Shown here: piece after piece, positions 1-64,000 of the stretch
How positions within the stretch are numbered: position 1 is the stretch's first letter
How the letters are laid out: each line of letters begins with the position of its first letter
Source of the DNA: a virus
Strand: one strand, 5' to 3'
IMG/VR virus record: IMGVR_UViG_3300044811_000050
DNA: 64,000 nucleotides
Made by a program: the position numbers and the translations under genes
Notes under the pieces: generated by a model
The model's input: only the letters and a program-made list of their open reading frames with translations
Databases searched by the model: none
Told to the model about the DNA's origin: nothing

Positions 1-168
1 CTTTAATACATAAAGAAGAATTAGAGAGTGGTCTCAGAGGGTATTGTGTTTGTTTAATGTCAGACGCTGTCTCATTCAAAGCGAAGCTATGGGGGGCAAA
101 CCTCCTCGCGCTTAGCAACGCTAATGACCGCCGCTAACGACCTGGCCCGGGATCCCCGACGAACTGGG

Positions 169-210
169 CTGACGAAAGAGCTTGGCGGTGTCAGCTTGTC
201 AGGGTAGGGT
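169..210 (+). promoter_or_regulatory. Repeat promoter/operator element upstream of DinG
   Basis: CTGAC-GAAAGAGCTTGGCGGT-GTCAG-N10-TAGGGT; matches the window-wide consensus. Confidence 0.75.
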
Positions 211-251
211 GAGACCTTGAAGCACCGACCCCGAACCTGAGGGAGCACCCC

Positions 252-2213
<1,962 letters not shown>

Positions 2214-2468
2214 AGCTAGGGTGTTGTTTGCCCTCCGGCAACGGAGGGTATTCAACAGCCATTCAGCCATGTCCAACGGTTCTCGACACCAATTGGACAA
2301 TCTGGCACTCTACGATCAGTTTCTTACTGGACCCGCCTGAGGGAACCATTTCAAATGATGGCGCTATTCGATGGGCTGGTTCGCTTTATGACCAGAGACA
2401 CCACGCCTCGATGGGCGCACCCGCTCATCGAGGCGGTCCGCCGTATCGAGAGAAAGGTCAACACGATC

Positions 2469-2837
2469 ATGGCACTCGACTTGGACGTCCTCCACCGGAT
2501 TCTGGTGGGGGCGCAGTTCCTCGCTGACCGGGAGAAGGCTAATCAGCAGAAGATCGCCGATCTGACCACGCAGCTCACCGCCGCTCAGGATCAGCTCGGC
2601 CAGGCGACGGCCGCCGAGGCGGCCGAGGACGAGGCGGAGCAGGCGGCCAACACGGCCGCGACCACCGTGGCCGACACGATCGACTCGCTGGTCAAGGGCC
2701 CGGACACTCCGACCGTGGAGCAGCCCGCCGACCCGGGCCAGGTGGCCGACGTGGTCACCGGCGACGCGCCAGTTGTCGTGACCGACCCGGGCCCGACCGC
2801 CGACACTCCGCCCGACGCCGCGCCTTCGGTGGAGTAA
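2469..2837 (+). CDS. Hypothetical acidic coiled-coil protein
   Basis: RBS-like GAAAGG before ATG 2469; GC3-rich codons; start could be 2355. Confidence 0.65.
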   Translation: MALDLDVLHRILVGAQFLADREKANQQKIADLTTQLTAAQDQLGQATAAEAAEDEAEQAANTAATTVADTIDSLVKGPDTPTVEQPADPGQVADVVTGDAPVVVTDPGPTADTPPDAAPSVE

Positions 2838-2915
2838 GTCTGATCTCTCCGCGTTACCTGACATCCCTGTGCTCGTTATGGAGCACAGGGATGTCGCGCG
2901 TTCGGAGGAGATGAG

Positions 2916-3698
2916 ATGACGACCGAGGCCAGCGATTCCGACGCGATCGGCCCACCGGAGCTGCCTGCCAGCCCGGCGCTGCCCGAGGGCAATCCATCGA
3001 CCGCGCAGGCGGAACCGGCGATCGGGGTGGCCACCGTGGTGTCCGGGCTGACCCTGCTGGTCGACGGGCTGATCGCCTTCGGGCTGGTGACCATCACGCC
3101 CGACCAGAAGGTCTACCTGCTGGGCTTCATCGGGCTGATGGCCCCGCTGGTCGTTGGGTTCATCACCCGGGGCAAGGTGTTCTCCCCGGCCACGGTGAAG
3201 GCTCTGATCGACTACTACCAGCGGATGCATCAGGACACCACCAGCCAGCTGATCGCGGCTCGCGCGGAGAACGGCGCGGTGCAGGCGGTGGCCAGCGCGA
3301 TCCAGGCCGTGGTGCCCGCCCCCGCGCCGCCCCCAGAGCCCGCCCAGCCGCCGGCTTCGGCCCAGCCGGTCACCCAGCCCTGGCTGCCGGAGTACGACCA
3401 GTACGAGCCCGCTCAGGCCCCGCCGCCGGTGGAGACTGAGCGTGCTGTGCCACGGCAGATGCCGGTCTACCCGCCGCGCGAGTACTACTACGGCCCGCCG
3501 CCGCCCGCTGAGCAGGTCTACGGCCAACAGGCTTACGGCCAGCAGCAGGGTTACGGGCACGGTCCCTCCGGCTGGGAGCCGCCGGAGCAGAAGAATCGTT
3601 CAGCGGAGGCTGAGCCCCGGCAGGCCGAAACCCGGCAGTTCGACCCCCGCCAGGGCGACCCTCGTAACCCTGGGCGACATGCGGCTGGCAACCAGTAA
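2916..3698 (+). CDS. Holin-like membrane protein with Pro/Gln-rich tail
   Basis: GGAGGAG RBS; two hydrophobic segments followed by RGKVFSP, a pattern typical of actinophage holins; disordered C-terminus. Confidence 0.55.
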   Translation: MTTEASDSDAIGPPELPASPALPEGNPSTAQAEPAIGVATVVSGLTLLVDGLIAFGLVTITPDQKVYLLGFIGLMAPLVVGFITRGKVFSPATVKALIDYYQRMHQDTTSQLIAARAENGAVQAVASAIQAVVPAPAPPPEPAQPPASAQPVTQPWLPEYDQYEPAQAPPPVETERAVPRQMPVYPPREYYYGPPPPAEQVYGQQAYGQQQGYGHGPSGWEPPEQKNRSAEAEPRQAETRQFDPRQGDPRNPGRHAAGNQ

Positions 3699-3818
3699 CA
3701 CGGCGTAGCGAGAAAACTCGTTACCCGAAACGCTTGGTGTCAGGGGTGTGTGGCATTATCTTGGTGATCGGAAGTGAAGCACGCACCACAACGTCGAACC
3801 AGAGACGGGATGATCACC

Positions 3819-4508
3819 ATGACTGAGCCCACCGCACAGCCCACCTCGCCCACCACCGACCTCGTTGCCACCGGCGGCAAGCTGGCCGCCGTCGCGGGCC
3901 AGACCATCCGGGGTTTCCTCGCCGGCTTGTCCAAGGCGGACGCCAAGGCGACCGAGCGGCCCGAGCCGGTGCTGCCGGCGCCGGTGGTCGTGACCGATGA
4001 CCAGCGCAAGGCGTTGGATGCCCTGGCGGACGCCACCGCCGCGCTGAAGTGGCCCACCAAGCGGCGCGCGCTGAGCGCGGCCGAGCGGACCGCCCTCGCG
4101 GAGTACCTGGTCACGGTCAAGGAAGTCGACAAGCTGGTGACGCAGGCCAAGGAGAGCTTGCGGACCGCGCTGTTCAACGACCTGGACGTGGAGGCCGAGC
4201 TGGACGGTACGGCCGATGAGAGCACCCCGCGTGACGGCAAGGGCTTCTACCTGCTCGCGGCGACCCGCCCCGGCTACGCCCGGGAGGTCCGTTCCGGCAC
4301 CCCGTCGGCGGACGCCCAGGAGCTGGCCCAGCTGGACGTCGAGGGTGCCATCAGCCACGAGGACTACCTCGCGGCGACCAAGCAGGTCCGGGTGGTCTCC
4401 GAGGAGGGCTTCCTGCGCCTGGTGGCCCGCAAGCCCCACCTGCTGCCGGCGCTGCGCCGGGCGGTGAAGCTCTCCCGGGCCGCCAGCGTCTCGCTGAAGC
4501 TCAAGTAA
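3819..4508 (+). CDS. Hypothetical phage protein
   Basis: Long ORF with genome-typical codon usage. Confidence 0.7.
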   Translation: MTEPTAQPTSPTTDLVATGGKLAAVAGQTIRGFLAGLSKADAKATERPEPVLPAPVVVTDDQRKALDALADATAALKWPTKRRALSAAERTALAEYLVTVKEVDKLVTQAKESLRTALFNDLDVEAELDGTADESTPRDGKGFYLLAATRPGYAREVRSGTPSADAQELAQLDVEGAISHEDYLAATKQVRVVSEEGFLRLVARKPHLLPALRRAVKLSRAASVSLKLK

Positions 4509-4517
4509 CCATCAGCT

Positions 4518-4558
4518 TGGCCTGGGTCTTCGTAGGAGGGGGACGAAGACCCAGGCCA
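4518..4558 (+). promoter_or_regulatory. Perfect 16-bp hairpin with SD-like loop (terminator or translational control)
   Basis: TGGCCTGGGTCTTCGT-AGGAGGGGG-ACGAAGACCCAGGCCA. Confidence 0.6.
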
Positions 4559-4577
4559 CTCCCCAGGAGGGGGCCCA

Positions 4578-4943
4578 ATGCCTGAGCCGATGGTCTTGGC
4601 CACCCCGGAAATGATCACTCCCGGGGACAGCGAGTTCTGGACCAGCCCGGACATGTACGACTCGATCCGGCACCACCCCGCGTTCCGGATCTCCGAGACC
4701 GCGCGAGCCTTCTACGGGATGTCGCCGGGCTGGCTGCGCAAGCACGTCAAGGTGGGTTACGAGTGGGACGGCCAGCTGTGGCAGCCGCCCCGCACGGCGA
4801 CCAACGACATGTACTTCCGGCTCTTCGACATCGAGCTGTTCGCGCACATCTTGGCCGAGGAGCACGTGATCAGCGGCCAGCATCTGAAGTTGACGGTGAC
4901 CATCGTGAAGAGCGTGGCCCAGCTCAACCACTTCATCGTCTGA
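4578..4943 (+). CDS. Putative winged-HTH (MerR/excisionase-like) DNA-binding protein
   Basis: FRISETARAFYGMSPGWLR helix-turn-helix pattern followed by a wing; strong RBS. Confidence 0.55.
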   Translation: MPEPMVLATPEMITPGDSEFWTSPDMYDSIRHHPAFRISETARAFYGMSPGWLRKHVKVGYEWDGQLWQPPRTATNDMYFRLFDIELFAHILAEEHVISGQHLKLTVTIVKSVAQLNHFIV

Positions 4944-4953
4944 AAGGAGCGTC

Positions 4954-5454
4954 GTGACCAGCGGAGACATCCCGATCTGCGGCTACCGCGAGGAGGCTCT
5001 CGGCGTGTGCCGAACCGCCCGGATGACGCGTCCGGACGGTCGTTTGGCCAAGCGGTGCGAGAAGCATGATCTTCCGCGCTACGCGGTCTGCACCGGGTGC
5101 GCGGGGGAGGCGATCGGGGAATGTGGAGCGGGGCTGCGCAACGGTCAAGGCTGCACCGCGCCGGTCTGCGAGAACTGCCGGCACCTGCCCGAGGACGACA
5201 CCCACGGCAATGCCCCGCCAGGCGCGTTCGCCGGCCAACGCCCCGGCCCGAAACCGGCCGACTTGGCCCGCGCTGGGATGATCGAAGCGTTGGCGACCGC
5301 GCTGGAAGACCTGGATCAGCGTCACTACATCAAGATCAACCCCGCCCTGGATGATGGCGCTCAGCGGGTCGCCGGGGTCCTGGTCGATGAGCTGGCCACC
5401 CACGTGCTGGTGCAGACGGTGGGCGGCATCATCTCCGGGCAGGTGAACTCGTGA
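4954..5454 (+). CDS. Cys-rich (zinc-binding) hypothetical protein
   Basis: AAGGAG RBS; multiple CxxC/CxxH motifs. Confidence 0.65.
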   Translation: MTSGDIPICGYREEALGVCRTARMTRPDGRLAKRCEKHDLPRYAVCTGCAGEAIGECGAGLRNGQGCTAPVCENCRHLPEDDTHGNAPPGAFAGQRPGPKPADLARAGMIEALATALEDLDQRHYIKINPALDDGAQRVAGVLVDELATHVLVQTVGGIISGQVNS

Positions 5455-6398
5455 CCGGCACCGCCCTTCTGGTCGACGGCCAGAACCTCTTCATGAGATC
5501 AATGTTCGCCGCGCGGCACTCCCAGATGTCCGCCCACGGGGTGCCCACCGGCCCGCTGGTGCTGTTCATCAACTCGTTGGCGCTGCACGTGCGCCGGGAG
5601 GAGCCGAGCCGGCTGGTGATCCTGTGGGACGGCGGGACCAGCGCCGCGCGAACCCGCGCGCTGCCCAGCTACAAGGCCCGCCGCCGCCCGGTGCCCGAGG
5701 AGGAGAAGCGTTTCCGCGACGACTCCGCCGAGCTGGTCGCCCGGTTCTGCGCGCTGGCCGCCGTGCCCGGCTTCCGGCTCACCGGGGTAGAGGCCGACGA
5801 CCTGATCGCCGGGGCCTGGGCCAGCCTCCGGCCCGCCGACGCGGAGAAGATCGTCGTCCTCAGCTCCGACAAAGACTTCTTGCAGATGCTCGGCGCGAAC
5901 CCCCACGGCATCCCCACCGAGCAGCTGCGGCTGTCCAGCGCCGGCACCCCCACCGACCGCTGGACCGAGGCCCGGGTCACCGCCGAGCTGGGCCACACGC
6001 CGGCGCAATGGCCCCTGGTGACCGCGCTGGCCGGAGATACCGGGGACGGGGTGCCCGGCCTACCCGGGATCGGAGTGGTCAGGGCGATGAAGCTACTGAA
6101 GGCCGCCAACTGGGATCTGGCCGAGGCGGTAGCCACCCGAGGTGAGGATGATCGGAAGCTGGTCGAGGCGTGCCGGTTCTGTGTGGACCTGCGGGCGCTG
6201 CCCCCGCTGCCGGTCGCGGTGCCCCCGTGGCGGCCGTCCAGGCAGGACTCTCCGCTGTGGCCGGGATTGATCGAGTTCCTCTCGGCCTACGAGCTGCGGG
6301 ACATCCAGGACCGTATCCAGGACGGCTCGCTGTGGTCAGATCGTGACCTGATCACCGCCCCGACCCCCGGCGGCAACGTCGATGACAGGGCTGGGTAG
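5451..6398 (+). CDS. 5'-3' exonuclease/flap endonuclease (PolA N-terminal PIN fold)
   Basis: LLVDGQN, WDGG, YKARR, EADDLI, SSDKDFLQ, H3TH motif LAGDTGDGVPGLPGIG. Confidence 0.9.
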   Translation: MTGTALLVDGQNLFMRSMFAARHSQMSAHGVPTGPLVLFINSLALHVRREEPSRLVILWDGGTSAARTRALPSYKARRRPVPEEEKRFRDDSAELVARFCALAAVPGFRLTGVEADDLIAGAWASLRPADAEKIVVLSSDKDFLQMLGANPHGIPTEQLRLSSAGTPTDRWTEARVTAELGHTPAQWPLVTALAGDTGDGVPGLPGIGVVRAMKLLKAANWDLAEAVATRGEDDRKLVEACRFCVDLRALPPLPVAVPPWRPSRQDSPLWPGLIEFLSAYELRDIQDRIQDGSLWSDRDLITAPTPGGNVDDRAG

Positions 6399-6658
6399 TG
6401 ATGTTTCTTGTTACCGAGAAGTGTCTTGCTCCCGTTCACCGCTTAAAACGATGCGGTGGTCTACGAGAATCCTTGCTGGTACCCGGATCGCTCGATACGG
6501 TCAGCCGCCGTACCTTCCCGGGGCACCAACTCCCGGAAAACCCCCTGGATCTCTCGGGCTTCAGGGCTACCTGCACGTCTAGCAAGCGGTGGTGGTTCCG
6601 CCCGGCCTTGACTGGCCGGGACCGGGCGGAACAACCCTCGCTCTACCTGGAGGCCCTC

Positions 6659-7027
6659 ATGGGGAGTATTGAAACTCCGGGTAATGGCGTGCTGCCGGAC
6701 GGGCTGCTGATGGTTCTGCGGCAGCTCGCCGAGACCGTGAAGCATGGTCGGCGCGTGACGTTCCAGGTAAGAAGTGCTGAGTCGGTCACCGGCTATCTAG
6801 CCGGGATTGACGAGACGCATTTCTTTGTGCTCGCTCCTGAGGGGGAGCGAGTACGGCTCTTATTTGTGACGCGTGACGCAAGTCCCGTCTTCGAAGTGCA
6901 TCCAGAATCAACGTATCAAGATGAAGAACAACATCCATATATGGAACGCATTATCGGCAAGTTCCGGAGTGCGATAATCAACCGCATTCTGGTGCCTGGC
7001 GACTCCGACGCTAGAAAGGCCGGCTGA
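6659..7027 (+). CDS. Hypothetical protein, possible Sm/LSm-like fold
   Basis: GGAGG RBS before ATG 6659; VTFQVRSAESVTGYLAGIDETHFFVL resembles the Sm1 pattern; lower GC. Confidence 0.55.
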   Translation: MGSIETPGNGVLPDGLLMVLRQLAETVKHGRRVTFQVRSAESVTGYLAGIDETHFFVLAPEGERVRLLFVTRDASPVFEVHPESTYQDEEQHPYMERIIGKFRSAIINRILVPGDSDARKAG

Positions 7028-7032
7028 ACTTC

Positions 7033-7458
7033 ATGTTCGACTTCGAAACCGATCTCGATGTGGCCCGCTCCCAGGGTCAGCGCACCATCCGTGTCTCCAC
7101 GTCCGCCCCGAGGGTGCGGGAGACCGTGACCGTGACCCGTGACGAGACGTTGGCCACCGAGGTGCGCACCACCGATGTCGGCAAGAACCCTGCTGAATGG
7201 AATTGGGAAGACCTCCGGAACTACGTGGTCCGGCAGATCCAGACATTCCACGGGGAGTTCCCCATCGACCAGATGAAGTTGAGCGGCATTTTCAAGGGCT
7301 TCCTGCGCCGGCACGGCGCCATGGCCGGCCCGATCGCGGTGGCCGCCTTCGACCTGCACCACGGCCGCTGGAAGGGCGCCCCGATCTCAGTCACCCGCTT
7401 CTGCGCGGGCTCGGACCCCTACTTCGCCGAGCCCATCAAGCGCAGCCTGCTCGGTTAG
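7033..7458 (+). CDS. Hypothetical protein (possible replication initiation partner)
   Basis: ORF directly upstream of the DnaC-like gene; typical codon usage. Confidence 0.65.
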   Translation: MFDFETDLDVARSQGQRTIRVSTSAPRVRETVTVTRDETLATEVRTTDVGKNPAEWNWEDLRNYVVRQIQTFHGEFPIDQMKLSGIFKGFLRRHGAMAGPIAVAAFDLHHGRWKGAPISVTRFCAGSDPYFAEPIKRSLLG

Positions 7459-7491
7459 TCGAGCGGGGATCCACTACCCGGGGGCGCCGCC

Positions 7492-8340
7492 ATGCCCCGC
7501 CTACAGGAGATCACCATGCATGAGTTGCCGGCGCTACCCCGCGCCATTCCGATCTTGCCCACGGTCGACAGCGAACGGCTGCGCGACCTGCACCCCGGGC
7601 TGCCGGTCAGCCCCCGCGACTGCGTCACCTGCAAGGGCACCGGACAGTTCCGCTGGTACGACGAGGCTGGCGAGCCGACCGACTGGAAGTGCAACTGCGA
7701 GGAGCAGTTCATCCTGCACCGCTACTTGCTGGCTTCCGGGGTCGCGCTGCACTACCAGCGGCTGCGCTGGGATGACGCGGAAGGTGTCCCGAACGATGTC
7801 TTGGATGTGATCCAGGACTACATCGACAACTGCGATGCCTACGTACAGGCGGGGCTCGGCCTGGTGCTCTGGGGCAGGGTCGGTACCGGCAAGACGCTGC
7901 TGGCCAGCCTGCTGCTGAAGTCGCTGCTGGAGAAGGGCGTCCGGGGCCAGTTCGTCACCTTCCACACCATGCTGGACATGTTCACCGCCGGCTGGGAGCA
8001 GAAGGAAGCCAAGGTCTGGTTCGAGCAGCGGATCACCCACGCCGACGTGCTGGTGCTCGACGACATCGGCCGGGAGCACGAGGGCCGGCGGACCGCCATC
8101 GCCGAGTCGACCTTGGACCACGTGTTGCGCAGCCGGGTGGCCGCCGACAAGCCGACCATCATGACCACCAACCGCAGCCCCGACGAGCTGGGCACGCTGT
8201 ACTCCGGCAACGCGCTGAGCCTGCTCTCCGAGTCGGCCATCGTGAAGGAGTTCCGGGGCGCGGACTTCCGGCCCGAGCACCAGACCCGGAAGATCACCGA
8301 GGCCAAGGCCCGGCTGACCCGACCGATCGTGCTGTCATGA
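7492..8340 (+). CDS. dnaC: DnaC/IstB-like AAA+ helicase loader
   Basis: CxxC..CxC zinc motif, Walker A GRVGTGKT, Walker B VLVLDDIG, TIMTTN. Confidence 0.88.
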   Translation: MPRLQEITMHELPALPRAIPILPTVDSERLRDLHPGLPVSPRDCVTCKGTGQFRWYDEAGEPTDWKCNCEEQFILHRYLLASGVALHYQRLRWDDAEGVPNDVLDVIQDYIDNCDAYVQAGLGLVLWGRVGTGKTLLASLLLKSLLEKGVRGQFVTFHTMLDMFTAGWEQKEAKVWFEQRITHADVLVLDDIGREHEGRRTAIAESTLDHVLRSRVAADKPTIMTTNRSPDELGTLYSGNALSLLSESAIVKEFRGADFRPEHQTRKITEAKARLTRPIVLS

Positions 8341-9659
8341 TCCATCCCGAGCAGGTGCTGCTGGAGCACCTCAACGACCCCGAGTCCCTGGACTACCTCT
8401 CCCAGGAGGGCTTCCACCAGAGCGTCAGCCTGGCCGTGGTGCCCACCGAGCTGGTCCGGAAGATCACCGGCTGGGCGATCTCCTACTACTGGGAGAACGG
8501 CCGCAAGGTCGGCCCGTCCCACGAGGCCACCAAGGAGACTTGGGGTGATCAGATGGAGGCAATGGAGATCGCCTTCGGTGACCCCACCGACGAGATTGAC
8601 TCCATCGAATGGGCGGTGCAGGCGCTGCGGTCCCAGTACGCGGTCAGCCAGTCCCAGAAGCTCAACCGGGAGATGGCGACGAGGGTGGCGCGGGCCGATC
8701 AGACGGGCAAAGTTGAGGCGATCATCGACGGCGCCCGCGAATTTCATCGGCTCGTCCAGGCGCTGTCTTCCCGGCGGGATGAGTCCGAGGCCGGGCTCGC
8801 CTTCGAGGCCGCCGTGTTGCGTCATGAAGATCGTCGCGTCAGCGGCCACCATCAGCACGGGCTCACCCTGGGCATGGATCTGATCGACAACCACACCCTG
8901 GGGGTGCACCCCGGTGAGCTGGCGGCGTTCGCCATGACCACCGGCGGCGGCAAGAGTTGGATCGCCGGCAAGGTGCTGCTCAACGAGTGGAGACGCGGCC
9001 GGCGGGCCGTGCTGGTCACCCTGGAGAACGACCTGGAGATGACCTCCGACCGGCTGGCCTGCATGTACGCCCACGTCGACTACACCCGTTGGCAGCGCGG
9101 TGAGGCCAAGGACGACGAGGTGTTCCGGGTGCTGGAGGCCGCCGAACAACTCAAGGCCAGCGAGCACCAGCCGGTCATCACCATGATCCAGGCGAACGAG
9201 CGCGACCCGCTGTCCATCGTGCGCCGGGCGCACACCCTGGGCGCCGAGAGCCTGATCGTCGACCAGCTCTCCCACATCGAGTCGGTGCCGGGCACCAAGA
9301 GCCGGGAACGGCACCAGCAGGTCGCCGAGATCATGCGCGAGCTGAAAGCACAGATCCGCGATGACGCGGTCGGCCGGTTGCCCTGCCTGCTGCTGGCCCA
9401 GATCAACCGGGCGGGCCGGGACGCGGCCCGCAAGAGTGGCCGCTACGAGCTGGAGCACCTGGGGCTGTCCACCGAGGTGGAGAACACCGTCGACCACCTG
9501 TGGGCCGGGTACCAGTCCGCTGATCATGAAGTCCTTCAGCGCGCGGTGTGGCAGTTCCTCAAGTTCCGGCGCGGGCCCAAGGTCGACTTCGACATGCGCT
9601 GGCGTCTGGACGTCGGTGACATCCGCGCGCTCAACGTGGCCGAGCGGGACTCGACATGA
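8337..9659 (+). CDS. dnaB: DnaB-like replicative helicase
   Basis: Walker A TTGGGKS, VTLEND, LIVDQL, LLAQINR, KFRRG arginine finger. Confidence 0.9.
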   Translation: MIHPEQVLLEHLNDPESLDYLSQEGFHQSVSLAVVPTELVRKITGWAISYYWENGRKVGPSHEATKETWGDQMEAMEIAFGDPTDEIDSIEWAVQALRSQYAVSQSQKLNREMATRVARADQTGKVEAIIDGAREFHRLVQALSSRRDESEAGLAFEAAVLRHEDRRVSGHHQHGLTLGMDLIDNHTLGVHPGELAAFAMTTGGGKSWIAGKVLLNEWRRGRRAVLVTLENDLEMTSDRLACMYAHVDYTRWQRGEAKDDEVFRVLEAAEQLKASEHQPVITMIQANERDPLSIVRRAHTLGAESLIVDQLSHIESVPGTKSRERHQQVAEIMRELKAQIRDDAVGRLPCLLLAQINRAGRDAARKSGRYELEHLGLSTEVENTVDHLWAGYQSADHEVLQRAVWQFLKFRRGPKVDFDMRWRLDVGDIRALNVAERDST

Positions 9660-9841
9660 GCGACCACCAGCACCACTACGTGCCCGCCGTGCACACCAAG
9701 GGCAGCGATCTTCGCTGGGAGCGCCAGCTCACCGCTGTCCCGCGCTATGCCTTCCGGTGCGCCTGCGGGCATGTGGTCTGGATGGGCATCGAGCAAGCCT
9801 CCGCCGAGGGTTTGATCTTCGTGGTGGGGAGGCTGGCATGA
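9656..9841 (+). CDS. Small hypothetical protein (CxC/H motif)
   Basis: ATGA overlaps at both ends with dnaB and primase. Confidence 0.6.
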   Translation: MSDHQHHYVPAVHTKGSDLRWERQLTAVPRYAFRCACGHVVWMGIEQASAEGLIFVVGRLA

Positions 9842-10872
9842 GCGACGTCTTCGAGCCGGCGTTCCTGCCTGATCAGGAGAAGCGTGAGCTGTGCGAGGGG
9901 CTGCTGCGCGAGTTCGGGGTGACCCGGTGGCGGTCCACCGAGAAGGGCGAGTTGATCCATTCCTGCCCGATCCCGGGCGGGCACCGCAACGGGGACAAGA
10001 ACCCCTCGGCCAGCCTCAACTACAAGAAGTTGACCTTCAACTGCCTCGGCTGCGGTAGCCGGGGTGGGCTGCTGTTCTTCATCGCCCGGTGCCGGGGAGA
10101 AGACGCTCAGGGCGTCCGTGACTGGCTCGGTGAAGCCACCGGCACCGGCGGCCACACCATGGACTTGGGGCGCCTCCTGGAGGTCCTGGACGCCCTGGAG
10201 GCGCCCTCCGCGCCGCCGCCCCCGATCCCTCGTTTCGCCGCTTCGATGCTGGACCCGTGGACCCGCTGGCCGATCCACCACCCGTACCTGACCGACCCGT
10301 TGCCAGAGGGCCGGGCCTGCCCGCCCGAGACGCTGTCCCGCTTCAAGATCGGCTATGCCGAGGACTACGCGATGGGCGGCGACCGGGGCGCTCAGGAGCG
10401 CATCGTCATCCCGCTGTTCTGGCGCGGTGACCTGGTCGGCTGGCAGGCCCGCCGGCTCAACCCCTACGAGGAGCCCAAGTACAAATTCAGCCCCGACTTC
10501 CCCCGGGACCGGACCCTCTACAACCACCATGGCGAGCGCGAGGCGCTGGTGGTGGAGAGCCCGCTGTCGGTGCTGCGCCATTACCACCACGTGCCGGGGA
10601 TCTTGTCCACCTTCGGCGCCCAGGTGACCGAGGCCCAGATCCGGCTGCTGCACCGCTACGACCGGGTGGTGCTGTGGTTCGACAACGACGACGCCGGCTG
10701 GCAAGCCACCCGCTCGGTGGGCACCGCATTGCTGCCGTTTTGCGACGTGTGGGCGGTGGAGAGCCCTTTCGAGGCCGATCCTGCCGAGCTGGACGACACC
10801 ACGCTAGAAGGGTTGATAGAGGGTGCTGTGCCGTTCGCGGTATGGGCCCCTCCGAAAACTCTTGTTGGTTGA
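9838..10872 (+). CDS. dnaG: DNA primase (zinc finger + TOPRIM)
   Basis: CPIPGGH..NPS..FNCLGC zinc finger, IVIPL..VGWQARR, KY, VVES, WFDNDDAG, DPAE; ATG at 9838. Confidence 0.9.
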   Translation: MSDVFEPAFLPDQEKRELCEGLLREFGVTRWRSTEKGELIHSCPIPGGHRNGDKNPSASLNYKKLTFNCLGCGSRGGLLFFIARCRGEDAQGVRDWLGEATGTGGHTMDLGRLLEVLDALEAPSAPPPPIPRFAASMLDPWTRWPIHHPYLTDPLPEGRACPPETLSRFKIGYAEDYAMGGDRGAQERIVIPLFWRGDLVGWQARRLNPYEEPKYKFSPDFPRDRTLYNHHGEREALVVESPLSVLRHYHHVPGILSTFGAQVTEAQIRLLHRYDRVVLWFDNDDAGWQATRSVGTALLPFCDVWAVESPFEADPAELDDTTLEGLIEGAVPFAVWAPPKTLVG

Positions 10873-10885
10873 CATGAGAGGGTGC

Positions 10886-11041
10886 ATGATGGGTTTCCGG
10901 AAGTTCGGTGAAGAGCAGAGAATCATTCCGGTGAAGGAAGACGTTGACCCGCAGGGGATCAACGTCACCGCCGCCAGGGAAGACGACGAGCGGGTTTCAC
11001 CCGAGGAGATCCTCAGAGAGGGGGACGACGAGATTAGATGA
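10886..11041 (+). CDS. Small acidic hypothetical protein
   Basis: GAGGGTG RBS; overlaps next start (ATGA). Confidence 0.55.
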   Translation: MMGFRKFGEEQRIIPVKEDVDPQGINVTAAREDDERVSPEEILREGDDEIR

Positions 11042-11862
11042 GCGTCACCGCCATGAAGATCACCCAGCGGCCCGTCCCGATGCACTACGTCGAGACGCCG
11101 CTGCTGTCCGGGCTCGGGCCGGCCAATTGGTCGACCTGTACCGAGCTGGTTCCGGACCCGGTGATCATTCATGACGGCAACTTCTACTACCGTGCGCTGG
11201 GGTTCGCGTGGCCTTTCCTGGGGATCACCCGGGCGATGCTGCGGGACGCCTACCAGGAACGTGGGGGACCGGACGACGAGTTCATGACCTACGCGTTTAA
11301 AAGGCTCTGGGATACCGATTACCGGCGGTGGTACTCCCGCCTGGAATTGGGTGACGCCGACATTGACGAGTATTTCTGGACGAGGGTGCGACTGGCTGCC
11401 GCGCAGGAAGCCGCGAGGCGTTCCGTAGAGCAGCGCAGGATCGTAACCAAGTCCGAAGTGCTCGACAGCTGGGGTATCGCGCACGGGGATCACGAACCGA
11501 TTGAACCGGTCGTCGATGGGGGACGACCGGCTGGCGATGGCCAACCCGATGAAGAACTGTCGGGAACGCCCGATACGGTCCGCAGGCCGTGGGCGTGGGG
11601 TTACTACCGCTGGCGTACTGACTGCTCGGAAATCGAGCGGTTGGAGCGCTGGCAGGTGCTGCTACTGACGGCGGCACGACGGGCGGGGCTGCGGACCCAC
11701 CTGTGTACGGGCTTCGTGGGGCAGGTTCTCCAGGAGGTGATCACCGGCCGCCTCGGCGACCACTACGTGATCTTCCTTCGGGCGGACGTTCAGCCCACCG
11801 AGGAGCTGGCGACCAACGCGGTCGCCACCGTGATGATGTTGTTGACACATGACAGGAGTTGA
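11038..11862 (+). CDS. Hypothetical phage protein
   Basis: Long ORF coupled to both neighbours. Confidence 0.7.
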   Translation: MSVTAMKITQRPVPMHYVETPLLSGLGPANWSTCTELVPDPVIIHDGNFYYRALGFAWPFLGITRAMLRDAYQERGGPDDEFMTYAFKRLWDTDYRRWYSRLELGDADIDEYFWTRVRLAAAQEAARRSVEQRRIVTKSEVLDSWGIAHGDHEPIEPVVDGGRPAGDGQPDEELSGTPDTVRRPWAWGYYRWRTDCSEIERLERWQVLLLTAARRAGLRTHLCTGFVGQVLQEVITGRLGDHYVIFLRADVQPTEELATNAVATVMMLLTHDRS

Positions 11863-12989
11863 TGATGGTCGATATTAGGGGCGCGATTGCTCAGGGGGCC
11901 GATCAGGCCGAGCAGATGGTCCAGGACAACAGGCCCGGAGGCAGCTTCGAGAAGACCGACTGGTTCGGCCTGGAGGACAAGGAAACGATGATCTTGCGTT
12001 TCCTGCACGACCACGACGAGTGGTACAGCGTGATGCAGCACGTGTTCACCGCCACCCGCCCGGCCCCGCCGGACTACCCGGCGGACCGCACCTGGCCCAA
12101 GCAGATGGGCGCGGTGTGCCGCAAGACCAAGCAGTTCGCGCCGTTCTTCCCGGACGGGTGCTACATCTGCGACCACATGCACGAGGTCCGGCCCAACCCG
12201 AAGACCAAGAACAAGAAGTGGTTCCCCGCCGTGCGGCTGTGGGCCATCGCCGTGGTGCGCGAGGAGGTCCGGGCCACCAACGCCGCCGAGGCCGAGCGCT
12301 ACGGCGTGGGCGTCGGGCAGGTGGCCGGCTACCGGGACGCCGAGATCGAATCCGACGAGATCGGCGAGGACGGCAAGCCCACCGGCAACAAGGTGATGAA
12401 GAAGCGGACCGTCGTCGTAAATATGGCGTGGAAGAACTTCTACAGCCCGCTTCAGGGCTACGCCAACGTGTACGGCACCGTGTTGGACCGGGACTACCAC
12501 ATCACCCGGAAGGGCTCGGGTACCGACACCGACTACATGATCGTGCCGATGAACCCGATCACCCGGTCGGACGGCACCGTGCTGGACCTGCGCACCACCA
12601 TGGAGGTGGTCGGAGGCAAGGAGACCGGGCGGACCCGCAAGCAGGCCTACCTGGAGGACTTCTCCCCCGACCCGATCCAGCTGATCGAGGACCGGCTGTC
12701 CGACGACCTGTTCGACAAGTTCTTCGACGACCGCCACGCCTACCCCGAGTTCAAGGGTGGCAACAAGGAGGACGGCGACAAGGGATCCGCGCCGGCCGCC
12801 GGCTCGTCCCAGAACGGTGCGGCGAAGGAGGCCCCCTCGGAGGCCGACCAGCAGGGGGTCAAGGACCGCCTGGCGGCCATGCGCGCCCGGGTGAAGGGCG
12901 ATCACGTGCCGGCCGCCGAGGAGGAGCCGCCGGCCGAAGAGAGGCAGCCGGCCACAGTCGCCGCCGGCCGACCGAGCGAGTTCGACTAG
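11862..12989 (+). CDS. Single-stranded DNA-binding protein (T4 gp32-like)
   Basis: ILRFL, C..CYIC zinc ligands, RDYHITRKGSGTDTDY, acidic tail ending EFD; lies before DnaE. Confidence 0.75.
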   Translation: MMVDIRGAIAQGADQAEQMVQDNRPGGSFEKTDWFGLEDKETMILRFLHDHDEWYSVMQHVFTATRPAPPDYPADRTWPKQMGAVCRKTKQFAPFFPDGCYICDHMHEVRPNPKTKNKKWFPAVRLWAIAVVREEVRATNAAEAERYGVGVGQVAGYRDAEIESDEIGEDGKPTGNKVMKKRTVVVNMAWKNFYSPLQGYANVYGTVLDRDYHITRKGSGTDTDYMIVPMNPITRSDGTVLDLRTTMEVVGGKETGRTRKQAYLEDFSPDPIQLIEDRLSDDLFDKFFDDRHAYPEFKGGNKEDGDKGSAPAAGSSQNGAAKEAPSEADQQGVKDRLAAMRARVKGDHVPAAEEEPPAEERQPATVAAGRPSEFD

Positions 12990-12992
12990 GAG

Positions 12993-13045
12993 CACCCGGC
13001 CGAGGGCGTCCGTCTGAGCCACCAGACGGACGTCCCGGCCCGGTG
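12993..13045 (+). promoter_or_regulatory. Long hairpin between SD and dnaE start
   Basis: CACC..GGGCGTCCGTCTG-AGCCAC-CAGACGGACGTCC..GGTG, flanked by AGGAG and TCGGC-ATG. Confidence 0.6.
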
Positions 13046-13050
13046 TCGGC

Positions 13051-16000
13051 ATGAGCTACCGACTGATCGAGCAGCGTCCTGATCAGCACGAGACACCCGC
13101 CGAGGTAGGAGGACGCACCTACCCCGTGCCGTCCATCGTTGAGGATGACGATGGGCTCCGGCTACTGCTGACCCGCAATCTGTGGGTTCCGGTTGACCTT
13201 TGGACCTGGGCGAGCGCTTCTGGCGCCGTCGCCCTGATCAACGTCGAGCGGATGCTCTACGTGCTGGCCAGCGACTTCGCCGAGCACCACACCGAGAATC
13301 CGAAGATGCGCGGGCTGGTGCTCGCGGAGAACCATTGGCACCCCTACCGGCCCGGGATGACCTACCTGGAGATGGCCGGGGTACAGCACACCGACCGCCA
13401 GGACGCCGCTCTGGCCGCGCAGGGGCTGGCCGAGGAGGACCTGGAGGATCTCGGCGAGTTCGTGCACCTGCACACCCACAGCGAGTACTCCCCGCTGGAC
13501 GGGGTGACCGGCCTGGACGACATGATGAAGATCATCGTCGATGACGGGCAGCGAGCCATCGCGGTCACCGACCACGGCAACGTCGCCGCGCACCCGGCGC
13601 TTCAGCTGGCCGCCGACAAGGCCGGTGTCCGGCCGATCTTCGGCATGGAGGCCAACTTCGTCGATGACCGGACGGTCAAGGGCGCCGAGGTACGCGGCGC
13701 CTACTGGCACCTGGTGCTCTGGGCGATGAACGACACCGGGCTGCGCAACCTGTGGGCGATGTCCACCGAGGGCTACGGCGAGGAGGCCTTCTACGCCCGG
13801 CCCCGGATCGACTGGGACACCCTGGAGCGCCACGCCGAGGGCGTGATGGTCTCCACCGCGTGCGAGCGCGGCCCGGTCGCCCAGCCGTTCCTGGACGGCA
13901 ACGAGGAGCGGGCCCTGGCCAACCTGGGCCGGCTCCAGCAGATCTTCGGTGACCGGCTCTACGTGGAGATCCACACCAACGGTCGGGCGGAGACCCGGCG
14001 GGCCAACGAGTGGTTGGTCAAGATCTCCGAGGACCGGAACCTGCCGATGGTCGCGGTGGTGGACAGCCACTACGGGCGGGCCTGCGACCAGCACACCCAT
14101 CGGGTGTGGCTCTCGGTGCAGACCAACGACGACGTGTCCGACGACAACGGGCTGTTCGGCGGTGGGCACGACTACCACCTGATGACCGCGCAGGAAGTCC
14201 GGGAGGCGCTGAGCTACCTGCCCGGCCCGGTGGTGGCTGAGGCCATGCACAACACGGTGCGGGTGGCCCGGCGGTGCACCGCGAAGATCGAGCCGCAGGT
14301 GCACCAGCCGGTCTACTCCAAGCCCACCGACGAGTGGCCCGACCCGGTGGCCCACGACGTGGACCGGCTCTGGGCGATGGTCATGGACCGGTGGGCCGAT
14401 CGTGTGCCCACCAACCGGGATCAGGACGCCTACCTGGCCCGGGTGGACCGCGAGATGACCCTGTTGGTCAAGAAAGGCTTCTGCGGCTACTACCTGATGG
14501 AAGCCGACCTGGTGAACTGGGCCAAGGATCACGGCATCCTGGTTGGCCCCGGCCGGGGCTCCGGCGGTGGTTCGTTGATCGCCTTCATCACCCGGATCAC
14601 CGAGATCGACCCGGTGGAGCACGAGCTGCTGTTCGAGCGGTTCCTGACCGAGGGCCGCAACTCCCCGCCGGACTTTGACATTGACTTCCCGTCCTCGAAG
14701 AAGAGCGAGCTGTTCGACTACGTGGCCGAGCGGTGGGGCGCGGAGAACATGGCGATCGTCGGGACCCACCTGCGGCTGAAGAGCAAGGGCATTCTCAACG
14801 ACATCTCCCGGGCGTTGAAGAGCACCCTGCCCGAGGACTACTACGTCGACTTCCGGAAGATCGCCGAGATCGTGAGCGAGGCCGAGGCGGGCACCGCCGG
14901 GCTGGGCATGTCCTGGGAGGACCTCTGGATCCAGCACGGTGACCAGCTCGACCCGTACCGGGAGAAGTACCCCGAGGTGTTCCGCTACGCCGACGAGCTG
15001 CACGGCAAGCTGAAGACCTTCGGCACTCACCCGGCCGGGGTGATCATCTCCACCGAGGGCTCGATCGTCGACTCGCTGCCCCTGCGCCGGGGCGCCGAGG
15101 GCGGGCCGATGGTCTGCCAGTTCGACATGGAGGCGCTGGACCGGCTCGGTTACGTCAAGTTCGACCTGCTCAACCTGCGCACCCTGGACACCCTTCAGAT
15201 GTGCGTTGATCTGATCAAAGAGACTACCGGGGAGTGGGTGGACCCCTACGGCTGGCGGCACGACGAGCAGTACGCCGACCCGCAGATCTTCGACGAGATC
15301 TCGGCCGGCTGGACGCTGGGTATCTTCCAGATCGAGACCCAGTCCGGCACCCGGCTGACCCGCCGGTTCCAGCCGCAGACGGTGGCCGAGCTGGCCGATG
15401 TGATCACCCTGGTCCGGCCCGGTCCGATGCGCTCCGGGCTGACCGAGACCTACTTCCGGCGGCGCAACGGCGAGGAGGAGGTCAACGTCCCGGACCCCCG
15501 ACTGGAGCCGGTGCTGGTCAAGACCAACGGCTGCATGCTCTACCAGGAAGACATCATGCGGATCTGCATGGAGCTGGCCGGCTACGACAGCAACGAGGCC
15601 GACGAGGTTCGGAAGATCCTGGGCAAGAAGAAGGTCGACAAGGTCGCGGCGGCCGGCTCCCTGTTCGAGACCCGGGCGGTGGAGAACGGCACCGACCCGA
15701 TGGTGGCGCACCTGCTCTGGGAGCAGATGGCCGAGTTCGCCAAGTACTCGTTCAACCGGGCGCACGCGTTCGCCTACGCGATCTTGGGGATGTGGACCGC
15801 CTGGTTCAAATTCCACTACCCGATCCAGTTCCTGTGCGCGGCGCTGTCCACGGTCAAGGAAGAGCGGATCGCCGAGTTCGTGGAGGAAGCCCGGCGGATG
15901 GGCTACAGCATCCAGCCACCGGACATCAACGAGTCCAAGGCCGGATTCACCGCCTCGGCGATGGCGGTCCGTTACGGCTTCCTGTCCATCAAGGGGATCG

Positions 16001-16833
16001 GGGAGTCGGCCTCGGATGCCATCCTGGCCGGTCAGCCCTACACCGGCTGGGAAGACTTCCTGGAGCGCAAGACCAGCAAGTGCAACTCCGGGCACGTGCA
16101 GCTGCTGGCCCAGATCGGCGCGTTCGACTCGCTGGTACCCAACCGCCGGTGGCTGCTGAAGCTGCTGGAGATCGACAAGATCGCCGGCTCGGACCGGTGC
16201 CAGCACAAGACGAACGAGCCGGTACTGATCACCGGGCAGCTGTCGGTGGGCGAACCACCGGAGCCGGAGACCCAGCTGCTGCCGTGCGCCTACGACTGGC
16301 CCAGCGAGCCGCGCGAGCCGAGCCGGCAGGCCGGCCGGTTCAAGAAGGCCAAGCCGCTGCCCAAGAAGTGCTTCCGGGGCTGCCGGCAGTTCACCCCAAC
16401 CGCGCCGCCCACCTCGGAGGAGGTGGCGCCCTTCACCGACGAGGACATCCGTCGGATCGAGATCGACACACTCGGAGTTTTCCTGTCCTCCACCCCGTTC
16501 GACCGGATCCCCGAGGAGGACCGGGCGGCGTGCTCCACGGCGGTGGAGGTGCTCTCCGCTGAGCCCGGGGAGTACATCGTGCCGGCCCTGATCCGCACCG
16601 TGCGGCGCACCAAGGACCGCCACGACCGGGACATGGCGTTCGTCAAGCTGGCCACCGAGCGTGGCGAGCTGGAGGCCGTGGTGTTCAGCGGTGAATACGC
16701 CCGCTACCACAAGATGCTGACCGCCGGTCGCCTGGTGTTCGCCGCCGTGAAGAAGACCTACCGGGGCTGCAATCTCACCCTGCTGGAGGACCTAGACACC
16801 TCCACCGCCAAGCAAGGAGAAGATCACCAATGA
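13051..16833 (+). CDS. dnaE: DNA polymerase III alpha subunit
   Basis: PHP motifs HLHTHSEYS, VTDHG, DSHY; GPGRGSGGGS; PDFDIDF; HPAGVI; VKFDLL; YSFNRAH; C-terminal OB fold. Confidence 0.97.
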   Translation: MSYRLIEQRPDQHETPAEVGGRTYPVPSIVEDDDGLRLLLTRNLWVPVDLWTWASASGAVALINVERMLYVLASDFAEHHTENPKMRGLVLAENHWHPYRPGMTYLEMAGVQHTDRQDAALAAQGLAEEDLEDLGEFVHLHTHSEYSPLDGVTGLDDMMKIIVDDGQRAIAVTDHGNVAAHPALQLAADKAGVRPIFGMEANFVDDRTVKGAEVRGAYWHLVLWAMNDTGLRNLWAMSTEGYGEEAFYARPRIDWDTLERHAEGVMVSTACERGPVAQPFLDGNEERALANLGRLQQIFGDRLYVEIHTNGRAETRRANEWLVKISEDRNLPMVAVVDSHYGRACDQHTHRVWLSVQTNDDVSDDNGLFGGGHDYHLMTAQEVREALSYLPGPVVAEAMHNTVRVARRCTAKIEPQVHQPVYSKPTDEWPDPVAHDVDRLWAMVMDRWADRVPTNRDQDAYLARVDREMTLLVKKGFCGYYLMEADLVNWAKDHGILVGPGRGSGGGSLIAFITRITEIDPVEHELLFERFLTEGRNSPPDFDIDFPSSKKSELFDYVAERWGAENMAIVGTHLRLKSKGILNDISRALKSTLPEDYYVDFRKIAEIVSEAEAGTAGLGMSWEDLWIQHGDQLDPYREKYPEVFRYADELHGKLKTFGTHPAGVIISTEGSIVDSLPLRRGAEGGPMVCQFDMEALDRLGYVKFDLLNLRTLDTLQMCVDLIKETTGEWVDPYGWRHDEQYADPQIFDEISAGWTLGIFQIETQSGTRLTRRFQPQTVAELADVITLVRPGPMRSGLTETYFRRRNGEEEVNVPDPRLEPVLVKTNGCMLYQEDIMRICMELAGYDSNEADEVRKILGKKKVDKVAAAGSLFETRAVENGTDPMVAHLLWEQMAEFAKYSFNRAHAFAYAILGMWTAWFKFHYPIQFLCAALSTVKEERIAEFVEEARRMGYSIQPPDINESKAGFTASAMAVRYGFLSIKGIGESASDAILAGQPYTGWEDFLERKTSKCNSGHVQLLAQIGAFDSLVPNRRWLLKLLEIDKIAGSDRCQHKTNEPVLITGQLSVGEPPEPETQLLPCAYDWPSEPREPSRQAGRFKKAKPLPKKCFRGCRQFTPTAPPTSEEVAPFTDEDIRRIEIDTLGVFLSSTPFDRIPEEDRAACSTAVEVLSAEPGEYIVPALIRTVRRTKDRHDRDMAFVKLATERGELEAVVFSGEYARYHKMLTAGRLVFAAVKKTYRGCNLTLLEDLDTSTAKQGEDHQ

Positions 16834-17879
16834 CCGCCAACAAGGCCGCCATCCGGGCGTTCGAGCAGAAGTTCGCCAAGCGCTTCGGCGAGCACACCCT
16901 GGTCCGCAACCGCACCCGCCAGGTGGTGAGCACCGGCTCGCTGCTGCTCGACCATCGCCTGGGCGTGGGCGGGCTGGTGGTGGGCCGCTGCTACGAGAGC
17001 TGGGGCGCGCCCAGCATCGGCAAGACCACCATGAACCTGCTGATGATCGCCCAGCAGCAGCGCACCTTCCCGGACCGGATGATCGGCTGGGTCGACGTGG
17101 AGCGCAGCTTCGACGAGACCTGGGCCAGGGCCCACGGGGTGGACATCAACCGGCTCTGGCTGGCCGAGCCGGACACCGCAGAGGAGGTGTCCGACCAGGT
17201 GCGGGACTTCCTGGACTCGGGGCTGTGCAGCTACGTCTGTGTCGATTCGATCGGTGCGCTGATCTCCCAGAAGGAGATCGAGAAGGATGCCGCCGATCAT
17301 GTGGTCGGCACCGTGGCGAAGATCGTCACTCGGATGATCCGGATGGCTTCGCCGGCCGCCAGCCGCAACAACGCGACCTTCCATGTGATCAACCAGGTGC
17401 GGGCCAACATCAGCGCCTACGGCCCGGACACTTCGCCCGGCGGTGGCTTCGCTCTCCAACACGGCACCACCGCGCAGATGCACTACAAGCCGACCGGCGA
17501 GTCCCCGCCGGTGATCGGCGCGGGCAAGGAACGCCAGGTGGTCGGCAAGGTGATCAACATCCTGGTGGCCAAGAACAAGGTCGCCCCACCGAACCGTTCG
17601 GCCATGATCACCCTGACCAACCAGCCGACCGCCGAGTTCGGTCCGATCGGGATCGACCGAGCGTCCGAGGCGTTCCAGCTCGCCGACCAGCTCAGCCTCT
17701 GGAACGAGCGCAAGAGCAGCTACTACACGCTGCTGGACGGCAGCCGGCACAACGGCCAAGACGCCGTGTGCACCTACCTGCGTGGTCACCCGCAACTGAT
17801 CGACGACATCCGCGAGCGAGCCCTGGCCACCGTGGCCGACACGGTGATTACCGACGAGCTGAAGGAGGGCACGGCATGA
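16830..17879 (+). CDS. recA: RecA-like recombinase
   Basis: STGSLLLD, GAPSIGKTT, VDVE, VDSIGAL, INQVR, PGGGFAL, KNKVAPP. Confidence 0.95.
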   Translation: MTANKAAIRAFEQKFAKRFGEHTLVRNRTRQVVSTGSLLLDHRLGVGGLVVGRCYESWGAPSIGKTTMNLLMIAQQQRTFPDRMIGWVDVERSFDETWARAHGVDINRLWLAEPDTAEEVSDQVRDFLDSGLCSYVCVDSIGALISQKEIEKDAADHVVGTVAKIVTRMIRMASPAASRNNATFHVINQVRANISAYGPDTSPGGGFALQHGTTAQMHYKPTGESPPVIGAGKERQVVGKVINILVAKNKVAPPNRSAMITLTNQPTAEFGPIGIDRASEAFQLADQLSLWNERKSSYYTLLDGSRHNGQDAVCTYLRGHPQLIDDIRERALATVADTVITDELKEGTA

Positions 17880-18310
17880 TCGACCTGTTCAGCCTGATGC
17901 TGGGCGTCTACGCGGTGGCTGCGTGCATGGTGTTCGCCGGCCTGGTCGCGTTCGCCTGGCGCTGGGTCAACCGGCGCATGAAGCTCCGCGAGGTGCGCCT
18001 GGCACAGCCCGCGCCACCGGCGGGTGGCGGGCTCTTGGCGACGTTCTCCCCGGAGATCACCGAGCTACCCAGCGAGCAGCCCCGCATCGTGCCCTGCCTT
18101 GGTCTCCCGGAGCAGGTCGAGTACCACCCCGAGGATTACGTCGAACCGCTGCGATGCACCTTGGGGTTCCGCTGTGACGATGCCTTCCTCTCCGCCGGAG
18201 AGACCTTCACCAAGATCCCCTGGGTGGGTGACCCGCAGGGGCGCTTCCTGGTGATCTGCGCGCAGGACATCTGGCGGATGAACCCGGCCCAGGAGGTCCC
18301 CCGTGGCTAA
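17876..18310 (+). CDS. Membrane-anchored hypothetical protein
   Basis: GGAGGG RBS, ATG 17876, N-terminal hydrophobic helix. Confidence 0.65.
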   Translation: MIDLFSLMLGVYAVAACMVFAGLVAFAWRWVNRRMKLREVRLAQPAPPAGGGLLATFSPEITELPSEQPRIVPCLGLPEQVEYHPEDYVEPLRCTLGFRCDDAFLSAGETFTKIPWVGDPQGRFLVICAQDIWRMNPAQEVPRG

Positions 18311-18683
18311 GGACCCCACCACCCGGGATCTCTCGGACAAGCACGCCGACTACATCGCCGATCTGTTCGGCGCGCCGGTGCAGCGTGGCTCGGGCAACCA
18401 GCCCAACCGGCCCACCGACAACCGGATGCGGATCGGTCGGCACACCCCGATCGCCTTCGCCTTCGAGGGCAAGGCCACCCGCAACCGTTCGCTGTCGGTC
18501 TCGTTGGCCGACTGGCGGAAGGTGTGCGAGCAGGCCCACGGGCTGCGCCCGGCGATGGCCTACCGGTTCTACCGGCCGGACAACCTACTCGTCCCCGAGG
18601 CCGACCTGATCGCGGTCAAGGCTGACGACTTCGCCGAGGTCCTGGAAGGGGCCAACCTCTACGCGGAGATGAGGTTCCGGTGA
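18303..18683 (+). CDS. PD-(D/E)xK nuclease, Holliday junction resolvase-like
   Basis: QRGSGN..D..FEGKAT..S.SV motif. Confidence 0.7.
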   Translation: MAKDPTTRDLSDKHADYIADLFGAPVQRGSGNQPNRPTDNRMRIGRHTPIAFAFEGKATRNRSLSVSLADWRKVCEQAHGLRPAMAYRFYRPDNLLVPEADLIAVKADDFAEVLEGANLYAEMRFR

Positions 18684-19435
18684 CCGCGATCCGGGACAGC
18701 TTCAAGGCCACCTTGCGGGCCATCCACGACGACAAGGTGCTCACCCCGATCACCCACGCGGTACTGCTCGATCCCAAGTTCAAGGGCTTCACCGTCGATG
18801 TGGAGGCCTGGACACCCCGGCCCTACGACGGGATGTTCCACCCGAGCACGCACGCCGAGTGGACCACCTTGCAGCTCTACTTCTACCTGACCCAGCCCAA
18901 CCTGCTGGAGGTCGAGCAGATGGGGCTGACCTCGGTGCTGGCCATCACCCAGGGCAAGTTCTGGCACAGCTTCCTGCAACTGCTCTGGCTGGCCCACGGG
19001 GTGCTCACTCAGGACGAGGTGCCGCTGCGGGACGAGCTGCATAACCGCATCGGGCACATGGACGGCAAACTGACCGACGGCGACGGGCTGGAAATCAAGA
19101 CGATCAACGACTTCAAGCTGCCCAAGATCTTCGACGCGGACACCCTGCGGGTGCTCAAGCCCGGCTACTACGCGCAGACCCAGGACTACCTGGACATGGC
19201 CGGGCTCACCGCGATGCGCTACTTCATGATCTCCACCAGCTACCCGTACCCGACCAGCGAGTTCGTGGTGCCCGCCGACCCGCCGTTCCAGGCCGCGCAA
19301 CGGGCCAAGTACCGCGCGGCCATCGACGCGGCGGCGGGCACTCGGGCCCTGCCGCAGCCTTGCTGCGCGCTGAAGTCGGCCCAGGCCCGGAGCTGCCCCG
19401 TTCGGGGCGCGTGTGACATCGGGAGGGCCTCGTGA
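18680..19435 (+). CDS. Cas4/RecB-like PD-(D/E)xK exonuclease
   Basis: HPS, GKFWH, GHMDG, LEIKT, QTQDY, C-terminal Cys cluster. Confidence 0.8.
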   Translation: MTAIRDSFKATLRAIHDDKVLTPITHAVLLDPKFKGFTVDVEAWTPRPYDGMFHPSTHAEWTTLQLYFYLTQPNLLEVEQMGLTSVLAITQGKFWHSFLQLLWLAHGVLTQDEVPLRDELHNRIGHMDGKLTDGDGLEIKTINDFKLPKIFDADTLRVLKPGYYAQTQDYLDMAGLTAMRYFMISTSYPYPTSEFVVPADPPFQAAQRAKYRAAIDAAAGTRALPQPCCALKSAQARSCPVRGACDIGRAS

Positions 19436-20058
19436 AGACCCTGGATGACTTCGCCCCCGGTGCCGCGCCGACCCGTAGGCGGGCCAAGGCCAAGCCGGAG
19501 TGGCGCCCGCCGACGTTGGCCGACCTGTTCGTCTGCCGGGTGCTGGCATTTGACCCGTCGTTGAGCAGCACCGGCTTCGTGGACATGGAGTTCACCGGCA
19601 CCGAGCTGTTCGTGCACCACGGGGAGACGTTCACCGGCCAGATCCAGCCAAGCCTGACTGGCTGGGCAAAGGACTTCCATGCCGCTGAGGACCTGCGCCG
19701 GCAGTTCTATGACCGGTTGTCCCGCTACCAGGGGGTGGATGTGTCCGTGGTGCACGAGGCGCCCCCGTTGGGCGGCGGCAAGCTGGCTTCCCCCGAGTCG
19801 GCGATCCAGGCTTCGCTGATGCTGCGGGTGGCGGCCCACGATCTGGGGATGGCCGTGTTGCCGATGGTGCGCACCCAGGACCACAAGCGCCTCACGGTGA
19901 ACCAGGCGAACGCGAAGAAGCAGGACTACCACCGGCTGCTCAAGCCGCTCCTGGAGGAGCTGAGCCCCGGCTGCCTGTCGATCATTACCAACGAACACCA
20001 GCGGGACGCGGCCGGGGTCGGGCTTGCCGTCATGCTCAGAGGGAGGGTGGACCGGTGA
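19432..20058 (+). CDS. RuvC-like resolvase (RNase H fold)
   Basis: VLAFDPSLSSTGF, VVHEAP, NAKKQD, NEHQRDA. Confidence 0.75.
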   Translation: MKTLDDFAPGAAPTRRRAKAKPEWRPPTLADLFVCRVLAFDPSLSSTGFVDMEFTGTELFVHHGETFTGQIQPSLTGWAKDFHAAEDLRRQFYDRLSRYQGVDVSVVHEAPPLGGGKLASPESAIQASLMLRVAAHDLGMAVLPMVRTQDHKRLTVNQANAKKQDYHRLLKPLLEELSPGCLSIITNEHQRDAAGVGLAVMLRGRVDR

Positions 20059-20732
20059 ACGTGCGGGCCAGCGGCAAGACCGCTGATGAGGAGGCGCTCG
20101 ACGAGATCCGCAAGGACGTCGACAAGCCAGCCGAGACCGAACTGCCCGAGGAGCGCGAGCGCAGGTTCCGGTTTCCCGGCTTCTCCCGGATGCGCACCGA
20201 CTGGTACGGCGAGGACGCCATGACGATGACCAGGGTGCACACCACCGTGGACAACGTCATCAATGATCAGTTCAAGGACCTGCTGGCCATCCGCCAGGAG
20301 CTGTACGACCTGGTGCGCCAGCCGGAGATGTTCCAGGGCGCGCCGCGCCGGGACGTCTACGGCTGGATCGTCTGGGCGCGCGACGAGGACGGCAACTACC
20401 AGGAGGACTGGAGTCGTCTCGGCCACAAGGAGCAGGAACGGTTCCTGTTCTTGATCACTACCCGGCTGTTCGAGTGGAAGGAGCGCGAAGACAGGCTGTG
20501 GGCCGAGTCGATGATGGCCAAGACGCAATGGGAGGAGGCATTCTCCACCGGCTGGCAGGCCACCGAGGGGGCTCGCCCCACCGAGGGCGACAAGACCGCC
20601 AATGGGCGCTTGACCAGCCAGGAAGAGCGCTACTTCGCCATCTTCCAGACCTACCTATCCCGCCGAGGGGAATCCCTCGTGGAGGGGATGAAAATGTTGG
20701 CCCAAAGGATAAAAGACGTGCACACGGCATGA
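20055..20732 (+). CDS. Hypothetical helical phage protein
   Basis: Coupled ORF; last 11 aa are duplicated at the end of the next gene. Confidence 0.75.
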   Translation: MNVRASGKTADEEALDEIRKDVDKPAETELPEERERRFRFPGFSRMRTDWYGEDAMTMTRVHTTVDNVINDQFKDLLAIRQELYDLVRQPEMFQGAPRRDVYGWIVWARDEDGNYQEDWSRLGHKEQERFLFLITTRLFEWKEREDRLWAESMMAKTQWEEAFSTGWQATEGARPTEGDKTANGRLTSQEERYFAIFQTYLSRRGESLVEGMKMLAQRIKDVHTA

Positions 20733-21292
20733 TCAGGAAGCCTCCCCACCCTTTGATCAACGAGGTCCGTGACGGAAAGATCATCTGCGTTCGCTGCGAG
20801 GAGTGGAAGCTACCGGAGGAGTTCTCCGCATCTCCCAGGATGAAGCGAGGATTGCACTCCTGGTGCACGAGCTGCCAGACGGGGTCTCAGCAGACCAGGG
20901 TGGCGGACCCGGTGGTGCGCGAGAACATCAACTCTCGTCGGCGGGAGACCTACGATGCTGAGATGCGCCGCGCCTACCGCGAGGAGCGCTACGAGACGAT
21001 CCGGCTGATCGAGCGTCGGTATCACCTGAAGAGCAAGTACGGGATGACGCCGGAAGAGTATGACTTGATGGTGGCTGAACAGGAGGGCCGCTGTCGTATC
21101 TGCAAAGACGAGGTCGACCTGCTTTACGTCGACCATTGTCACACCACCCTAGTTCGGCGTGGTGGGCTCTGCGACGGCTGCAACTTCGGCCTGGGGCACT
21201 TCAAGGACGATCCTGCTCGGCTGCGCGCGGCAGCCGATTACTTGGAGGAGTTCCAGTTGGCTCAGCGCATCAAGGATGTGCACACCGCGTAA
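20729..21292 (+). CDS. Endonuclease VII-family homing endonuclease
   Basis: CxxC..CxxC, KYGMTPEEYDLMVAEQEGRCRIC, VDHCH, RGGLCDGCNFGLGHFKDDP. Confidence 0.9.
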   Translation: MIRKPPHPLINEVRDGKIICVRCEEWKLPEEFSASPRMKRGLHSWCTSCQTGSQQTRVADPVVRENINSRRRETYDAEMRRAYREERYETIRLIERRYHLKSKYGMTPEEYDLMVAEQEGRCRICKDEVDLLYVDHCHTTLVRRGGLCDGCNFGLGHFKDDPARLRAAADYLEEFQLAQRIKDVHTA

Positions 21293-21585
21293 CCCTTACC
21301 ATAGTGTCGAATCGTTATCTAAGAGGGGGCCCGCCTTGCCGGGGTGACCACCTCATGTAATCGTGACCTCTTAGAGCCGGGAATGTGCTCGCCCCACCTA
21401 CTGGGGTTTCGGACCTACGGCCAGGGAACCGGGTGTGCATGGTCTGAGGTGATTGACACCATTCCCCTCTGGCGACCCCGAGCCGTCCTGTTGACGCCGG
21501 TCGCTCACGGTTCTCTCCGCTCCCCGTTGCGGATCCCCCGCTCGATCGTTGGACCTCCCATGCTCCCCCGCATCTTCGCTGGAGC

Positions 21586-22323
21586 GTGCGGGTGACCGCC
21601 GTTCCGGCCAGCGATCGGATCTCGGAACTCCGAGACCTGTTCCGGTACCTGTCCGAGTTTCGGGCCTGCCACGAGCTGACCGGCCTGGAAGACATCACCA
21701 CCCCGTACGGCAACACCTGGTCGTTGTGGGACCTGGAGTACCTCTACCGGGCCGCCTGCGAGCGGCTCACCATGCGCCAGCAGCAGGCCATCACGCTGTG
21801 CCTGATCCACGGCATCAAGGAGTCCGACGCCGCCGAGCTGATGGGTGTCTCCCGGTCCAACCCGGTGATGATGTACGCCTCGCTGGGCATCCAGCGGCTG
21901 CTCGACATGATCGACTATGGCGAGCTGGACCGCTTCAACAAGCCCCGGCTGCGACCCGAGGACGCCAGTCGCCGCCGCGAGATAATGATCAAGGAACTGG
22001 CGCAGATCATCACGTCCAAGATCATTGAGATCAACGGCTGCTGGCTGTTCCCCAACCGGTTCTCCCGCCCGCCCAGGGTGCTGCTGCGCGCCCCGCAGAC
22101 CAGCACCGGCTACATCCTGGTCTCCCCGATGCAGATCCTCTGGCAGGACCAGATCGGTCCGGTACCCCCGGGCTGCCGGGTCGAGCACCAGATCGCCATC
22201 CCGGCGGTCTCCATCGCGTGCGTGAACCCCATCCACGGTGAGCTGATCATGTCTGCCCAGCGCAAGGCCTGGCTCCAGTCGCTCGCCAAGCAGTACATCC
22301 GATCAAGAGAGGTGTCGGCATGA
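21586..22323 (+). CDS. Sigma-70 region-4-like DNA-binding protein fused to a degenerate HNH domain
   Basis: LTMRQQQAITLCLIHGIKESDAAELMGVS HTH; C-terminal NGCWLF..GPVPPG..EH..CVNPIH. Confidence 0.7.
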   Translation: MRVTAVPASDRISELRDLFRYLSEFRACHELTGLEDITTPYGNTWSLWDLEYLYRAACERLTMRQQQAITLCLIHGIKESDAAELMGVSRSNPVMMYASLGIQRLLDMIDYGELDRFNKPRLRPEDASRRREIMIKELAQIITSKIIEINGCWLFPNRFSRPPRVLLRAPQTSTGYILVSPMQILWQDQIGPVPPGCRVEHQIAIPAVSIACVNPIHGELIMSAQRKAWLQSLAKQYIRSREVSA

Positions 22324-22649
22324 GCGAAGTGGTCCGCTGCGGCGTGCATCCCCATCTGGAGGCGGTGGCCAACGAACTGATCTTTGGCTCGCTGAAGGGG
22401 GTCACCAGTCAGAGCGCCAAGTCCGACGTGCTGACCCCCTGGAAAGAGCAGGACCGGCGCAGCCGGGAGGTGCAGTCCGTCACCGGCAGCGTGGACCCGG
22501 CGCTGCGGAGGGGGATGTATCACCGAGCGGCGAACACCGTGCAGACCCACCTCAACGCCCGCGACGGGGTGGCCGGGATGACCGGCGGCACCCATTCCGA
22601 GATGCGGGACGACTGGCCGGCCTGGGGCGGCCCGCTGGGCGCGGCATGA
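22320..22649 (+). CDS. Hypothetical protein
   Basis: GAGGTG RBS, ATGA overlaps. Confidence 0.65.
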   Translation: MSEVVRCGVHPHLEAVANELIFGSLKGVTSQSAKSDVLTPWKEQDRRSREVQSVTGSVDPALRRGMYHRAANTVQTHLNARDGVAGMTGGTHSEMRDDWPAWGGPLGAA

Positions 22650-23365
22650 CCCGCAGACGGCCTCGTAACTCGGCGACGGTCAGCGAGTTCCGCCAGTCGA
22701 TGGTGCAGGTCCGGATCGGCAGCCGGACCTACGACGCGGTCTACCAGACGAACTGCCACACCTGCACGCACCCGGCCCGGATGTTGATCGAGGAGAAGAT
22801 CCTCCAGAACTTCTCCTTCCGGTCCATCGCCGAGCTGTACTCGCAAAAGACGATCGAGGGCGAGGGCGGCCGGCCGATCACCCTGCCCAAGATCGGCCAC
22901 ATGTCGATCTACAACCACTTCCACAACGGGCACATGCCGCTGGAGGCGGCCACTCTGCGCAAGATGGCCGAGCGCCGCGCCCGGCAGATCGGCCACCAGT
23001 ACGAGGAAGCGGTCGATCAGTTCGTCGACCACATGGTGCTGGCCGAGGCCACCATCGCCCGGGTCTACGACCGGATGGTCAAGGGTGAGATCGAGCCGGA
23101 GGTCCGCGACGGCCTGGCGGCGGCCAAGCTGATGGCCGACGTGGAGGCCGAGCAGTCCGCCGGGCTGGACTCGGAGGCCTGGAGCGAGGCCATGTCGGTC
23201 TACTTCGAGACCGCCCGCCACCACATGGACGAGCAGACCTGGACGCGATTCACCGCCGATCTTCAGGTCAACCCGATCCTGCGGGCGCTGGAGCGCCGCC
23301 TCAACCCGGGCATGACGGTCGACGGCGAAGTGGCCGAACCGCTGCCCCTCAAAGGAGCCTCATGA
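22646..23365 (+). CDS. Hypothetical protein, possible terminase small subunit
   Basis: CHTC..HFHNGH zinc-HTH N-terminus, helical C-terminus, upstream of terminase. Confidence 0.55.
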   Translation: MTRRRPRNSATVSEFRQSMVQVRIGSRTYDAVYQTNCHTCTHPARMLIEEKILQNFSFRSIAELYSQKTIEGEGGRPITLPKIGHMSIYNHFHNGHMPLEAATLRKMAERRARQIGHQYEEAVDQFVDHMVLAEATIARVYDRMVKGEIEPEVRDGLAAAKLMADVEAEQSAGLDSEAWSEAMSVYFETARHHMDEQTWTRFTADLQVNPILRALERRLNPGMTVDGEVAEPLPLKGAS

Positions 23366-23715
23366 GCATCGACCTTTACGATCATGACCTGATCGCCATC
23401 GACCGGGGCCCGGTGGCCTGGATGACCCGTCACCAGGGCAGTTCGATGAGCTTGGAGAACTTCCGCCGGGCCGCCGAAGAGCAGTTCGCCGAGGTCGGTT
23501 TCCGGGCCACCGTGAAGTGCTACGAGACGAACGAGTCCGGCACCTACGCGTTCGACATCGAGATCAACGGTCGGATCGAGCAGCACGCCTTCGACTTCGA
23601 CCGCCAGGTGCACGAGGTGACCAACGGGGTGCTGCTCGGTGAGGCCGCCGGCACCATCAAGACCTCCGAGGCGATGAAGAACGTCGACCTGAAGGGGCAC
23701 AAGTGCGGTGGGTGA
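23362..23715 (+). CDS. Hypothetical protein
   Basis: AAAGGAG RBS, ATGA overlap. Confidence 0.7.
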   Translation: MSIDLYDHDLIAIDRGPVAWMTRHQGSSMSLENFRRAAEEQFAEVGFRATVKCYETNESGTYAFDIEINGRIEQHAFDFDRQVHEVTNGVLLGEAAGTIKTSEAMKNVDLKGHKCGG

Positions 23716-23851
23716 TCCGCGCGGTCGGCGCCCTCTTGGCCGCCGCCGTCGGTTCCGTGCTGTTGGTCGCCGCCTTCTGCGCGGTCGCCCAGGGCCTCAG
23801 GCGGGTCCTGGACGACCATTGGCACCACTACGGGCTGGATGACCCCAGCGA

Positions 23852-25870
23852 GTGCCGCCGGGCCCCGTGACGAGCGCTCAGCGCCCCGGACGGGCGGCCA
23901 AGACGATGCTGCGCCCCACCGACTATCGGTTGTGGGCGGGGCTCGACGTGCCCGATCCGATCACCTTCGTGGTCAGCCCGGGGTGGCTGGACCGCCCGCA
24001 GCTCTACCCCCGCCAGGCCACCCTGCTCAAGGTGATCTTCCTGCGGGAGGACCTGTTCACCGACTACGACTACCAGGTGGTGGCCGAGTGGGAGGACAAC
24101 TTCCGGCGGACCGGCAACAACGGGATCACTCCGGGGATCCTGGACCGGATGCGGCACCTGCGTGAGCACGGCTACAGCCACTTCCGCGAGGTGTTGCTGG
24201 TGATGGGTCGCCGCGCCGGCAAGGGCTACGTCTCCGCGCTGGCCATGGCCTACGTGCTGTGGCGCTACGTGAGCCGGAGTGATCCGCAGGGCTACTACGG
24301 GGTGGACCGGGACAAGCAGCTGGCCTGCTTCATCTATGCCGGCAAAAAAGAGCAGGCTAGGGAAAATCTCTGGAAGGACCTCGCCAACGTCATTCTGAGC
24401 GCGCCCTGTTTCACCGAATACGTGTCCCGGCCGATGGGGGAAACGCTCACCGTCTACGCCCCGAATGATTTCCTGCGGATGCGCAAGCGGGAACAACGCG
24501 GCATTGTCACCGCCGCCGATCAGGCCACCTTCACGATTCAACCGAAGGAAGCGACCCTGATGTCCGGCCGTGGCCCGGCCAGCTTCATGCAGGGCTACGA
24601 CGAGATGGCGCACCAGGTGAGTGCCGGCGGCGCGGCGCGCTCCGCCGAGGAGATCTACGGGGCGGCTACCCCGGCGCTGGACCAGTTCAAGAAGGACGCG
24701 TTCATCATCGAACCCAGCTCGCCCTGGCAGATGATCGGCCAGTTCTACACGAACTGGGAGAACAGCCTGGCTACCGACGCCGCCACCGGGCAGCCGATCT
24801 ACCCCGAGATGATGATGGTGCAGCTCACCAGCTGGGACATCTATCAGGACTGGCAGCAGGCCCATGAGCTGGACCTTTTACCCTCCGATTACCTGGGTGA
24901 CCTGAAGGAGTACCAGGACCAGCCGCACCCTCAGATGATCCGGCTGAAGGGTGCCATCCAGGACTACGACGACGGGATGCGCCGGCTGGAGCGGGCCAAC
25001 CCGGAGACCTTCTCGGTCGAGCGGCTGAGCCATTGGCAGGCCACCATCGACGCCTACCTGGACCCCAAGAAGATCGACGCCGTCTTCGGGCCCTACCGGG
25101 ACGAGGCCCTCCAGATGAACCGCAGCGGGGTGCTGTCCGTGTTCTACAAGGGACACGCGGACCCCAGCTTGGCCAACGCCAACTTCGGGGTGGCCATCGC
25201 GCACCCCGAGGTCGACGACGAGGGCTTCACCCATTGCGTGTTCGACTACATCTCGCATTGGAGCCCCACCGACTTCGACGACAACACAATCGACTACGTC
25301 CAGATCGAGCAGGAGCTGTGGGAGCTGGTCCAGGACTTCAAGACCGACGAGTTCACCTTCGACCAATGGAACTCGGCCAGCGTCATTGCCCAGCTCAAGA
25401 AACGGGTCTACGAGGCCAAGTTCCCGAAGCGGGTGCAGATCTACGAGCAGACCGCCACGGTGTCGCACAACTGGAAGCGCGCGGAGAACTTCAAGATCTC
25501 CATCAACCAGGGCTGGGTGCACGCCCCGTTCTACGAGCTGGCCGCCATGGAGCTGCGGTTCCTCCAGCTCAAGAACGGCAAGGTGGAGAAGCAGGAGACC
25601 GGTCCGGTGACCACCAAGGACGTCGCGGACTGCATGTTCGAGTGCGTCTGGAAGATCCTCGGCGACCAGGTCGGCGCGTTCATTGGCGGCAAGCTCAACC
25701 AGCTCCCGCTGGGCGCCAACGCGCAGGGCGGATTCAACCCGTATACCCGCGAGATGGAGCGCCCCGAAGTGATGAACCAGCTCGGTGGCCTGCACCGGCG
25801 GGACTTCATGGCCCGGGGCGGCCGGATGAACCCGGCCCGGTCGGCAAGCCGAGGTGGGCGCCGTCGTTGA
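23852..25870 (+). CDS. terL: Terminase large subunit
   Basis: LYPRQ Q-motif, Walker A MGRRAGKG, KKEQA, Walker B YDEMAH, SSPW, nuclease HADPS, FDQWNS, KDVADC; start uncertain. Confidence 0.85.
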   Translation: MPPGPVTSAQRPGRAAKTMLRPTDYRLWAGLDVPDPITFVVSPGWLDRPQLYPRQATLLKVIFLREDLFTDYDYQVVAEWEDNFRRTGNNGITPGILDRMRHLREHGYSHFREVLLVMGRRAGKGYVSALAMAYVLWRYVSRSDPQGYYGVDRDKQLACFIYAGKKEQARENLWKDLANVILSAPCFTEYVSRPMGETLTVYAPNDFLRMRKREQRGIVTAADQATFTIQPKEATLMSGRGPASFMQGYDEMAHQVSAGGAARSAEEIYGAATPALDQFKKDAFIIEPSSPWQMIGQFYTNWENSLATDAATGQPIYPEMMMVQLTSWDIYQDWQQAHELDLLPSDYLGDLKEYQDQPHPQMIRLKGAIQDYDDGMRRLERANPETFSVERLSHWQATIDAYLDPKKIDAVFGPYRDEALQMNRSGVLSVFYKGHADPSLANANFGVAIAHPEVDDEGFTHCVFDYISHWSPTDFDDNTIDYVQIEQELWELVQDFKTDEFTFDQWNSASVIAQLKKRVYEAKFPKRVQIYEQTATVSHNWKRAENFKISINQGWVHAPFYELAAMELRFLQLKNGKVEKQETGPVTTKDVADCMFECVWKILGDQVGAFIGGKLNQLPLGANAQGGFNPYTREMERPEVMNQLGGLHRRDFMARGGRMNPARSASRGGRRR

Positions 25871-26086
25871 GATCACCAATCTCTAGACGGTTCCTCCTGA
25901 CAAACGATATCCTCGCGGTGCCCCACATGGGCTTTGCGGTCACCTTTGGCGGGGTGACCGCGCGAAAGCACCGGACGGCTCGGGTTTGTGGTGATCCCCG
26001 AGTCTCCGGTGCTCAAACCCTTCGTGCTTTGCCCTTCGGGCCTTACCGTGAGCTGTCGATTAGACATCAGCTGAGGGGATTACCGC

Positions 26087-26620
26087 GTGGACGCGGACGA
26101 GATCGAAGTGGGTAAGAGCTACGCCTATGTGGCCCAGGGTCATCAATCCGGCCCGCATCACCCGGTACGGGCGGTGGTCACCGCCGAGCCCGAGGGCGGC
26201 TACGCCGAGGTCACCCTCTACTTTCCTGACACCGGTCAGGACGGCGGCCGGGTGAAGACCCGCGAGCTGGTCGGTGAATGGGATGCCGAGCCGGTCAACC
26301 AGCAGTACGCCGCCGCCCGGCAGGCCGCCCACGACCGGGGCGAGACGCTCACCTGGGAGCACATCGCCGAGCGGCGCTACGCCGAGGTCGCCCGGCAACG
26401 GGCGCTGGCCTCACGCCTGTTGCGGTTCGGAATCCAGCGCGAGGCTCGGCCCTACGCCGGGCGCGGCGGCAGCTCCACCAAGCCCCACGACGTGGATCTC
26501 CAGCTCAACTACGACGAGATCGAAAAGCTGCTTGACGCCGCCGAACGCGGGCCCGGCACACCGGCCCCTTTCGCCGGGGCATTCACCCCGCCAGAAACGG
26601 TTGACGTAAACGCTGGGTGA
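26087..26620 (+). CDS. Hypothetical protein (SH3-like N-terminus)
   Basis: GAGGGG RBS before GTG; typical codon usage. Confidence 0.65.
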   Translation: MDADEIEVGKSYAYVAQGHQSGPHHPVRAVVTAEPEGGYAEVTLYFPDTGQDGGRVKTRELVGEWDAEPVNQQYAAARQAAHDRGETLTWEHIAERRYAEVARQRALASRLLRFGIQREARPYAGRGGSSTKPHDVDLQLNYDEIEKLLDAAERGPGTPAPFAGAFTPPETVDVNAG

Positions 26621-26642
26621 TCGCCAGTAGACCCCGTAAACT
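26601..26642 (+). promoter_or_regulatory. Repeat promoter/operator element
   Basis: TTGAC-N17-GCCAG-N9-TAAACT, then CCGAACCGGAGG leader. Confidence 0.65.
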
Positions 26643-26685
26643 AGGTTCTGTAAGGCACCACCAGGACCGAACCGGAGGTCTTCCG

Positions 26686-27180
26686 ATGACCCGCTACGAC
26701 GCGCAGAACCAGCCAGCCGATCTGTTCGACAGGTACGGCCTGTACGCCCGCTACGACGCGTCCAGCCAGACGTACGACCGGGACCGCGCTCGGAGTCGTC
26801 CCGTGCGCCAGGCCCGCCGGACCCAGCGCGCCGCCACCCCGAAGGGTTCGATCGTGGGGCGCCGGCTGTGGATCGTCGGCCTGCTGGAGCTGCTCTACAT
26901 CATCTTCTTCATCCTGGCGCCGGCCATGCAGGGTGCCGAGATGGCGGACGGCGCCACCGGCGGGGTCCTGGGCTTCCTGTTCTTCACCGCACTCGGCACC
27001 TTCGCCACCAGCTTCCTGGTGTGGTTCGCCCGCAGGGACGACGAATCGGGCGGCGTGTGGTCCCGCAACGCCCACACGGCGTTCCGGCTGGGCCTGCCGA
27101 TCATCGGCACCACCTACCTCGCCTACAAGGGCAGCGTGGGTGTCGCCCGGCACCTGCACCGCGTAATCACCAAGGACTGA
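26686..27180 (+). CDS. Membrane protein (about 3 TM)
   Basis: CCGAACCGGAGG leader before ATG 26686; three hydrophobic segments. Confidence 0.75.
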   Translation: MTRYDAQNQPADLFDRYGLYARYDASSQTYDRDRARSRPVRQARRTQRAATPKGSIVGRRLWIVGLLELLYIIFFILAPAMQGAEMADGATGGVLGFLFFTALGTFATSFLVWFARRDDESGGVWSRNAHTAFRLGLPIIGTTYLAYKGSVGVARHLHRVITKD

Positions 27181-27248
27181 CGTGCCTGCCATCTCCGCCG
27201 TGAGCCCGCCTCAAGAGGTGAGGGGCGACTCACGGCGGGAGGCTGTTT

Positions 27249-28037
27249 ATGCCCAACGCGGTCGACGTGTTGGCGGGTGGTGGCATCGCTCGTGCGGCCG
27301 AAGTGATCGAGCTGGCCGGGGCGGCCAAGCTGGAGCTGGCCTGCGCGGTGGTGCTGCTGCTGAAGGAGAGCGGCGGCGGGGCGAACCTGTTCGGCCACGA
27401 CGGGGTGCCCGACGGTGGTCAGTACGTCAAGGGCGGCCCGGTGGATCAGGCCAGCTACGCCCGGTACAAGGCGTGGCGCCAAGCCGGCTCCGGCCGGATG
27501 CAGGGCGTCGGACCCTGCCAGCTGACCTACTACACCATCCAGGACCAAGCCGACGCCCGTGGCGGCTGCTGGGACTGGCGGGTGAACTGCGCGGTCGGCT
27601 TCGACCTGCTGGCCACCCAGATCCGGACCAAGGGCGTGCAGGACGGCTTCCGGGCCTACAACGGCGCGGGGCCGGCGGCCGAGGCCTACGGCCGGGACGC
27701 GATGGCCCGGCTCGGGATCTGGCGACCCCTGCTTTCCGGGGTCTCCACGACGGTCTTGGTCTCCAACGTCACCCCGGCCTCCAGCGGCGCGGACAGCTTG
27801 CCGGACCTGGCCTACGGGTTGATGAACAACCCGGGCGTGGCCAGCCTCCAGCGCTTCCTCAACGCCTACAACTGGCGTCCCGCGCTGCCGCTGCTGCCGG
27901 CGACCGGGAACTACCTGGATCAGACGGTCAACGTGCTCCGGCAAGCGCAGGCCCAGATGGGCGTGCGGGGAGGCGACGGCCGCAACGTGGGACCGGCGAC
28001 CAAGGCCGCGCTGTGGCGGCGCGGCTGGAGAGGCTAA
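27249..28037 (+). CDS. Endolysin-like protein (lysozyme-like domain + peptidoglycan-binding domain)
   Basis: KESGG, GVGPCQLT, AYNG motifs; C-terminal VASLQRFLN..GPATKAAL. Confidence 0.75.
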   Translation: MPNAVDVLAGGGIARAAEVIELAGAAKLELACAVVLLLKESGGGANLFGHDGVPDGGQYVKGGPVDQASYARYKAWRQAGSGRMQGVGPCQLTYYTIQDQADARGGCWDWRVNCAVGFDLLATQIRTKGVQDGFRAYNGAGPAAEAYGRDAMARLGIWRPLLSGVSTTVLVSNVTPASSGADSLPDLAYGLMNNPGVASLQRFLNAYNWRPALPLLPATGNYLDQTVNVLRQAQAQMGVRGGDGRNVGPATKAALWRRGWRG

Positions 28038-28046
28038 GGAGAGACC

Positions 28047-28202
28047 ATGATCGTGTTCGGAGTGATCTTGCTATTGATCGGCTGGCTGACCGGGATCGGC
28101 ATCCTCTACACCGTGGGGGCGATCCTGCTGGTGGTCGGCCTGGTTCTGCTGCTGCTCGGCTCGGTGGGCCGGGGCATTGGCGGGCGGCGCTGGTACTACT
28201 GA
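28047..28202 (+). CDS. Small 2-TM membrane protein (DUF6131-like)
   Basis: AAGGAG RBS; MIVFGVILLLIGWLTGIGILYTVGAILLVVGLVLLLLGSVGRGIGGRRWYY; below the ORF-track cutoff. Confidence 0.75.
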   Translation: MIVFGVILLLIGWLTGIGILYTVGAILLVVGLVLLLLGSVGRGIGGRRWYY

Positions 28203-28861
28203 TGAAGCTCCGCGCGTGTCTGCCCGCTGTGGCGCTGACCGTCCTGCTGGCCGCGTGCGGCTCAGCTCCGGTGGTGTCGACTCCAGCGCCAGCGCAGGGA
28301 TTCAGCGCGCCAGCATCAACGACCGGGTTCGGCACGGCGGTGCCGCCGATCACTCCTGCGGTGATCGTGCTGCCGGCGTCGATCCACGTCACCGGCACGT
28401 ACCCGAAGACCTGCCATGCGATCAACCTGGGTGGCGGCGCGCTGGGTCCGGACCCGAGGTGCACCCCGGGCGCGGCCACGGCGGCGGTCACCCAGGCCAA
28501 CATCAAGACGACGATCTGCAACCCGAGTTGGCGGACCGGCTCGATCCGGGCCCCGCAGTCGGAGACCGGCCGGGTCAAGAAGCTGGCCATGATCGCCTAC
28601 GGCCTGCCCGCCAGCTCGATCGGCACCACCGAGCTGGACCACCTGGACTCGCTGGCGTTGGGCGGGTCCAACGACGTGCGCAACCTCTGGCCCGAGCCCA
28701 GCGACATCCCCGGCGCCGGGTTCCGCAACCGCAAGGACGACGTGGAGAGCAAGTTGCACGCGGCGGTCTGCCGCGCGCTGCGGCCGGTCCTACTGGCCGA
28801 CGCGCGTGCCGCGCTGGCCGCGAACTGGACCACGGCGCTGACCCGGTTCGGCCTGAAGTGA
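28202..28861 (+). CDS. Lipoprotein with HNH-like nuclease domain
   Basis: Signal peptide with lipobox LAAC; ELDHLDSLALGGSNDVRNLWPEP..KDDVE. Confidence 0.75.
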   Translation: MKLRACLPAVALTVLLAACGSAPVVSTPAPAQGFSAPASTTGFGTAVPPITPAVIVLPASIHVTGTYPKTCHAINLGGGALGPDPRCTPGAATAAVTQANIKTTICNPSWRTGSIRAPQSETGRVKKLAMIAYGLPASSIGTTELDHLDSLALGGSNDVRNLWPEPSDIPGAGFRNRKDDVESKLHAAVCRALRPVLLADARAALAANWTTALTRFGLK

Positions 28862-28877
28862 TCGAAGGGATACGGGA

Positions 28878-29627
28878 GTGAGACACCTCAGCCAGAGCTG
28901 GCGGATGGCACGGGTCGGAGCCACCGGCGCGCGGTTCCAGCACTTTTTCCTGCCCGAGGACCCGGACGAGGCCCATCGCGCGTTGGTACACCTGACCCGC
29001 ACCGCGCACCGACGCGTGGCCGCCGGCAGCTACGAGCACGGCCGGCTGCACGACCTGGTGGCCAACGAGGGGTTCAGCCACCACCCGCTGCACGGCGCCG
29101 CGCCCAGCACCGGCTACATGGCCGCCTACGACGCCCCGGAGGGCTCCGGGCAGGCCGTGACACACCACATCAGCCAGATCACCCCGGAGCACATCGCGGC
29201 GCACCGAGCGGCCATCTCCGAGCACCTCGATAAGGGGGCTTATCAGGGCGGATGGCACGACACCGCCGACGGGAATGTCTACCTGGACGCCTCGCACCAC
29301 TTCGACGACAAGCATTCGGCGCTGAACTTCGCCGGGCACCAGCAGCAGAAGGCGATCTTCAACCTGCATGACTTCTCCGAGCACTTCCTGAACCCCCGGC
29401 AGGACCCGCTGGCGATGAAGGACCACGAGGCGTGGAAGGCCCGTTACGCCGACACCGGCACCGAGCCGCACCCGGCGTTCCACAGCTACGCGCACCGCTA
29501 CCCGAACACCCCCGAGCAGGACGAACATTGGAACCTGCACAGCAAGGGCGCGATGGCCGGCCGCCCGGTCGGGCAGTTCCGCTCCGCGCGCTACGTGGAA
29601 GATCAGCTCCGTAGGCGGCGGTCATGA
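28878..29627 (+). CDS. His-rich hypothetical protein
   Basis: Long ORF; GYMAA..YQGGWHD..VYLDAS..QKAIFNL core. Confidence 0.7.
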   Translation: MRHLSQSWRMARVGATGARFQHFFLPEDPDEAHRALVHLTRTAHRRVAAGSYEHGRLHDLVANEGFSHHPLHGAAPSTGYMAAYDAPEGSGQAVTHHISQITPEHIAAHRAAISEHLDKGAYQGGWHDTADGNVYLDASHHFDDKHSALNFAGHQQQKAIFNLHDFSEHFLNPRQDPLAMKDHEAWKARYADTGTEPHPAFHSYAHRYPNTPEQDEHWNLHSKGAMAGRPVGQFRSARYVEDQLRRRRS

Positions 29628-31633
29628 GGGTCGCTAGCAATGACCTGCCCGGTGGCGCGGAGTTCCACTTCACCCCGAGCCCGGCCCGACACATCCACCA
29701 CGAGCTGGAGCTGCATGCCCGGGGCCAGCAGCTGGGCAAGCTCTCCTGGGGCCAGGACGGCGATATCAGCGGCGTGGAGGTGCACCACCAGCACCGGCGC
29801 CAGGGGATCGCCACCGCGCTCTACACCCGGGCGCACGAGCTGTCCCGCGAGCACCGCATCGAGCCGCCCGGCGCCTCGGTCTTCCAGACCGGCGCCGGCC
29901 ACGCCTTCCGGACCAGCTTCGACGTGGGCGAGCGGCCCGACGTCAGCCACATCCCCACCCACCTGCACCGAGGCGCCGGGGAGCACGACACCGACCTGCA
30001 CGAGCACCTGATCAAACACCACTACCCCGCCTCGGCGGACATGGTGCACAGCTGGGACCAAGAGACCGCCGAGAAGGCCCACGACCAGATCAGCCGGTTC
30101 AGCCCGTGCGGCTGGGGCAAGACCGGAGCGATGGAGGGCGACGCGATGGCAAGTGACGCCGACCAGCTCAAGTTCCACCACGAGGAGTGGCAGTCCGGCG
30201 GCTCGCTCTACCCGAACGAGGAGAGGATCACCGCGCACCACCCGGAGCGCGGCGCGGTGGGCTCCGTGCACTTCCTGCGGGGCAAGCGGATCAACTCACC
30301 GATCCTGATCAAGAAGCTGGATATCGGCAAAGATCACCGGCGGCGCGGTTACGGCTCGGCCCTGATGGACCAGCTCCAGGCCCAGTACCCGAAGGCCAAG
30401 ATCAACCACGGGGACCGCACCGACGACGGCAAGGCCTGGTGGAAGAGCTACGGCCAGGGCGCGGACCGGCGAGGTCGGACCAGCAGCCGCCCTTTTGACC
30501 ATGCGGCACGACTCGGCGACGGCCGGATCTGCCAGGGCTGTGCCGGGATCGGTGAGCTGCACGACGGTCACGAGTGTGGAGCTTGCGACGGGTCCGGCCG
30601 CGACCCCGAGTGCATCTGCGGCCGAGAGGTGGCCAAGCAACCCGGCGAGGACTGGTGGTCGCACCTGGACGGCTCGATCAGCCACGACTACGAGGACAAG
30701 GTGCCGCAGGACGAGCACGGCCCCCTCGGGGTGGCCGACTGCATGCGGATGCTGGGCAAGACCGAGCTGCCTACCAAGAGGCTGTTCGGCCCGACCTACG
30801 GACTCGACCACCGGCTGTTTGACGGGGACTGCCTGCGCGACGACGTCACCGAGTACGTGCTGGGCACCCTGGGTCGGTTCTGGGAGCCGCTGTACGGGCC
30901 GAACTGGCGCAAGTGGGCCCGGGTGTACCTGGCCGGCTCGGAGGCCTCTGAGTGGACCTCAGAGACGCTGGAGGGCAACAACGACTTCGATGTGCTGATC
31001 GGCATCGAGTACGACGACATGCGCGACGACATGAAATCCCGGCCGGGGCTGGACACGCTGTTCGGGATGATGAGCGACGAGCAGGTCACCAACGCGCTGA
31101 ACCAGCAGTTCCGGGCCGGGCTGATCCCGCACACCGACCCGGTGATGATCTCCATCGACGGCCAGGAGACCGGCCCCTGGAGCAACACCTGGTATGTGAA
31201 CCAGGACAGCTGGGACATCACCAAGATCAAGCCCTACGCGGCCTACGACGTCACCAACCACCGGTGGGCGGTGCGCCCGCCGCACCTGCCGAGTTGGGAT
31301 ATCAGCCAGTTCCCCGAGGGCCACGCGCTGGTGCAGGAATGCAAGGCGGTGGAGGCCTACGTGCGCGCCGTGCTGCGCCTGCCCGAGCCTTACCGGGCCC
31401 AGCAGGCCGACTCGCTCTGGAAGCACCTGCACGGTGACCGCAGCCGGGCGTTCGGCCCGCAGGGCGAGGGCTGGTACGACCCGGGCAACGTGCTGGAGAA
31501 GTTCCTGGACCAGAAGGGCATCTGGGAGCCCCTCGCCCAGGCCCACTTCGACGCGGTGGCCGACCCCAGCCGGCTGCTCGCTCCGAGTGACTGGTCGAAC
31601 GACCCCGTCTCGGTTACGGCGCCGCCTCGTTGA
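29624..31633 (+). CDS. Multidomain protein: two GNAT domains, Zn-binding segment, Pol-beta nucleotidyltransferase
   Basis: VHHQHRRQGIATALY and IGKDHRRRGYGSALM acetyl-CoA motifs; CxxCxGxG twice; LAGS..DFDVLI. Confidence 0.75.
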   Translation: MRVASNDLPGGAEFHFTPSPARHIHHELELHARGQQLGKLSWGQDGDISGVEVHHQHRRQGIATALYTRAHELSREHRIEPPGASVFQTGAGHAFRTSFDVGERPDVSHIPTHLHRGAGEHDTDLHEHLIKHHYPASADMVHSWDQETAEKAHDQISRFSPCGWGKTGAMEGDAMASDADQLKFHHEEWQSGGSLYPNEERITAHHPERGAVGSVHFLRGKRINSPILIKKLDIGKDHRRRGYGSALMDQLQAQYPKAKINHGDRTDDGKAWWKSYGQGADRRGRTSSRPFDHAARLGDGRICQGCAGIGELHDGHECGACDGSGRDPECICGREVAKQPGEDWWSHLDGSISHDYEDKVPQDEHGPLGVADCMRMLGKTELPTKRLFGPTYGLDHRLFDGDCLRDDVTEYVLGTLGRFWEPLYGPNWRKWARVYLAGSEASEWTSETLEGNNDFDVLIGIEYDDMRDDMKSRPGLDTLFGMMSDEQVTNALNQQFRAGLIPHTDPVMISIDGQETGPWSNTWYVNQDSWDITKIKPYAAYDVTNHRWAVRPPHLPSWDISQFPEGHALVQECKAVEAYVRAVLRLPEPYRAQQADSLWKHLHGDRSRAFGPQGEGWYDPGNVLEKFLDQKGIWEPLAQAHFDAVADPSRLLAPSDWSNDPVSVTAPPR

Positions 31634-31673
31634 GCGGAGTGTGACCGGCTCCCCGACCTGGAAATGGTTCCCC

Positions 31674-31835
31674 ATGAAGATCAAAGTTCAGATCCTCGGT
31701 TTCACCATCGTCTCGCTGAGTATCGAGCGCGGCGAGGACGGCACCTTGGAGAACCTCGGCGAGATCGCCGACAACATGGCCGAGTTCGCCCGCTCCCCGA
31801 TCGGCGGCTGGTGGCACCGCCGCCACCGCGACTGA
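31674..31835 (+). CDS. Small hypothetical protein
   Basis: ATG 31674 MKIKVQILGFTIVSLSIE..; fills the gap. Confidence 0.45.
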   Translation: MKIKVQILGFTIVSLSIERGEDGTLENLGEIADNMAEFARSPIGGWWHRRHRD

Positions 31836-31845
31836 CCCCGAGGAC

Positions 31846-32340
31846 ATGACCATGACCGCTCCCCCACCCGGCACCATCGGCCTGACCTCCACCCCCGACC
31901 TGAGCGGTGCGATCATCCGGCTCGGCACCCGGTCCCCGATCAACCACGTGTTCATCGTGCTGGCCGGTGGGCAACTGTTCGAGGCCCGCCCGTCCGGCGC
32001 CGGACTCAACAATCTGTCCCGCTACCCGCACGCCAGCTTCCGCACCGACATCATCCCCACCGACGAACAACGCGGCGCCATCATCGCCAGCGTGACCGGG
32101 CTGATGGGCACGCCGTACAACTGGTTGGACATCGCCGCGCTGAGCTGGTGGTGCCTGACCGGCAACCGGGTGCCGGTGAAGGTGCAGCGGCGGATCGAGG
32201 ACACCAAGACGTTGATCTGCTCGCAGCTGGTGGATCTGGTCTACGAGCGCGCGGGTATCCACCTGTTCGATGACGGCCGGCTGCCCGGCGCGGTCACCCC
32301 GGGCGACCTGATTGACTGCGTGCCGGTGCTCGCGGCCTGA
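31846..32340 (+). CDS. Permuted papain-like amidase (YiiX/YebB NlpC/P60 family)
   Basis: INHVFIV (His) precedes GTPYNW and LICSQLV (Cys); VTPGDL. Confidence 0.8.
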   Translation: MTMTAPPPGTIGLTSTPDLSGAIIRLGTRSPINHVFIVLAGGQLFEARPSGAGLNNLSRYPHASFRTDIIPTDEQRGAIIASVTGLMGTPYNWLDIAALSWWCLTGNRVPVKVQRRIEDTKTLICSQLVDLVYERAGIHLFDDGRLPGAVTPGDLIDCVPVLAA

Positions 32341-32360
32341 GGGACCCCGGACACACAAAC

Positions 32361-32382
32361 AGCCCCGCGATCCCCCGGGGCT
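32361..32382 (+). terminator. Probable intrinsic terminator
   Basis: AGCCCCG..CGGGGCT hairpin after stop codon. Confidence 0.5.
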
Positions 32383-32513
32383 GCTTGTGCTGAGATTTTG
32401 ATGCAAGGAGCGATTTACAGGGTAGGGACCGACAATTGATCTATGTCGTCGGGGGTGTGTCGGGTACATTGAGCGCTAGTTCGTATCCGACCCATCCGAA
32501 CCGGAGGATGACC

Positions 32514-32909
32514 ATGAGCATGCCGTTGTTCCAGGGTGTCATGGGCGCAGAGCCCTATGAGCCACCCGACTATGACGAGATCGAACGCGAGCAGGATCGG
32601 GTCGACGCCAGGGAGCGGCGCCCGACGCGCCGGGTCTCCTACACCCCCGCCCCGGTGTCCGAGGACGAGCTGGCCCAGATCAAAGAGGACATGCGCCTCA
32701 CCCGGACCCAGATCACCCCGGACACCCTGCGCCACGCGCTGGAGGCCGAGGAGATCCGCAAGGCGCTGCGCCATTTCGGCATCCGCTCGCTCCGCAAGGT
32801 CTCCGCCACCCGAGACTTCCAAGGCGTGGTGAAGCTGACCTTCGACGAGTTCCGCGTGCTGGTGGAGCGGCTGCTGCAAGAAGCCTCGGTATCTGAGAAA
32901 GACGACTGA
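32514..32909 (+). CDS. Hypothetical protein
   Basis: CCGAACCGGAGG leader upstream. Confidence 0.7.
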   Translation: MSMPLFQGVMGAEPYEPPDYDEIEREQDRVDARERRPTRRVSYTPAPVSEDELAQIKEDMRLTRTQITPDTLRHALEAEEIRKALRHFGIRSLRKVSATRDFQGVVKLTFDEFRVLVERLLQEASVSEKDD

Positions 32910-32943
32910 AACCCTGGGTGGTCCTCAGGTGAGCGTTTAAGGT
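32902..32943 (+). promoter_or_regulatory. Repeat promoter/operator element (degenerate)
   Basis: ACGAC-TGAAACCCTGGGTGGTC-CTCAG-N9-TAAGGT. Confidence 0.55.
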
Positions 32944-32975
32944 CAATGACTCATGCGCTCCCCGGAGGATCTTCC

Positions 32976-33233
32976 ATGTCGCAGAACTACCGCTGGGTCC
33001 TGACGCACGCCGAGGCCGACACCGGGCACTACGCCCGCGCTGACCAGCAGCCTGGCCATCGGTCGATGTGCGGCGAGGCCACCATCGGGCCGGACTGGAA
33101 CGGGCCGGTCGACGAGTACGACCGGCCCGCCGGGGTGCTCGCCTGCGGGCCCTGTGTGGTGGAGAAGATGGCCGACGCCGGGCAAATCAAACTGGTCCGC
33201 ACCACCGGCCGTCGGATGATTCCTGCCGGCTGA
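32976..33233 (+). CDS. Small zinc-finger-like protein
   Basis: CCGGAGG RBS; H..MCG..CGPC. Confidence 0.65.
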   Translation: MSQNYRWVLTHAEADTGHYARADQQPGHRSMCGEATIGPDWNGPVDEYDRPAGVLACGPCVVEKMADAGQIKLVRTTGRRMIPAG

Positions 33234-33329
33234 GCGTTACCCTCCGCGCTATCAGTCGTTGTGATCAAGGTAATGGTCTATTGATCACACGCGATAGCAA
33301 GGGAAGCTCCCCGCTCCCCCGGAGGGATC

Positions 33330-33803
33330 ATGACTCGTAACATCCGACTGGCCGCCGCCGGACTAGTGGTGGCCTTCGTAGTGGTCATCCTGGGTGTGGT
33401 CTCCCTGGTCCAGGCCCCCGCCGCCAGGGCAGACACCACCCTGATCAACGTCTGCAAGGCGACCAACCTGTCCGAGGTCAACCAGGCCATCGGGGACTCC
33501 ACGATCGACAACACCCTGGCCCTGGTGGATGTCCAGCTCAAGCCGATCACCGACCTGGTGGTCAAGGTCGGCGACACGGTGAAGGTCCGGGACGGGGTGA
33601 CCCTGACCGACGTGTTGGCCAAGCTGAAGTGCGAGACCACCGAGGTCACCACCACCGAGACCCCGACCCCGACCACGCACCACAAGCGTCATCACCACCA
33701 CTCGTCCAGCTCGCCCAGCAGCTCGTCGTCCAGCTCGTCGAGCAGCAGCTCCAGCGGCCCGGTGACCGCGCCTCCGGTGGGTGGGGCGGAGACCGGCGGA
33801 TGA
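33330..33803 (+). CDS. Secreted protein, probable class F sortase substrate
   Basis: Signal peptide (ARA-D), Thr/His/Ser-rich linker, C-terminal PVGGAETGG; overlaps sortase start. Confidence 0.75.
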   Translation: MTRNIRLAAAGLVVAFVVVILGVVSLVQAPAARADTTLINVCKATNLSEVNQAIGDSTIDNTLALVDVQLKPITDLVVKVGDTVKVRDGVTLTDVLAKLKCETTEVTTTETPTPTTHHKRHHHHSSSSPSSSSSSSSSSSSSGPVTAPPVGGAETGG

Positions 33804-34411
33804 GGGCGGCGCTCGCGGGCCTGGTTGCCCTGCTGAGCGTCGCTCTGGCCGGCTGTGGGGGTTTGCCGCCGGTGGCCGGCCCGAGCAGCTCCACGGTCAG
33901 CACAGCGCCGACGGTGGCCGTTCAGCCGCTGGTCCCACCGCAGCAGGTCGAGGTCCCTAAGATCAATGTCTCCCAGGGTCTAGTGGCCACCGGGCTCAAC
34001 CAGGACAAGACCGCCGAGGTGCCGCCGGTCACCCAGCCGTTGCAGGCCAGCTACCTGGACTGGGCGGACACCCAGGCGCCGATCCGGCCGATCGTGATCT
34101 TCGGACACATCAACGGGCGCAACGCCGCTGGTGACCATGTGCCAGGGATCTTCGCCCACCTGGGCCAACTGGCGGCCGGCGACGACGTCATCGTGCGCTT
34201 CGCCGACCAGTCGGTGCAGTACTACAAGGTGACCCGGGTCGAGCAGGTGCCCAAGTCAGGATTCCCGACCGACGAGGTGTATGGCCCGCCGCAGGGGCTG
34301 CCGGCCGATGTCCCGGCGCGCTCGCAGATCCGGCTGATCACCTGCACCGGGTTGTTCGACCCCGGGTCCCGCAGCTACAAGGACAACCTGATCGTTTATG
34401 CCCAGCAGTAA
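33800..34411 (+). CDS. Class F sortase (lipoprotein)
   Basis: Lipobox LAGC; IFGHING, GIFAHLGQLAAGD, KSGFPTDEVYG, RLITCTG.FD..YKDNLIVYA. Confidence 0.9.
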   Translation: MRAALAGLVALLSVALAGCGGLPPVAGPSSSTVSTAPTVAVQPLVPPQQVEVPKINVSQGLVATGLNQDKTAEVPPVTQPLQASYLDWADTQAPIRPIVIFGHINGRNAAGDHVPGIFAHLGQLAAGDDVIVRFADQSVQYYKVTRVEQVPKSGFPTDEVYGPPQGLPADVPARSQIRLITCTGLFDPGSRSYKDNLIVYAQQ

Positions 34412-34522
34412 AGATCGAGTCGCCGGGTTGTAGGGCCGCCGACGCACGCTCTTATGTGCTCTGTAGATGAGCTGCCCTCGGGCACCCCACGAGGTTCATT
34501 CGATCGGAGCAGAGACGACTGG

Positions 34523-34564
34523 CTGACGGAATGACTTGGTCCTGTCAACCTCAGGCGGTACGGT
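34523..34564 (+). promoter_or_regulatory. Repeat promoter/operator element
   Basis: CTGAC-N16-GTCAA-N10-TACGGT, then CCGAACCGAACCGGAGG. Confidence 0.75.
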
Positions 34565-34606
34565 AGGTCGACCAAGCTCTTTCCGAACCGAACCGGAGGT
34601 TCTCTG

Positions 34607-34948
34607 ATGACCCGATCCATCGTTGCCGTCGACCCCGACGCGTTGACCACCTACGTGCGCCGCACCCAGATCGCTGTGCGGGTACATGCCCGCGACGGCT
34701 TCGTGGTCGGCACCCTGATCCGCGTGAAGTACACCCCCGAGGGCGCCACGAAGGATGCCCTGCGGTGGGCGGCCCGCTGCTCCCCGATGGCGTTCTCCAC
34801 CAGCGGACTGGGCATCGTGCCCAAGTCGCTCTACGCGCCGGTGCCGGGTTCGGTCTACTTGCCCGGGCGGCACACCACCCAGCTGGCCGCCCAGCTGGAG
34901 CTGGAGAGCTACCTGCGCGAGCGCGACGCGCCCGGCCTGGGCACCTGA
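34607..34948 (+). CDS. Hypothetical protein
   Basis: Follows repeat promoter and leader. Confidence 0.7.
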   Translation: MTRSIVAVDPDALTTYVRRTQIAVRVHARDGFVVGTLIRVKYTPEGATKDALRWAARCSPMAFSTSGLGIVPKSLYAPVPGSVYLPGRHTTQLAAQLELESYLRERDAPGLGT

Positions 34949-34968
34949 CAGAACCGCTGACCTGCACA

Positions 34969-35010
34969 ATGACAAAAAGCCTTGCCGCTGGCAGGGTGGT
35001 CGTGTAGCTT
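34969..35010 (+). promoter_or_regulatory. Repeat promoter/operator element driving the tRNA array
   Basis: ATGAC-AAAAAGCCTTGCCGCT-GGCAG-N10-TAGCTT. Confidence 0.7.
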
Positions 35011-35087
35011 GATCTAGCGGGACCGACGGCGCGGACGCTGCCAGAGCACGAAACCTGGTTGCGTCCGCTCCGTAAGCTCGCACACAA

Positions 35088-35161
35088 CGGGACGTAGGCC
35101 AATTTGGCAGGCCACCGGTTTCGGGAACCGGAGACTGGAGGTTCGAGTCCTCCCGCCCCGA
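35088..35161 (+). tRNA. tRNA-Pro(CGG)
   Basis: Cloverleaf; CCGGT-TTCGGGA-ACCGG; TTCGAGT. Confidence 0.9.
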
Positions 35162-35172
35162 CGCTAGAGCAA

Positions 35173-35256
35173 GGCCCTGTGGCGAAATTGGCAGACGCGC
35201 TGGATTCAGGATCCAGTTCCCGGGAGGGAGTGCGGGTTCAACCCCCGCTGGGGTCA
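35173..35256 (+). tRNA. tRNA-Leu(CAG)
   Basis: CTGGA-TTCAGGA-TCCAG; long variable arm. Confidence 0.9.
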
Positions 35257-35274
35257 CGCGAGACAACTGAACAC

Positions 35275-35346
35275 GCCGATTTAGCTCAGCGGAAGAGCGG
35301 CTGCCCTACAAGCAGCGGGCCGGGAGTTCGATCCTCTCAATCGGCA
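35275..35346 (+). tRNA. tRNA-Val(TAC), C at position 33
   Basis: GCTGC-CCTACAA-GCAGC; acceptor GCCGATT/AATCGGC. Confidence 0.85.
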
Positions 35347-35391
35347 CTAGGGTCATACGCGCCCTATGTTTCATGACAACTCCATCCACTT

Positions 35392-35464
35392 GGGGCCTTA
35401 GCTCATCTGGTAGAGCGCCTGTTTTGCAAACAGGAGGCGCCCGGTTCAAGCCCGGGAGGTTCCA
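35392..35464 (+). tRNA. tRNA-Ala(TGC)
   Basis: CCTGT-TTTGCAA-ACAGG; G3-U70 pair. Confidence 0.92.
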
Positions 35465-35563
35465 CGAGGTGCTGCGCTGGGCAGTACATGCCAGCGGCCA
35501 ATACGACCACTCCTCCACGGAGGGTGGCGTCGGCCGTATCCCCCTCGGGGGAACCCAGCCCCC

Positions 35564-35637
35564 GTCCTCGTAGCTCAGACGGATAGAGCGTCAGTTTCCG
35601 AAACTGAAGGCCGCAGGTTCGAGTCCTGCTGAGGGCA
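35564..35637 (+). tRNA. tRNA-Arg(CCG)
   Basis: TCAGT-TTCCGAA-ACTGA. Confidence 0.92.
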
Positions 35638-35706
35638 CAACGGCCGAGGTGGGCGGCCGGTCTCCTCCGTTGGAGAGGACAAGGGTCTCAGACTCCCCAC
35701 CACCAC

Positions 35707-35781
35707 GCCTCCGTAGCTCAGCTTGGTCAGAGCGGCGCACTAGTAATGCGCGGGTCCGGGGTTCGAATCCTCGCGGTGGCT
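35707..35781 (+). tRNA. tRNA-Thr(AGT)
   Basis: GCGCA-CTAGTAA-TGCGC; canonical D and T arms. Confidence 0.88.
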
Positions 35782-35856
35782 CGTTCCGTAGCCGGTGCCC
35801 TGGGCGCCGGCTTCCAGCCATCGGCCCTGATGGTGCGGAGTACCAGGGCCATCCAT

Positions 35857-35930
35857 GGGGTACTAGCTCATCTGGCTAGAGCGTCTCTCTTCCAAAGAGA
35901 AGGTGCGGGGTTCGAGACCCCGGTGCCCCT
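35857..35930 (+). tRNA. tRNA-Gly(TCC)
   Basis: TCTCT-CTTCCAA-AGAGA; U73. Confidence 0.88.
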
Positions 35931-35955
35931 CAAACGCTCGTGCGCACGAGCGTCA

Positions 35956-35999
35956 GCCGGGTCGTGGGTTCAATTCCCTGCTGGTTGCAGCGACTCGGC
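35956..35999 (+). ncRNA. Candidate minimal tRNA-elbow mimic (T-loop then D-like loop)
   Basis: GCCGGGTCG/CGACTCGGC stem enclosing GGG-TTCAATT-CCC and TGC-TGGTT-GCA. Confidence 0.4.
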
Positions 36000-36006
36000 G
36001 CTCCAA

Positions 36007-36080
36007 GACCTCGTAGATCAATCTGGTAGATCACCTGGCTCTCAACCAGGAGGCTGCGGGTTCAAATCCCGTCGGGGTCA
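36007..36080 (+). tRNA. tRNA-Glu(CTC)
   Basis: CCTGG-CTCTCAA-CCAGG. Confidence 0.92.
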
Positions 36081-36102
36081 CATACGACCGCAAGGGGGTG
36101 AT

Positions 36103-36525
36103 ATGCCGTACAAGGATCCAGCTCAACAGCTCGCTTACCAGAACGCTTGGATGCAACGGCGGCGACAGGAATGGATTGAGGAGAACGGTCCATGTGTGGA
36201 CTGTGGCTCCCAGGAAGATCTTACCGTTGATCACAAAGATGCTAGCGAGAAAATCACTCATCGTGTTTGGAGTTGGTCTCAGCCTCGTCGTGATGAAGAG
36301 CTAGCTAAGTGTGTGGTGAGGTGCGAGTCCTGCCACAAGGTGAAGACCCGGTTGAATCGGGAGACTGGAGGCGGGCAGAGTAGCGCCTCGATTGAGGTTG
36401 CTAGGGAGATTCGCCGGCTGTATGCCAGAGGTGGCGTGAGGCAGACGGATCTGGCTCGACAGTTCAGGATTTCTCAGCGAGCCGTTTCGGATATTATTAC
36501 GAATCGTCGCTGGGTAGAATTTTGA
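36103..36525 (+). CDS. HNH homing endonuclease with C-terminal HTH, inside tRNA array
   Basis: CVDCGSQEDLTVDHKD..KCVVRCESCHKVKT; QTDLARQFRISQRAVSDIITNRRW; GGGGTG RBS. Confidence 0.88.
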   Translation: MPYKDPAQQLAYQNAWMQRRRQEWIEENGPCVDCGSQEDLTVDHKDASEKITHRVWSWSQPRRDEELAKCVVRCESCHKVKTRLNRETGGGQSSASIEVAREIRRLYARGGVRQTDLARQFRISQRAVSDIITNRRWVEF

Positions 36526-36532
36526 TACGCAC

Positions 36533-36610
36533 AGCGCAGTTGCTCTGATGGATAGGGGCGGCCTGCCTTTCAAGCAGGATACGACGCGGGTTCGAGTCCC
36601 GTCTGCGCTA
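36533..36610 (+). tRNA. tRNA-Glu(TTC), atypical
   Basis: CCTGC-CTTTCAA-GCAGG; A1-U72; enlarged D and variable regions. Confidence 0.8.
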
Positions 36611-36690
36611 CGAAGGGTCTCGCGCTGGGCGCGACCTGTTCGGCCCGGGGTTCGCGCCTCCACCGAGCTGGCCAGTCGGGACCCTGTTAC

Positions 36691-36764
36691 GGGCATGTAG
36701 CTCAGCTGGTTAGAGCGCGTCGCTGATAACGACGAGGCCGCAGGTTCAAATCCTGCTGTGCCCA
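36691..36764 (+). tRNA. tRNA-Ile(GAT)
   Basis: CGTCG-CTGATAA-CGACG. Confidence 0.93.
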
Positions 36765-36776
36765 CGCAAGGAACAC

Positions 36777-36848
36777 ACCCCGGTAGCTCAGAGGAAGAGC
36801 ATCCGCCTCTTAAGCGGAGGGTCGAGATTTCGAAATTCTCTCGGGGTA
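36777..36848 (+). tRNA. tRNA-Lys(CTT)
   Basis: TCCGC-CTCTTAA-GCGGA; T53-T61 mismatch. Confidence 0.85.
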
Positions 36849-36899
36849 CTAGCGGCACGGTCAGCTGCTTGCTGACGGCAGAGATCGCGCCGCTTTCAC

Positions 36900-36972
36900 G
36901 TCCTGCTAGCTAAATGGATACAGCGCCTGATTACGGATCAGGAGAGTGGGGGTTCGAGTCCCTCGCAGGACA
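36900..36972 (+). tRNA. tRNA-Arg(ACG)
   Basis: CCTGA-TTACGGA-TCAGG. Confidence 0.92.
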
Positions 36973-36976
36973 CTTT

Positions 36977-37051
36977 GCCTCCGTAGCTCAGTCCGCGCAG
37001 AGCCACGTGCTTTTACCACGAGGGTCGGGGGTTCGAATCCCTCCGGGGGCA
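36977..37051 (+). tRNA. tRNA-Lys(TTT), atypical D loop
   Basis: CGTG-CTTTTAC-CACG; D loop lacks GG. Confidence 0.8.
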
Positions 37052-37056
37052 CGCAA

Positions 37057-37140
37057 GACCTGGTGGCGTAATTGGCAGGCGCGCCGGATTCAAGCTCCGG
37101 TGTCCGTAAGGACGTGTGGGTTCAACTCCCACCCGGGTCA
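37057..37140 (+). tRNA. tRNA-Leu(CAA)
   Basis: CCGGA-TTCAAGC-TCCGG; variable arm GTCC-GTAA-GGAC. Confidence 0.9.
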
Positions 37141-37153
37141 CGCAGCACATTAT

Positions 37154-37228
37154 GGGAGCGAGCGCAGGCTGAGTCGACTGGTCTCCAAAGCCGGTTCGTG
37201 CGGGGTTCGAATCCTCCCGCTCCCGCCA
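37154..37228 (+). tRNA. tRNA-Trp(CCA), atypical D arm
   Basis: CTGGT-CTCCAAA-GCCGG; encoded CCA. Confidence 0.8.
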
Positions 37229-37229
37229 T

Positions 37230-37301
37230 TCCGGTGTAGCTCAGCGGCAGAGCCCTCGATTGTTAATCGAGTACGCGTAGGTTCGAATCCTTCCACCGGA
37301 G
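37230..37301 (+). tRNA. tRNA-Asn(GTT)
   Basis: CTCGA-TTGTTAA-TCGAG. Confidence 0.92.
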
Positions 37302-37303
37302 CT

Positions 37304-37380
37304 GTGAGTGAAGCCGAAGGAGACGAGGCGCCGGGTTGTGGACCCGGTCGAAGCGGAGGCAGGTTCCGTCACTCACCCCA
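37304..37380 (+). tRNA. tRNA-His(GTG), non-canonical T loop
   Basis: CCGGG-TTGTGGA-CCCGG; T loop GGCAGGT; C73; encoded CCA; no G-1. Confidence 0.8.
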
Positions 37381-37381
37381 C

Positions 37382-37460
37382 GCCGACGCGCATTGGCGAG
37401 CAAAGCGGACTGTAACTCCGTGGCCTTCGGGCCTTGCAGGTTCGACTCCTGACGGCGGCA
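37382..37460 (+). tRNA. tRNA-Tyr(GTA), atypical D arm
   Basis: GCGGA-CTGTAAC-TCCGT; variable arm GGCC-TTCG-GGCC. Confidence 0.82.
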
Positions 37461-37473
37461 CGCAAGATCACAT

Positions 37474-37549
37474 TAGGCAGCGGGTTGCCGGCATCCCATC
37501 CTGGTTCTGAGCCAGGGCCACGTAGGTTCGAGTCCTACCTGCCTAGCCA
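37474..37549 (+). tRNA. tRNA-Gln(CTG), atypical
   Basis: TCCTGG-TTCTGAG-CCAGGG; TAGGCAG/CTGCCTA; encoded CCA. Confidence 0.82.
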
Positions 37550-37550
37550 A

Positions 37551-37622
37551 TCTCCCGTGATGCAATTGGCAGCAGAGCGGTTTTTGGTACCGAGGATCCT
37601 GGTTCGAGTCCAGGCGGGAGAA
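37551..37622 (+). tRNA. tRNA-Gln(TTG)
   Basis: CGGT-TTTTGGT-ACCG; TCTCCCG/CGGGAGA. Confidence 0.85.
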
Positions 37623-37710
37623 CGAGAGGAGCGGGGTGAGATGAGGGGGGCCCGCCGCGACGACTAGGGCAGACCGCGAGGGCTGTCGAACCGGCTGAGG
37701 TCGTCAACAT

Positions 37711-37748
37711 GGAAGCGTGGCCGAGAGGCCTAAGGCAGCGGATGCTAA
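37711..37748 (+). pseudogene. 5' half of a canonical tRNA-Ser(GCT), truncated at the anticodon loop
   Basis: GGAAGCGTGGCCGAGAGGCCTAAGGCAGCGGATGCTAA with no matching 3' half; HNH starts 10 nt later. Confidence 0.7.
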
Positions 37749-37757
37749 GATTGGCTC

Positions 37758-38222
37758 GTGTCAGCAGGATCAGAGGCAGTAGAGCGGTTCCGAGCCAGAC
37801 GGCGCGCTGAAGCCAAGGCCGTGCTCGGGGGTCGATGTCAGGGTTGCGAGACTCAGGAGGATCTGGAGTTTCATCACGTCGACCCTGCAACGAAGCTGTT
37901 CTCGATTAGTTCGGGCCTCCAGAAGTCCAGGGAGGTCTTCTTCGCGGAGGTGGCGAAGTGCCAACTCCTGTGTACCGACTGCCATGCCGAGGAGACCCGG
38001 AATGGCTACCGCCTGACGTGGGCGGTCGTGGACGAGATCCGATCCCTGGTCGGTCTCACGCAGGTAGAGATTGGTCGCCGGTACTGCCTACACCAGACAA
38101 CGGTGGGTCAGATCCTGAGCGGCCGTAGATGGAATGACCGGCATAGGCGAGCCAGCCCGACTGCTGATCGGGTCATCTGGGAAACTGGATGTGTAGGTTC
38201 AACTCCTACTCATTCCGCGTAG
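37758..38222 (+). CDS. HNH homing endonuclease with C-terminal HTH; ORF reads through tRNA-Ser
   Basis: CQGCETQEDLEFHHVDP..KCQLLCTDCH; TQVEIGRRYCLHQTTVGQILSGRRW. Confidence 0.85.
   Translation: MSAGSEAVERFRARRRAEAKAVLGGRCQGCETQEDLEFHHVDPATKLFSISSGLQKSREVFFAEVAKCQLLCTDCHAEETRNGYRLTWAVVDEIRSLVGLTQVEIGRRYCLHQTTVGQILSGRRWNDRHRRASPTADRVIWETGCVGSTPTHSA
38131..38217 (+). tRNA. tRNA-Ser(GCT), atypical, overlapping HNH ORF
   Basis: GGAATGA/TCATTCC; GCCCGA-CTGCTGA-TCGGGT; variable arm ATCTGG-GAAA-CTGGAT; G73. Confidence 0.82.
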
Positions 38223-38231
38223 TACGACAAT

Positions 38232-38317
38232 GGAAGGTACCGACCAACAGGTGGTCACCCGGCTTCGAAACCCGGTGGCGGGGGCAAACCCCGGGCGTTC
38301 AACTCGTCTACTTTCCG
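38232..38317 (+). tRNA. tRNA-Ser(CGA) with probable 8/4 fold
   Basis: GGAAGGTA/TACTTTCC; GACC/GGTC; TTCGAAA loop; variable arm CGGGG/CCCCG; GGCG-TTCAACT-CGTC. Confidence 0.78.
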
Positions 38318-38320
38318 CAA

Positions 38321-38419
38321 GGACGTCCGAGGGTTCGACACCCTCCACACACGCTGCGCGCGGCGTGTCCACCCCGGGTCCGTACACCCCGGGAGTGAGC
38401 CCCGGGTAGGGGGTCGTCC
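38321..38419 (+). ncRNA. Candidate circularly permuted tRNA-like RNA (YrlA-like topology)
   Basis: GGACG/CGTCC outer stem; T arm first, closed acceptor-like domain, D arm CCCC-GGGTA-GGGG last. Confidence 0.5.
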
Positions 38420-38424
38420 GTCTT

Positions 38425-38495
38425 GTCGCTGTGGCCGAACGGCTAGGCCCACGCCTGCAAAGCGTGTCACCGGGGTTCGACTCCCCGCTGCGACT
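38425..38495 (+). tRNA. tRNA-Cys(GCA)
   Basis: CACGC-CTGCAAA-GCGTG; U73. Confidence 0.9.
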
Positions 38496-38541
38496 CTGGT
38501 CCACCCCGAGAGTCCTTCGGGATGCAGGGTTGGACCTTCAA

Positions 38542-38613
38542 GGTTCCGTAGCTCAGGGGTAGAGCATCCGCTTGTCACGCGGAAGGTCGAGGGTTCGAAA
38601 CCCTTCGGGATCG
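38542..38613 (+). tRNA. tRNA-Asp(GTC)
   Basis: TCCGC-TTGTCAC-GCGGA; G73. Confidence 0.92.
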
Positions 38614-38614
38614 C

Positions 38615-38693
38615 TGCGGCGTAGGGAAGCTCGGTCCATCCCGTCGGCCTCATAAGCCGAAGATCGTCGGTTCGAATCCGACCGCCGCTACCA
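38615..38693 (+). tRNA. tRNA-Met(CAT), initiator-like
   Basis: 1:72 mismatch, GCGGCG acceptor, TCGGC-CTCATAA-GCCGA, encoded CCA. Confidence 0.88.
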
Positions 38694-38694
38694 A

Positions 38695-38770
38695 GGGTCT
38701 GTAGCTCAACTGGCAGAGCACCGGTCTGAAAATCCGGAGGTTGGACGTTCGATTCGTCCCGGTCCCACCA
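38695..38770 (+). tRNA. tRNA-Phe(GAA)
   Basis: CCGGT-CTGAAAA-TCCGG; encoded CCA. Confidence 0.9.
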
Positions 38771-38837
38771 GGAATCCTTGTTGGAGTGCCGGAGGCATGA
38801 GTTAATGCTCTTGGCTTCGACCCCATGGAGGAAACAC

Positions 38838-39674
38838 ATGCCCCGATTCCGTCGGTTTCTGGCGCTCATTGCGGCGCCATTAATAGCCTTGACTTTGACC
38901 GCCCTTGTTGCCCCGGCTGCTTTCGCCGCTGACGAAAAACCCGGCATTGCCTTCGGTGCCCCGTGTGCCCAGGTCCAGATCATCGTCATCCCGGGCAGCC
39001 ACGAGACCAAAGAGTTGACCAAGATGGACAACGCCGCGAAGGGTGTCCTGGTCAACGTGGTCAGCACCCTGGAGGAGAGGTACCAACGCAAGGTCCGGGC
39101 GCACTACATCGGCTACCCGGCGAAGATCGCGTCGATCATCAACATCGGCAGCCAGAAAGATCCGATCGTGACGGTCAGCTGGGACTACACCCAGAGCAGG
39201 GCGAAGGGCTACCAGGCCACCTGGATGACGTTGAAGTACTACCGCAAGCAATGCCCGGCCACGAAGTACATCCTGACCGGGTACTCGCAGGGCGCGCACA
39301 TCGCGGGCGACCTCACCGCGACCATCTCGAAGGAGAACCAGCCGATCCCAGCCAGCTCGCTGATCTCGGTGCGGCTGCTCGCGGACCCCGCGCGCACCGC
39401 GTCCTTCTCCCGGCTGGTCGGGATGGGTACCGGCGGTAACGGTGGCGTGCTCGGGCACCGCACCTTCGGCTCCCTGAACAACCGGGTCACCGAGTACTGC
39501 GTCAAGGGGGACGCGATCTGCGACTTCACCCTGCGCAACCTGGTGAACTCCGCCGCTAACGGGGGTGGCACGCACACCCAGTACGACGGCACCTACGTCC
39601 CGGGCACGCAGACCACGATGACCATGCGGATGAAGGCCGACATCATCGCCGACGTGCTGAACGCTCGGCTCTAG
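38838..39674 (+). CDS. Secreted cutinase-family serine esterase
   Basis: GGAGG RBS, signal peptide AFA-A, CPATKYILTGYSQGA, LLADP, CVKGDAIC, HTQY. Confidence 0.9.
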   Translation: MPRFRRFLALIAAPLIALTLTALVAPAAFAADEKPGIAFGAPCAQVQIIVIPGSHETKELTKMDNAAKGVLVNVVSTLEERYQRKVRAHYIGYPAKIASIINIGSQKDPIVTVSWDYTQSRAKGYQATWMTLKYYRKQCPATKYILTGYSQGAHIAGDLTATISKENQPIPASSLISVRLLADPARTASFSRLVGMGTGGNGGVLGHRTFGSLNNRVTEYCVKGDAICDFTLRNLVNSAANGGGTHTQYDGTYVPGTQTTMTMRMKADIIADVLNARL

Positions 39675-39680
39675 AGTGCC

Positions 39681-39710
39681 GGCGCGAGGGGGTTTCGGCC
39701 TCCTCGCGCC
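39681..39710 (+). terminator. Hairpin after cutinase (terminator or processing stem)
   Basis: GGCGCGAGGGGG-TTTCGG-CCTCCTCGCGCC. Confidence 0.55.
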
Positions 39711-39716
39711 ATGCTC

Positions 39717-39789
39717 GCCCCTGTAGCTCAGCGGACAGAGCTGTCGCCTTCTAAGCGAAAGGTCGCAGGTCCGAATCCTGCCGGGGGCA
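39717..39789 (+). tRNA. tRNA-Arg(TCT)
   Basis: TCGC-CTTCTAA-GCGA; T loop TCCGAAT. Confidence 0.88.
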
Positions 39790-39921
39790 CGGTCTGAATA
39801 GCTCGGGACTGGCGTGCAACCGCCCGGGTGATGGTCAGATGCGGTATCCGTGAGGACCGTGGCTAGGGCCGACCCGATGCACCGGGGCGGCCCTGGTCGG
39901 TATGTGGATGGAGTTGTCGGG

Positions 39922-40218
39922 TCAGCGGTTCCAGCTGCCCCACCAGCCGTGGTGGTTGTCGCCCCACCAGCCGTGGTGGTGACCGTGGTGGTGACCGTGG
40001 TGGTCACCGCAGTCGTCCCTCCAGTCGTCGTGCCAGTCGTTCCTCCAGCACCGGCGGTTCCAGTCGTCGCTGGTCTGCACGACGCTGGCGAGCACGACCG
40101 GGCTGGAGGTGACCGTCGGCGCGCTCGGCGTGGCGGCCACGGCCGGCGCTGCGGTGGCGAGCCCGCCGCCCAGCAGCGCTGCGGTGCTCGCGGCGGTGAC
40201 CAGCATTCTGGTGATCAT
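39922..40218 (-). CDS. Small secreted His/Trp-rich protein
   Basis: AAGGGG RBS on minus strand, signal peptide, DDW and HHG repeats. Confidence 0.7.
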   Translation of the reverse strand: MITRMLVTAASTAALLGGGLATAAPAVAATPSAPTVTSSPVVLASVVQTSDDWNRRCWRNDWHDDWRDDCGDHHGHHHGHHHGWWGDNHHGWWGSWNR

Positions 40219-40318
40219 GTGACATGCCCCCTTCGAAGTGGGCGGGCGACGTTACAGCCGGATGGGGTGAATGTGATGGATTGCGCGTGATTGCACTCGA
40301 CAGCCCGAGGCAACTCGC

Positions 40319-40360
40319 CTGACGAAAACCCTTGGTGGTGTCAGGGTCATCGGGTACTGT
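40319..40360 (+). promoter_or_regulatory. Repeat promoter/operator element (consensus copy)
   Basis: CTGAC-GAAAACCCTTGGTGGT-GTCAG-N10-TACTGT. Confidence 0.85.
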
Positions 40361-40401
40361 CGGATCTGTCAGCTAGACCGAGTCCGAACCGGAGGACCCT
40401 C

Positions 40402-41154
40402 GTGAACGTCACCAACATCGCCACCGACCACCCGAAGCTCGCCCAGATCCGCGCCCTGCTGGCCAAGGCCGAGTCGACCGAGTTCCCCGAGGAGCGCGAC
40501 GCGCTTCAGGCCAAGGCGTTCGCCCTGCTGGCCAAGTACGGCATCGACGAGGCGCTGGCCTACGCCGAGGACCACCGCGACGAGACCCCGACCACCGTCG
40601 ATATCAAGATCGACAACCCGTACTCGCACCGCAAGGCCAACCTGCTGGCCTGGATCGGCAACGCGCTGGGCTGCAAGAACGTCACCTGGAGCCACGGCAA
40701 GCAGATCACCCACGTGGTGCTCTACGGCTTCGCCTCCGACCTGGAGCGCGCCGAGATGCTCTACACCTCGCTGCTGCTACAGGCCACCAACCAGCTCGTG
40801 CACATCACCCCGCCGTGGCACTCCAACGACACCACCCTGGCCTACCGCAACGCCTGGTTCCAGGGCTTCGCCATCACCGTGGCCAAGCGCATCCAGCAGG
40901 CCGAGCAGGGCGCCCGCCAGGACGCCGTACAGGCCGACGCCGGCCCCGTCGGCACCTCCGTGGAGCTGGTGCTGGTCGAGCGTAAGGACCGGGTGCAGCG
41001 CTACTTCGAGGAGGCCAACCCCAAGGTCAAGATGCGCAAGTACAGCAAGTCCCGCTCCCGGGACGGCCGCAACGAGGGCATCGAGGCCGGCCGGCGCGCC
41101 GACATCGGCCAGCGCCGGGTGGACAACCCGAGCCGGCGCGCCGTCGGATCCTGA
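40402..41154 (+). CDS. DUF2786-domain protein
   Basis: LAQIRALLAKAESTEFPEERDALQAKAFALLAKYGID; YRNAWFQGFA; GIEAGRRADIG. Confidence 0.8.
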   Translation: MNVTNIATDHPKLAQIRALLAKAESTEFPEERDALQAKAFALLAKYGIDEALAYAEDHRDETPTTVDIKIDNPYSHRKANLLAWIGNALGCKNVTWSHGKQITHVVLYGFASDLERAEMLYTSLLLQATNQLVHITPPWHSNDTTLAYRNAWFQGFAITVAKRIQQAEQGARQDAVQADAGPVGTSVELVLVERKDRVQRYFEEANPKVKMRKYSKSRSRDGRNEGIEAGRRADIGQRRVDNPSRRAVGS

Positions 41155-41192
41155 CGAAAACCCTAGGTGCTGTCAGGGTGAGCTGGTATGGT
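41151..41192 (+). promoter_or_regulatory. Repeat promoter/operator element
   Basis: CTGAC-GAAAACCCTAGGTGCT-GTCAG-N10-TATGGT; contains upstream stop codon. Confidence 0.85.
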
Positions 41193-41232
41193 TCACCTTG
41201 ACAGCAACACCCCGTCCGCACCGGAGGACACC

Positions 41233-41625
41233 ATGACGATCACCATCCGCGCCGCGAAGCTGGCGCTCGGTATTGGTCGCCCCGCCGAGTCCTATCCGCA
41301 TCGGCCCTCTGACCGCCGCCTGTTCCGGTCCGCGCACCTGAAGTCTTGGTCGCACCGGATGCGGTTCGGGTGGGTGCTCAGCTGGGACGGCCCGTACCGG
41401 CATCGCGCCATCGGTATCGCGGGCTCGGACTGGGACAACGGGGACTGGCTGGGCGGTCAGAGTTGGCACAAGCACGGCCCCTTCGTCGTCTGCCGATCCG
41501 GCCGGCGTGGCTCGCTGCGCAGCGACCGCCGGTTCACCCGCGTGATGGGCTGCACCTGCCCGCAGCGTGGCCTGCTCTGGCCGATCGGCCACACCCACCC
41601 CGCCGACTGCCCCATCAACGACTGA
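41233..41625 (+). CDS. Hypothetical basic Trp/His/Cys-rich protein
   Basis: CCGCACCGGAGG leader. Confidence 0.65.
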   Translation: MTITIRAAKLALGIGRPAESYPHRPSDRRLFRSAHLKSWSHRMRFGWVLSWDGPYRHRAIGIAGSDWDNGDWLGGQSWHKHGPFVVCRSGRRGSLRSDRRFTRVMGCTCPQRGLLWPIGHTHPADCPIND

Positions 41626-41663
41626 CCGCCCGTCCAACCCGAACCGAACCGGAGGTTCCGATC

Positions 41664-41765
41664 ATGTGCGACACCACGACCGAGAACGCCCCGTGTCGGG
41701 ACGTTTTCATCATTGATCAAATCGCAATCTGCATCGAGCAGTTGCTGGAAGAAGACGAGGACTAG
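41664..41765 (+). CDS. 33-aa acidic peptide
   Basis: CCGAACCGAACCGGAGG leader before ATG 41664. Confidence 0.55.
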   Translation: MCDTTTENAPCRDVFIIDQIAICIEQLLEEDED

Positions 41766-41771
41766 ATCATC

Positions 41772-42017
41772 ATGGCCATCACCAACCCGTGCGAAGGCTC
41801 CGGCCAGCACCCCACCCGCCGCCGGATCACCGGCCGCGACCTCGGCACGAAGTTCGGCGGCAGGAAGATGGGCAAGTGCCCGGTGGAGGGCTGCGACGCT
41901 CGGGTCACCGCCAACGGCCGACTGGCCAAGCACGAGGTCAACTCCGGCGAGTTCGACCGGATCGTGCGGGCCCACGCGGCCGAGCCGGCGCGCAAGTCAC
42001 TCTGGGGCGGCTACTGA
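41772..42017 (+). CDS. Small zinc-ribbon protein
   Basis: CEGSG..CPVEGC..H. Confidence 0.7.
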   Translation: MAITNPCEGSGQHPTRRRITGRDLGTKFGGRKMGKCPVEGCDARVTANGRLAKHEVNSGEFDRIVRAHAAEPARKSLWGGY

Positions 42018-42067
42018 GCCCCCACCGATAGTCCCCCGACAACCCTGATCGAACCGGAGGTCAAACC

Positions 42068-42355
42068 ATGTCCGTCACCGTCAACATCGTGCTCAGCTAC
42101 GCGGAGGTCGTTACGGCGATCAAGAAGGGCGAGAAGGTCACCCTGCTCCGTGAGGATGGCACCAAGATCATTGGTACCCTGCGGAATCTCACCCCGGCCG
42201 AGGGCAGCGCCTACCACCTGCCGGCCGGCGGAGACCTGCGCACCGCCTGGGTGTGGATCACCACCATCTCGGGCTTCGAAACCTGGATCAAGTTCACCGA
42301 GCTGGTGGAGCTGCGCGAGAACGGTGCGGTCGCCTGGCACATCTACTCCAGCTAG
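42068..42355 (+). CDS. Hypothetical protein (SH3/Sm-like beta barrel possible)
   Basis: CGAACCGGAGG leader. Confidence 0.7.
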   Translation: MSVTVNIVLSYAEVVTAIKKGEKVTLLREDGTKIIGTLRNLTPAEGSAYHLPAGGDLRTAWVWITTISGFETWIKFTELVELRENGAVAWHIYSS

Positions 42356-42372
42356 AGATCGACACGATGAGC

Positions 42373-42414
42373 CTGACGAAAACCCTTGGTGGTGTCAGGC
42401 TCGTCGTGTATCGT
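42373..42414 (+). promoter_or_regulatory. Repeat promoter/operator element
   Basis: CTGAC-GAAAACCCTTGGTGGT-GTCAG-N10-TATCGT. Confidence 0.85.
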
Positions 42415-42454
42415 AAGCCTTGTTCGCACCACCGAGTCCGCACCGGAGGACATC

Positions 42455-42874
42455 ATGCCGATCCCCACCCAGGCCCAGGTCGTTGAGGCCGTTCGTCGGG
42501 CCTACGCCCAGGAGTGGCTGCGCCACACGCCGGGCTGGAAGTGCTCGGTGTCCGCTGCCAACGCCGGCTGGTACGTCCGCAACGGCATCAACACCACCCA
42601 GGTGTTCAACGAGGCCGCCCGCGCTGGGCTGGTCGACATCACCTACGACGGCGGCAACATGGTCTTCGTCGTGCCGCTGGGCGCGCCGGACCGCAAGGAC
42701 CGCGAGTTCACCTGCTCCGCTTGCGGCCTGGAGGTGGCCAAGTATTTCCACGCTGATGGCGGGTTCACCTGGATCAGCAAGAAGAACACCCCCACCCTTT
42801 TCGGCGGCGAGGCGCCCGAGGGCTCCTGCTGGAAGTCCGCGAGCAAGACCCACGTCGTCAGCCAGGAGGCCTGA
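42455..42874 (+). CDS. Hypothetical protein with C-terminal zinc motif
   Basis: CCGCACCGGAGG leader; CSACG..C..H. Confidence 0.7.
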   Translation: MPIPTQAQVVEAVRRAYAQEWLRHTPGWKCSVSAANAGWYVRNGINTTQVFNEAARAGLVDITYDGGNMVFVVPLGAPDRKDREFTCSACGLEVAKYFHADGGFTWISKKNTPTLFGGEAPEGSCWKSASKTHVVSQEA

Positions 42875-43350
42875 TGCGGCCCCTGCGGAAGCGCCGCCGG
42901 CCACCCATCGAGTGGGTCTTCGATGACGGGGGCCGCGCGGCGGCCGGCTACAAGGGGCTCGCGGGGGACTGCGTCACCCGGGCCATCGCCATCGCCACCG
43001 AGCAGCCCTACCAGGAGGTCTACGACGAGCTGAACCACGCCTGGCAGCTGGCCTGGGCGGACCTGCCCGTCGCTGAGCGCCCCTCTGCCAGCGCGCGCAC
43101 CGGGCTGCCCCGCTGGGTCTACGACGAGTACCTGAAGGGCCGAGGCTGGGTCTGGACGCCCACCATGGGCATCGGCACCGGCTGCCGGGTGCACCTGCGC
43201 CGCGATGAGCTGCCCGCCGGCCGGATCATCGCCCGGGTGACCAAGCACATCTGCGCGGTCATCGACGGGGTCATCCACGACACCCATGACCCTTCGCGGG
43301 AGGGTCAGAGATGTGTTTATGGCCTGTGGCAGCCACCGGCCGATGGGTAA
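42874..43350 (+). CDS. Phage protein, papain-like (C39-type) Cys-His-Asp pattern
   Basis: GDCVTRAIAIA..KHICAVIDGVIHDTHD. Confidence 0.7.
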   Translation: MRPLRKRRRPPIEWVFDDGGRAAAGYKGLAGDCVTRAIAIATEQPYQEVYDELNHAWQLAWADLPVAERPSASARTGLPRWVYDEYLKGRGWVWTPTMGIGTGCRVHLRRDELPAGRIIARVTKHICAVIDGVIHDTHDPSREGQRCVYGLWQPPADG

Positions 43351-43789
43351 GCGCAAGCATGATCTCGGTAGTCATGCGGATCGGGATTATCGGTATCGAA
43401 CCTGGAACAACATCAGAGGTCGATGCCTCCGCCCCTCCGATTCGGCTTGGCCCAACTATGGCGGCCGGGGGATCAGGATGTATGGGCCGTGGCAGGAAGA
43501 TCCAGCCGCGTTCATCGCCTGGCTTGACGAGCATCTGGGACCGCGCCCTGAAGGTCACACTCTTGATCGAATCGACAACGACGGTCACTACGAGCCCGAC
43601 AATCTCAGGTGGGCTACTCGGTTTGAGCAGGGGAGAAATACTCGGATGAACAAGATCACGGTTGAGATAGCCAGAAAAATCTTGGCTGATCCACGCACCT
43701 TGGTCGCGCTTGGTGAGGAGTACGGGGTTAGTCACGAGACCATTCGTAGAGTCAGATGTGGGACCTGGTGGGGATGCGATCAGATATAG
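43343..43789 (+). CDS. HNH homing endonuclease
   Basis: YRTWNNIRGRC..YGGRGI..TLDRIDNDGHYEPDNLRWAT; C-terminal HTH; lower GC. Confidence 0.88.
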   Translation: MGKRKHDLGSHADRDYRYRTWNNIRGRCLRPSDSAWPNYGGRGIRMYGPWQEDPAAFIAWLDEHLGPRPEGHTLDRIDNDGHYEPDNLRWATRFEQGRNTRMNKITVEIARKILADPRTLVALGEEYGVSHETIRRVRCGTWWGCDQI

Positions 43790-43796
43790 CCACGCC

Positions 43797-43838
43797 CTGA
43801 CGAAACTCCTTGGCGCTGTCAGGGTTGTCTGATAGCGT
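43797..43838 (+). promoter_or_regulatory. Repeat promoter/operator element
   Basis: CTGAC-GAAACTCCTTGGCGCT-GTCAG-N10-TAGCGT. Confidence 0.85.
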
Positions 43839-43877
43839 AAGCCTTGTCAGACCGACCGAACCGCACCGGAGGTTCCG

Positions 43878-44174
43878 ATGTCCCGCACCGACCGCAGCCG
43901 CCCCACCCGCCGTCAGACCTGGATCGCTATCGAGCGTGACGCTCAGGGCAATGTTCGCCTCGCCTACGACGAGTTCGGCAACCCCGTCACCGAGGTCGTT
44001 GACCGCGAGGTTGGTCACCGCAAGGGCCTGAACCCCCGCAAGTCCCAGACCGCCTACCACCGCACCGCCAGCAACCGCCTCGACCGCCGTGACGCCCGCC
44101 GCCAGCTGCGCCGTGACCCCGACTCGGTCTCCAACCGGGCCCGCAAGAACGACTCGGTCTGGATGGCCACCTGA
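43878..44174 (+). CDS. Small Arg-rich protein
   Basis: CCGAACCGCACCGGAGG leader. Confidence 0.75.
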   Translation: MSRTDRSRPTRRQTWIAIERDAQGNVRLAYDEFGNPVTEVVDREVGHRKGLNPRKSQTAYHRTASNRLDRRDARRQLRRDPDSVSNRARKNDSVWMAT

Positions 44175-44180
44175 TCTATC

Positions 44181-44223
44181 CTGACGGAATACCTTGTCGG
44201 GTGCCAGGCACGACGCGTACAGT
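44181..44223 (+). promoter_or_regulatory. Repeat promoter/operator element
   Basis: CTGAC-N17-GCCAG-N10-TACAGT. Confidence 0.75.
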
Positions 44224-44266
44224 CGGGCCTGGCACACGCATGACCAAGCCGAACCGGAGGCACTCC

Positions 44267-44536
44267 ATGGCACGCACGACCCAGAAGGATCGAGACGCGG
44301 CACTTCACCGCGAGGTGGCGCTGAAGCGCGCTCTGCTCGCCGCCCTGAGCCACCGGGACCTGTTGGTCCTGGCGAGGGCCGCCGAGGCCTACGCGCAGAT
44401 CCTGAAGGTGGTCGACACGCACCACCCGGACCCGGACATCCGCGACGACGCGGCCCGGCTGCCGGAGCTGGCCCAGATCTTGTTGGAGGCCAACGCCGCC
44501 CGGGTCTTCCTGGAGGAGGGTGCCTCCGGTGGCTGA
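44267..44536 (+). CDS. Hypothetical protein
   Basis: CCGAACCGGAGG leader. Confidence 0.7.
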   Translation: MARTTQKDRDAALHREVALKRALLAALSHRDLLVLARAAEAYAQILKVVDTHHPDPDIRDDAARLPELAQILLEANAARVFLEEGASGG

Positions 44537-45539
44537 TCAGATCAGTCCCCGAGACGTCTTGGACCTTCAGGGTGACCTGGCCGAGCGGCTGGAGGACCCC
44601 ACCAGCTCGCTGTCCACCTACCTGGACCTGGTGGCTCATAACCAGGGTGTCATCCCCGAGGGCAAGCACATCGCAGGTCTGGTGTGCGAGCACCTGATCA
44701 CCGGGCGGGCGTTCCGGGTGGCGCCCAGCATGACCGACGAGCTGATGCGCCGGGCCCTCGACATCGACACGCTGCCGACCGCCGACCGTTTCGGCTTCGA
44801 GATGCGCCCGCCCCGACACCGGGGCTTCGTGGTGTTCGAGGAGCCCATCCGCTACATCGAGGCCCGCTCCCGAGGGCAGGTCATCCACGTCGTGGAGTGG
44901 GGCCTGACGTCGAGCAAGGACGGCACCCGGGGCTATCTGATCACCGCCTGGGGCGACATCAAGCGGGAGATCGACGAGGTGCTGCTGGACCACGGGGCCA
45001 ACCTGGATGACCGGTGGCGCGAGTGGTGGACCCCGGTCAACCATGAGAACAAGTTCGGCCGGTGGGCGCCGGTGATAACCAACTTCCTTTCCTTCGGCGG
45101 TCGGGTCGGCGTGCCCACGCTCAGGATTACCGAGGAGCACGCGGAGATGATCCGTGCCGCTGGCCAGGTGCCCCACTACGACGTCCCGAACTCCGACCGC
45201 TGGTGGGTCGCGCTCTGGCAGCTACTCAACGAGACCGTGGAGGTCGAACACCGCGTCGAGCCCACCACCCCGCACACGCCTCGGTCCGTCCAGGGTCGGG
45301 GCGTGCGACCTGAGGTGACCGTGGTGACCCTGCGCCGGCCCAGCTGCCCGACGCTGCACCCGGGCACCGGTATCAAGCGCACCACCCGCACCTGGGTGGA
45401 GGGTGGCTACGAGCAGACGTTCTGGACGGGCAAGGGCCGCCAGACGCCTGTCCGGCGAACCGTCGCCGGGCATTGGTCGGTGGGTGACGACAGCCTGCCG
45501 ATCAAGAACAGACCGAAAGTTTATGACCTCCGCCGATGA
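44520..45539 (+). CDS. Hypothetical phage protein
   Basis: Long ORF; VTVVTLRR..WVEG..VAGHW C-terminal pattern; start may be GTG 44529. Confidence 0.7.
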   Translation: MPPVADQISPRDVLDLQGDLAERLEDPTSSLSTYLDLVAHNQGVIPEGKHIAGLVCEHLITGRAFRVAPSMTDELMRRALDIDTLPTADRFGFEMRPPRHRGFVVFEEPIRYIEARSRGQVIHVVEWGLTSSKDGTRGYLITAWGDIKREIDEVLLDHGANLDDRWREWWTPVNHENKFGRWAPVITNFLSFGGRVGVPTLRITEEHAEMIRAAGQVPHYDVPNSDRWWVALWQLLNETVEVEHRVEPTTPHTPRSVQGRGVRPEVTVVTLRRPSCPTLHPGTGIKRTTRTWVEGGYEQTFWTGKGRQTPVRRTVAGHWSVGDDSLPIKNRPKVYDLRR

Positions 45540-46111
45540 GTAAGGACGTGATTCCGATGGGCCGACCGGTCCGTGAACTGCCGGAGCAGGCTGTGCTGGA
45601 GCTGCGCCGGCTGTATGCGATGGACGAGACCCATCTGCTGGATGCGTATCTCCGGGCCCTGGCCGAGGCCGGCTGGGGCTATCAACCATCAGCCACGGTG
45701 CTGGGGGTGGCCCGCCAGACCATCCACCAGCGCGTCCTGAGGGGCTCGTTGGAGTGCGAGGGGCTGCCCGAGGTCCCCGCGCTACCCACCCGACCTGAGC
45801 GGCCCGCACCGCCCACTCTGAGCCGAGAACAGGTCAAGCGGTTGCGGGCGCTTCAGGCTAAGGCGGTCAAGCTGAAGGGCCACCACAAACCCGACGATCC
45901 CCGGCGGCAGGCCTCGGAGGAGCTGAGCCGCTTCATCGACGAGCTGACCCGAGTGGAGATCAGTTACAAGGAGATCGGCGCGGCCATCGGGGTCCAGCCG
46001 ATGACGGTGCGGGCCCGGCTGAAGCGCCATGGTTACCGATTGACCAATCCCACGCTCAAGCCCTACGGAGGGCACCGACCACAGGAGGCCACCAATGCCC
46101 ACGCGTCGTGA
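45536..46111 (+). CDS. Tandem-HTH DNA-binding protein
   Basis: GWGYQPSATVLGVARQTIHQRV and ISYKEIGAAIGVQPMTVRARLKRHG. Confidence 0.75.
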   Translation: MSKDVIPMGRPVRELPEQAVLELRRLYAMDETHLLDAYLRALAEAGWGYQPSATVLGVARQTIHQRVLRGSLECEGLPEVPALPTRPERPAPPTLSREQVKRLRALQAKAVKLKGHHKPDDPRRQASEELSRFIDELTRVEISYKEIGAAIGVQPMTVRARLKRHGYRLTNPTLKPYGGHRPQEATNAHAS

Positions 46112-46337
46112 ATTCCCGCTCGACCGCAGCGCTATGTTCAGCGCCCTGCTGGAGCTGAGCCCGAAGTACGGGAAGCTCGACAGCAAGGTGGGCGAGCGGA
46201 TCACCACCGAGGCCCTGGCGGCCTGGCGGGACACGACCGGCGGCAACATGTTCGACTTCGCCAAGGAGTGGATCAAGACCGAGCGCAAGGACCTGCTGCC
46301 GCTGCACACCGGGAGGCCCTGGTCGAATCGCCCCTGA
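46095..46337 (+). CDS. Hypothetical protein
   Basis: AGGAGG RBS; stop codon lies within next repeat. Confidence 0.7.
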   Translation: MPTRREFPLDRSAMFSALLELSPKYGKLDSKVGERITTEALAAWRDTTGGNMFDFAKEWIKTERKDLLPLHTGRPWSNRP

Positions 46338-46375
46338 CGAAAACCCTTGGTGATGTCAGGCTGGTCGTGTAGATT
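46334..46375 (+). promoter_or_regulatory. Repeat promoter/operator element
   Basis: CTGAC-GAAAACCCTTGGTGAT-GTCAG-N10-TAGATT. Confidence 0.85.
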
Positions 46376-46413
46376 GGTCCTTGCAACACCGAATCCGAAC
46401 CGGAGGATTGATC

Positions 46414-46965
46414 ATGGGCTGGATCACCATGCACCGCGACAAGGGCCAGAGCAACGACGAGTTCTTCCGCGCCGAGTTCCCGAACACGCTGGGACGCGAC
46501 GGCGAGATCCTCGCCTCGTCCACCATCAAGGGTGTCTACTACGCCGCCGTGCGCACCCACGAGACAGGCCAGGTCTGGGCGTTCATCGCCCTCACTTCTC
46601 GGGCACCGCGTAGCCACCACAACTTCGGCTACAAGGACCAGGACGAGACCATGGGCATCGGCGATTACGACGCCCCGGCCAAGGTCCTGGATCTGCTCAC
46701 CGAGACCGACAACGAGTACGCCCTGGAGTGGCGCGCCGCGTGCCGCAAGCGGGCCGCCACCAAGGCCGCGCTGCCGAAGCTGAAGACCGGCGACCGGATC
46801 CGGCTGCCCCGGGGCGCGACGTTCATCGTCGGCGGCGCCCGGGTGGACGCCTTCGAATTCGAGTTCTGCCACCACAGCACGTTCCGGGCGCATGTCGAGG
46901 GGCACAGCTTCCTGGTCCGGCTGCCCAACTGGAAGACCAGCGGCGTCGAGCTGGTGACGGCCTGA
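46414..46965 (+). CDS. DUF6927-like protein
   Basis: MGW.., VYYAAVR, FGYKDQDETMG..DAPAKVLDLLT..YALEWRAACR. Confidence 0.75.
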   Translation: MGWITMHRDKGQSNDEFFRAEFPNTLGRDGEILASSTIKGVYYAAVRTHETGQVWAFIALTSRAPRSHHNFGYKDQDETMGIGDYDAPAKVLDLLTETDNEYALEWRAACRKRAATKAALPKLKTGDRIRLPRGATFIVGGARVDAFEFEFCHHSTFRAHVEGHSFLVRLPNWKTSGVELVTA

Positions 46966-47216
46966 TGGACCGGGACTACGACGAGATCGTCCGGGTGGAT
47001 GCCAACGGGGTGGGCATCACCCGCCGCGACTGCCCGGCGGTTGACTTCCCGGTAGACACCCGTGTGGAGCTAGCCGGCGTGGCGCAGGTCCTGGGTACCG
47101 TGGTCGGCCCGCTCTCCAGGCCCCCGCACGGACTCCGCTTCTACGTGCTGGTCCGGTGGGACATCGACCCCGAGAACATCACGTGGCAACACGTGGACGG
47201 GCTCCGCACCATCTGA
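46965..47216 (+). CDS. Small SH3-like protein
   Basis: TGATG coupling; FPVDTRV..GTVVG..VLVRWD. Confidence 0.6.
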   Translation: MDRDYDEIVRVDANGVGITRRDCPAVDFPVDTRVELAGVAQVLGTVVGPLSRPPHGLRFYVLVRWDIDPENITWQHVDGLRTI

Positions 47217-47232
47217 GGGCGAGGAGATCATC

Positions 47233-47484
47233 TTGAAGACGCAACAGCGGATCGTGGTCGACGGGGTCACCGTGGTGCACGTGGGCCCGTTCGCGCCCGG
47301 CGACCGGGGCTCCCTGGTGGCCACTTACGCGATCACCGCGCGTCCGCCGGAGAACTGCCCGTTCGGCGAGCGGCCCTACTCGACCCACCTGCTGGTCTGG
47401 GACGACATGAACCGGTGGCTGCTGCGCGATGGCCACTACGACCTGACCTTCGAGGCCGCCGAGCAAGACCTGGAGCGCCGCTGA
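47233..47484 (+). CDS. Hypothetical protein
   Basis: GAGGAG RBS; GHYDLTFEAAEQDL. Confidence 0.65.
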   Translation: MKTQQRIVVDGVTVVHVGPFAPGDRGSLVATYAITARPPENCPFGERPYSTHLLVWDDMNRWLLRDGHYDLTFEAAEQDLERR

Positions 47485-47741
47485 TGGGCAGCCTGTACCT
47501 GGTGGGCGGGGTGTCCGTGCCGGCGGCCATCACCTGGTTTGCCTTCAGGGAGGTCACCGTGAAGGTCGACTCACCGCCGCTGCCCCGGGAGAGGTTGGCC
47601 CGAGGTGGTCCGTTCGGGGCTCGACTGACCGAAGAGGACGGCACGATGCACCAGGGCCAGGCCTTCCTCACCCACTCCGAGATCACCCCCGAGCGGGAGC
47701 GCTACACGCTGCTGGTCATGGTCCAGGGATGGGAACCCTGA
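47484..47741 (+). CDS. Hypothetical protein
   Basis: TGATG coupling at both ends. Confidence 0.55.
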   Translation: MGSLYLVGGVSVPAAITWFAFREVTVKVDSPPLPRERLARGGPFGARLTEEDGTMHQGQAFLTHSEITPERERYTLLVMVQGWEP

Positions 47742-48505
47742 TGGCTATCCCCTGCAAGGACCGGGCCCGGCACCGCCCCACCGCGTGGGCGGTGCTCGAT
47801 CGCAACTGGTGCCGAGAGAGCAGCTATAGCCAGGGCTGGCCCACCCCGGGCGCGCACACCCTGGCTTGCTCGGTTTGCCATGTGGCGTGGCGCTCACGGG
47901 CCAAGTACGCGGACGAGCTGCCCACCGTCGAGGATGCCAACCCCATCGCGCGGAGGATCGCTGAGCTGGTCGAGGAGTACCCCCGGCTGGTCGAGCTGAC
48001 CTACTGGAACCAGCCGGCCGCGTTGGCCGGAGCCAACCCGTTCCTGCGCAGCGTCGGCACGCGGCTCACCTCCGGGAGCACGCTGAGCGGCAAGCAGATC
48101 CTCGTCGCGGACAAGATCATCGACGGCTGGGTGTGGCAGCTCAACGAGGCGGCCGAGCAGGCGGCGGTCATGCGGGCCCGCAGAGAGGCCCTGGGAGAGC
48201 GCCTGGCGCCCGTGGGCCCGCAGGTGGTCGTTGGCACCGTGGAGAAGGTCTGGACGCCGGAGCGGCACGCTGACGCTCTGGTGGACCCCCTGCCGAGGAT
48301 GGAGCTGCGCGCCGATCAGGGCTTCACCGTGGAGGTGACCGTGCCCAAGGTGCTGCGGCAGGCGCTCAAGCCGAGCCGGCTGGTGGGCCGGCGGGTGGAG
48401 CTGCACGCCAAGCTGAAACGCAATCCGGATGATTGGACGATGGCCTGGGGCAGCAACCCGTTGCAGAGGACCGCGCTGCTACCCAGCAACGCCGCTTTGC
48501 TATGA
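47741..48505 (+). CDS. Hypothetical protein with C-terminal OB-like domain
   Basis: CSVC motif; TLSGKQI; VVGTVEKV. Confidence 0.65.
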   Translation: MAIPCKDRARHRPTAWAVLDRNWCRESSYSQGWPTPGAHTLACSVCHVAWRSRAKYADELPTVEDANPIARRIAELVEEYPRLVELTYWNQPAALAGANPFLRSVGTRLTSGSTLSGKQILVADKIIDGWVWQLNEAAEQAAVMRARREALGERLAPVGPQVVVGTVEKVWTPERHADALVDPLPRMELRADQGFTVEVTVPKVLRQALKPSRLVGRRVELHAKLKRNPDDWTMAWGSNPLQRTALLPSNAALL

Positions 48506-48611
48506 TCAGTTCGCTCGAATCGGCCATGCGCTCCCCGCGTTCATGTTCCGTGCGCTGAGAGCAGCCGTGTGGGTCAGATGCCCACACCCCGTTTCGTGCC
48601 CCCCGAAAAGC

Positions 48612-48646
48612 GAGCCGGCTCCCAGGAAGGCCCTGGGAGCCGGCTC
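48612..48646 (-). terminator. Intrinsic terminator between convergent genes
   Basis: Perfect 15-bp stem GAGCCGGCTCCCAGG/CCTGGGAGCCGGCTC with short U tract on the minus strand. Confidence 0.75.
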
Positions 48647-48652
48647 TACGTA

Positions 48653-49399
48653 TCAGGACTTGCCGCGTAGCTTGCGCTGGCTGCGGCTGTGCGCGCCCTG
48701 CTTGGCTGCCTTGAGCCACTCCGGGAAGGCCGAGTCGAACAGCAGCGGCGGGAAGTCGTCGTCGACCCGCCGGCCCATCTTCTGGGTCTGCGCGGTGGTG
48801 CGCTCCTGCACCCAGTAGCCGCCCCGGCTCATCGTGAACGGCCGCTTGACCTTGCCCAGGAAATCGAACTGATCACCCTTGGCGGCATTCGGGTTGAACC
48901 AGTTCGCGGTGACGAAGTTGGACACCGAGATCTTCTGGCCGCCCACCGCGATGTCGTAGCTGTCGGACTGCACCGGGTCGCCCACCTCCCAGGCCACCAG
49001 GAAGCCCCGACCGGAATCCGCCCAGCCCGAGCAGAATTCGTCGCAGAACATCTCCAGCACCTCGTGGGAAATGACGCTGGAGGCGGACAGCTGGCCGGTC
49101 AACTTCCCGCCGCCGTTGTCCAGCACGGGCTTCACCGAGGACACCCCGTAGATGTGGTCGTTGGCCTCGGAGGTGTGCCAGCCCAGCGCCTGCGGATCGT
49201 CCTGGACATCCACCACGTCGATCACCTTGGTGTTCTTCTGGGGAGTCTTGGTGAACACCACGGGGACCGGGGCGTAGCCGGTCAGCGGAGCGCAGTCCCG
49301 GGAGATCTGAAGGGCGCAGGCATTGGCCACCAGCTGCACCTCGGCATCGGCCATCAACTTGCTGTGATTGGTCAGGTAGATCGTCGGATCCATGGGCAT
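48653..49399 (-). CDS. Putative zinc metallopeptidase-like protein
   Basis: ALGWHT, SHEVLEMFCD, WEVGDPVQ; GC3-rich on minus strand; own terminator. Confidence 0.7.
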   Translation of the reverse strand: MPMDPTIYLTNHSKLMADAEVQLVANACALQISRDCAPLTGYAPVPVVFTKTPQKNTKVIDVVDVQDDPQALGWHTSEANDHIYGVSSVKPVLDNGGGKLTGQLSASSVISHEVLEMFCDEFCSGWADSGRGFLVAWEVGDPVQSDSYDIAVGGQKISVSNFVTANWFNPNAAKGDQFDFLGKVKRPFTMSRGGYWVQERTTAQTQKMGRRVDDDFPPLLFDSAFPEWLKAAKQGAHSRSQRKLRGKS

Positions 49400-49484
49400 C
49401 GGGGAGGCTCCAGGGTCGGGGGATGAACCACCGGGAAGATAACCGGATGATCCTGAGGATGGCCCGCCGGCTGGTCAAAGTCCG

Positions 49485-49526
49485 TTGACGAAAACCCTTG
49501 GCCCTGTCAGGGTGCTCGTGTAATGT
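49485..49526 (+). promoter_or_regulatory. Repeat promoter/operator element
   Basis: TTGAC-GAAAACCCTTGGCCCT-GTCAG-N10-TAATGT. Confidence 0.85.
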
Positions 49527-49532
49527 GAGCCC

Positions 49533-49681
49533 TGTTCGGAAAACTCCACAGAGCGAAGCCGCAGCATGGCCGTGAGCGTCAGACACCCTGAGGGGCCAAC
49601 CTGGCAATGCTCGGGAAGACGTGGCCGACATACCGGAATCACACCCCCTGCTCCCGCTTAGCTCTTGGAGTTTTCCGAACA
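49533..49681 (+). ncRNA. Candidate ~150-nt structured RNA beginning at predicted +1
   Basis: Perfect 16-bp terminal stem TGTTCGGAAAACTCCA/TGGAGTTTTCCGAACA plus nested stems. Confidence 0.6.
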
Positions 49682-49711
49682 CCTGAGTCCGAACCGCACC
49701 GGAGGTTCCCC

Positions 49712-50653
49712 GTGAACGTCACCACCGCTTCCCCCGCCGAGATCGACACCGAGATCTACCGGCTGGAGGTCGAGCTGGGCCGCGCGAGCGTCAGCGTGGA
49801 CAGCGCCCGCGACATCGTGCGCAGGGCCATCGGCCAGGAGGTCACCCGCGAGCGCAGCATCGTCCGAGGCCGCAGCCAGCACCGCGAGGTGTGGCCGACC
49901 AGCTGGGTCACGGCCGAGCAGACCGCCCGCGAGCTGGACCCGGCCACCGAGTCCGCCGACTGGCGCCTGGTGCACTACAGCGGCGTCAAGACCGTCGGTG
50001 CCGCGCTGGCCGCCCTGGACGCCCTGGAGGCCAAGCGGACCGAGCTGCGCGCCGCGCTGGCCCCGCTGTACGCCCGCTACAACGCCGAGCGCTGGAGCCG
50101 GGTCTTCCTGGTCACCAACAGCAACGGGCACGTGCACAGCCACACCCGCTGCCGCAACTGCTACGACACCACCACCTACTACTGGGTGACCGAGCTGTCC
50201 GGCGCCACCGACGCCGAGGTTGTCGCCCAGGCCGGCGGCCAGAGCTGCCTCACCTGCTACGACTCGGTCCGCGAGCAGATCGACGCCAACCGGGAGTGCC
50301 GGATCGAGGAGCCGGCCAAGCGCAAGTCCCGCGAGGAGCGCGAAGCCGCCGCCAAGGCCCGTGCCGAGAAGGCCGCCGCCAAGGGCATCACCACCCCGGA
50401 CGGGCAGCCGCTGGTCATCCAGAAGCGGGGTGACCGCCACGGCGAGACGATCAAGACCGCGCGGGCCGCTCAGATCGAGCTGGTGAGCTTGCTCTGGTAC
50501 GCCAAGCACTACGGCGCCAACTCGGCCCAGCCGGAGGCGGTGGCGGCCCTGGAGGCGGCCCTGGCCCACAAGAACGGCACCACGGTGGAGCAGGAGCGCG
50601 AAGCCGCTCAGGTGCGCCTGGCGGCCCGCGAGAAGCGGGAGGCCCGCTACTGA
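49712..50653 (+). CDS. Hypothetical phage protein with zinc motif
   Basis: Leader CCGAACCGCACCGGAGG; WSRVFLVTNSNGHVHSHTRCRNC..CLTC. Confidence 0.75.
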   Translation: MNVTTASPAEIDTEIYRLEVELGRASVSVDSARDIVRRAIGQEVTRERSIVRGRSQHREVWPTSWVTAEQTARELDPATESADWRLVHYSGVKTVGAALAALDALEAKRTELRAALAPLYARYNAERWSRVFLVTNSNGHVHSHTRCRNCYDTTTYYWVTELSGATDAEVVAQAGGQSCLTCYDSVREQIDANRECRIEEPAKRKSREEREAAAKARAEKAAAKGITTPDGQPLVIQKRGDRHGETIKTARAAQIELVSLLWYAKHYGANSAQPEAVAALEAALAHKNGTTVEQEREAAQVRLAAREKREARY

Positions 50654-50741
50654 GAGCGGCAGGCCGGCCGAGCGCCCATGGGAGGTGCTCGACCGGCCTC
50701 GCTAGGTTAAGACAGGTAATGATCAAAAGAAGGAGAGCGCC

Positions 50742-50933
50742 ATGCCGAAGTACCGGGTGGATTTCCTGGACTACCGGAACATGCCTGGCTGGGACCGCAA
50801 GAAGTGGCCAGCGCAGCGAGACCTGATCGTGGAGGTGCAGGCACCGAACATGGAGTCGGCGCGAAGGATCGCATTGGAGCAGGCCCATCACCTCCTGGCG
50901 GACCCTCGCCTCGGTGAACTGAAGCCCGTCTAG
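50742..50933 (+). CDS. Small hypothetical protein
   Basis: AAGGAG RBS; MPKYRV..VEVQAPN..ARRIA. Confidence 0.65.
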   Translation: MPKYRVDFLDYRNMPGWDRKKWPAQRDLIVEVQAPNMESARRIALEQAHHLLADPRLGELKPV

Positions 50934-51015
50934 GACCTGACCGGGGCCGCCCCTCGGGGTGGCCCCGGCCTGTGCGAGTGCCCCCGAGCCGAGTGAAGGA
51001 GTGAAGGGAGCAACC

Positions 51016-51390
51016 ATGGATGCCCCACCGAAAGTGATGATCTCTCTAGGCGAGGCCGTGGCGATCCTGCACGGGATCGCGCTGTTCCCCGGCTTGACCA
51101 TGCCGGGGCTCGCCGAGGCGATGAGCTTCCTGATCCAACGCGAGCTGCGGACCCCCTCGGCGATGCGCGCGGCGATGCCGCTGTGCCGGCGTGTGCTGCT
51201 CGACCAGCACCCCTGGCTGGATCGGATCATCGTGCCGTTCAACCGGCTCGTGCAGGGTGACCAGGTCTACCTGTGGTGCTGGCGCGACGCCGTGGAACAT
51301 CGCCACCGCGAGCACCTGGTCGACGGGAAGAGCCTGGTGGTGGAGACGGTGGACGCCAGCGACGTGGTCTTCGAAGATCTTCTGGATTGA
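51016..51390 (+). CDS. Hypothetical protein
   Basis: AAGGGAG RBS; LLDQHPWL. Confidence 0.65.
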   Translation: MDAPPKVMISLGEAVAILHGIALFPGLTMPGLAEAMSFLIQRELRTPSAMRAAMPLCRRVLLDQHPWLDRIIVPFNRLVQGDQVYLWCWRDAVEHRHREHLVDGKSLVVETVDASDVVFEDLLD

Positions 51391-51391
51391 C

Positions 51392-51433
51392 GTGACGAAA
51401 ACCCTTGGCGCTGTCAGGCTACCCGTGTAATGT
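51392..51433 (+). promoter_or_regulatory. Repeat promoter/operator element
   Basis: GTGAC-GAAAACCCTTGGCGCT-GTCAG-N10-TAATGT. Confidence 0.85.
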
Positions 51434-51474
51434 GAGCCCTGTCAGCAAGACCCGCGCCGAACCGGAGGCACGAG

Positions 51475-52020
51475 ATGAGCACCACCACCCGCCGTCAGAT
51501 TGGTCGCAACACCAACCGCGAGGGCCAGATCGCCAAGGCCATCGAACTGATCGCGGAGATGCGCGAGATCAACCCCGAGTGGGTCGAGGAGCGGCGCGCC
51601 GAGATGAACGGCCGCTGGACCCAGGGCACCTGCACCTTCGAGTACGTCTCCGATCAGATCACCGCGATGATCGACGCCAAGCGGGCCAGCCGCCAGGTCT
51701 CCGCCCACCAGAACGTCCCGATGGTTTCCTCCGGCCGCTACGCCTTCGGCGAGGAGGGCAACGTCAAGTACTACCGGGTGGTCAATGACGGAGGCAGCTA
51801 CAACGTCTTCCGCTACCAGTCCGACACCCAGCACCAGATGACCGCCCCCATCGCCATCCTCAACGTGCTCCGCGCCATCGCCCGGGACACCGAGCCGGTC
51901 GCGGCTTTGCGGTGGGCCACCGGGATGAAGCGCTGCTGGGCCTGCGGCAAGAAGATCCACGACGAGAGCAACCCCTACTACAGCCAGGGTCTCGGACCGG
52001 ATTGCGGCAAGAAGGGCTGA
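51475..52020 (+). CDS. DUF6011-like zinc-finger protein
   Basis: CWACGKKIHD..S..GLGPDCGKK. Confidence 0.7.
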   Translation: MSTTTRRQIGRNTNREGQIAKAIELIAEMREINPEWVEERRAEMNGRWTQGTCTFEYVSDQITAMIDAKRASRQVSAHQNVPMVSSGRYAFGEEGNVKYYRVVNDGGSYNVFRYQSDTQHQMTAPIAILNVLRAIARDTEPVAALRWATGMKRCWACGKKIHDESNPYYSQGLGPDCGKKG

Positions 52021-52176
52021 CGAAAATGCAGGGGAAATGCCCCGGAATGCTCGAAGCCTTGATGGCGACGATCAGGACGGGGCATACTCCTGGGTGTGTT
52101 GACAATCCCCGGCATGACGGGGGTCGGAAACGGGTCCGGAAACATACCAGCACCCCAGGGAGAAGGAGACATTCAG

Positions 52177-52575
52177 GTGCCGATAATTCAACGTACCGAG
52201 AAGCTGGATGACATTGAGTACGGCAAGGGCAACGAGGTCCCGGCCACCGAGGAACGCACCCTCGCGGTCGGCGGCCAGCAGTACCGCACCTACCTGACCG
52301 CCGAGAATGCGAAAACCTTCGACGACGACCTGGCCCGGTGGACCGAGCACGCCGAGAAGGTGTCCACCAGCAAGGCCCGCCGGCAGGGTCACAGCCATGG
52401 CGGGGGTGCTGGGACCAGCAACGTGGCGCGCCGGCCGCAGGACAAGTCCGCCGCCATCCGCGCGTGGGCGATGACGCAGGAGTTCAACCCGCCGGTTTCG
52501 GAACGAGGACGCATCCCGGACAAGGTGGTCCAGGCCTACTACAAGACCTTCCCCGAGGAGCGGGACGCGTCTTGA
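52177..52575 (+). CDS. lsr2: Lsr2-like nucleoid-associated protein
   Basis: DDI..AT..VGGQQY..LTAENA dimerisation domain; IRAWA..VSERGRIPDKVVQAY AT-hook domain. Confidence 0.88.
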   Translation: MPIIQRTEKLDDIEYGKGNEVPATEERTLAVGGQQYRTYLTAENAKTFDDDLARWTEHAEKVSTSKARRQGHSHGGGAGTSNVARRPQDKSAAIRAWAMTQEFNPPVSERGRIPDKVVQAYYKTFPEERDAS

Positions 52576-52650
52576 CACCCGGGGGAGGTGCCAGCCCGGC
52601 ACCTCCCCCACCACCGGCCGCGCCAACGGCCTGACCCGAAGGAGATCACC

Positions 52651-53040
52651 ATGACGAACAAGACCAACGAAGACCTGCTGGCCGAGGTGCTCACCGAGAC
52701 CCGCGCCACCATGGCGCTGAGCGCGGCCGTGGTGCACGCCCAGGGCAAGCTGGACGAGTCCCCGGACGCCTCCGGCGTGATGGTGCAGCCCAGCGCGCTG
52801 CGCGCCCTCCTGGCGGCGCTGAAGGCCCCCGCGCCCCGCGAGCGCTTCGACCCCGAGGTCAAGGACGAGGCGGTGCGCCGGGTTCAGGCGCGCATCGACC
52901 AGATGACGGCGGCCGGCCGGCCCGAGGCCGAGATCAACGAGCTGCGGCAGTTCGGACTCGACGAGCTGGCAGAGATCGACTTCACCGAGGACCCCGAGGT
53001 CTGGGAGATGCTCGACGCGCTGATGTTCGGCGGGCGGTGA
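52651..53040 (+). CDS. Hypothetical acidic protein
   Basis: AAGGAG RBS. Confidence 0.7.
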   Translation: MTNKTNEDLLAEVLTETRATMALSAAVVHAQGKLDESPDASGVMVQPSALRALLAALKAPAPRERFDPEVKDEAVRRVQARIDQMTAAGRPEAEINELRQFGLDELAEIDFTEDPEVWEMLDALMFGGR

Positions 53041-53222
53041 TGGCGCTCGAAGTGATCGTGCACGACAACGTCACCGGGGAGACCAGCGACGTCCAGACCA
53101 TCCCCACCGACGGTTACCTGGTGATCACCGATGGGAATGCCTACGTCTCGTTCCACGCCTCCCATGCCAACGGCACCGAGCAGTTCGTGATCAAGGTCGA
53201 CAAGGAAGAGGCTCCCCGATGA
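53040..53222 (+). CDS. Small hypothetical protein
   Basis: Coupled ORF. Confidence 0.6.
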   Translation: MALEVIVHDNVTGETSDVQTIPTDGYLVITDGNAYVSFHASHANGTEQFVIKVDKEEAPR

Positions 53223-53563
53223 TCGTTTGGCTGGTGGTACTCAGCGCGCTGTTGCTGGTGCTGGCCTATGGCTACGGGCGGGTGCTGGCGAGCACACGTC
53301 GCCTGACCCACTACGCGGACAGCTGGTCGAAACAGCACGAGCGGCAGCTGAACGAGCACACCACGTCGATCAGGCGGAATGGCGAGTCGATCGCCGGCCT
53401 GGACGCGGCCATGGAGATCCTGCTGGCGGCGATGCTGCGGACCGACCGCAAGACGCTGCGCGAGCAGCTGAAGGGGGCCCTCGGTGATTTCGACACCGGT
53501 CCCGAGGTCAACCTGAAACGCATTCGCACCAAGATCCGCGAGAACGAGCGGGGCGCCGGATGA
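53219..53563 (+). CDS. Membrane-anchored coiled-coil protein
   Basis: N-terminal TM helix, ATGA overlaps. Confidence 0.65.
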   Translation: MIVWLVVLSALLLVLAYGYGRVLASTRRLTHYADSWSKQHERQLNEHTTSIRRNGESIAGLDAAMEILLAAMLRTDRKTLREQLKGALGDFDTGPEVNLKRIRTKIRENERGAG

Positions 53564-53790
53564 GCATCATCTTCGGGCACGAGGGCGGTGAGTCGGGGCG
53601 ACCCTACGTGATCAGCACGGAGGGGATCACCTACGCGGAACTCGACCCGACCGCCACGCCGTGCACCAGCTGCGGTACCTCTTACGAGAACTGCCAGCTG
53701 GCGATTTACATGGCCGAGGTCGACCTGACTCGGGCCTGCTGCGACAACTGCGTGCTGAGCAACACGCACCCGCCCCAGGGAGGTGGCTAG
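53560..53790 (+). CDS. Small Cys-rich protein
   Basis: CTSC..C..CCDNC..H. Confidence 0.6.
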   Translation: MSIIFGHEGGESGRPYVISTEGITYAELDPTATPCTSCGTSYENCQLAIYMAEVDLTRACCDNCVLSNTHPPQGGG

Positions 53791-54244
53791 GTTGCCGACC
53801 CTCAAGTACTCCACCGCCGTACCGGTCGCCCGCACGGTCGGCGAGGTGCAGCAGATGCTCGCCGTGGCCGGCGCCGAGTCGGTGGCCGTGCGCTACGCCG
53901 ACAAGCGCCCGATCGGGCTGGGGTTCACCCTGAGCACCCCGCACGGGCCGCGCTCGTTCCTGCTGCCGGTGGACGTCGAAGCGGTGCACAAGCTGCTGCT
54001 GAACCAGGAGCGGGCCGGCGAGTTCAAGCGGGCCGCCCGGGGCGCCTACACCACCCCCGAGCATGCTGCCCGAGTGGCCTGGCGGGTACTGCGCGACTGG
54101 TTGGCCGCCCAGCTCGCAATGATCGAATCGCAGATGGCCAGCATTGATCAAATCATGCTCCCCTACCTGCTCACCGAGGGCGAGAAGACCTTGTATCAGC
54201 TCTACCGCGAGCGCGAAGCGCGGGCGATCGAAGGGGGCCCGTGA
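53783..54244 (+). CDS. Hypothetical phage protein
   Basis: GGAGGT RBS; HAARVAWRVLRDWLAAQLA..MLPYL. Confidence 0.75.
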   Translation: MARLPTLKYSTAVPVARTVGEVQQMLAVAGAESVAVRYADKRPIGLGFTLSTPHGPRSFLLPVDVEAVHKLLLNQERAGEFKRAARGAYTTPEHAARVAWRVLRDWLAAQLAMIESQMASIDQIMLPYLLTEGEKTLYQLYREREARAIEGGP

Positions 54245-54394
54245 TGGGGCTTGAGGGTGATTTCACCTCCGGGCTGGCGGCCGGCCGGCAGGAAGCGGCG
54301 GACCAGCTCCGCGAGCTGGCCGACGAGGCGGAAGAGACCGACCCGTCGCTGCCCACGCTCCTGGAGCGCATGCGCAAGCTCGCGGAGGCTCTCG

Positions 54395-54580
54395 ATGACT
54401 GAGGACAACTATCCCCGGGTCGAATGGCACGACGCCGATGATCCACGCACCGAACGGGATCATTCCGTACGTCATGTCGTCATCGGCCGGGACACGCCAC
54501 CAGACGTTGTCCGCCGGGTCGCCGAGGAGACGGGTTGCATCCCCCGCTTCTTTGACGAGATGGGCTCGCCTGATGACTGA
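54395..54580 (+). CDS. Small hypothetical protein
   Basis: GGAGG RBS. Confidence 0.5.
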   Translation: MTEDNYPRVEWHDADDPRTERDHSVRHVVIGRDTPPDVVRRVAEETGCIPRFFDEMGSPDD

Positions 54581-55142
54581 CGACGCGCGCTACCAGGAGC
54601 TGATCGACCAGGGACACCCCGAAAATGTTGCCCGGCATGTGGTCACGCGAGGGCTGACCGACCAGCAGGTGGGACTGATGGTGGCCGCCGGGTTGTTCCC
54701 TCGGCCGAGCCGGCGGCCGTTCCCCGACGAGCCGGCTGAGTTGCATGCCCGGGTGGCTGAGCTGGAGGCCGTTGTTGCCGGCGAGGAACAACGGAACGCT
54801 CAGCGCGACGCCGTCGCTGAGGTATCGGCGGCATATCGAGCCGAGTGGGGGCGTCTTCAGGCCCGGGTCGCCGAGTTGGAGGCGGCGCTGACCCACATCC
54901 TGGAGCTGATCGAGTATCAGGACCGCCCAGTCGCGCAGATCAAGATCCGTGCCCGTATGGCGCTGGCCAAGGGGAGAGCGGCCGTGAGTGACGAACTGAC
55001 CCGGTGCACCTGCGAGCCGAAGCCGACCGGTGAGGCCCCGGACGAGCCGGACTACGACTGCCCGGTGCACGGGGAGGGTCCGCCACCCAAGCGGGACCCG
55101 GCCAAGGACATACCGCTGATCAACGGGGAGCCGGCGTTCTGA
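54573..55142 (+). CDS. Hypothetical coiled-coil protein
   Basis: ARVAELEA repeated twice; C-terminal CTC..CPVHG. Confidence 0.6.
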   Translation: MTDDARYQELIDQGHPENVARHVVTRGLTDQQVGLMVAAGLFPRPSRRPFPDEPAELHARVAELEAVVAGEEQRNAQRDAVAEVSAAYRAEWGRLQARVAELEAALTHILELIEYQDRPVAQIKIRARMALAKGRAAVSDELTRCTCEPKPTGEAPDEPDYDCPVHGEGPPPKRDPAKDIPLINGEPAF

Positions 55143-55251
55143 TGACCATGGCGACCTGGGTGAGCTGCGTGGTGCCGCTGACGGCCGGCGGCACCGCGCT
55201 GGGTGTGTGGTTGGTGAGCAGGTCGTGAAGCCGACCAAGGAAGGTGACCCG

Positions 55252-55461
55252 ATGACCAAGCAGTACAAGACCCTCGCCGAGCAGCAGCAGCTGATGCGCG
55301 CCGCGCTGGTCATCCTGCGTACCCGCGAGCAGGACCGGATCACCCGGGGAATGCGCGCGTCGCTGACCTTCGCCATCGCCGATCACGAGGGTGCCGGCAA
55401 CCAATGTGGTGACTGCACGTCGGTGGAGACCGCGCGCAAGATCGTGGCGGGTGAGCTGTAG
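55252..55461 (+). CDS. Small hypothetical protein
   Basis: GGAAGGTG RBS. Confidence 0.55.
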   Translation: MTKQYKTLAEQQQLMRAALVILRTREQDRITRGMRASLTFAIADHEGAGNQCGDCTSVETARKIVAGEL

Positions 55462-55797
55462 ATGACCTGGTCACGTCGTGCTCAACGGGCGCTGGCGCCG
55501 CCCCCTCGGGACTCCTACGAGGTGGTGCCAGCCGAGCCCATCTACGACGCGGAGATCGTGGACAGCGGTGTGGTCGCGCTGCGTCCGCAGTACCTTCCCC
55601 GCCGCCCCGAAACGGTCGACGACGGCGGCATGGGCATCGTGTTCCCGTACCTGCGCTGCAAGGAGTGCGGGATGCAGGTCACCAACGTGACCAAGTTCGA
55701 GCTGGAGTGGTCCAAGCCCTGCCCGCTGTGCATCAAGTGCCCGGAGTGCCGGGACCTGTGCAAGTCGGATCAGGTCACCCACGGGTTCGAGGAGTGA
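55462..55797 (+). CDS. Zinc-finger hypothetical protein
   Basis: CKEC, CPLC, CPEC. Confidence 0.6.
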   Translation: MTWSRRAQRALAPPPRDSYEVVPAEPIYDAEIVDSGVVALRPQYLPRRPETVDDGGMGIVFPYLRCKECGMQVTNVTKFELEWSKPCPLCIKCPECRDLCKSDQVTHGFEE

Positions 55798-55923
55798 CGA
55801 CACCGTTGCGCCCCCGTCACACCTTGATCATGAACCCGGACAACAAACCCGTCACGCATACCTAGTTTTCTCGTTATCAGATGGTGAGTGATCACCTACC
55901 CCGACCGAATTGAGGCTCCCCAC

Positions 55924-56136
55924 ATGAGTGCTATCGACCTAGTCATAACCACCCGGCTCCCCGAGCTGCTGCAAGCCATGGTCAACGCCCTGCCCGAGGT
56001 GAGGTGCGAGGTGGTCCAGGGCAGCTTCGACGGCACCAAGTGCACGCTGCGGGTGCACACCAACACTCGCTTCGCGCACTACCGGATCGTTCAGCAGGGC
56101 TACGGGGACGTCCTGGAAGTGCGGCCGGCGGCATGA
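55924..56136 (+). CDS. Small hypothetical protein
   Basis: GAGG RBS. Confidence 0.55.
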   Translation: MSAIDLVITTRLPELLQAMVNALPEVRCEVVQGSFDGTKCTLRVHTNTRFAHYRIVQQGYGDVLEVRPAA

Positions 56137-56390
56137 GCCTCATCTACCGGGTCAGCCGCAAGGTCTCCCCCTGGATCTGGGTGCCCCTCGCCACGATCAC
56201 CATCGTGGTCAGCAGCTACGTGGGGGTCATGGCCACGCTGTACGTCACCGAGTCCCATGGCTGGTGGTGGCTCCCGCCCTGGATTTTCGGACTGGTGGGC
56301 GCGATCGTCGGCTACGCGGTGGCCGCGATCCTGATATTCGCTCCGCTGGGGATGTTGCGACGACGGAGGCAGGTCGATGAGCAGCGGTGA
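56133..56390 (+). CDS. 2-TM membrane protein
   Basis: ATGA overlap; two hydrophobic helices. Confidence 0.65.
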   Translation: MSLIYRVSRKVSPWIWVPLATITIVVSSYVGVMATLYVTESHGWWWLPPWIFGLVGAIVGYAVAAILIFAPLGMLRRRRQVDEQR

Positions 56391-56775
56391 CCAGGGCTGG
56401 GAGCAGCGCATGGCCGACCGGGCCAAGGAGCGCGAGCGGGTCCGCCGAGAGCGGGACCCCATCGAGCGCCGGGAGCGTTACGAGCGGCGCAACCCGGACC
56501 TGCTCTGGCTCAATGGCTATCCCCGGGACGACCTGCGGCATGCCTGGGTGGTCGGCACCCGCCGCTGCATCGGCTGCGGCTCCATCCAGGGCTGCGCGGC
56601 CTACGTGCTGGTGGAGGGTGCCGAGTATCCGCCGGAGCCCACCTGGCCGTTCACCCCGGATGCCTGCCCGGTGTGCCTGAGTTCGGAGCCCTGGACGATG
56701 CTCCAGGTCGACCTGGGCGAGCCCGGCTCGACCAGCTATCCCCGGACGGAGCTGCGGGAGCTGCGCGATGAGTAG
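56377..56775 (+). CDS. Hypothetical protein with CxxC pairs
   Basis: GGAGG RBS; CIGC, CPVC. Confidence 0.6.
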   Translation: MSSGDQGWEQRMADRAKERERVRRERDPIERRERYERRNPDLLWLNGYPRDDLRHAWVVGTRRCIGCGSIQGCAAYVLVEGAEYPPEPTWPFTPDACPVCLSSEPWTMLQVDLGEPGSTSYPRTELRELRDE

Positions 56776-56947
56776 TCGGTCAGGAGTGAAGCGCGCCGAC
56801 ACCCGGCCTGGCTACGCGTACTGGAAGGCCAAGCGGCCCGAGGAGTGTGTGGCGTGCCCGGACCCGATCGAGGTGGGCCAGGAGATCATGAAGGCCTATG
56901 CCGGCGGGTATGTGCACGTGATCTGTCCGCATTTGTCCCGCAGCTGA

Positions 56948-56989
56948 CTGACCGAAATGCTTCGTCCTGTCAGGGTGAGCTGCTACGGT
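56948..56989 (+). promoter_or_regulatory. Repeat promoter/operator element
   Basis: CTGAC-N16-GTCAG-N10-TACGGT, then CCGAACCGGAGG. Confidence 0.75.
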
Positions 56990-57046
56990 GGACCTGTTCA
57001 CCACGCACTCACTACCGACTCACCAGACCGAACCGGAGGTCTTCCG

Positions 57047-57193
57047 ATGACTAGGCGCGACAACGACAGGGCGCGCGGGCGCCTCTACCCCCAGTCCCTC
57101 GGCACCCGCTACGGCTGGCTGCTGATCCTCCTCAGCTGCCTGGCCATGGCCGTGGTGGGCGCGGTGGCGCTGCACGCGGCGGGTGTCAGGTGA
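57047..57193 (+). CDS. Small 1-TM protein
   Basis: Leader before ATG 57047. Confidence 0.6.
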   Translation: MTRRDNDRARGRLYPQSLGTRYGWLLILLSCLAMAVVGAVALHAAGVR

Positions 57194-57654
57194 ACGGCGG
57201 GAAGGCTGCGATGAATGAGCCCGAGTACGAGATCGACTTCTCCAGATTCCTGCCTCCTCGCATCGGCCGGGTCCGGGCAACCATCACGTTCGTCTCCATC
57301 TGGCTGGCCTCGGCGGCCATGGGGATGGGGCTGACCAATGTGTTCAACGCGCTCTTCCCCCAGCAGGGCCCGGAGGTGGGCGTGATCGTCACTCTGCTGG
57401 CCACCACGGCCAGCCTGTGGCTGCTGCTGTGGCTGATCGTGATGCGCCGGTGGTGGCGCGTTGACGACCCCAGCGGGACGGAGATCGCCGAGCGCAGGGC
57501 CGAGAGCATCAGGCGTGCTCAGGAGGCTCTCGACGCCGTCGAGTGGCGTAACCAGCTACAGCGACACGCGCTCCGGAAGCAGGGTCTCCTGCCGGCAGAC
57601 CCCGCCGCCGACGCCGCGTGGAAAGCCATGAACGACATCCCGAGGTTGCGATGA
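57190..57654 (+). CDS. 2-TM membrane protein
   Basis: Two hydrophobic segments. Confidence 0.65.
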   Translation: MNGGKAAMNEPEYEIDFSRFLPPRIGRVRATITFVSIWLASAAMGMGLTNVFNALFPQQGPEVGVIVTLLATTASLWLLLWLIVMRRWWRVDDPSGTEIAERRAESIRRAQEALDAVEWRNQLQRHALRKQGLLPADPAADAAWKAMNDIPRLR

Positions 57655-57860
57655 CCAGCGCGGTGATGACCTGCACCAAGGGGATGTACCGCCACGAGTC
57701 GCAGGCCCTGGCAGCCGGTTTCAGCGCGCGGCGACGCAACATCTCCCCTGGCTGGGGAATCACGGCCTACCGGTGCGATACCTGCCGGCTCAAGGACGAC
57801 AAGCGTGCCTGGCATTGGGGCCACAAGCGGCCGAAGCGGAAAGGCGGGAGACGTCGATGA
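57651..57860 (+). CDS. Small basic zinc-finger protein
   Basis: C.K..AYRCDTC..WHWGH. Confidence 0.65.
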   Translation: MTSAVMTCTKGMYRHESQALAAGFSARRRNISPGWGITAYRCDTCRLKDDKRAWHWGHKRPKRKGGRRR

Positions 57861-58144
57861 CGATCTTCTTGTGCGGCCAGGACGAGATCATCGGGAAGAA
57901 CCATTGCGTGGAATGTGACGGCTGGCTGGGCGCACACCCGATCGAGAACAACGGCTTCCGGTTCTGCGACGAGGACTGCATTGCCTCCTACCAGGCCAAC
58001 GCGTCCGCCATGTCGCGCGAGTCCCACGTGCACATGAGAGACCTGATGTGCGAGTGCAAGATCTGTACGGCCGCCGGCCACCCGACCGAGGCCGAGCGTG
58101 CCGAATGGGCCGCCTACCAGGCCCAGTACGGCAAAGACGCATGA
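57857..58144 (+). CDS. Cys-rich (TRASH-like) protein
   Basis: CVEC..FCDEDC, CECKIC. Confidence 0.65.
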   Translation: MTIFLCGQDEIIGKNHCVECDGWLGAHPIENNGFRFCDEDCIASYQANASAMSRESHVHMRDLMCECKICTAAGHPTEAERAEWAAYQAQYGKDA

Positions 58145-58686
58145 CCGGCGCGCCTACGCACGGGCACACCCGTGGTCCCGTTGGGGGCATACGGACGTCT
58201 CGCACCTACAACTCGTGGCTTGCGATGCGGCAGCGCTGCTACTACCCGAACCACGCGAAATACCCGAAGTACGGCGCGCGGGGGATCACGGTCTGCGATC
58301 GGTGGCTTGAGTCGTTCGACGCGTTCCTCACCGACATGGGTGAACGGCCTGAGGGTCGCACGCTTGATCGAATCGACAACGCCGGCAATTACGAGCCTGA
58401 TAACTGTCGGTGGGCAACGCCCGCTGAGCAGACCGCGAACCGCACCATGGTCCCGTTCGATCCGGCGACGCGGCCGGCAGACCCACTTGGGCACAAGTAC
58501 GCCGGTGCCAATCTGGCTAACCGCAGCAACGGGAGTCGTCGCTGCCAGGCGTGCTCGCGGGCCCGTGCCCGAGTTGATCGAGCACGTGCTCGCGGCATCA
58601 CGCTCGACTTTCGAACGGAGGCGCACCGCGCCTATATCGAGATCATGGGAGAGGAACCGCTCCCTAGCTCTAGCTCTACGATTTGA
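58141..58686 (+). CDS. HNH homing endonuclease
   Basis: TYNSWLAMRQRC..YGARGITVCDRW..TLDRIDNAGNYEPDNCRWAT; C-terminal GHKY..RRCQAC. Confidence 0.9.
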   Translation: MTGAPTHGHTRGPVGGIRTSRTYNSWLAMRQRCYYPNHAKYPKYGARGITVCDRWLESFDAFLTDMGERPEGRTLDRIDNAGNYEPDNCRWATPAEQTANRTMVPFDPATRPADPLGHKYAGANLANRSNGSRRCQACSRARARVDRARARGITLDFRTEAHRAYIEIMGEEPLPSSSSTI

Positions 58687-58720
58687 TCTCCCCTACGACC
58701 CACCTACGGAGGACCCAACC

Positions 58721-59005
58721 GTGAAGACCTGGAACCGCGCCCCCTACCAACCCACTCACCACGCCCGCCATGCCCGCAAGGTCGCGCCACCCGGCGGGCG
58801 GGAGATCGCGGTGTTCCTGGTCGCCGCCATCGTGCTGGTCACGGTGGCCATCGTGACCGCGATCCGGGTGGTGGACTGGCAGAACCCGCACGCGCTGCGC
58901 TTCGTGTTCGGCTGGCCCGGCCTGTGGCTGCTGCTGGCCGGCATGGCCACCGGCATGCTGTACCGGCGGGTGGCCCGTCACGCTGTGGCCCGGAGGGGCC
59001 GATGA
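58721..59005 (+). CDS. 2-TM membrane protein
   Basis: GGAGG RBS before GTG 58721. Confidence 0.65.
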   Translation: MKTWNRAPYQPTHHARHARKVAPPGGREIAVFLVAAIVLVTVAIVTAIRVVDWQNPHALRFVFGWPGLWLLLAGMATGMLYRRVARHAVARRGR

Positions 59006-59589
59006 ACGCGCCCTACGTGGACGTGGTGTTCGACGGGCCCCCTGGTGCCCAGTCGGGCCGGTTCATCGAAGCCGAGGACGAACACGGCTGCGGCACCCGG
59101 GCCGGCGAGTGGATTGACCGGGGCGACGGCACCTGGGCGCTGCGCATCCAGGTGCCCGTCGAAGAGAAGCTCCAGGCCGCCAGCGAGCTGCTCTCCTCCC
59201 GTAACGCTCTCCACGACGCCCTGAGCGGGCTCGTACGGCTCCTGCGCGGCCCGAAGACCGCAGAGCACCCGAAACGCCTGAACGAGGCTCTGGGGCACGC
59301 TGAGCGGGCGCTAGCGGCCAAATCGCTGCCCCCGGACACCGCCGTGACCCAGGTCATCGACGCCTGGCGGAGCATGCGGACCCATCCGTCCCGCCCGGTG
59401 CTCAGCTGCGCCCCGATACTGCGGCAGCTGCTGAACGAGCTGGTCGACCAGACCGACCAGCGGCCCGAGCCGGACGGCACCGTGTACGGCATCCGACCGC
59501 ACCTCCCGGTGACAGCGGAGGATGACGCGCGGATGAAGCGGCTCGCGGAGCAGTCGTGGCCGCAGGGGTCGGGTGAGTTCCGTCCGTGA
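59002..59589 (+). CDS. Hypothetical protein
   Basis: VVFDGPPGAQSGRFIEAED..GEWIDRGDGTWALRI N-terminal motif. Confidence 0.65.
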   Translation: MNAPYVDVVFDGPPGAQSGRFIEAEDEHGCGTRAGEWIDRGDGTWALRIQVPVEEKLQAASELLSSRNALHDALSGLVRLLRGPKTAEHPKRLNEALGHAERALAAKSLPPDTAVTQVIDAWRSMRTHPSRPVLSCAPILRQLLNELVDQTDQRPEPDGTVYGIRPHLPVTAEDDARMKRLAEQSWPQGSGEFRP

Positions 59590-59858
59590 GTCGCTCGGAC
59601 GGCAACGATCTCAAAGTGCTGGTCAAGCTGGCCAGCGAGCCGTCCCGGCTGTCCTGGCCGGTGGAGACGTTCATGCACCGCTCCGGCTTCGTGGTCGGCC
59701 TGCACGGCGGCGAGATCAAAAGCAACGGGGCCGGCGGCTACCGGGCCCTGATGCGCTGCGTGGCCGCCGGCTGGGCGGCCGAGGGCGCACCCGCCGAGTA
59801 CACCCTCACCCAGCGCGGCTACCGCGAGCTGGAGCGCCGCCGGCAGGCCGAGCCATGA
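59586..59858 (+). CDS. Small winged-helix-like protein
   Basis: AAGW..YTLTQRG wing pattern. Confidence 0.55.
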   Translation: MSRSDGNDLKVLVKLASEPSRLSWPVETFMHRSGFVVGLHGGEIKSNGAGGYRALMRCVAAGWAAEGAPAEYTLTQRGYRELERRRQAEP

Positions 59859-60051
59859 CCCACCGGACACCCGATGGCCGCCGACCCAGCGGCAAGCAGC
59901 TGGACTACCAGCGCGAACGGCTCCCCCGGGTCGACCCCGAAGCGAAGACCTGGCCGCTCCCCTGGCAGGCCTACGGCCTCGAACTTCAGCGCGCTCGACC
60001 GTGGACGCGCTGGGCACATCACCGACGAATGCGAAGGGCAGGGCGAACTTT

Positions 60052-60411
60052 ATGATCACTACCGAGCAGAATCAGCCGGAAGTCCCCTCTGATCAAATCA
60101 CCGAGTGGAGCGAGCTGGTCGACGCGGATGTCCGCTGGCGAGAGGCCACCCCTTGGGTGATGTCCGACGCCGCCGTGTACGCCTACCCCGGGCCCCGGAG
60201 TAACTCCCGGCTGACCTGCTACCGAGGGCGCGTCCTCGGCCTGGGTCGGATGGTCGGAGGTTTGCACTCGGGCCTGGGCTTGACCATCGACGTAGCCGCG
60301 CGGACCGCCGAGCCTCGGCTCTACACGATCCGGCTGGGCAGCATCGCCCGCATCGAGCCCTGGGATCCCGACCAGCAAGGGCCCGGCATCGACGAGGATT
60401 TCGCGCTGTGA
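60052..60411 (+). CDS. Hypothetical protein
   Basis: ORF coupled to the next gene. Confidence 0.55.
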   Translation: MITTEQNQPEVPSDQITEWSELVDADVRWREATPWVMSDAAVYAYPGPRSNSRLTCYRGRVLGLGRMVGGLHSGLGLTIDVAARTAEPRLYTIRLGSIARIEPWDPDQQGPGIDEDFAL

Positions 60412-60683
60412 CCAGGGAAGAAGTCGCCGGCTGGGTCAATGACATCGCCCGCTGGATCGAGAAGGGTGCCGCGCTGGTTCTCGGCGTGCTGGTGGTGGTC
60501 AGTCTGTATCGGGTGCTATCCGGAACGAGCTTGCGGGATGCCATTCCCTACCCGCAGGTCTGGTGGCCCATCGGCGTCGGTATCGGGATGACGCTCTTGC
60601 AGCTGATCATCAACCGCGTGTTCCCACCCGAGGAGGAGGGCCCGGAAACAATATCAACTGAGCAAAACGCGGAAAACCTCTGA
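60408..60683 (+). CDS. 2-TM membrane protein
   Basis: GAGG RBS; two hydrophobic helices. Confidence 0.65.
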   Translation: MTREEVAGWVNDIARWIEKGAALVLGVLVVVSLYRVLSGTSLRDAIPYPQVWWPIGVGIGMTLLQLIINRVFPPEEEGPETISTEQNAENL

Positions 60684-60763
60684 CCTGCGAAAAGAGACGC
60701 CTCTTCCCGGGGTCAGGACACCCACCTTCGAGGGGACAGCAAGATCATGATGGTGATCGTCTA

Positions 60764-61078
60764 GTGAGCTACCTCGTGCACGCTTTCCCGGTCTCTCTCG
60801 ACCCGGACAACCCGTGTTCGATCAGCCTGCCGAAGGGCGCGCGGATCGTCGGGGCGTACGGACCGGAGCATGGCGCCGGGCACGCCACCGCCCAGGTGGT
60901 GGCGCTGTCTTGCACGGAGAACCCGGGCGAGGAGCGACGTCGGTTCGTCGCCGTGAAGCTGGGCTCGACCATCGAGACGACCGTGCGCGCCGAGCGATTC
61001 CAGCTCATCGGGCTGGTGCACGCCATCCGACCAGGCGGGATCAGCCTGCCCTGGGTGATCATGGAGGTCAGCGCGTGA
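60764..61078 (+). CDS. Hypothetical protein
   Basis: ISLPKGARIV..ERRRFVAVKLG. Confidence 0.6.
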   Translation: MSYLVHAFPVSLDPDNPCSISLPKGARIVGAYGPEHGAGHATAQVVALSCTENPGEERRRFVAVKLGSTIETTVRAERFQLIGLVHAIRPGGISLPWVIMEVSA

Positions 61079-61422
61079 GTGACGAGCTACTGCGACGGGT
61101 GGTGCGTAAGCACGGCTCGGGAAAGATCCACGTGGTGGACGCGCCGCCCGGCACGTTCGGCCGGTACAAGTGGATCGGCCCGTGGTTCACCGGCATCGCG
61201 CTGCCGGTGGTCACCGTGTGCGGCGTCGAGCTGCGCGGCAAGGACAGCGTGGCGGTCTGCATGGAGGCCTACACGAGGATCGGCTGCTCGCCGTGCCGGC
61301 GGCTGAGCCAGATGGATCGGGCCGGCGACGACAACGGCGCGCTACCCGAGGGCCACCCGCTTCAGGGGGTGCCCGACCCACCGGACCGCCCCCGGCCGCC
61401 CGGGATGGGGAAGGCCCGGTGA
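61075..61422 (+). CDS. Hypothetical zinc-binding protein
   Basis: GGAGG RBS; H..CG..CSPC. Confidence 0.55.
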   Translation: MSDELLRRVVRKHGSGKIHVVDAPPGTFGRYKWIGPWFTGIALPVVTVCGVELRGKDSVAVCMEAYTRIGCSPCRRLSQMDRAGDDNGALPEGHPLQGVPDPPDRPRPPGMGKAR

Positions 61423-61649
61423 GTACGTCGCCGGACAAGAGCCGGTGGTCCACCCGCTACTACCGGAGCGAGTGCCCTGAGCTGGTGTTCACGATGAAGA
61501 CCAACGGGCCGGACGATCGGAAAGACCCACCGGAGGGCACCAGACTGCCGTGCGTGCTCAGCGAGCACGACGAGCACCCGCTACGGCGCATCTCGCCGGA
61601 GGAGTTCGCGCGACTCAGCGAGGACGACGACGAAGACGACGACGATTAG
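61419..61649 (+). CDS. Small protein with acidic tail
   Basis: GTGA overlap; C..C..H..H. Confidence 0.5.
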   Translation: MSTSPDKSRWSTRYYRSECPELVFTMKTNGPDDRKDPPEGTRLPCVLSEHDEHPLRRISPEEFARLSEDDDEDDDD

Positions 61650-61735
61650 AACCCTCCAACGCGCGCCCGCGCGTACACGCGCACGTGAGCGGAGACAACT
61701 TTGATTCGTATGGCTAACAACCGAGGAGGGAACCG

Positions 61736-62110
61736 ATGACCACTAAGATCAAATCGCCGTGTTGTGACGAGCGAGTGTGCCAACGCGAGCAGCCGATCAA
61801 GCTCTGGCGGGAGGCGGCGAAGGACGGCCAGCCGGCTCGTTGGTTCGCGGCGACCCAGTACATCGACCACGGGCCGGGCGCCGCGATCGAGCCGCTGCAA
61901 CGCCACCAGCTCGGCCAGGAGGACACCTGGCTGCTGGAGCTGGGCTGGCAGGCCTTCGCGGAGAAGGCGGCGGCCGAGCAGGCCAAGCAAGCGCCCGCCG
62001 CCCCACGCAAGCCCTCCAGCAACCCGCAGCTCAACATCGACCACCTGTCCGGGGAGCACCTGAGCCCGGTCGCGGGCTGCCCGCGCTGCTCGGCTGAAGC
62101 GCGGCCATGA
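61736..62110 (+). CDS. Hypothetical protein
   Basis: GAGGAGG RBS. Confidence 0.65.
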   Translation: MTTKIKSPCCDERVCQREQPIKLWREAAKDGQPARWFAATQYIDHGPGAAIEPLQRHQLGQEDTWLLELGWQAFAEKAAAEQAKQAPAAPRKPSSNPQLNIDHLSGEHLSPVAGCPRCSAEARP

Positions 62111-62307
62111 AGATCGTTCAGCCGGACATGCACAGCGTCCTGATCGAGCTGACCTTCCTGGAGGCGATCGGGCTCTACATGCTCTGCCTCGGCGTGGACA
62201 ACCCCGACACCAACCCCGACCGCCGCCCTGGCGATCTCCCGATCGGTGAGGCAGAGACGGTCCGTTCCGCCCTCCAGATCCGGCTGCGCGAGATCGTGGA
62301 GGCCTGA
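62107..62307 (+). CDS. Small hypothetical protein
   Basis: ATGA overlap. Confidence 0.55.
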   Translation: MKIVQPDMHSVLIELTFLEAIGLYMLCLGVDNPDTNPDRRPGDLPIGEAETVRSALQIRLREIVEA

Positions 62308-62315
62308 GGAGCGCC

Positions 62316-62798
62316 ATGACCGAGACAGAGCTGGGCCCGGCCATCCGGTCGGTGCACCGCCGGGCCACCCTGGTGCACGAGGGCGGCCACGCCGTGGTGC
62401 ACATGGCGTTGGGTAACCGGTTCGACCACGTGATCATCCTCGGGGACAAGTCCGGCCGGGTGAACGCCAACGAGGCCGAGTGGGACGCCAACGAGCCGGG
62501 CAAGGAGCGCGATTACGCGGTCGGCATCGCCGCCGGCCTGATCGCCGAGCTGCTCTGGCTGCGCGCGGCCCGGCACACGGAGCTGGAGGGGCTGGCTCGG
62601 GACGGCGCGGAGTGGGACGCCCACCTGTTGCGCTACTACGCCCGCCGGGGCGGCTTCGGGATCAATGCGGCGAAGGCCGAGGCGCACGACAAGGTCATCA
62701 AGAACTGGTCGGCGATCCTGCGCACCGCCGCCGTGCTGCACCGGGCGAAGACGATGGGGTACGGCCGGGTGCGGTCGGTGGCCGGGGCCGTGCGATGA
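62316..62798 (+). CDS. Stand-alone M41/FtsH-like zinc peptidase domain protein
   Basis: LVHEGGHAVV (HExxH), AAGLIAE, distal Asp. Confidence 0.75.
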   Translation: MTETELGPAIRSVHRRATLVHEGGHAVVHMALGNRFDHVIILGDKSGRVNANEAEWDANEPGKERDYAVGIAAGLIAELLWLRAARHTELEGLARDGAEWDAHLLRYYARRGGFGINAAKAEAHDKVIKNWSAILRTAAVLHRAKTMGYGRVRSVAGAVR

Positions 62799-63070
62799 GC
62801 GTGACGAACGAGCGGATCGAGGCCAAGCTGCGCTACTGGGCCGACACCTTCCGGGCTCGCCGCCATCACGAGCTGAGCGCGGCGGCCTGCATGGTCTGGG
62901 CGGTCGGTGAGATCGACCGGTTGCGCGCCGAGCTGATGCGTCGATCTGATCATAGGACTCGGTGGGGTGAGGACGGCGCGGCGACCGTGGGTTGCGACTG
63001 CACCCACGAGATCCGCCAGCACACCGCCCGGGGCTGTCGAGACTGCGAGTGCGTGGGTCGGCGGGTGTGA
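62795..63070 (+). CDS. Small Cys/His-rich protein
   Basis: CDCTH..H..CRDCEC. Confidence 0.55.
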   Translation: MSVTNERIEAKLRYWADTFRARRHHELSAAACMVWAVGEIDRLRAELMRRSDHRTRWGEDGAATVGCDCTHEIRQHTARGCRDCECVGRRV

Positions 63071-63333
63071 TGAATGCCAGGCACCGCCACCCACGCCGAG
63101 CCAGGTTCCACCCGTTCCGCATCCAGGCGGTGATCCTGTTCGGCTGGTTCCTCGGCACCACGCTGCGCAGCCTGGCGGTCATGTTGGGGGTGCCAGCGGG
63201 CTGGCAATGGACAGCCAGCCTGCTGGCTGTGCTGGTCACCCTCCTGGTGGTCTACTGCGCCTCGACGTGGTGGCTGGAGTACCCGCCCCCGGATCCGATA
63301 CCTGAGGACTCACCTCGGCCGGGTGGTAGCTGA
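63070..63333 (+). CDS. 2-TM membrane protein
   Basis: TGATG coupling; hydrophobic helices. Confidence 0.55.
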   Translation: MNARHRHPRRARFHPFRIQAVILFGWFLGTTLRSLAVMLGVPAGWQWTASLLAVLVTLLVVYCASTWWLEYPPPDPIPEDSPRPGGS

Positions 63334-63498
63334 CGGGGTCGGTGGCCCGATCTCGGGAGGTGGCTCGTTGCGTTCCCGCCGCCCCTTCGCCAATACCCGC
63401 TCCCGCACCTTCAGGTTGAGTTCTTCCACGCGCATCCCGACGGCAAAGCCGACCACGAATGGCGTACCGATTAGGGCAACCAGAACCGTCACGTCCAT
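63310..63498 (-). CDS. Small 1-TM protein on minus strand
   Basis: GAGGGTG RBS on minus strand; TM helix then basic region. Confidence 0.5.
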   Translation of the reverse strand: MDVTVLVALIGTPFVVGFAVGMRVEELNLKVRERVLAKGRRERNEPPPEIGPPTPSATTRPR

Positions 63499-64000
63499 GA
63501 CGATCACACCCTCTGTGACTTCTTCGGGGGACCGACGTATCCGCTGTCGTTCCGCCCGGGATACGTCGCCCCCGGCGCCGCGCGAGCCGATGATCGGCAC
63601 GTGTCCGGAGAGGAAGAGTAGCTGGTCAGCGGGGTCTTCAGCTAGAACGAGACGCGGCGGTCATGTAACCGTGACCACGCAATTTTCCGAACTGTCCTCA
63701 CCAGAACTCTGGGCAGGCTGACGGAAGCATGCGAGACTGGCAGGCAACGAACCACCACCTCCGAACCCGAGGAGACGGATGAGACCCATGACTACCCGAG
63801 ACAGCCTCCCGCCGAAACGCCTGCGGGACACGCCGCTGCCGGAGTGGACCCGCCGCGAGCGCGAGACGTACGAGCCCGAGGGCTACGTCTGGGACCGCGA
63901 CGGCCAGCGCTGGCTTCGAGAGGACTGAGCCATGCACGTCTTGCAGATCATCGGCCTGGTGCTGACCGGGGCGGCCGTGCTCGCCGTGGTGGTGGCCTAC

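Follow-up and report, generated by a model that had tools for sequence, protein, structure and literature searches.

The window (the whole stretch of 64,000 nucleotides of viral DNA analysed here, IMG/VR record IMGVR_UViG_3300044811_000050) contained on its plus strand two overlapping open reading frames (ORFs) ending in the same peptide, LAQRIKDVHTA. The first (20055–20732) encodes a 225 aa protein matching phrog_2769, the product of a conserved actinophage gene called the host gene below. The second (20729–21292) encodes a 187 aa nuclease. The two frames overlap by the four bases ATGA (20729–20732), the start codon of the nuclease combining the final A of the Ala codon GCA with the TG of the TGA stop. 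The upstream copy of the shared tail, U, occupies positions 20697–20729, followed by the TGA at 20730–20732; its 11 recoded codons form the functional end of the host gene. The downstream copy, D (21257–21289, followed by the TAA at 21290–21292), provides the last 11 codons and the stop of the nuclease.

The host gene closes a recombination module with a RecA-like gene (16830–17879), a Cas4-like exonuclease gene (18680–19435) and a RuvC-like resolvase candidate (19432–20058). To the right of D, the intergenic segment 21293–21585 precedes a sigma-region-4-like gene and is colinear with the DNA that follows the host gene in nuclease-free alleles. In this segment, conserved blocks extended over nine relatives (such as those around CTTGC, ATGTAATCGTG, CTACNGGGG and GCCAGGGA), and a predicted helix showed little covariation. 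An Rfam scan of positions 21200–21650, covering the segment and the final 93 bases of the nuclease frame, returned no family. The segment is probably a regulatory element.

U and D differed at nine bases, affecting 8 of the 11 codons, and all the changes were silent. When nine random substitutions were simulated in the 33 bases of the window sequence, the peptide was kept in 0 of 200,000 trials (at most 1 in 200,000 simulations for silent-only differences arising by chance). Codon rarity was expressed as a fraction of the synonymous family, with 47 genes of the window as a reference. The codons CAA (0.076), AGG (0.057), ATA (0.017), AAA (0.072) and GCA (0.029) of U were rare, and their counterparts in D were common: CAG (0.92), CGC (0.37), ATC (0.93), AAG (0.93) and GCG (0.32). 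The GC content at third codon positions (GC3) of the host gene fell from 0.91 to 0.64 over the final 11 codons. The original prediction, made from the letters of this DNA, had described the shared ending, the eight silently altered codons and a contrast between rare upstream and genome-typical downstream codons. The coordinates and translations agreed with the first of these statements, a recount with the second. The third held for U, whereas D was not wholly typical, with the uncommon codons GCT (0.07) and GAT (0.15) in place of the common GCC and GAC of U. An assembly artefact was rejected as the source of the duplication: the same layout was obtained from JGI and Logan data assembled independently, and two assemblies carried the proteins of the window itself.

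Elsewhere in the window, 14 tRNA genes were located between 36533 and 38770, among them Lys(ttt), Gln(ttg) and Leu(caa), which read codons of the recoded tail that are rare or end in A. A tRNA-Ser(gct) gene was present at 38131–38218.

The host family comprised 123 homologues; the 120 metagenomic homologues listed were nearly all 218–240 aa long. In an alignment of the 22 closest homologues, the motif QR[ILV]KDVH near the C-terminus was almost invariant and most proteins ended in KDVHTA, no other stretch of the host protein being as conserved as the tail. The near-invariance of this motif across the family indicates that the tail is the host gene's own end. Queried by megablast, 50,697 phage records gave no match to the locus, known phages had homologues of the host protein at only 24–29% identity, and a scan of viral contigs returned distant relatives only.

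The Nuclease

The endonuclease VII (EndoVII) identity proposed from the sequence was borne out by both profile collections. The protein matched Pfam PF02945 (Endonuclease_7) over residues 99–173 (E = 8.4e-21, 74 bits against a cut-off of 23.6) and phrog_2633, endonuclease VII, over residues 13–175 (E = 1.8e-37). The span of the second match supports the long form starting at the ATG at 20729, rather than the shorter form of the gene caller. An N-terminal CxxC...CxxC zinc ribbon is followed by the EndoVII catalytic domain (21023–21247 by Pfam coordinates, with the motifs CRIC, DHCH, RR and CDGC-N) and then by the host tail. The motif CxxC / DHxH / R / CxxC-N defines the F-CphI (DHHRN) family of homing endonucleases (PMC6083498). 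All of these residues were present in the translation, the equivalent Arg being judged by eye. By the published definition, a C-terminal motif behind a separate N-terminal part is the layout of the endonuclease clade and not of the resolvase clade. Unrelated EndoVII homologues end just past the region corresponding to RLRAAADYLE, about ten residues earlier, which indicates that the 11 tail residues are an add-on.

The host ORF stops before the nuclease body and the nuclease is a separate ORF, an arrangement that differs from embedding in an intron or an intein. The nuclease ORF was intact in four alleles and pairwise dN/dS values ranged from 0.16 to 0.48, showing that it is under purifying selection.

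Comparison of Filled and Empty Alleles

The fused cassette was found in three lineages: the window and contigs L019 and L020, whose nuclease proteins (P0122 and P0123) also end in the host tail. In both contigs, the order was a host gene ending in a recoded tail, the nuclease with a GTG start that overlaps the TGA of the host gene, a tail made of common codons, the intergenic segment and the sigma-region-4-like gene. All three U copies have the Gln codon CAA, the Ile codon ATA and a TGA stop overlapping the nuclease start; CAA and ATA are the only codon changes that the three recoded tails share. In ten other contigs (L001–L003, L021–L023, L027–L029 and L034) the host gene was joined straight to the intergenic region, with no nuclease.

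One pair consisted of L020 (filled) and L021 (empty). Their flanks differed by one mismatch in 1528 bases on the left and two on the right, a total of 3 in 2372. The tail of L021 was equal to D of L020 at all but one base and showed 10 silent mismatches in 33 bases with U of L020, so that the divergence of U from the empty allele was more than 200-fold above that of the flanks. The differences included the Ser codon, TCT in U and AGC in L021, which single silent steps cannot interconvert; U was thus imported and not mutated in place. A similar situation was observed in the second lineage, in which the flanks of the empty contigs L027, L028 and L029 were about 99.9% identical to those of L019. 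The tail of these three contigs was exactly D of L019, and U of L019 departed from it by 8 silent changes spread over 12 codons. For the lineage of the window itself, the closest nuclease-free relative was L034 (9 mismatches in 213 bases of the left flank, 92.6% identity in the right flank), which shares with the window a lineage-specific Lys-Met right before the tail. Its tail showed 5 mismatches in 36 bases with D and 10 in 36 with U.

These natural sequences provided a test of the original prediction, in which nuclease-free alleles were expected to carry the downstream codons. The expectation was borne out by L021, one base off, and by the identical tails of L027–L029; in the window lineage the empty allele was nearer to D, and the match was partial. 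The filled and empty pairs likewise supported the proposed insertion of the nuclease close to the 3' end of the host gene, where it is fused to the original tail and brings a recoded replacement. The allele alignments show the cassette to be present or absent among otherwise near-identical phages, U coming or going with the nuclease. The mobile unit, as delimited by these alignments, is the recoded tail U (20697–20732, its 5' end) together with the nuclease body up to position 21256, and D appears as the displaced resident tail, the original end of the host gene.

The junction between the host-gene body and the original tail was found only in nuclease-free alleles and was missing from the recoded nuclease-bearing alleles. 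In the empty allele, the body up to the position equivalent to 20696 would be joined straight to D, and the segment 20685–20710 of the window may thus be regarded as a remnant of the target region. The target site said to be pinpointed by the duplication was bracketed around the junction of body and tail, to within this region rather than to the cut itself. A palindromic target within the wild-type tail was considered and rejected, the palindrome not being preserved in the L021 target. A sharp recombination boundary at the site was not supported by the comparison of the window with L022, with 79% identity to the left, 87% to the right and no clean break.

A fourth nuclease-bearing allele, L024 (region L024:2231–2850, on the same contig as L030), had an unrecoded upstream tail, identical to its D. 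The two tail copies formed a perfect 32-base direct repeat, and there was no ATG or GTG overlap. Across the flanks and the catalytic half of the nuclease, L024 and L019 were 99.9% identical. The N-terminal part of the nuclease gene of L024, about 200 bases, was GC3-rich and had diverged as between lineages (pS 0.47, pN 0.27). The block swapped between the two alleles corresponds to U plus the zinc ribbon, indicating that U and the 5' portion of this gene move together. L024 also indicates that the recoding is not obligatory, unless its nuclease copy is silent or of another specificity, either of which may be the case.

Some features of U were observed in empty alleles. L034 (214–249) carries the very rare Ile codon ATA, as do all U copies. 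L001 (5127–5162) and L022 (687–722), the window's next-closest relatives, have tails rich in A and T at third positions, with Val for Ile, and share AGG, AAA and TGA with U. Over their final 20 codons GC3 was 0.45 and 0.55, respectively, against 0.93 in the remaining gene. The split between a U spelling in filled alleles and a D spelling in empty ones is thus not clean. L001 and L022 were not retained as a contradiction of the polarity, the closer allele L034 sitting nearer to D. These partly recoded empty tails may represent resistance alleles or the traces of a lost cassette.

Age and Dynamics of the Association

Among the window, L019 and L020, the dN of the nuclease was 0.17–0.25, compared to 0.25–0.30 for the host-gene body. 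The divergence of the nuclease being about equal to that of the host gene, the association between the two must be old, and a recent transfer of the cassette between the three lineages was rejected on the same ground. The values would fit a long vertical association with losses as well as repeated homing. In the tree of host proteins, the fused alleles fell within one clade of 12 (support 100/100), interspersed with empty alleles. Identical host proteins were found in filled and empty alleles, L020 and L021 on the one hand, L019 and L024 and the three contigs L027–L029 on the other, which indicates that gain or loss of the cassette is still ongoing within lineages. The empty alleles may never have been invaded or may have lost the cassette. 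The site is a long-standing home of the EndoVII-type nuclease family.

In three distant relatives (L011:3114–3557, L015:464–907 and L013:2220–2672), an EndoVII gene with no fused tail was located directly after the host gene. Their host proteins were only 41–47% identical to that of the window, and the host tails had a reduced GC3.

Discussion

Architecture, polarity and mobility taken jointly, we consider with good confidence that the locus holds a free-standing homing endonuclease cassette of the EndoVII type, inserted 11 codons before the stop of the host gene. We propose the following model, built on the comparison of alleles. In a mixed infection, the enzyme would cut the junction between body and original tail in the empty allele. 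The target would have to span this junction, since D by itself also occurs in the donor, and the body by itself in both alleles. The left end of the break would then pair with the host-gene body of the donor, and the right end with D (21257–21292 with its stop, the likely right-hand homology arm) and the intergenic region. Repair would copy U and the nuclease into the empty allele, and the host protein would be kept whole, U encoding the same peptide. The donor would be spared by its own enzyme through the different spelling of U, with CAA and ATA as the changes present in all three recoded tails. The nuclease would probably be translated by coupling to the host gene via the ATGA or GTGA overlap, provided only by U. 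No promoter-like or terminator-like site was found between the host gene and the nuclease or around the cassette.

Immunity of the donor is, by a small margin of preference, what we take to be the main reason for the recoding, judging from the alleles. The nearest competing explanation, compatible with homing and in our opinion rather unlikely, is that U was recoded mainly for expression of the nuclease, through the overlap of stop and start and an unstructured A-rich initiation region. Only the U copies end in GCA or GCG followed by TGA, giving ATGA or GTGA. Folding predicted for the 64 bases around the start was weak in the recoded alleles, at -9.3, -10.2 and -14.4 kcal/mol, and less stable than in shuffled sequences (means of -12.0, -12.7 and -16.0 kcal/mol); the same region of L024, which lacks an ATG or GTG start, gave -23.5 kcal/mol. 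This comparison was made on natural alleles, three recoded against a single unrecoded one, and the contrast therefore depends on L024. However, the shared CAA and ATA changes sit 15–24 bases upstream of the start, and a role in expression does not explain the U-like silent changes of the nuclease-free L034, L001 and L022. Moreover, a wild-type junction, once restored, would be open to cutting by the phage's own enzyme unless altered. From the folding predictions, the recoding may also serve expression of the nuclease in addition to immunity.

More tentatively, U and the N-terminal zinc ribbon could be exchanged as a single module determining specificity as well as immunity, as part of a running arms race. 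This is suggested by the block exchanged whole between the otherwise 99.9% identical L019 and L024. The same conjecture, which we rank well below the homing cassette itself, would have nuclease-free phages such as L034, L001 and L022 escaping by single silent changes at key codons. If it were true, a selfish nuclease, and not translation, would shape the choice of synonyms in the final 11 codons of an ordinary phage gene.

The displaced tail might instead be kept on the nuclease as a docking motif, the peptide QRIKDVHTA bringing the enzyme to the partner or the site of the host protein. The peptide is the host protein's most conserved stretch, and it was in frame in all four nucleases in spite of a 9-base deletion in L019 and L024. 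On the other hand, the DNA of D was identical or nearly so to the local empty alleles, and renewal by homing or a recent origin would account for its conservation; in addition, the EndoVII genes found at the same site in the distant L011, L013 and L015 do without the tail. We consider docking improbable.

Less probable still is the opposite polarity, with the upstream copy as the resident end and a nuclease that brought a copy with typical codons at its own 3' end. Polarity is unreadable in L024 owing to its perfect direct repeat, and the rare-codon tails of L001 and L022, with their AGG, AAA and TGA, would speak for this possibility. Against it, the near-isogenic empty alleles of two lineages are spelled like D, to which L034 is also nearer, the excess of divergence of U over the flanks exceeds 200-fold, and U moves with the N-terminus of the nuclease. 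Finally, a Holliday-junction resolvase or other housekeeping nuclease, with the tail left over from a tandem duplication of unrelated origin and subsequent drift, has the name of the Pfam domain in its favour and is very improbable: phages whose host proteins are identical may have the gene or lack it, the zinc ribbon and C-terminal motif make the architecture that of the endonuclease clade, the RuvC-like candidate two genes upstream means that the nuclease need not be the phage's resolvase, and 10 differences in 33 bases beside 3 in 2372 are impossible by drift in place.

The homing cassette can be compared to several known systems. The closest are the hybrid mitochondrial genes of fungi with mobile ORFs (mORFs), described in atp6 of Allomyces macrogynus, in atp6, atp9, cox2 and nad3 of Glomus, in atp9 of Rhizopus and in cox2 of Mortierella (PMC3630166). 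In these genes, as here, an endonuclease ORF near the 3' end comes with an in-frame replacement C-terminus, the native C-terminus is stranded downstream and matches element-free relatives, and the inserted and native ends differ mostly silently (PMC3630166). The mORFs are found in an organelle and encode LAGLIDADG or GIY-YIG enzymes (PMC3630166), whereas the present cassette belongs to a phage and its nuclease is of the EndoVII type. In the cassette, unlike in mORFs, the replaced piece is only 11 codons long, the nuclease frame continues into the native end and terminates at the stop found there, and the nuclease start is built inside the replacement tail. The WHO elements of the FBA1 gene in the yeasts Torulaspora and Lachancea similarly replace the 3' end of a conserved gene at each integration, without splicing (PMC7282813). 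Their allele-specific cleavage was demonstrated experimentally, whereas that of the cassette is deduced; they are nuclear and eukaryotic, with an intein-derived LAGLIDADG enzyme to which a zinc finger is fused, and their old ends form clusters (PMC7282813). The two features common to mORFs and WHO elements were recognised at the present locus: U completes the host ORF in frame with the consensus tail of the family, and the native end downstream matches the element-free relatives in the L019 and L020 lineages, with a partial match in the window lineage.

With F-CphI and the DHHRN family, the likeness is at the level of motifs: a C-terminal EndoVII motif behind an N-terminal DNA-binding part, in a free-standing phage gene (PMC6083498). 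F-CphI targets the insertion site of a psbA intron and has no duplicated gene end (PMC6083498), unlike the cassette. The sporadic presence at one site among close relatives that characterises homing genes was also observed here.

Phage T4 protects its resident genes from its own free-standing homing enzymes by sequence polymorphism, and is not known to use a carried replacement end for this purpose. The Seg and Mob nuclease genes of T4, like that of the cassette, lie between or beside conserved genes, and their intronless homing proceeds by double-strand-break repair with co-conversion of the flanks (PMC2988022). The T4 mobE gene overlaps the stop of the upstream gene, as the cassette nuclease does, and translational coupling was proposed (PMC2988022). 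The text of this review of intronless homing contains none of the strings "duplicat", "polymorphi" and "immune" (PMC2988022). Free-standing homing nucleases are well established in phages (PMC2988022). A carried replacement end is absent from the same review and from a recent survey of phage nuclease genes (PMC2988022; PMC10448857). No report of a gene-end-replacing layout in a phage was found in a limited literature search.

Another parallel exists with synthetic homing drives and cleave-and-rescue drives, which cut a conserved essential sequence and carry a silently recoded, cleavage-immune copy of it. These recoded-rescue drives are engineered, RNA-guided and made for animals. The cassette described here would be a natural counterpart to their design, and would extend to phages, with another nuclease fold, the replacement of gene ends seen in fungal mitochondria and in yeast WHO elements. 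The target of an EndoVII-type homing enzyme would be defined naturally, almost to the base. The existence of empty, filled-recoded and filled-unrecoded alleles in near-identical phages makes the immunity model directly testable. Patches of rare codons at gene ends may mark such elements, which bears on the annotation of phages and on codon-usage anomalies.

A different kind of element may be present in the nuclease-free relative L002. At the position of the terminase (L002:6358–9034), the product is at least 1065 aa long, compared to 672 aa for its counterpart in the window, and shows a faint LAGLIDADG match. It is possible that the large terminase gene of L002 holds an intein or another homing element.

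What the first reader, a model, noticed from the sequence alone, without database searches (positions are those of the whole stretch)
26665..57052. Conserved CCGAACC-GGAGG start-associated leader, with shared first codons across unrelated genes
Seen: (CCGAA)n-CCGGAGG or CCGCACCGGAGG precedes starts at 26686, 32514, 34607, 40402, 41233, 41664, 42068, 42455, 43878, 44267, 46414, 49712, 51475 and 57047. Conservation extends well 5' of the SD as CCGAA/CCGAG/CCGCA pentamer repeats. GACCGAACCGGAGGTCTTCCGATGAC (26 nt) is identical before 26686 and 57047. The genes at 40402 and 49712 both begin CGTGAACGTCACCA (VNVT) but are otherwise unrelated. Replication genes use ordinary RBSs. Inference: a translational enhancer or RNA-binding-protein site analogous to SAS elements, and evidence that promoter-leader units are swapped onto new ORFs.
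Basis: partly seen in the sequence, partly recalled or inferred. Interest (0 to 1): 0.7.

Follow-up and report, generated by a model that had tools for sequence, protein, structure and literature searches.

The report
Hairpin ribosome-site tag on phage genes
A large uncultured actinobacterial phage puts the same 16-base RNA mini-hairpin, built around the ribosome-binding site, in front of the first gene of about 15 repeated promoter units; it is a new sequence variant of the still-unexplained "start-associated sequences" of mycobacteriophages, and whatever reads it is unknown.

Summary
CCG(A/C)ACCGGAGG occurs 14 times exactly, always on the + strand and 5-8 nt before a start codon; chance would give about 3 even with one mismatch allowed. 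It is two separable things. (1) It is the 3' end of a ~90-nt repeated promoter/operator/leader cassette. (2) It is itself a small stem-loop: NNCC / GGN'N' closes an 8-nt loop G(A/C)AC(N)GGA, so GGA of the Shine-Dalgarno (SD) site sits in the loop and its last GG in the stem. Over 90 start-linked copies from six phages the closing pair is kept in 79 (40.5 expected), using five pair types, and two orthologue pairs show compensatory changes. Relatives with only 51-54% DnaE identity keep the tag but have different operators, and also use it with no promoter. It is not an extended SD, not a 16S helix-45 pairing site, and not a common host RBS context. The closest known kind is the cluster K SAS/ESAS system; it works alike but fails the sequence definition. 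The scan has already reported the same tag on another genome (e1-5837278), with the same reading. No RNA-binding protein, RNase or antisense RNA candidate was found.

The parts
160..254 (+). Cassette before the DinG-like helicase gene (start 252): promoter/operator 160-204, degenerate tag CCGAACCTGAGG 231-242
   Evidence: nhmmer promoter profile E 3.4e-6; sequence; Pfam Helicase_C_2; covariance model only 11.4 bits
26593..26688 (+). Cassette: promoter/operator 26593-26639, hairpin 26665-26680, start 26686
   Evidence: 26.2 bits
32420..32516 (+). Cassette (weaker promoter match 32420-32468), hairpin 32494-32509, start 32514
34517..34609 (+). Cassette: promoter/operator 34517-34562, hairpin 34586-34601, start 34607
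34970..35006 (+). Same promoter/operator type WITHOUT the tag, in front of the 23-tRNA array (35088-39790)
   Evidence: nhmmer E 6.2e-6; sequence; tRNAs
40313..40404 (+). Cassette: perfect operator CCTGAC-N16-GTCAGG 40318-40345, hairpin 40382-40397, GTG start 40402 (DUF2786/DUF7168 protein)
41147..41235 (+). Cassette, hairpin 41214-41229, start 41233
   Evidence: 30.1 bits
41642..41666 (+). Hairpin tag without promoter, before a 33-codon ORF (41664-41765)
42047..42070 (+). Hairpin tag (TCGAACCGGAGG; first stem pair becomes U-G) without promoter, start 42068
42365..42457 (+). Cassette, perfect operator 42372-42399, hairpin 42436-42451, start 42455
43790..43880 (+). Cassette, hairpin 43859-43874, start 43878
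44172..44269 (+). Cassette, hairpin 44247-44262, start 44267
46325..46416 (+). Cassette, perfect operator 46333-46360, hairpin 46393-46408, start 46414 (DUF6927 protein)
49481..49714 (+). Cassette with a long structured 5'UTR: promoter/operator 49481-49524, closed RNA domain about 49524-49677, hairpin 49692-49707, GTG start 49712
   Evidence: start supported by the N-terminus of the G011 orthologue
51382..51477 (+). Cassette, hairpin 51455-51470, start 51475
56943..57049 (+). Cassette, hairpin 57026-57041, start 57047 (48-codon ORF)
63720..63781 (+). Degenerate copy: operator-like inverted repeat, variant CCGAACCCGAGG 63761-63772, ATG 63779
   Evidence: covariance model 12.7 bits, within the noise range

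Best explanation
The tag is an mRNA element of the start-associated-sequence (SAS) kind. It is a 16-nt stem-loop, 5'-NN-CC-G(A/C)AC(N)GGA-GG-N'N'-3', in which the SD site GGAGG is built into the hairpin: GGA lies in the 8-nt loop and the last GG in the 4-bp stem. It ends 5-8 nt before the start codon. In this phage it sits on the first gene of about 15 transcription units. Each unit is driven by a repeated housekeeping-sigma-like promoter (-35 TTGGYG, 17 nt, -10 TAnnnT, then a TTGTCAG box near +1). The -35 element is bracketed by the inverted repeat CCTGAC-N16-GTCAGG, which is probably an operator for a phage DNA-binding regulator. Shown here: the copy set, the strand and start linkage, the covarying stem, conservation in relatives that have different operators, and use of the tag without promoters. 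Inferred: the hairpin is a shared translation-initiation control site (a regulon-wide translational operator) that lets the first-gene class be translated efficiently and then shut off or cleaved together. It would be read by a sequence-specific factor, protein or RNA, that has not been identified. That it is an RNA-level SAS-like SD hairpin: about 0.8. That a dedicated trans factor reads it: about 0.5.
For: Copy set and chance level. Gene class: 15 of 47 genes with an upstream gap of at least 50 nt carry the tag, against 0 of 47 operon-internal genes (p = 1.6e-5). Stem: on 71 copies, 77.5% of cells pair against 62.7 +/- 1.4% in shuffles (0/500); the covariation score is 0.332 against 0.03-0.095 for slid partners. 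On 90 copies from six phages, -1/+13 pairs in 79 (40.5 expected) and -2/+14 in 57 (34.5 expected), with no signal at -3/+15. Compensatory changes between orthologues: window 49712 vs G011 (A-U to G-C) and window 40402 vs G003 (G-C to A-U). Thermodynamics: the hairpin is the minimum-energy fold at about -4.7 kcal/mol and dominant at 80% of sites. It also appears in the fold of the long 49712 leader. Separable from the promoter: G001, G003/G011 and the window have three different operator types but the same tag, and relatives place the tag directly after stop codons. The tRNA-array promoter lacks it. Orientation follows genes: opposite-strand copies precede opposite-strand ORFs. Selection: the counts by strand are 23 vs 7 in G001, 36 vs 2 in G003 and 36 vs 2 in G011, despite 51-54% DnaE identity to the window. 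When one mismatch is allowed anywhere, variation falls almost only on loop position 7. Not a host feature: about 2-7 copies per Mb in five actinobacterial genomes, near control level, against about 220 per Mb here.
Against: No reader was found. Pfam searches found no bS21, CsrA, RegB or RegA homologue in the relatives. No RNA-binding or RNase domain was found among about 70 window proteins scanned. Anti-leader words are not enriched in the window (18 against 18 in the control). The stem is short and weak, so a purely cis role is possible. Copies within one genome are related by descent, which inflates the shuffle statistics. Invariance of most loop positions in my 71/90-site sets is partly by selection, because those positions were fixed in my search pattern. 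No transcript or expression data exist for this uncultured phage, so the promoter, the +1 position and the 'early' class are predictions.
Confidence: 0.55

Rival explanations
1. A cis-only 'insulated' ribosome-binding module. The weak local hairpin and the G-poor, C/A-rich surroundings keep the SD from being trapped in stronger structures of a 67% G+C mRNA and present GGA in a loop. No dedicated factor reads it.
For: Leader initiation regions are uniformly weakly folded (-8.9 +/- 1.2 kcal/mol against -11.9 and -13.5) and G-poor (0.25 against 0.31-0.37, p = 5e-6). Codons 2-6 are ACC-rich (21% against 6%) and G-poor. The hairpin is only about -4.7 kcal/mol, easily opened by a 30S subunit. No reader was found.
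Against: A structure-avoidance role does not need fixed loop letters. Yet with one mismatch allowed anywhere, G3, A5 and C6 essentially never change while position 7 varies freely, across phages about 50% diverged. The folding difference from other first-in-unit genes is not significant (p = 0.20). SD strength is no different from other genes.
Confidence: 0.25
2. A DNA-level site for a phage regulator, like the asymmetric 'stoperators' of cluster A mycobacteriophages, that merely overlaps the SD.
For: Stoperators are also short, asymmetric, oriented with transcription and placed between genes (my own knowledge; contrasted with SAS in PMC3203893). The cassette clearly does hold DNA operators, and HTH proteins are encoded at 45593 and 21592.
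Against: The tag is always fused to the SD at zero distance and ends 5-8 nt from the start. Flank positions covary so as to keep Watson-Crick or G-U pairing with five pair types, which a protein half-site would not require. The operators differ between phages while the tag stays the same.
Confidence: 0.07
3. No function of its own: the leader is carried along as promoter-leader cassettes duplicate or homogenise by recombination.
For: Some cassettes are near-identical: 40318/42372/46333 have perfect operators, and 49481 and 51382 share the -10 region. There is a 26-nt identity before 26686/57047 and a 14-nt identity at 40402/49712.
Against: The same tag is kept in phages with different promoters, and at promoter-less sites. 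Orthologues keep it with compensatory stem changes. The VNVT pair differs in spacer and loop letter, so there is no continuous conversion tract.
Confidence: 0.05
4. Extra pairing with 16S rRNA: an extended SD, or pairing or mimicry involving helix 45 (CCGCACC is the complement of GGUGCGG).
For: The 16S 3' end ...CCGUACCGGAAGGUGCGGCUGGAUCACCUCCUUUCU was verified in many actinobacteria. The duplex of CCGCACCGGAGGU with helix 45 plus the tail computes to -17.5 kcal/mol.
Against: The 5' flank adds only 0.2-0.5 kcal/mol to pairing with the free tail. Helix 45 itself folds at -17.5 kcal/mol and would have to open. The order of the two complementary blocks is inverted relative to a continuous duplex. 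This window mostly uses CCGAACC (10 of 14), which mismatches helix 45 (-10.8 kcal/mol, no gain). An earlier follow-up on another genome also rejected this idea (e1-5837278).
Confidence: 0.03

Closest known systems
Start-associated sequences (SAS) with extended SAS (ESAS) of cluster K mycobacteriophages (Pope et al. 2011, PMC3203893; survey 2025, PMC12699233)
   Same: A short asymmetric motif containing the SD core, a few nt before start codons. One orientation. 11-19 copies per genome, on non-structural genes of unrelated families. Rare in host genomes. About half are accompanied by upstream inverted repeats whose consensus differs between sub-lineages while the SAS stays the same. Function untested.
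   Different: A different sequence (GGGATAGGAGCCC there), a different phage group (60-kb temperate siphoviruses there, ~150-kb uncultured phages here), and a different position of the inverted repeats (here they overlap the promoter -35 or -10). Here the stem covaries. In phage Anaya the possible GGG/CCC stem never varies and its flanks show no covariation, so pairing is neither supported nor refuted there.
T4 RegB and RegA control of early mRNAs (review PMC3014915)
   Same: One factor acts on the initiation regions of about 30 early mRNAs. [quoted passage not shown]
   Different: No RegB or RegA homologue was detected (inconclusive). The RegB consensus is A-rich 3' of GGAG, whereas here it is GGAGG followed by U/C/A. 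RegA sites are unstructured and A+U-rich.
CsrA/RsmA-type sites (GGA in the loop of a short hairpin overlapping the SD); described from my own knowledge
   Same: GGA is presented in a small hairpin loop that overlaps the SD.
   Different: Two letters rather than one lie between CA and GGA. No CsrA gene in five relatives. From my own knowledge, actinobacteria are not known to have CsrA.
The same tag reported by this scan on another genome (e1-5837278), and other start-linked mini-hairpins in uncultured phages (e1-3259141, e1-5845554, e1-5887481)
   Same: e1-5837278 describes (AG)CCGCACNGGAGG before about 31 early genes of a large actinophage, folding into a tiny hairpin around the RBS.
   Different: This window uses mainly the CCGAACC loop variant and has its own operator type. 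Those notes are unchecked by me beyond what I re-derived here.

Membership tests
Cluster K SAS | Match to GGGATAGGAGCCC with at most 2 mismatches (definition used in PMC3203893 and PMC12699233) | tested here: not met
   The tag is CCG(A/C)AC(N)GGAGG and shares only the GGAG core
Cluster K SAS | Asymmetric motif containing the SD core, a few bp before start codons, in one orientation | tested here: met
   5-8 nt before the start; all copies on the + strand; opposite-strand copies in relatives precede opposite-strand genes
Cluster K SAS | Restricted to non-structural genes of unrelated families | tested here: inconclusive
   All window copies precede small unknown, DUF or helicase genes, but only 64 of 157 kb was visible
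Cluster K SAS/ESAS | A subset has upstream inverted repeats whose consensus differs between sub-lineages | tested here: met
   12 of 15 copies have CCTGAC-N16-GTCAGG. G001 has GTAGCA-N7-TGCTAC. G003/G011 have CACTACC-N5-GGGTAGTG
Cluster K SAS | Rare in host genomes | tested here: met
   2-7 per Mb, near control level, in five actinobacterial genomes. The true host is unknown.
Extended Shine-Dalgarno / 16S pairing | The conserved flank is complementary to the 16S 3' tail | tested here: not met
   The flank adds only 0.2-0.5 kcal/mol
T4 RegB target | GGAG in an early-gene SD with GGA unpaired and the fourth G constrained | tested here: met
   Unpaired probability 0.68-0.92 for GGA and 0.09 for the fourth G; criterion taken from PMC3014915
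T4 RegB target | A RegB-family nuclease is encoded, and the 3' consensus GGAGRAYARAA is present | tested here: not met
   No PF10715 match in five relatives (controls cannot ring, so absence is not proven). The sequence 3' of the tag is not A-rich.
CsrA/RsmA site | A CsrA-family protein is available | tested here: not met
   No PF02599 match in five relatives
Cluster A stoperator | Bound as double-stranded DNA by the phage repressor | not testable with these tools
   RNA-type covariation argues against it

The most novel reading that the evidence does not exclude
The hairpin is the operator of a regulon-wide post-transcriptional switch. An undescribed phage RNA-binding protein, SD-specific endoribonuclease (RegB-like in action, unrelated in sequence) or antisense RNA recognises the G(A/C)AC(N)GGA loop on every first-gene mRNA and shuts the class off together. 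The same principle, an SD built into a mini-hairpin, would then explain the cluster K SAS, whose function has been unknown since 2011.
Probability: 0.3. Interest if true: 0.75.

Novelty: new variant of a known kind. Interest (0 to 1): 0.55.

Why it matters
Start-associated sequences have had no established function since 2011. This clade offers what cluster K lacks. The stem varies and covaries. The tag is conserved across phages about 50% diverged that changed their operators. There are promoter-less copies and a clean sub-clade distribution: six carriers (the window, three full-length relatives and two IMG/VR fragments) against at least 29 full-length or partial relatives without it. The 16-nt module is also small enough for direct reporter tests in Streptomyces or Mycobacterium smegmatis. 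If it sets or switches translation, it would be a compact part for gene expression in high-G+C hosts.

Tried and rejected
Extended SD and 16S helix-45 pairing or mimicry: rejected.

Longer conserved RNA structure in the 5'UTR: none; only the mini-hairpin was found.

Alternative inner hairpin CCG/CGG: pair probability only about 0.07.

Phage-encoded bS21, CsrA, RegB or RegA: none found. The last two are inconclusive because no control genome can ring for phage-only families.

Antisense RNA against the leader, a lead from e1-5863373:
- No enrichment in the window.
- The near-copy at 43434-43445 is at chance level and mismatches a leader position that does not vary in any copy.
- The perfect antisense copy in G001 lies inside a 696-codon ORF.

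Common host RBS context: rejected.

The consensus sigma-70 scan finds none of the cassette promoters. This is expected for the TAnnnT-type -10 elements typical of actinobacteria (my own knowledge), so the promoter assignment rests on the conserved -35/17 nt/-10 layout across four phages.

Closer relatives could not be fetched:
- Both metagenome scans found nothing.
- The first IMG/VR protein scan found nothing.
- The 18-mer operator scan gave only two single, probably chance, hits.

Rfam: only tRNAs.
Full report
**What the window is**

The window is 67% G+C, with about 95 genes almost all on the + strand and 23 tRNA genes. It holds a replication module: DinG-like helicase, flap endonuclease, DnaC-like loader, DnaB, primase, DnaE and RecA. 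After the module come many small genes of unknown function. There is no nucleotide-level relative among deposited phages. The best cultured matches have about 30% identity in the helicase and DnaE. The window's DnaE lies on a 157,300-bp contig and belongs to a clade of ~150-kb uncultured phages. No whole genome is held for the window.

**Observation**

All 14 sites are as described.
- CCGMACCGGAGG occurs 13 times exactly, plus TCGAACCGGAGG at 42049. All copies are on the + strand.
- GGAGG ends 5-8 nt before ATG or GTG.
- With one mismatch allowed, 17 matches are found against 2.86 +/- 1.76 in shuffles.
- The 26-nt identity before 26686/57047 and the shared GTGAACGTCACCA of 40402/49712 are real. 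The two proteins are unrelated.

**The tag is the end of a larger cassette**

Aligning the upstream regions shows a ~90-nt unit. Its parts, in order:
- CCTGACGAAAACCCTTGGYGNTGTCAGG, an inverted repeat CCTGAC-N16-GTCAGG that brackets a -35-like TTGGYG;
- 17 nt after that hexamer, a TAnnnT -10 element;
- 5 nt further, a (C/T)TGTCAG box;
- 23-28 nt after the end of the promoter-profile match, the tag.

The 28-mer occurs 6 times with at most 3 mismatches, against 0 expected. A profile of the promoter part alone finds 14 good copies.
- 160-204, before the helicase gene, with the tag variant CCGAACCTGAGG;
- 34970-35006, before the tRNA array, with no tag;
- 49481-49524, which is 170 nt upstream of the 49712 tag.

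Two tags, at 41644 and 42049, have no promoter. The tag is found on 15 of 47 genes that follow a gap of at least 50 nt, and on none of 47 operon-internal genes (p = 1.6e-5).

**Relatives**

An alignment-based search gave 80 IMG/VR loci. Whole-record pattern searches gave these strand counts (tagged strand vs other strand; G001 and G003 with at most one mismatch, G011 exact):

| Record | Size | DnaE identity to window | Strand counts |
|---|---|---|---|
| G001 | 155 kb | 54% | 23 vs 7 |
| G003 | 150 kb | 51% | 36 vs 2 |
| G011 | 155 kb | 48% | 36 vs 2 |

Controls gave 0-3, and 30 other relatives show nothing above control. A scan for the commonest 16-mer added two IMG/VR fragments with 6-7 same-strand copies each.

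In the relatives the tag is CCGCAC(C/T/A)GGAGG. Their promoters differ from the window's:
- G001 has -35 TTGCTA inside GTAGCA-N7-TGCTAC.
- G003 and G011 (69% DnaE identity to each other) have -35 TTGAC(C/A) and the palindrome CACTACC-N5-GGGTAGTG over the -10.

All of them keep the -10 + 5 nt + TTGTCAG layout. In the relatives the tag also sits directly after the stop codon of the preceding gene, with no promoter (L086, L097, L118, L121, L122). Opposite-strand copies precede opposite-strand ORFs of at least 89 codons with GC3 0.91-0.95. So the tag is separable from the promoter, follows gene orientation, and has been kept while the operators were replaced.

**The tag is a mini-hairpin**

A consensus fold of 35 predicted 5'UTRs found no long structure. 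It did show that the letter just 5' of CCG and the letter just 3' of GGAGG covary.

On an ungapped alignment of 71 start-linked copies (A3), I tested the structure ..(((((........)))))..:
- 77.5% of cells pair, against 62.7 +/- 1.4% in shuffles (0 of 500).
- The covariation score is 0.332, against 0.114 in shuffles and 0.03-0.095 with slid partners.
- The closing pair is AU 30, GC 16, UA 10, GU 5, CG 1, and unpaired in 9.

With 90 unique sites from six phages:
- -1/+13 pairs in 79 (40.5 expected);
- -2/+14 pairs in 57 (34.5 expected);
- -3/+15 pairs in 27 (21.6 expected; not significant).

C1-G12 and C2-G11 are nearly invariant, and the rare T at C1 or C2 gives a U-G pair.

Two orthologue pairs show compensatory double changes:
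- window 49712 (..TASPAEIDTEIY) vs G011 (..ATPAEIDT): A-U against G-C at -1/+13;
- window 40402 (DUF2786, ..PKLAQIRA) vs G003 (..PKLAKVRS): G-C against A-U at -2/+14.

GACCGCACCGGAGGUC folds as ((((........)))) at -4.7 kcal/mol. In 36-nt context the inner pairs have probability 0.68-0.73, and the fold dominates at 80% of sites. GGA of the SD is unpaired (0.68-0.92) and the last GG is paired (unpaired probability 0.07-0.09).

Caveats:
- Copies within a genome share descent.
- Most loop letters were fixed by my search pattern.
- The non-circular evidence for loop conservation is: with one mismatch allowed at any position, nearly all variants change position 7.

**What it is not**

- *Not an extended SD.* The 16S 3' end was verified in many actinobacteria, and the conserved flank adds only 0.2-0.5 kcal/mol of pairing to the tail. 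SD duplex energies of tagged genes (-12.4) equal those of other genes (-12.1 and -13.2).
- *Not helix-45 pairing.* The complementary blocks are in the wrong order for one duplex. Helix 45 would have to open (-17.5 kcal/mol). This window's main variant, CCGAACC, mismatches it.
- *Not a host habit.* Five actinobacterial genomes hold 2-7 copies per Mb, about the level of the reversed-pattern control, against about 220 per Mb here.

**Other properties**

Tagged initiation regions are G-poor (0.25 against 0.31-0.37; p = 5e-6) and uniformly weakly folded (-8.9 +/- 1.2 kcal/mol). The fold difference from other first-in-unit genes is not significant. Codons 2-6 are 21% ACC against 6% elsewhere. GTG-AAC-G(T/C)C openings recur in G001 and G003.

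The shared 'VNVT' therefore looks like part of a compositional preference rather than a swapped unit. The two leaders differ in spacer and loop letter, and the orthologues of both genes have other N-termini.

**Search for a reader**

- No bS21, CsrA, RegB or RegA family match in G001, G003, G011, G002 or G005.
- No RNA-binding or RNase domain among about 70 window proteins scanned.
- No enrichment of anti-leader words in the window.
- A perfect antisense copy in G001 lies inside a long ORF.

About 93 kb of this genome could not be seen.

**Comparison with known systems**

The closest known kind is the cluster K SAS/ESAS system. It has the same placement, orientation, copy number and gene class. 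It is likewise rare in hosts. It shows the same pattern of a constant start-linked motif with lineage-specific upstream inverted repeats. Its function was still untested in 2025.

This tag fails the sequence definition of SAS, so it is a new variant, not a member. In phage Anaya the SAS could form a GGG/CCC stem with AUAGGAG in the loop (-1.9 kcal/mol). That stem never varies and its flanks do not covary, so the Anaya data neither support nor refute such a stem.

In action, the nearest models are T4 RegA and RegB, which act on about 30 early initiation regions. RegB prefers GGA unpaired with the fourth G constrained, which is the geometry found here. There is no homologue, and the 3' context differs.

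**Earlier notes of this scan**

After I had derived the hairpin, a look-up showed that the same tag was reported on another genome with the same reading (e1-5837278). It also showed that the promoter/operator cassette of this window was noted separately (e1-5744312, follow-up withheld). A lead from e1-5863373 (an antisense RNA loop) was tested here and found no support in the accessible sequence.

**Verdict**

This is a new sequence variant of a known but unexplained kind, with new structural evidence. The mechanism is inferred: it is most likely a shared translation-control hairpin on first-gene mRNAs, and a cis-only RBS insulator is the main rival.

Noticed in passing
window 34970-35006 and 35088-39790: A cassette-type promoter/operator without the leader tag sits about 80 nt before the 23-tRNA array, so the tRNAs probably belong to the same transcriptional regulon.
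   Followed up: partly
window 49524-49677: The 170-nt 5'UTR of gene 49712 is closed by a perfect 12-nt inverted repeat (CGGAAAACTCCA / TGGAGTTTTCCG) and folds into a stable domain (-78 kcal/mol, z = -3.0). No Rfam family matches it.
   Followed up: partly
window 6398-7033, 43351-43790, 58144-58721, 63070-63760: Four stretches of 440-700 nt have no convincing coding frame (GC3 about 0.6, against about 0.9 in genes). They could hold non-coding RNAs or foreign genes. 43434-43445 carries an antisense near-copy of the leader, at chance level.
   Followed up: partly
window 45593-46111 and 21592-22323: Two helix-turn-helix proteins (HTH_23 plus AsnC/sigma region-4-like; Sigma70_r4_2-like) are candidates for the factor that binds the CCTGAC-N16-GTCAGG operator.
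   Followed up: no
window cassettes; L084-L122, L244-L259: A (C/T)TGTCAG box 5 nt after the -10 element is shared by all four phages although their -35 and operator parts differ. It may mark the transcript start or a third operator half-site.
   Followed up: partly
window 52177-52575, 38838-39674, 33800-34411, 29624-31633: An Lsr2-like DNA-bridging protein, a cutinase (LysB-like) esterase, a sortase-domain protein and a 669-aa double-GNAT protein are encoded among the non-structural genes.
   Followed up: no
L255 (G011) versus IMGVR_UViG_3300049259_000204 (L281/L291): Two close relatives share a near-identical promoter, operator and tag, but the N-terminus of the downstream ORF differs (MPQLKIYE against MTKIFRS). 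This is a possible case of ORF change behind a conserved leader.
   Followed up: no
L265 (Mycobacterium phage Anaya, JF704106): The cluster K SAS GGGATAGGAGCCC can form a 3-bp stem with the SD in a 7-nt loop. The stem is invariant, so covariation cannot test it.
   Followed up: partly
window 3780-3812: Gene 3810 (DUF7242) has only a decayed tag (tCGAACCaGAGa), while its orthologues in G001 and G003 carry CCGCACAGGAGG.
   Followed up: partly

Follow-up and report, generated by a model that had tools for sequence, protein, structure and literature searches.

The window, by which we mean the whole 64-kb stretch of DNA analysed here, is part of a ~157-kb contig from an uncultured phage with a GC content of ~67%. 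Its proteins include DnaE, DnaB, a helicase, a class F sortase and a cutinase-like esterase; the best identity of the DnaE to cultured phages is no more than 31%, and megablast revealed no cultured-phage relatives of the region 37300-38800. A tRNA array extends over positions 35088-39790, in which ARAGORN called 23 tRNAs at the default setting and 25 at a relaxed setting, and two paralogous HNH genes lie within it (36106-36525 and 37758-38222). The present study concerns the surroundings of the second HNH gene, all features of which lie on the + strand. The last intact array member on the 5′ side of this element is tRNA-Gln(ttg) (37551-37623; called by ARAGORN, 51 bits with the Rfam tRNA model). 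It is followed by an orphan 5′ half of a tRNA-Ser(GCT) (37711-37748), a 9-nt spacer reaching from the TAA of the anticodon loop to the start codon (37749-37757), an HNH endonuclease ORF encoding 154 aa (37758-38222), and a complete tRNA-Ser(GCT) that is located inside the 3′ part of this ORF (38131-38217). The next array member is a deviant tRNA-Ser(CGA) (38232-38318), which was called by ARAGORN only at a lowered threshold and scored 28.5 bits with the tRNA-Sec model; its orthologue was called at 5475-5560 in L001, a related contig described below.

Besides this tRNA-Ser(CGA), tRNA-Trp(cca) (37158-37228) and tRNA-Tyr(gta) (37382-37461) were also called by ARAGORN only at relaxed thresholds. 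No tRNA-His was called in the window; L001 has a tRNA-His(gtg) between its tRNA-Asn and tRNA-Tyr. Between tRNA-Ser(CGA) and tRNA-Cys lies a GC-rich element of ~99 nt (38321-38419), which falls in an alignment gap in L001 and was at first read as a permuted tRNA-like RNA. A match to YrlA in the window (38645-38746) was weak, with 28 bits against a threshold of 69 bits. At 3783-3860 and 6617-8266 of L001, a tRNA 3′ part (T arm, 3′ strand of the acceptor and CCA) is directly followed by a complementary 5′ part; this permuted order recalls the tRNA-like modules of Y RNAs, and a TROVE (Ro60-like) protein is encoded on the same contig. A gene for a secreted esterase of the cutinase family (LysB-like; 38778-39671) is situated between tRNA-Phe and tRNA-Arg(tct) within the window's array, which suggests a mycolic-acid-containing actinobacterial host. 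Within the array, no promoter- or terminator-like sites were found above chance.

The HNH endonuclease and its tRNA-encoded tail

The HNH ORF starts with the GTG at 37758, which is the first start codon 3′ of an in-frame TAA (37746-37748), and ends with a TAG (38220-38222) within the 3′ trailer of the tRNA, at the same position as in L001. Residues 8-83 (37779-38006) constitute the HNH catalytic/zinc domain, which matched PHROG 4234 (E 1.5e-18) and was modelled by AF2 with a pLDDT of about 76-89; the match to Pfam HNH (PF01844; E 0.016) was under the cut-off of that model. Seven residues (C27, C30, H40, D42, C68, C72, and H76), representing the Cys pairs and the His/Asp of the zinc-bound beta-beta-alpha metal motif, were invariant across six aligned members of the family. 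Cluster C mycobacteriophages are among the nearest cultured matches of this domain; scanning IMG/VR with a single protein gave no match, and a sequence search of the PDB gave nothing useful. Residues 94-124 (38037-38129) form a predicted helix-turn-helix DNA-binding domain that ends in RRW, as indicated by weak Pfam matches to HTH_3 and HTH_31, with model helices at residues 102-109 and 113-121. Over codons 1-124, the identities to L001 at the three codon positions were 0.77, 0.90, and 0.60, respectively, the third positions being the most diverged; the protein is under purifying selection and appears functional.

The remaining 30 codons, from W125 to A154 (38130-38219), are encoded by the tRNA gene. 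Residues 1-124 were confidently folded in the AF2 model, whereas the pLDDT was below 50 at residues 125-137 and 139-154, and the tail is predicted to be disordered. Homologues that end before a tRNA do not have the tail, and the paralogue HNH#1 and P0003 both end 3-4 residues past the R(R/T)W motif.

An orphan half of a tRNA-Ser(GCT) precedes the HNH gene

The fragment at 37711-37748 covers positions 1-38 of a tRNA-Ser(GCT) and is not accompanied by a 3′ half; one nucleotide has been lost ahead of its TGCTAA. It comprises the acceptor strand, U8 and G9, the D arm, the 5′ strand of the anticodon stem, and a loop ending in GCTAA, the last three letters of which are the in-frame TAA upstream of the GTG. 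The results confirmed the sequence-only reading that a tRNA-Ser 5′ half ends with GCTAA at 37748 and that the HNH gene starts at 37758. In IMG/VR, the first 18 nt of the orphan always form the beginning of a complete tRNA-Ser gene (18 of the 18 matches outside the HNH family). Compared with its best tRNA-Ser match (L005), the orphan is identical at positions 1-20 and 22-31, with one substitution in the D loop; beyond position 31, a further substitution and the loss of 1 nt immediately precede TGCTAA(G), the motif after which the similarity ends. Exact searches of IMG/VR with a 26-nt pattern from the orphan and with a 23-nt pattern from the embedded tRNA gave no match. A 3′ acceptor strand matching the orphan (CGCTTCC, + strand) is absent from its vicinity. 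The acceptor strand of the orphan could also pair with CG(C/G)TTCC in the codons for ERFR, perfectly in L001 and with one mismatch in the window; this complementarity was judged coincidental, because no T arm lies between the two and the motif is conserved as protein.

The spacing of 9 nt between the loop TAA and the start codon is exact in the window, in L001, and in two more distant contigs (L020 and L021), although the sequence of the spacer is not conserved. The distance between tRNA-Gln(ttg) and the orphan is 87 nt in the window and 3 nt in L001. Between these two contigs, 32 of the 38 positions of the orphan are identical (84%), against 66% at synonymous sites (P ~0.01 in one post hoc test). 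Such conservation above synonymous sites, as judged from this comparison, would not be predicted for a plain decaying scar, and may tentatively be attributed to the use of the orphan as homology to the intact tRNA-Ser genes of recipients.

A complete tRNA-Ser(GCT) is embedded in the HNH reading frame

The tRNA at 38131-38217 (ARAGORN call tRNA-Ser(gct) at 38131-38218) is of type II, is the sole tRNA-Ser(GCT) in the array, and has no encoded CCA. Its first base is the second base of the codon for W125, which is the W of the RRW region, so that the tRNA lies entirely within the ORF, whose TAG begins 2 nt past the discriminator base. The fold given by ARAGORN is a cloverleaf with C8 and C9, a 3-bp D stem, an anticodon stem of six pairs including one G-U, a 7-bp variable arm, and G73; the long variable arm and the GCT anticodon in a 7-nt loop are traits of a type II tRNA-Ser. 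Both the start of this tRNA in the W codon, with its C8/C9 and 6-bp anticodon stem, and the continuation of the ORF through all of it to 38222 had been noticed at the outset and were borne out. In Rfam, only the tRNA-Sec model was matched, with 35.5 bits, under its gathering score of 47 bits. The embedded tRNA is deviant, having C8 and C9 in place of U8 and R9 and missing the Rfam tRNA threshold.

When the 28 pairs of the fold were compared with L001, 98.2% of the cells were paired. Both bases had changed in four pairs, of which two belong to the anticodon stem and one each to the variable arm and the T stem; slid controls gave 0-1 such pairs, and only two sequences were compared. These compensatory changes indicate that the embedded tRNA is under selection at the RNA level and is kept as a functional tRNA. 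In addition, a block of 34 nt (38127-38160 in the window, 5370-5403 in L001), which starts 4 nt ahead of the embedded tRNA, at the end of the RRW codons, and takes in about its first 28 nt, has 100% identity in the two contigs, while the flanking DNA is ~80% identical. This block hints at an additional constraint, which could be dual coding or a protein-binding site.

The same layout in two further lineages

L001 and L002, which are separately deposited assemblies (Logan, ENA records), encode a protein (P0001) with 74% identity to the window HNH and the same 154 codons. L001 shares with the window the orphan half, the 9-nt spacing, the embedded tRNA, and the position of the stop codon. A second lineage (L020-L022, P0002) has 63% identity in the HNH domain, and its C-terminal DNA-binding domain is unrelated. 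Nevertheless, it likewise shows a tRNA-Ser 5′ fragment followed by TGCTAA, 9 nt, and the ATG of an ORF whose frame extends across a tRNA-Ser(gct). The junction of TGCTAA, 9 nt, and a start codon was thus found in three lineages with differing 5′ halves. In L020, the embedded tRNA is followed after 5 nt by another tRNA-Ser(gct) (3586-3676), an imperfect one in which the anticodon stem is mismatched and the 5′ part is similar to the orphan that precedes the HNH gene.

The sequence-only reading had proposed to look in relatives for intact ancestral alleles, and none was found: no relative carried an intact tRNA-Ser(GCT) at the window's array position, for which reason we infer both the empty site and the target. 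L024 and L025, which have a distant array resembling that of L020, show tRNA-Leu(cag) and tRNA-Ser(gct) separated by 4 nt; among close relatives, no allele of the Ser site lacking the HNH gene was found. A search for more relatives based on the sortase returned only contigs of 1.6-2.7 kb, which are too short to reach the Ser site.

Orphan tRNA 5′ fragments upstream of other HNH genes

To survey the family, the 130 nt 5′ of each start codon were compared with tRNA 5′ ends by anchored blastn-short, with the reverse complement as control. A nhmmer profile of tRNA 5′ parts was too insensitive, missing even the orphan of the window, and anchored blastn-short was used in its place. The results showed fragments of at least 30 bits in 10 regions on the coding strand and in none of the reverse-complement control, the maximum of which was 28.2 bits; the orphan of the window had the highest score of all HNH-upstream regions (54 bits). 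Four of the loci (L109, L177, L118, and L083) have clean, truncated tRNA 5′ parts abutting the start codon, and in three others (L047, L132, and L171) the fragment is paralogous, in decayed form, to the 5′ part of the same tRNA that is overlapped by the ORF. In the window, the acceptor strand of the orphan (GGAAGCG) differs from that of the embedded tRNA (GGAATGA), and by this sequence comparison a model in which the cassette duplicates the 5′ part of the same tRNA would fit the window locus less well than L047, L132, and L171. L001 carries a second HNH gene (3860-4354), which shares 24 nt with tRNA-Lys(ttt) and is preceded by an orphan tRNA 5′ fragment; this fragment is closer to the acceptor strand of the window's tRNA-Lys(ttt) than to that of L001's own.

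Overlap with the downstream tRNA is the norm in the HNH family

The family set comprised 160 further loci with relatives of the HNH domain, from which 154 non-redundant closed ORFs were analysed. Loci with tRNAs accounted for 106 of the 154 ORFs, and 71 had a tRNA on the same strand within 150 nt downstream. Among these 71 tRNA-adjacent ORFs, 53 (75%) overlap the downstream tRNA. The overlap is therefore the norm in this family, and the window locus is its extreme form. In 16 ORFs the stop codon coincides with tRNA positions 8-10 (the conserved U8 A9 G/A10), nine ORFs contain a whole tRNA, and eight end 0-10 nt before the tRNA. In L048, an ORF of the HNH family (1989-2753) is open across three consecutive tRNAs, namely Lys(ctt), Leu(caa), and Gln(ctg).

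The passage of the ORF through a whole tRNA calls for no explanation of its own. In the frame used by the window, no stop codon is present in 56% of 655 tRNAs and in 45% of type II tRNAs; about half of the tRNAs are stop-free in this frame, and full run-through is therefore a coin flip. In agreement with this base rate, 7 of 14 relatives in the window's frame run through the whole tRNA. The presence of a tRNA half and a complete tRNA exceeds chance, but the open frame across the tRNA does not. Over all frames, run-through of a whole tRNA is if anything rarer than expected, with 9 cases observed against a naive expectation of 20.8, and the placement of stop codons may therefore be non-neutral. 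The frames of the overlapping ORFs were distributed as 15/24/14, which is not different from uniform (p = 0.18). The HNH tree was largely unresolved, and a single Ser-associated clade was neither supported nor rejected by it; the resolved clades each track one type of downstream tRNA (Asn, Glu, or Tyr).

Transfer of tracts between tRNA arrays

The arrays of L020 and L021 are 78-86% identical except for a tract of 1283 nt with 99.4% identity. This tract extends from 3 nt 5′ of the orphan as far as the end of tRNA-Ile(gat), and the upstream context differs between the two contigs. Such a tract bears the signature of homing, in which flanking DNA would be co-transferred with the nuclease gene. 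In the lineage of the window and L001 the evidence for co-transfer is weaker: tRNA-Ser(gct) (81%) and tRNA-Cys (86%) are the most similar of the 24 shared tRNAs, the other 22 being 58-76% identical.

The other HNH gene of the window (36106-36525) lies between tRNA-Glu(ctc) and tRNA-Glu(ttc), is 38% identical in the core to the HNH at 37758, and stops 7-8 nt before tRNA-Glu(ttc). Because the two tRNA-Glu genes of L001 are 69 nt apart without an HNH gene, the two contigs represent an occupied/empty pair at this site. Relatives at the Glu-Glu site in L024 and L031 overlap tRNA-Glu(ttc) by 10-16 nt. Conversely, the site of L001's Lys(ttt) HNH gene is empty in the window, where tRNA-Arg(acg) and tRNA-Lys(ttt) are 3 nt apart. 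The similarity of the tracts, the presence and absence of HNH genes, and the tracking of one tRNA type by a clade are, at the sequence level, as would be predicted from co-conversion via a site-specific homing endonuclease. It is because the orphan travels with the tract that it is to be seen as an inherited scar and not as evidence of a fresh hit in the window genome.

Discussion

We consider it probable that an HNH homing gene broke a tRNA-Ser(GCT), that an allele downstream replaces its function, that the resulting tract has spread, and that the run-through of the ORF is incidental. An ancestral cassette would have inserted itself into a resident tRNA-Ser(GCT) where the anticodon loop ends on its 3′ side, with the target and the order of events presumably as given here. 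The 5′ half of the resident gene would then have survived as a dead fragment and its 3′ half would have been lost during gap repair, while a distinct tRNA-Ser(GCT) allele immediately downstream would now supply the function. The tract, consisting of the orphan half, the HNH gene, tRNA-Ser(GCT), and adjacent tRNAs, would move between related phages through recombination triggered by the nuclease, and the orphan half may act as left-hand homology to the intact tRNA-Ser genes of recipients. The HNH ORF lacks a stop codon ahead of the downstream tRNA and, like those of most relatives, simply continues into it; the tRNA of the window is stop-free in this frame, so translation would continue through its 87 nt to the TAG 2 nt beyond. 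The initial proposal of homing into a tRNA with functional replacement is thus retained in its main part, with the split after the anticodon loop, the HNH gene 9 nt further on, and a sole complete tRNA-Ser(GCT) that is maintained as RNA, and was given up as regards a fresh hit, given that the orphan travels with the tract.

If the array were one precursor RNA, each transcript would yield either a mature tRNA-Ser or a translatable HNH mRNA and not both, under the presumed co-transcription and competition from processing. Since the stop codon lies beyond the tRNA, RNase P cleavage at 38131 would leave a non-stop HNH message, a consequence that follows logically from the arrangement of the two genes. 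It is conceivable, though in our opinion doubtful, that the overlap evolved as a control of this kind, a generalised form of the limit on nuclease expression suggested in the initial reading. With the stop codon in or beyond the tRNA, RNase P would destroy the HNH message, the nuclease would be made only from the rare unprocessed precursor, and tmRNA tagging would act on truncated products; in addition or alternatively, the overlap would lock the selfish gene to a useful tRNA and thereby prevent its clean deletion. The overlap in 75% of the tRNA-adjacent members, the sharp peak of stop codons at positions 8-10 (16 cases), and the scarcity of ORFs that end just before the tRNA (eight within 0-10 nt) are in favor of such a control, as are the conservation of the layout between the window and L001 and its recurrence in L020. 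The lack of promoter- or terminator-like sites above chance in the array is compatible with one precursor, and homing nucleases are toxic if overexpressed, as is the case for SegB (PMC13096335). However, the frames of the overlaps do not differ from uniform and run-through in the window's frame equals the base rate, and the overlap could be a by-product of cassette recombination into tRNA 5′ regions, comparable to the microhomology between segB and tRNA-Tyr in T6 (PMC13096335).

A second alternative, that the orphan is an unrelated tRNA pseudogene from a rearrangement of the array and that the HNH gene landed beside it later by chance, is very unlikely. Phage tRNA arrays do carry deviant and decayed tRNAs, and several tRNAs of the window were called only at relaxed thresholds; but the identical junction (TGCTAA, 9 nt, start codon) recurs in three lineages with different 5′ halves, coding-strand fragments directly upstream of relatives were found in 10 regions against none in the control, and the L020/L021 transfer tract begins at the orphan. 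Even less credence can be given to an intron, of group I or another type, that interrupts a tRNA-Ser and harbors the HNH ORF, or to a split tRNA joined in trans. The anticodon loop, where the break lies, is the site of group I introns in bacterial tRNAs, and HNH ORFs occur in phage introns. Nevertheless, there is no 3′ exon, CGCTTCC being absent nearby on the + strand; the tRNA after the start of the ORF is complete, with an acceptor stem of its own that is not complementary to the orphan; no intron family was matched in 35000-40000 at E values up to 10; and the whole interval is filled by the ORF. That an assembly or sequencing error created the long ORF and the real stop codon follows RRW, as might be suspected of a contig from an uncultured phage, can practically be dismissed, since the ORF of a relative from other samples likewise comprises 154 codons and stops at the same place despite 20% nucleotide divergence, and the frame is fixed by the tRNA sequence itself.

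The probable history set out above, breakage by a homing gene with replacement by a downstream allele, belongs to a kind of event that is known, as both homing endonucleases in tRNA clusters and genes split by them have been described. [quoted passage not shown] The window locus resembles SegB in having a nuclease gene between tRNA genes, and the signs of co-conversion described above parallel both T4 SegB (PMC2330249) and the repeat units of T6 (PMC13096335). In contrast, SegB is a GIY-YIG enzyme that recognises a motif in the T arm, whereas the nuclease of the window is an HNH enzyme and the break is at the anticodon loop. Neither an orphan tRNA half nor an ORF through a tRNA is reported as a stable natural state in the SegB papers (PMC2330249; PMC13096335), and the window has both.

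Homing endonuclease genes have also split host genes into working pieces, as in the fractured genes with split inteins (PMC2677866). These have in common with the window a selfish nuclease gene inside a formerly continuous gene, the function of which is preserved. The two cases differ in that both halves of a fractured gene are functional and are rejoined at the protein level, whereas one half is dead in the window and a separate complete tRNA serves. The mobE gene in the nrdA gene of Aeh1 is another homing gene that splits a host gene. Homing endonucleases of phage tRNA clusters have recently been shown to help in the escape from tRNA-cleaving defences.

HNH genes occur in the tRNA arrays of mycobacteria and mycobacteriophages and next to cyanobacterial L-arrays; they are the protein genes most widely present in such arrays and have been proposed to diversify tRNA repertoires (PMC5966550; PMC8421152). 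A term search of these two papers revealed no mention of an ORF-tRNA overlap, of stop codons on tRNA positions 8-10, or of orphan 5′ fragments (PMC5966550; PMC8421152). In the literature searched, we came across no description of a family-wide overlap of ORF and tRNA, of stop codons coinciding with tRNA positions 8-10, or of recurring orphan 5′ fragments.

A further-reaching proposal, which we put forward tentatively and would not expect to hold in full, is that the HNH family has made the tRNA overlap part of its biology. The position of the stop codon within or past the tRNA, often on the universally conserved U8-A9-G10, would be one element of it; maturation by RNase P would yield a non-stop mRNA and throttle a toxic enzyme, the gene would be welded to a needed tRNA, and the orphan would be kept as a homology arm for the invasion of intact tRNA genes.

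The locus and its relatives indicate that breakage of a tRNA gene by a cassette at the anticodon loop need not cost the function if this is maintained by a second allele, and tracts that move between arrays as blocks would explain the reshuffling of phage tRNA repertoires. The reading frames of this HNH family mostly terminate within the tRNA that follows. Should this overlap have no effect on nuclease expression, it would be a neat but ordinary scar; if it couples tRNA processing to nuclease expression, it would represent a compact bacterial counterpart of the tRNA punctuation in mitochondria, and a selfish nuclease would be restrained in a new way.

What the first reader, a model, noticed from the sequence alone, without database searches (positions are those of the whole stretch)
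38321..38419. Circularly permuted, anticodon-less tRNA-like RNA between tRNA-Ser and tRNA-Cys
Seen 5' to 3': GGACG, TCC, T arm GAGGG-TTCGACA-CCCTC, then CAC..GTG closing two internal hairpins (ACGCTG/CGGCGT and CCCGGG/CCCGGG), AG linker, D arm CCCC-GGGTA-GGGG, and CGTCC. This is a tRNA opened at the anticodon loop and closed at the acceptor end. Known: bacterial YrlA Y RNAs have this T-acceptor-D topology but partner Ro60/Rsr, and no Ro60 gene is in this window. Inference: flanking tRNA processing would release an uncleavable, unchargeable tRNA decoy for tRNA-targeting defence nucleases or other elbow-binding proteins.
Basis: inference. Interest (0 to 1): 0.82.

Follow-up and report, generated by a model that had tools for sequence, protein, structure and literature searches.

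The report
Back-to-front tRNA relic in phage tRNA array
Between two tRNA genes of an uncultured high-GC actinobacterial phage lies a 99-base stretch made of the back half and then the front half of a tRNA. It is really tRNA-derived, but it is much less tRNA-like than known phage Y-RNA-type mimics, and nothing shows that it acts as a decoy.

Summary

- **T arm:** it is the only canonical T arm in the window outside a tRNA gene.
- **Closing stem:** the 5-bp stem is robust.
- **In-silico rejoining:** rejoined in normal order, the two halves pass ARAGORN at its default threshold. Only 0.3-2.5% of control 5' halves pass.
- **Front half:** its first ten bases match the array's tRNA-Trp 9/10.

So a circularly permuted, tRNA-derived module is real. 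The proposed fold and function are not supported.

- **Fold:** the 3-bp "acceptor" has pairing probability 0 and costs 4 kcal/mol. The "D arm" has a 5-nt loop and is the third copy of a local CCCCGGG repeat.
- **YrlA test:** Rfam YrlA does not match at all, although it detects real modules in Gordonia phage Phendrix and Streptomyces phage Alone3.
- **Ro60:** none was found in the window's + strand ORFs or in five complete relatives.
- **Homologs:** none could be reached, because the closest relatives lie in collections whose DNA I could not fetch.
- **Neighbouring spacers:** they are as structured or more so.

Most likely this is the junction of a former tandem tRNA pair, now a self-folding spacer released during tRNA processing.

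This scan had already noted permuted tRNA mimics in other phages, for example Felix O1 types.

The parts
38232..38317 (+). Upstream neighbour: deviant tRNA-Ser(CGA). It has no encoded CCA; the discriminator is G38317.
   Evidence: The tRNA-Sec model gives 28.5 bits. ARAGORN calls it only at -ps80 and -ps90.
38318..38320 (+). 5' flank CAA, between the tRNA-Ser discriminator and the closing stem.
   Evidence: Sequence.
38321..38325 (+). Closing stem, 5' strand GGACG. It corresponds to the 3' strand of an anticodon stem.
   Evidence: Pairs with 38415-38419 at probability 0.93-1.0.
38326..38328 (+). Three-nt variable-loop equivalent, TCC.
   Evidence: Sequence. It is shorter than the 4-5 nt seen in the Phendrix and Alone3 modules.
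38329..38345 (+). Canonical T arm GAGGG-TTCGACA-CCCTC, with G53-C61, T54, T55, C56, R57 and A58.
   Evidence: It is the only such motif in the window outside a tRNA. Pair probability is 0.99-1.0.
38346..38353 (+). Former acceptor 3' strand CACACAC plus discriminator-like G. Bases 38349-52 are now part of hairpin 2.
   Evidence: Pairs 5/7 with GGGAGTG at 38391-97, by reading of the sequence. Enforcing this acceptor costs about 17 kcal/mol.
38349..38368 (+). Hairpin 2: ACACGCTG-CGCG-CGGCGTGT, 8 bp.
   Evidence: MFE and pair probability 0.86-1.0.
38370..38397 (+). Hairpin 3: CACCCCGGG ... CCCGGG-A-GTG, 9 bp with one bulge. It absorbs the former acceptor 5' strand.
   Evidence: Pair probability 0.78-0.99, and CAC 38370-72 pairs with GTG 38395-97 at 0.97-0.99.
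38391..38399 (+). Former acceptor 5' strand GGGAGTG plus the A8-G9 linker.
   Evidence: With C38400 it is 9/10 identical to the tRNA-Trp head at 37154-37163, p 0.0012.
38400..38412 (+). D-like hairpin CCCC-GGGTA-GGGG. It is also the third CCCCGGG copy; the other copies start at 38372 and 38387.
   Evidence: Pair probability is only 0.19-0.51. Three CCCCGGG copies fall within 35 nt, against 19 + strand copies in 64 kb.
38415..38419 (+). Closing stem, 3' strand CGTCC. It corresponds to the 5' strand of an anticodon stem.
38420..38424 (+). 3' flank GTCTT, which serves as the leader of tRNA-Cys.
   Evidence: Sequence.
38425..38496 (+). Downstream neighbour: tRNA-Cys(GCA).
   Evidence: ARAGORN and Rfam, 51.7 bits.

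Best explanation
**What it is.** The element is a tRNA-derived, circularly permuted module.
- First comes the 3' half of a tRNA: an anticodon-stem strand, a short variable loop, a canonical T arm and an acceptor 3' strand.
- Then come 37 nt.
- Then comes a tRNA 5' half: a Trp-like acceptor 5' strand, an A8-G9 linker, a short D-like hairpin and an anticodon-stem strand.

**How it arose (inferred).** This is the arrangement found at the junction of two tandem copies of one tRNA gene. Most likely it arose that way, with both outer halves lost at the anticodon loop.

**What it does now.**
- Predicted by thermodynamic folding: the RNA forms a closed five-way junction in which the old acceptor strands have been taken up into two new stable hairpins.
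- Inferred: it is co-transcribed with the array. It is cut out by RNase P at the 5' end of tRNA-Cys and by 3' processing of the CCA-less tRNA-Ser(CGA).
- Inferred: it behaves like the other long spacers of this array, as a self-contained folded domain that keeps neighbouring GC-rich pre-tRNAs from mispairing.
- The intact T hairpin could still be bound or modified by T-loop enzymes, but no decoy role is indicated.
For: - The T arm is unique outside tRNAs.
- The rejoined halves pass ARAGORN at default threshold, against 0.3-2.5% of control 5' halves.
- The 5' half is 9/10 identical to the tRNA-Trp head, in the correct register.
- The closing stem is perfect over 5 bp, with probability >=0.93.
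- The MFE is a five-way junction at -51.5 kcal/mol. Enforcing the full acceptor gives -34.6.
- Other spacers are equally or more structured: z is -2.9, -2.4, -2.7, -3.1 and -2.9, against -1.97 for this one. Most are closed 1-2 nt after the upstream tRNA.
- Chen et al. 2014 state that dimeric tRNAs look like YrlA. Here the Met-Phe junction scores 28 bits on the YrlA model.
Against: - All five stems are perfect or nearly so, and the T loop keeps every invariant base. That is not what long neutral decay predicts.
- The two flanks sum to 8 nt, about one anticodon loop. Two independent deletions would give that only by luck.
- A second closed T-then-GG-loop mini element lies at 35956-35999. This hints that the T/D pairing itself may be selected.
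- No tandem parent copy or missing half was found in the window.
- There is no transcript, processing or conservation data.
Confidence: 0.5

Rival explanations
1. It is a functional, Ro60-independent tRNA-elbow mimic and a divergent variant of the YrlA-type modules of actinophage tRNA arrays. After excision by tRNA processing, the T loop and the GG-containing D-like loop form an elbow. That elbow engages an elbow- or T-loop-binding protein: RNase P or RNase Z, a modification enzyme, or a tRNA-targeting defence nuclease.
For: - The outer layout is the same as in real modules in Phendrix (two copies) and Alone3.
- Phendrix has two such modules but no TROVE gene in its genome, so Ro-less modules exist.
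- The rejoined element passes ARAGORN at default threshold.
- A second T-then-GG-loop element lies at 35956-35999 in the same array.
- All stems are intact.
Against: - Rfam YrlA gives no hit at E<=10. Real actinophage modules score 34-37 bits and plain tRNA junctions 16-28 bits.
- There is no single acceptor-like hairpin abutting the T stem. The 3-bp version has probability 0.
- The D loop has 5 nt, with A at position 8 and no A14. Its stem is one copy of a CCCCGGG repeat with probability about 0.5.
- It fails ARAGORN at -ps110, where all three controls pass.
- No paralog or homolog was found.
Confidence: 0.25
2. It is a working circularly permuted tRNA gene. RNase Z after tRNA-Ser and RNase P before tRNA-Cys leave 5'-P-CAA... 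and ...GUCUU-3'OH held together by the 5-bp stem. An RNA ligase seals them into an anticodon loop GUCUUCAA, with a CUU anticodon. Acceptor-end processing then removes the 37-nt insert.
For: - The flanks give a loop with U at the position of U33 and A at the position of A37. ARAGORN calls the natural join a tRNA with a 4-base anticodon at -ps90.
- Ends produced by RNase P and RNase Z are ligatable. This rests on established enzymology and is an inference here.
Against: - The acceptor pairs only 5/7 and costs about 17 kcal/mol against the competing hairpins.
- The loop would be 8 nt, not 7.
- The D loop is tiny.
- The array already has tRNA-Lys(CTT).
- No RNA ligase, RtcB or PNK domain was found in the window's ORFs.
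- To my knowledge, no bacterial or phage precedent exists.
Confidence: 0.03
3. It is a DNA-level element. The three CCCCGGG copies, each containing the palindrome CCCGGG, are spaced 15 and 13 bp apart. They would form a protein-binding or nuclease target site, with the RNA fold incidental.
For: There are three copies within 35 bp and a fourth at 38289, against 19 + strand copies in 64 kb.
Against: - This does not explain the canonical T arm, the Trp-like head or the closing stem.
- TRF sees no tandem repeat.
- The motif is neither enriched nor avoided in the window overall.
Confidence: 0.05
4. It is chance hairpins in GC-rich DNA.
For: The fold z-score is only -1.7, and 8 of 200 shuffles fold as well.
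Against: The uniqueness of the T arm, the ARAGORN rejoining control and the Trp-head match are each individually unlikely by chance.
Confidence: 0.02

Closest known systems
YrlA-type bacterial and phage Y RNAs (Rfam RF02553; Chen et al. 2014, PMC4201824). Examples located here: Streptomyces phage Alone3 (OR725492 10582-10696, next to a Ro-like gene) and Gordonia phage Phendrix (MN096369 81015-81123 and 81170-81275)
   Same: - The order is T arm first and D arm last, closed by a basal stem where the anticodon arm would be.
- It lies inside an actinophage tRNA array.
- It is tRNA-derived.
- Rejoined in normal order, it is recognised as a cloverleaf.
   Different: - It has no covariance-model match.
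- It has no long Ro60-binding basal helix or GNCGAA motif.
- No TROVE gene was found nearby.
- Two long hairpins plus linkers replace the single 6-8 bp closed acceptor stem that abuts the T stem.
- The linker is AG, not UA.
- The D loop is 5 nt, against 7-9 nt.
Junction of two adjacent tRNA genes (dimeric tRNA), listed by Chen et al. 2014 as a false positive for YrlA
   Same: A T arm and acceptor 3' strand, then a spacer, then an acceptor 5' strand and D arm. The halves are complementary, as if they came from one tRNA species.
   Different: The outer halves of both tRNAs are missing. The remaining anticodon-stem strands pair to close the unit. The old acceptor strands have been re-used in new hairpins.
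Circularly permuted tRNA genes of the red alga Cyanidioschyzon merolae (Soma et al. 2007; from my own knowledge, not read here)
   Same: The 3' half is encoded upstream of the 5' half, with an intervening sequence at the acceptor end.
   Different: Those genes have intact acceptor stems. They mature through a bulge-helix-bulge motif and the eukaryal/archaeal splicing machinery, which bacteria lack. Here the acceptor pairs 5/7 and maturation is unsupported.
Stable by-product RNAs of tRNA operons: T4 species 1 and 2 RNAs in the T4 tRNA cluster, and the E. coli 3'ETS-leuZ and internal spacers that act as sRNA sponges (from my own knowledge, not read here)
   Same: It is a non-tRNA RNA encoded within a tRNA transcription unit and liberated by tRNA processing enzymes.
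   Different: Those RNAs were shown to accumulate, and the E. coli ones to act by base pairing. Nothing is known here about accumulation or targets.

Membership tests
YrlA (RF02553) | Match to the family covariance model, at least at the level of real actinophage members | tested here: not met
   There is no hit on 38321-38419 at E<=10 in a 1.3-kb search. Positive controls score 37.1 bits (Phendrix) and 33.8 bits (Alone3).
YrlA (RF02553) | Basal helix carrying the Ro60-binding module (GNCGAAN0-1G on the 5' strand; Chen 2014) | tested here: not met
   The basal stem is only GGACG/CGTCC. tRNA-Ser ends 3 nt upstream and tRNA-Cys starts 5 nt downstream, and no GNCGAA is adjacent.
YrlA (RF02553) | Encoded next to a Ro60/TROVE gene | tested here: not met
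   No TROVE was found in about 58 + strand ORFs of the window or in five complete ~150-kb relatives. The other ~93 kb of this genome could not be searched.
YrlA (RF02553) | Canonical T arm | tested here: met
   GAGGG-TTCGACA-CCCTC, with probability about 1.0.
YrlA (RF02553) | One acceptor-like stem-loop directly continuing the T stem, followed by a 2-nt linker and the D arm | tested here: not met
   CAC/GTG has pair probability 0.00, and enforcing it costs +4.0 kcal/mol. Two hairpins with linkers lie between the T and D arms.
YrlA (RF02553) | D arm able to make tRNA tertiary contacts (U8-A14, G18G19 with the T loop, A21) | tested here: inconclusive
   GG and a terminal A are present. But the loop is 5 nt, position 8 is A, there is no A14, and stem probability is about 0.5. 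The three control modules have UA linkers and 7-8 nt D loops, and Pumpernickel's has 9 nt.
tRNA (RF00005), linear | Cloverleaf in normal 5'-to-3' order with an anticodon loop | tested here: not met
   Neither Rfam tRNA nor ARAGORN calls the element on the + strand, even at -ps80. The only call near it is a - strand tRNA-Arg at 38280-38369 that spans the tRNA-Ser/element border and appears only at -ps80.
tRNA-derived, circularly permuted module | The halves rejoined at the anticodon side form an acceptable cloverleaf more often than controls do | tested here: met
   ARAGORN at -ps100 calls the rejoined sequence a tRNA. 2.5% of shuffled and 0.3% of genomic 5' halves pass. It fails at -ps110, where Phendrix and Alone3 pass.
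Permuted tRNA genes (C. merolae type) | Intact 7-bp acceptor stem and a processing motif that allows circularisation | tested here: not met
   The acceptor pairs 5/7, with G.A and A.A mismatches, and is about 17 kcal/mol worse than the MFE. A bulge-helix-bulge motif and its enzymes are not expected in bacteria and were not tested.

The most novel reading that the evidence does not exclude
The element is a working circularly permuted tRNA gene in a bacterial virus.
- Cleavage by RNase Z after tRNA-Ser(CGA) and by RNase P before tRNA-Cys leaves 5'-P and 3'-OH ends.
- The 5-bp stem holds those ends side by side.
- A ligase seals them into an anticodon loop GUCUUCAA, with a CUU anticodon.
- Acceptor-end processing then removes the 37-nt insert, giving a Lys-type tRNA or a four-base-decoding tRNA.

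My evidence makes this unlikely but does not exclude it.
Probability: 0.03. Interest if true: 0.9.

Novelty: new variant of a known kind. Interest (0 to 1): 0.35.

Why it matters
**If merely a relic.** It is a clean snapshot of how YrlA-type tRNA mimics can arise. A junction between tandem tRNA genes becomes closed off at the anticodon side, and here the old acceptor strands have already been re-wired into new hairpins.

**If functional.** It would extend Ro60-independent tRNA-elbow mimics to a new actinophage lineage and would give a candidate anti-defence or processing-guide RNA.

**The more testable lead.** This came up on the way. The cultured Gordonia phage Phendrix carries two strong YrlA-like modules but no TROVE gene.

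Tried and rejected
**Searches for homologs or close relatives that found none**
- blastn against INPHARED, with 701 nt and with 109 nt. Only tRNA or T-arm matches came back.
- Exact and gapped DNA patterns in IMG/VR, followed by a covariance-model rescoring of the 80 loci found.
- Protein-anchored searches with the neighbouring cutinase, the DnaB helicase and the HNH protein in IMG/VR and JGI metagenomes.
- A DnaB alignment search reached only relatives at 34-43% identity, plus one 69% relative on an 8-kb contig that does not reach the array. Eight of the ten relatives checked for tRNAs carry 1-6 tRNA matches and two carry none. They have no TROVE and no YrlA.
- A single-sequence model R1 found no paralog in the window. 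In 20 related records its best hits were tRNA-Trp T arms plus trailers.

**Tools or data that were unavailable**
- No whole genome is held for this window.
- Metagenome records could not be searched beyond the fetched flanks.

**Ideas rejected**
- A tRNA on the minus strand. The T loop would read TGTCGAA and the D loop would lack GG, and the only minus-strand ARAGORN call is a -ps80 tRNA-Arg at 38280-38369, gone at -ps90.
- A tmRNA, standard or permuted.
- A terminator or promoter.
- Descent of the T arm specifically from tRNA-Asp. The 15/17 identity is within the range seen between unrelated tRNAs.
- The tRNA-Ser 5' half at 37711-37757 as the missing partner. By reading of the sequence, its acceptor and anticodon-stem strands are not complementary to this element.

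**Abandoned**
- A custom core model built from Phendrix, Alone3 and Pumpernickel. MAFFT put the closing and D stems out of register.

**Literature**
- Two searches gave no description of this kind of element in phage arrays beyond YrlA.

Full report
**What is there**

The window is part of a 157-kb contig of an uncultured high-GC phage of a mycolic-acid actinobacterium.
- It encodes Pol III alpha, RecA, DnaB, a LysB-type cutinase and Lsr2.
- It has no close cultured relative.

ARAGORN finds 23 tRNAs at 35088-39790. More deviant ones appear at lower thresholds, including tRNA-Ser(CGA) at 38232-38317.

The finding occupies the whole gap between that tRNA and tRNA-Cys at 38425. It starts 3 nt after the Ser discriminator and ends 5 nt before Cys.

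**Is it more than chance?**

Yes, on three independent counts.
1. **T arm.** A perfect 5-bp stem with a TTCRANN loop occurs 23 times in 64 kb. All are on the + strand, and 22 are the T arms of tRNAs. The 23rd is 38329-38345. With a relaxed 3-bp rule there are 3 sites in about 118 kb of non-array strand, against 2 in roughly 1.2 kb of array spacer. The second spacer site is at 35966.
2. **Rejoining.** I joined the 3' part (38391-38419), a 7-nt loop and the 5' part (38321-38353) in normal tRNA order. ARAGORN calls the result a tRNA at its default threshold. Only 25 of 1000 composition-matched shuffles of the 24-nt 5' half pass, and only 3 of 1000 random genomic 24-mers.
3. **Trp-like head.** GGGAGTGAGC (38391-38400) stands exactly where an acceptor 5' strand, positions 8-9 and the first D-stem base should be. 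It is 9/10 identical to the first ten bases of this array's tRNA-Trp, GGGAGCGAGC. Both share an A8-G9 linker, where nearly all other tRNAs of the array have T at position 8. Only 0.12% of window 10-mers match any tRNA head that well.

**The fold**

- The MFE (-51.5 kcal/mol) is a five-way junction. It comprises the closing stem, the T hairpin, an 8-bp hairpin, a 9-bp hairpin and a D-like hairpin.
The same GTG pairs with CAC at 38370-72 at probability 0.97-0.99.
Forcing the full ancestral acceptor costs about 17 kcal/mol. The old acceptor strands are therefore now parts of two new hairpins.
- The D-like hairpin has probability only about 0.5 and a 5-nt loop. Its stem is the third of three CCCCGGG copies, at 38372, 38387 and 38400. 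That is a significant local repeat, given 19 + strand copies in 64 kb.
- The fold z-score is modest: -1.7 for the element and -1.97 with flanks.
- Five other spacers of the array score better, from -2.4 to -3.1. Most share the same plan: tRNA, 1-2 nt, a closed domain, about 5 nt, then the next tRNA.

**Comparison with YrlA**

Rfam's YrlA model gives no hit on the element even at E<=10. It does score the junctions of ordinary neighbouring tRNAs:
- Met-Phe, 28.3 bits.
- Cys-Asp, 16.2 bits.

This is the artefact that Chen et al. 2014 warn about.

As positive controls I fetched tRNA arrays of three cultured actinophages.
- The model finds an unannotated module in Streptomyces phage Alone3 at 33.8 bits, about 450 nt upstream of an annotated Ro-like gene.
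- It finds two modules in Gordonia phage Phendrix, at 37.1 and 21 bits.
- The three control modules, Phendrix 1 and 2 and Alone3, share one plan: a closing stem, a 4-5 nt variable loop, a canonical T arm, one closed 7-8 bp acceptor stem directly abutting the T stem, a UA linker and a D arm with a 7-8 nt GG loop. Pumpernickel's module is the same apart from a 6-bp acceptor stem and a 9-nt D loop.
- Rejoined in normal order, the three control modules pass ARAGORN even at -ps110. The element fails there.

The element thus has the outer plan of these modules but fails each core criterion.

**Ro60**

No TROVE, RNA ligase or other tRNA-enzyme domain was found in about 58 + strand ORFs of the window. 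Five complete ~150-kb relatives also lack TROVE and YrlA. The rest of this genome could not be searched.

**Homologs**

None could be obtained.
- DnaB relatives at 63-80% identity exist in Logan and JGI data.
- The searchable collections hold only relatives at 34-43% identity, apart from one 69% relative on an 8-kb contig that does not reach the array. Eight of the ten checked carry 1-6 tRNA matches and two carry none.
- A single-sequence covariance model found no paralog in the window, nothing credible in 20 related records and nothing in 80 pattern-derived IMG/VR loci.

Covariation, the decisive test, is therefore untested.

**Best explanation (confidence about 0.5)**

This is the junction of a former tandem pair of one tRNA gene. 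Both outer halves were lost at the anticodon loop.

Today it is a closed, self-folding spacer. Flanking tRNA processing would release it as a by-product of about 100 nt. This step is inferred: neither neighbour encodes CCA, so endonucleolytic 3' processing is expected.

Points that do not fit this reading:
- All stems and the T loop are intact.
- The flanks sum to 8 nt, about one anticodon loop.
- A second closed element with a T-like loop and then a GG loop lies at 35956-35999.

**Rivals**

| Reading | Confidence |
|---|---|
| DNA-level site formed by the CCCGGG repeats | 0.05 |
| Working permuted tRNA gene sealed by a ligase into a loop GUCUUCAA | 0.03 |
| Chance hairpins | 0.02 |

**Novelty**

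YrlA-type tRNA mimics in bacteria and phages are published (Chen 2014). This scan has repeatedly noted permuted mimics in other phages. This element is at most a divergent variant or a proto-form of that kind, in an uncultured phage and without comparative support.

Noticed in passing
L174 (Gordonia phage Phendrix MN096369, reverse complement of 76996-89205): 7946-8017 and 8098-8168, with gene 144 at 7084-7818: Two unannotated, back-to-back YrlA-like permuted tRNA modules (RF02553 at 21 and 37 bits) lie just downstream of a DUF7873 protein (Pfam E 2e-101). The whole 121-kb genome has no TROVE match and no DUF2828 match. These are Ro-less YrlA-like RNAs in a cultured phage.
   Followed up: partly
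L176 (Streptomyces phage Alone3 OR725492): 9859-9973, with a further orphan T arm at 9745: An unannotated YrlA-like RNA lies in the 490-nt gap of the tRNA array, about 450 nt upstream of the annotated Ro-like RNA-binding protein (gene 37). A second T-arm-bearing element lies about 150 nt before it.
   Followed up: partly
window 35956-35999: A closed 9-10 bp stem encloses GGG-TTCAATT-CCC (a T-loop-like hairpin) directly followed by TGC-TGGTT-GCA (a GG loop). The spacer 35932-36006 has z -2.7. It is one of only two T-loop hairpins found in spacers.
   Followed up: partly
window 35466-35563, 35783-35856, 36850-36899, 38497-38541: The long inter-tRNA spacers are significantly structured, with z from -2.4 to -3.1. 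Most are closed by a stem that starts 1-2 nt after the upstream tRNA and leaves about 5 nt before the next tRNA.
   Followed up: partly
window 38232-38317: tRNA-Ser(CGA) matches only the tRNA-Sec model, at 28.5 bits, and is called by ARAGORN only at lowered thresholds. In that alignment the anticodon loop has 8 nt (CTTCGAAA).
   Followed up: no
window 37154-37229: tRNA-Trp(CCA) is missed by ARAGORN at default settings. It has an A8-G9 linker and a collapsed D arm, and its first ten bases recur 9/10 at 38391-38400.
   Followed up: partly
L086 1259-1346 (IMG/VR relative G001, contig IMGVR_UViG_3300041409_000610): An odd 88-nt tRNA-like unit has a perfect 7-bp acceptor (GGTGGTG/CACCACC) and a normal T arm. 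A second T-loop-like hairpin (GCGG-TTCAATC-CCGT) sits where the D arm should be. ARAGORN does not call it.
   Followed up: no
window 38743-38759 compared with 38321-38325 and 38415-38419: The T stem of tRNA-Phe (GGACG/CGTCC) has the same sequence as the element's closing stem. This is probably coincidence.
   Followed up: no
window 52096-52575: A phage-encoded Lsr2-like nucleoid protein has both the dimerisation and the DNA-binding domains. This fits an actinobacterial host.
   Followed up: no
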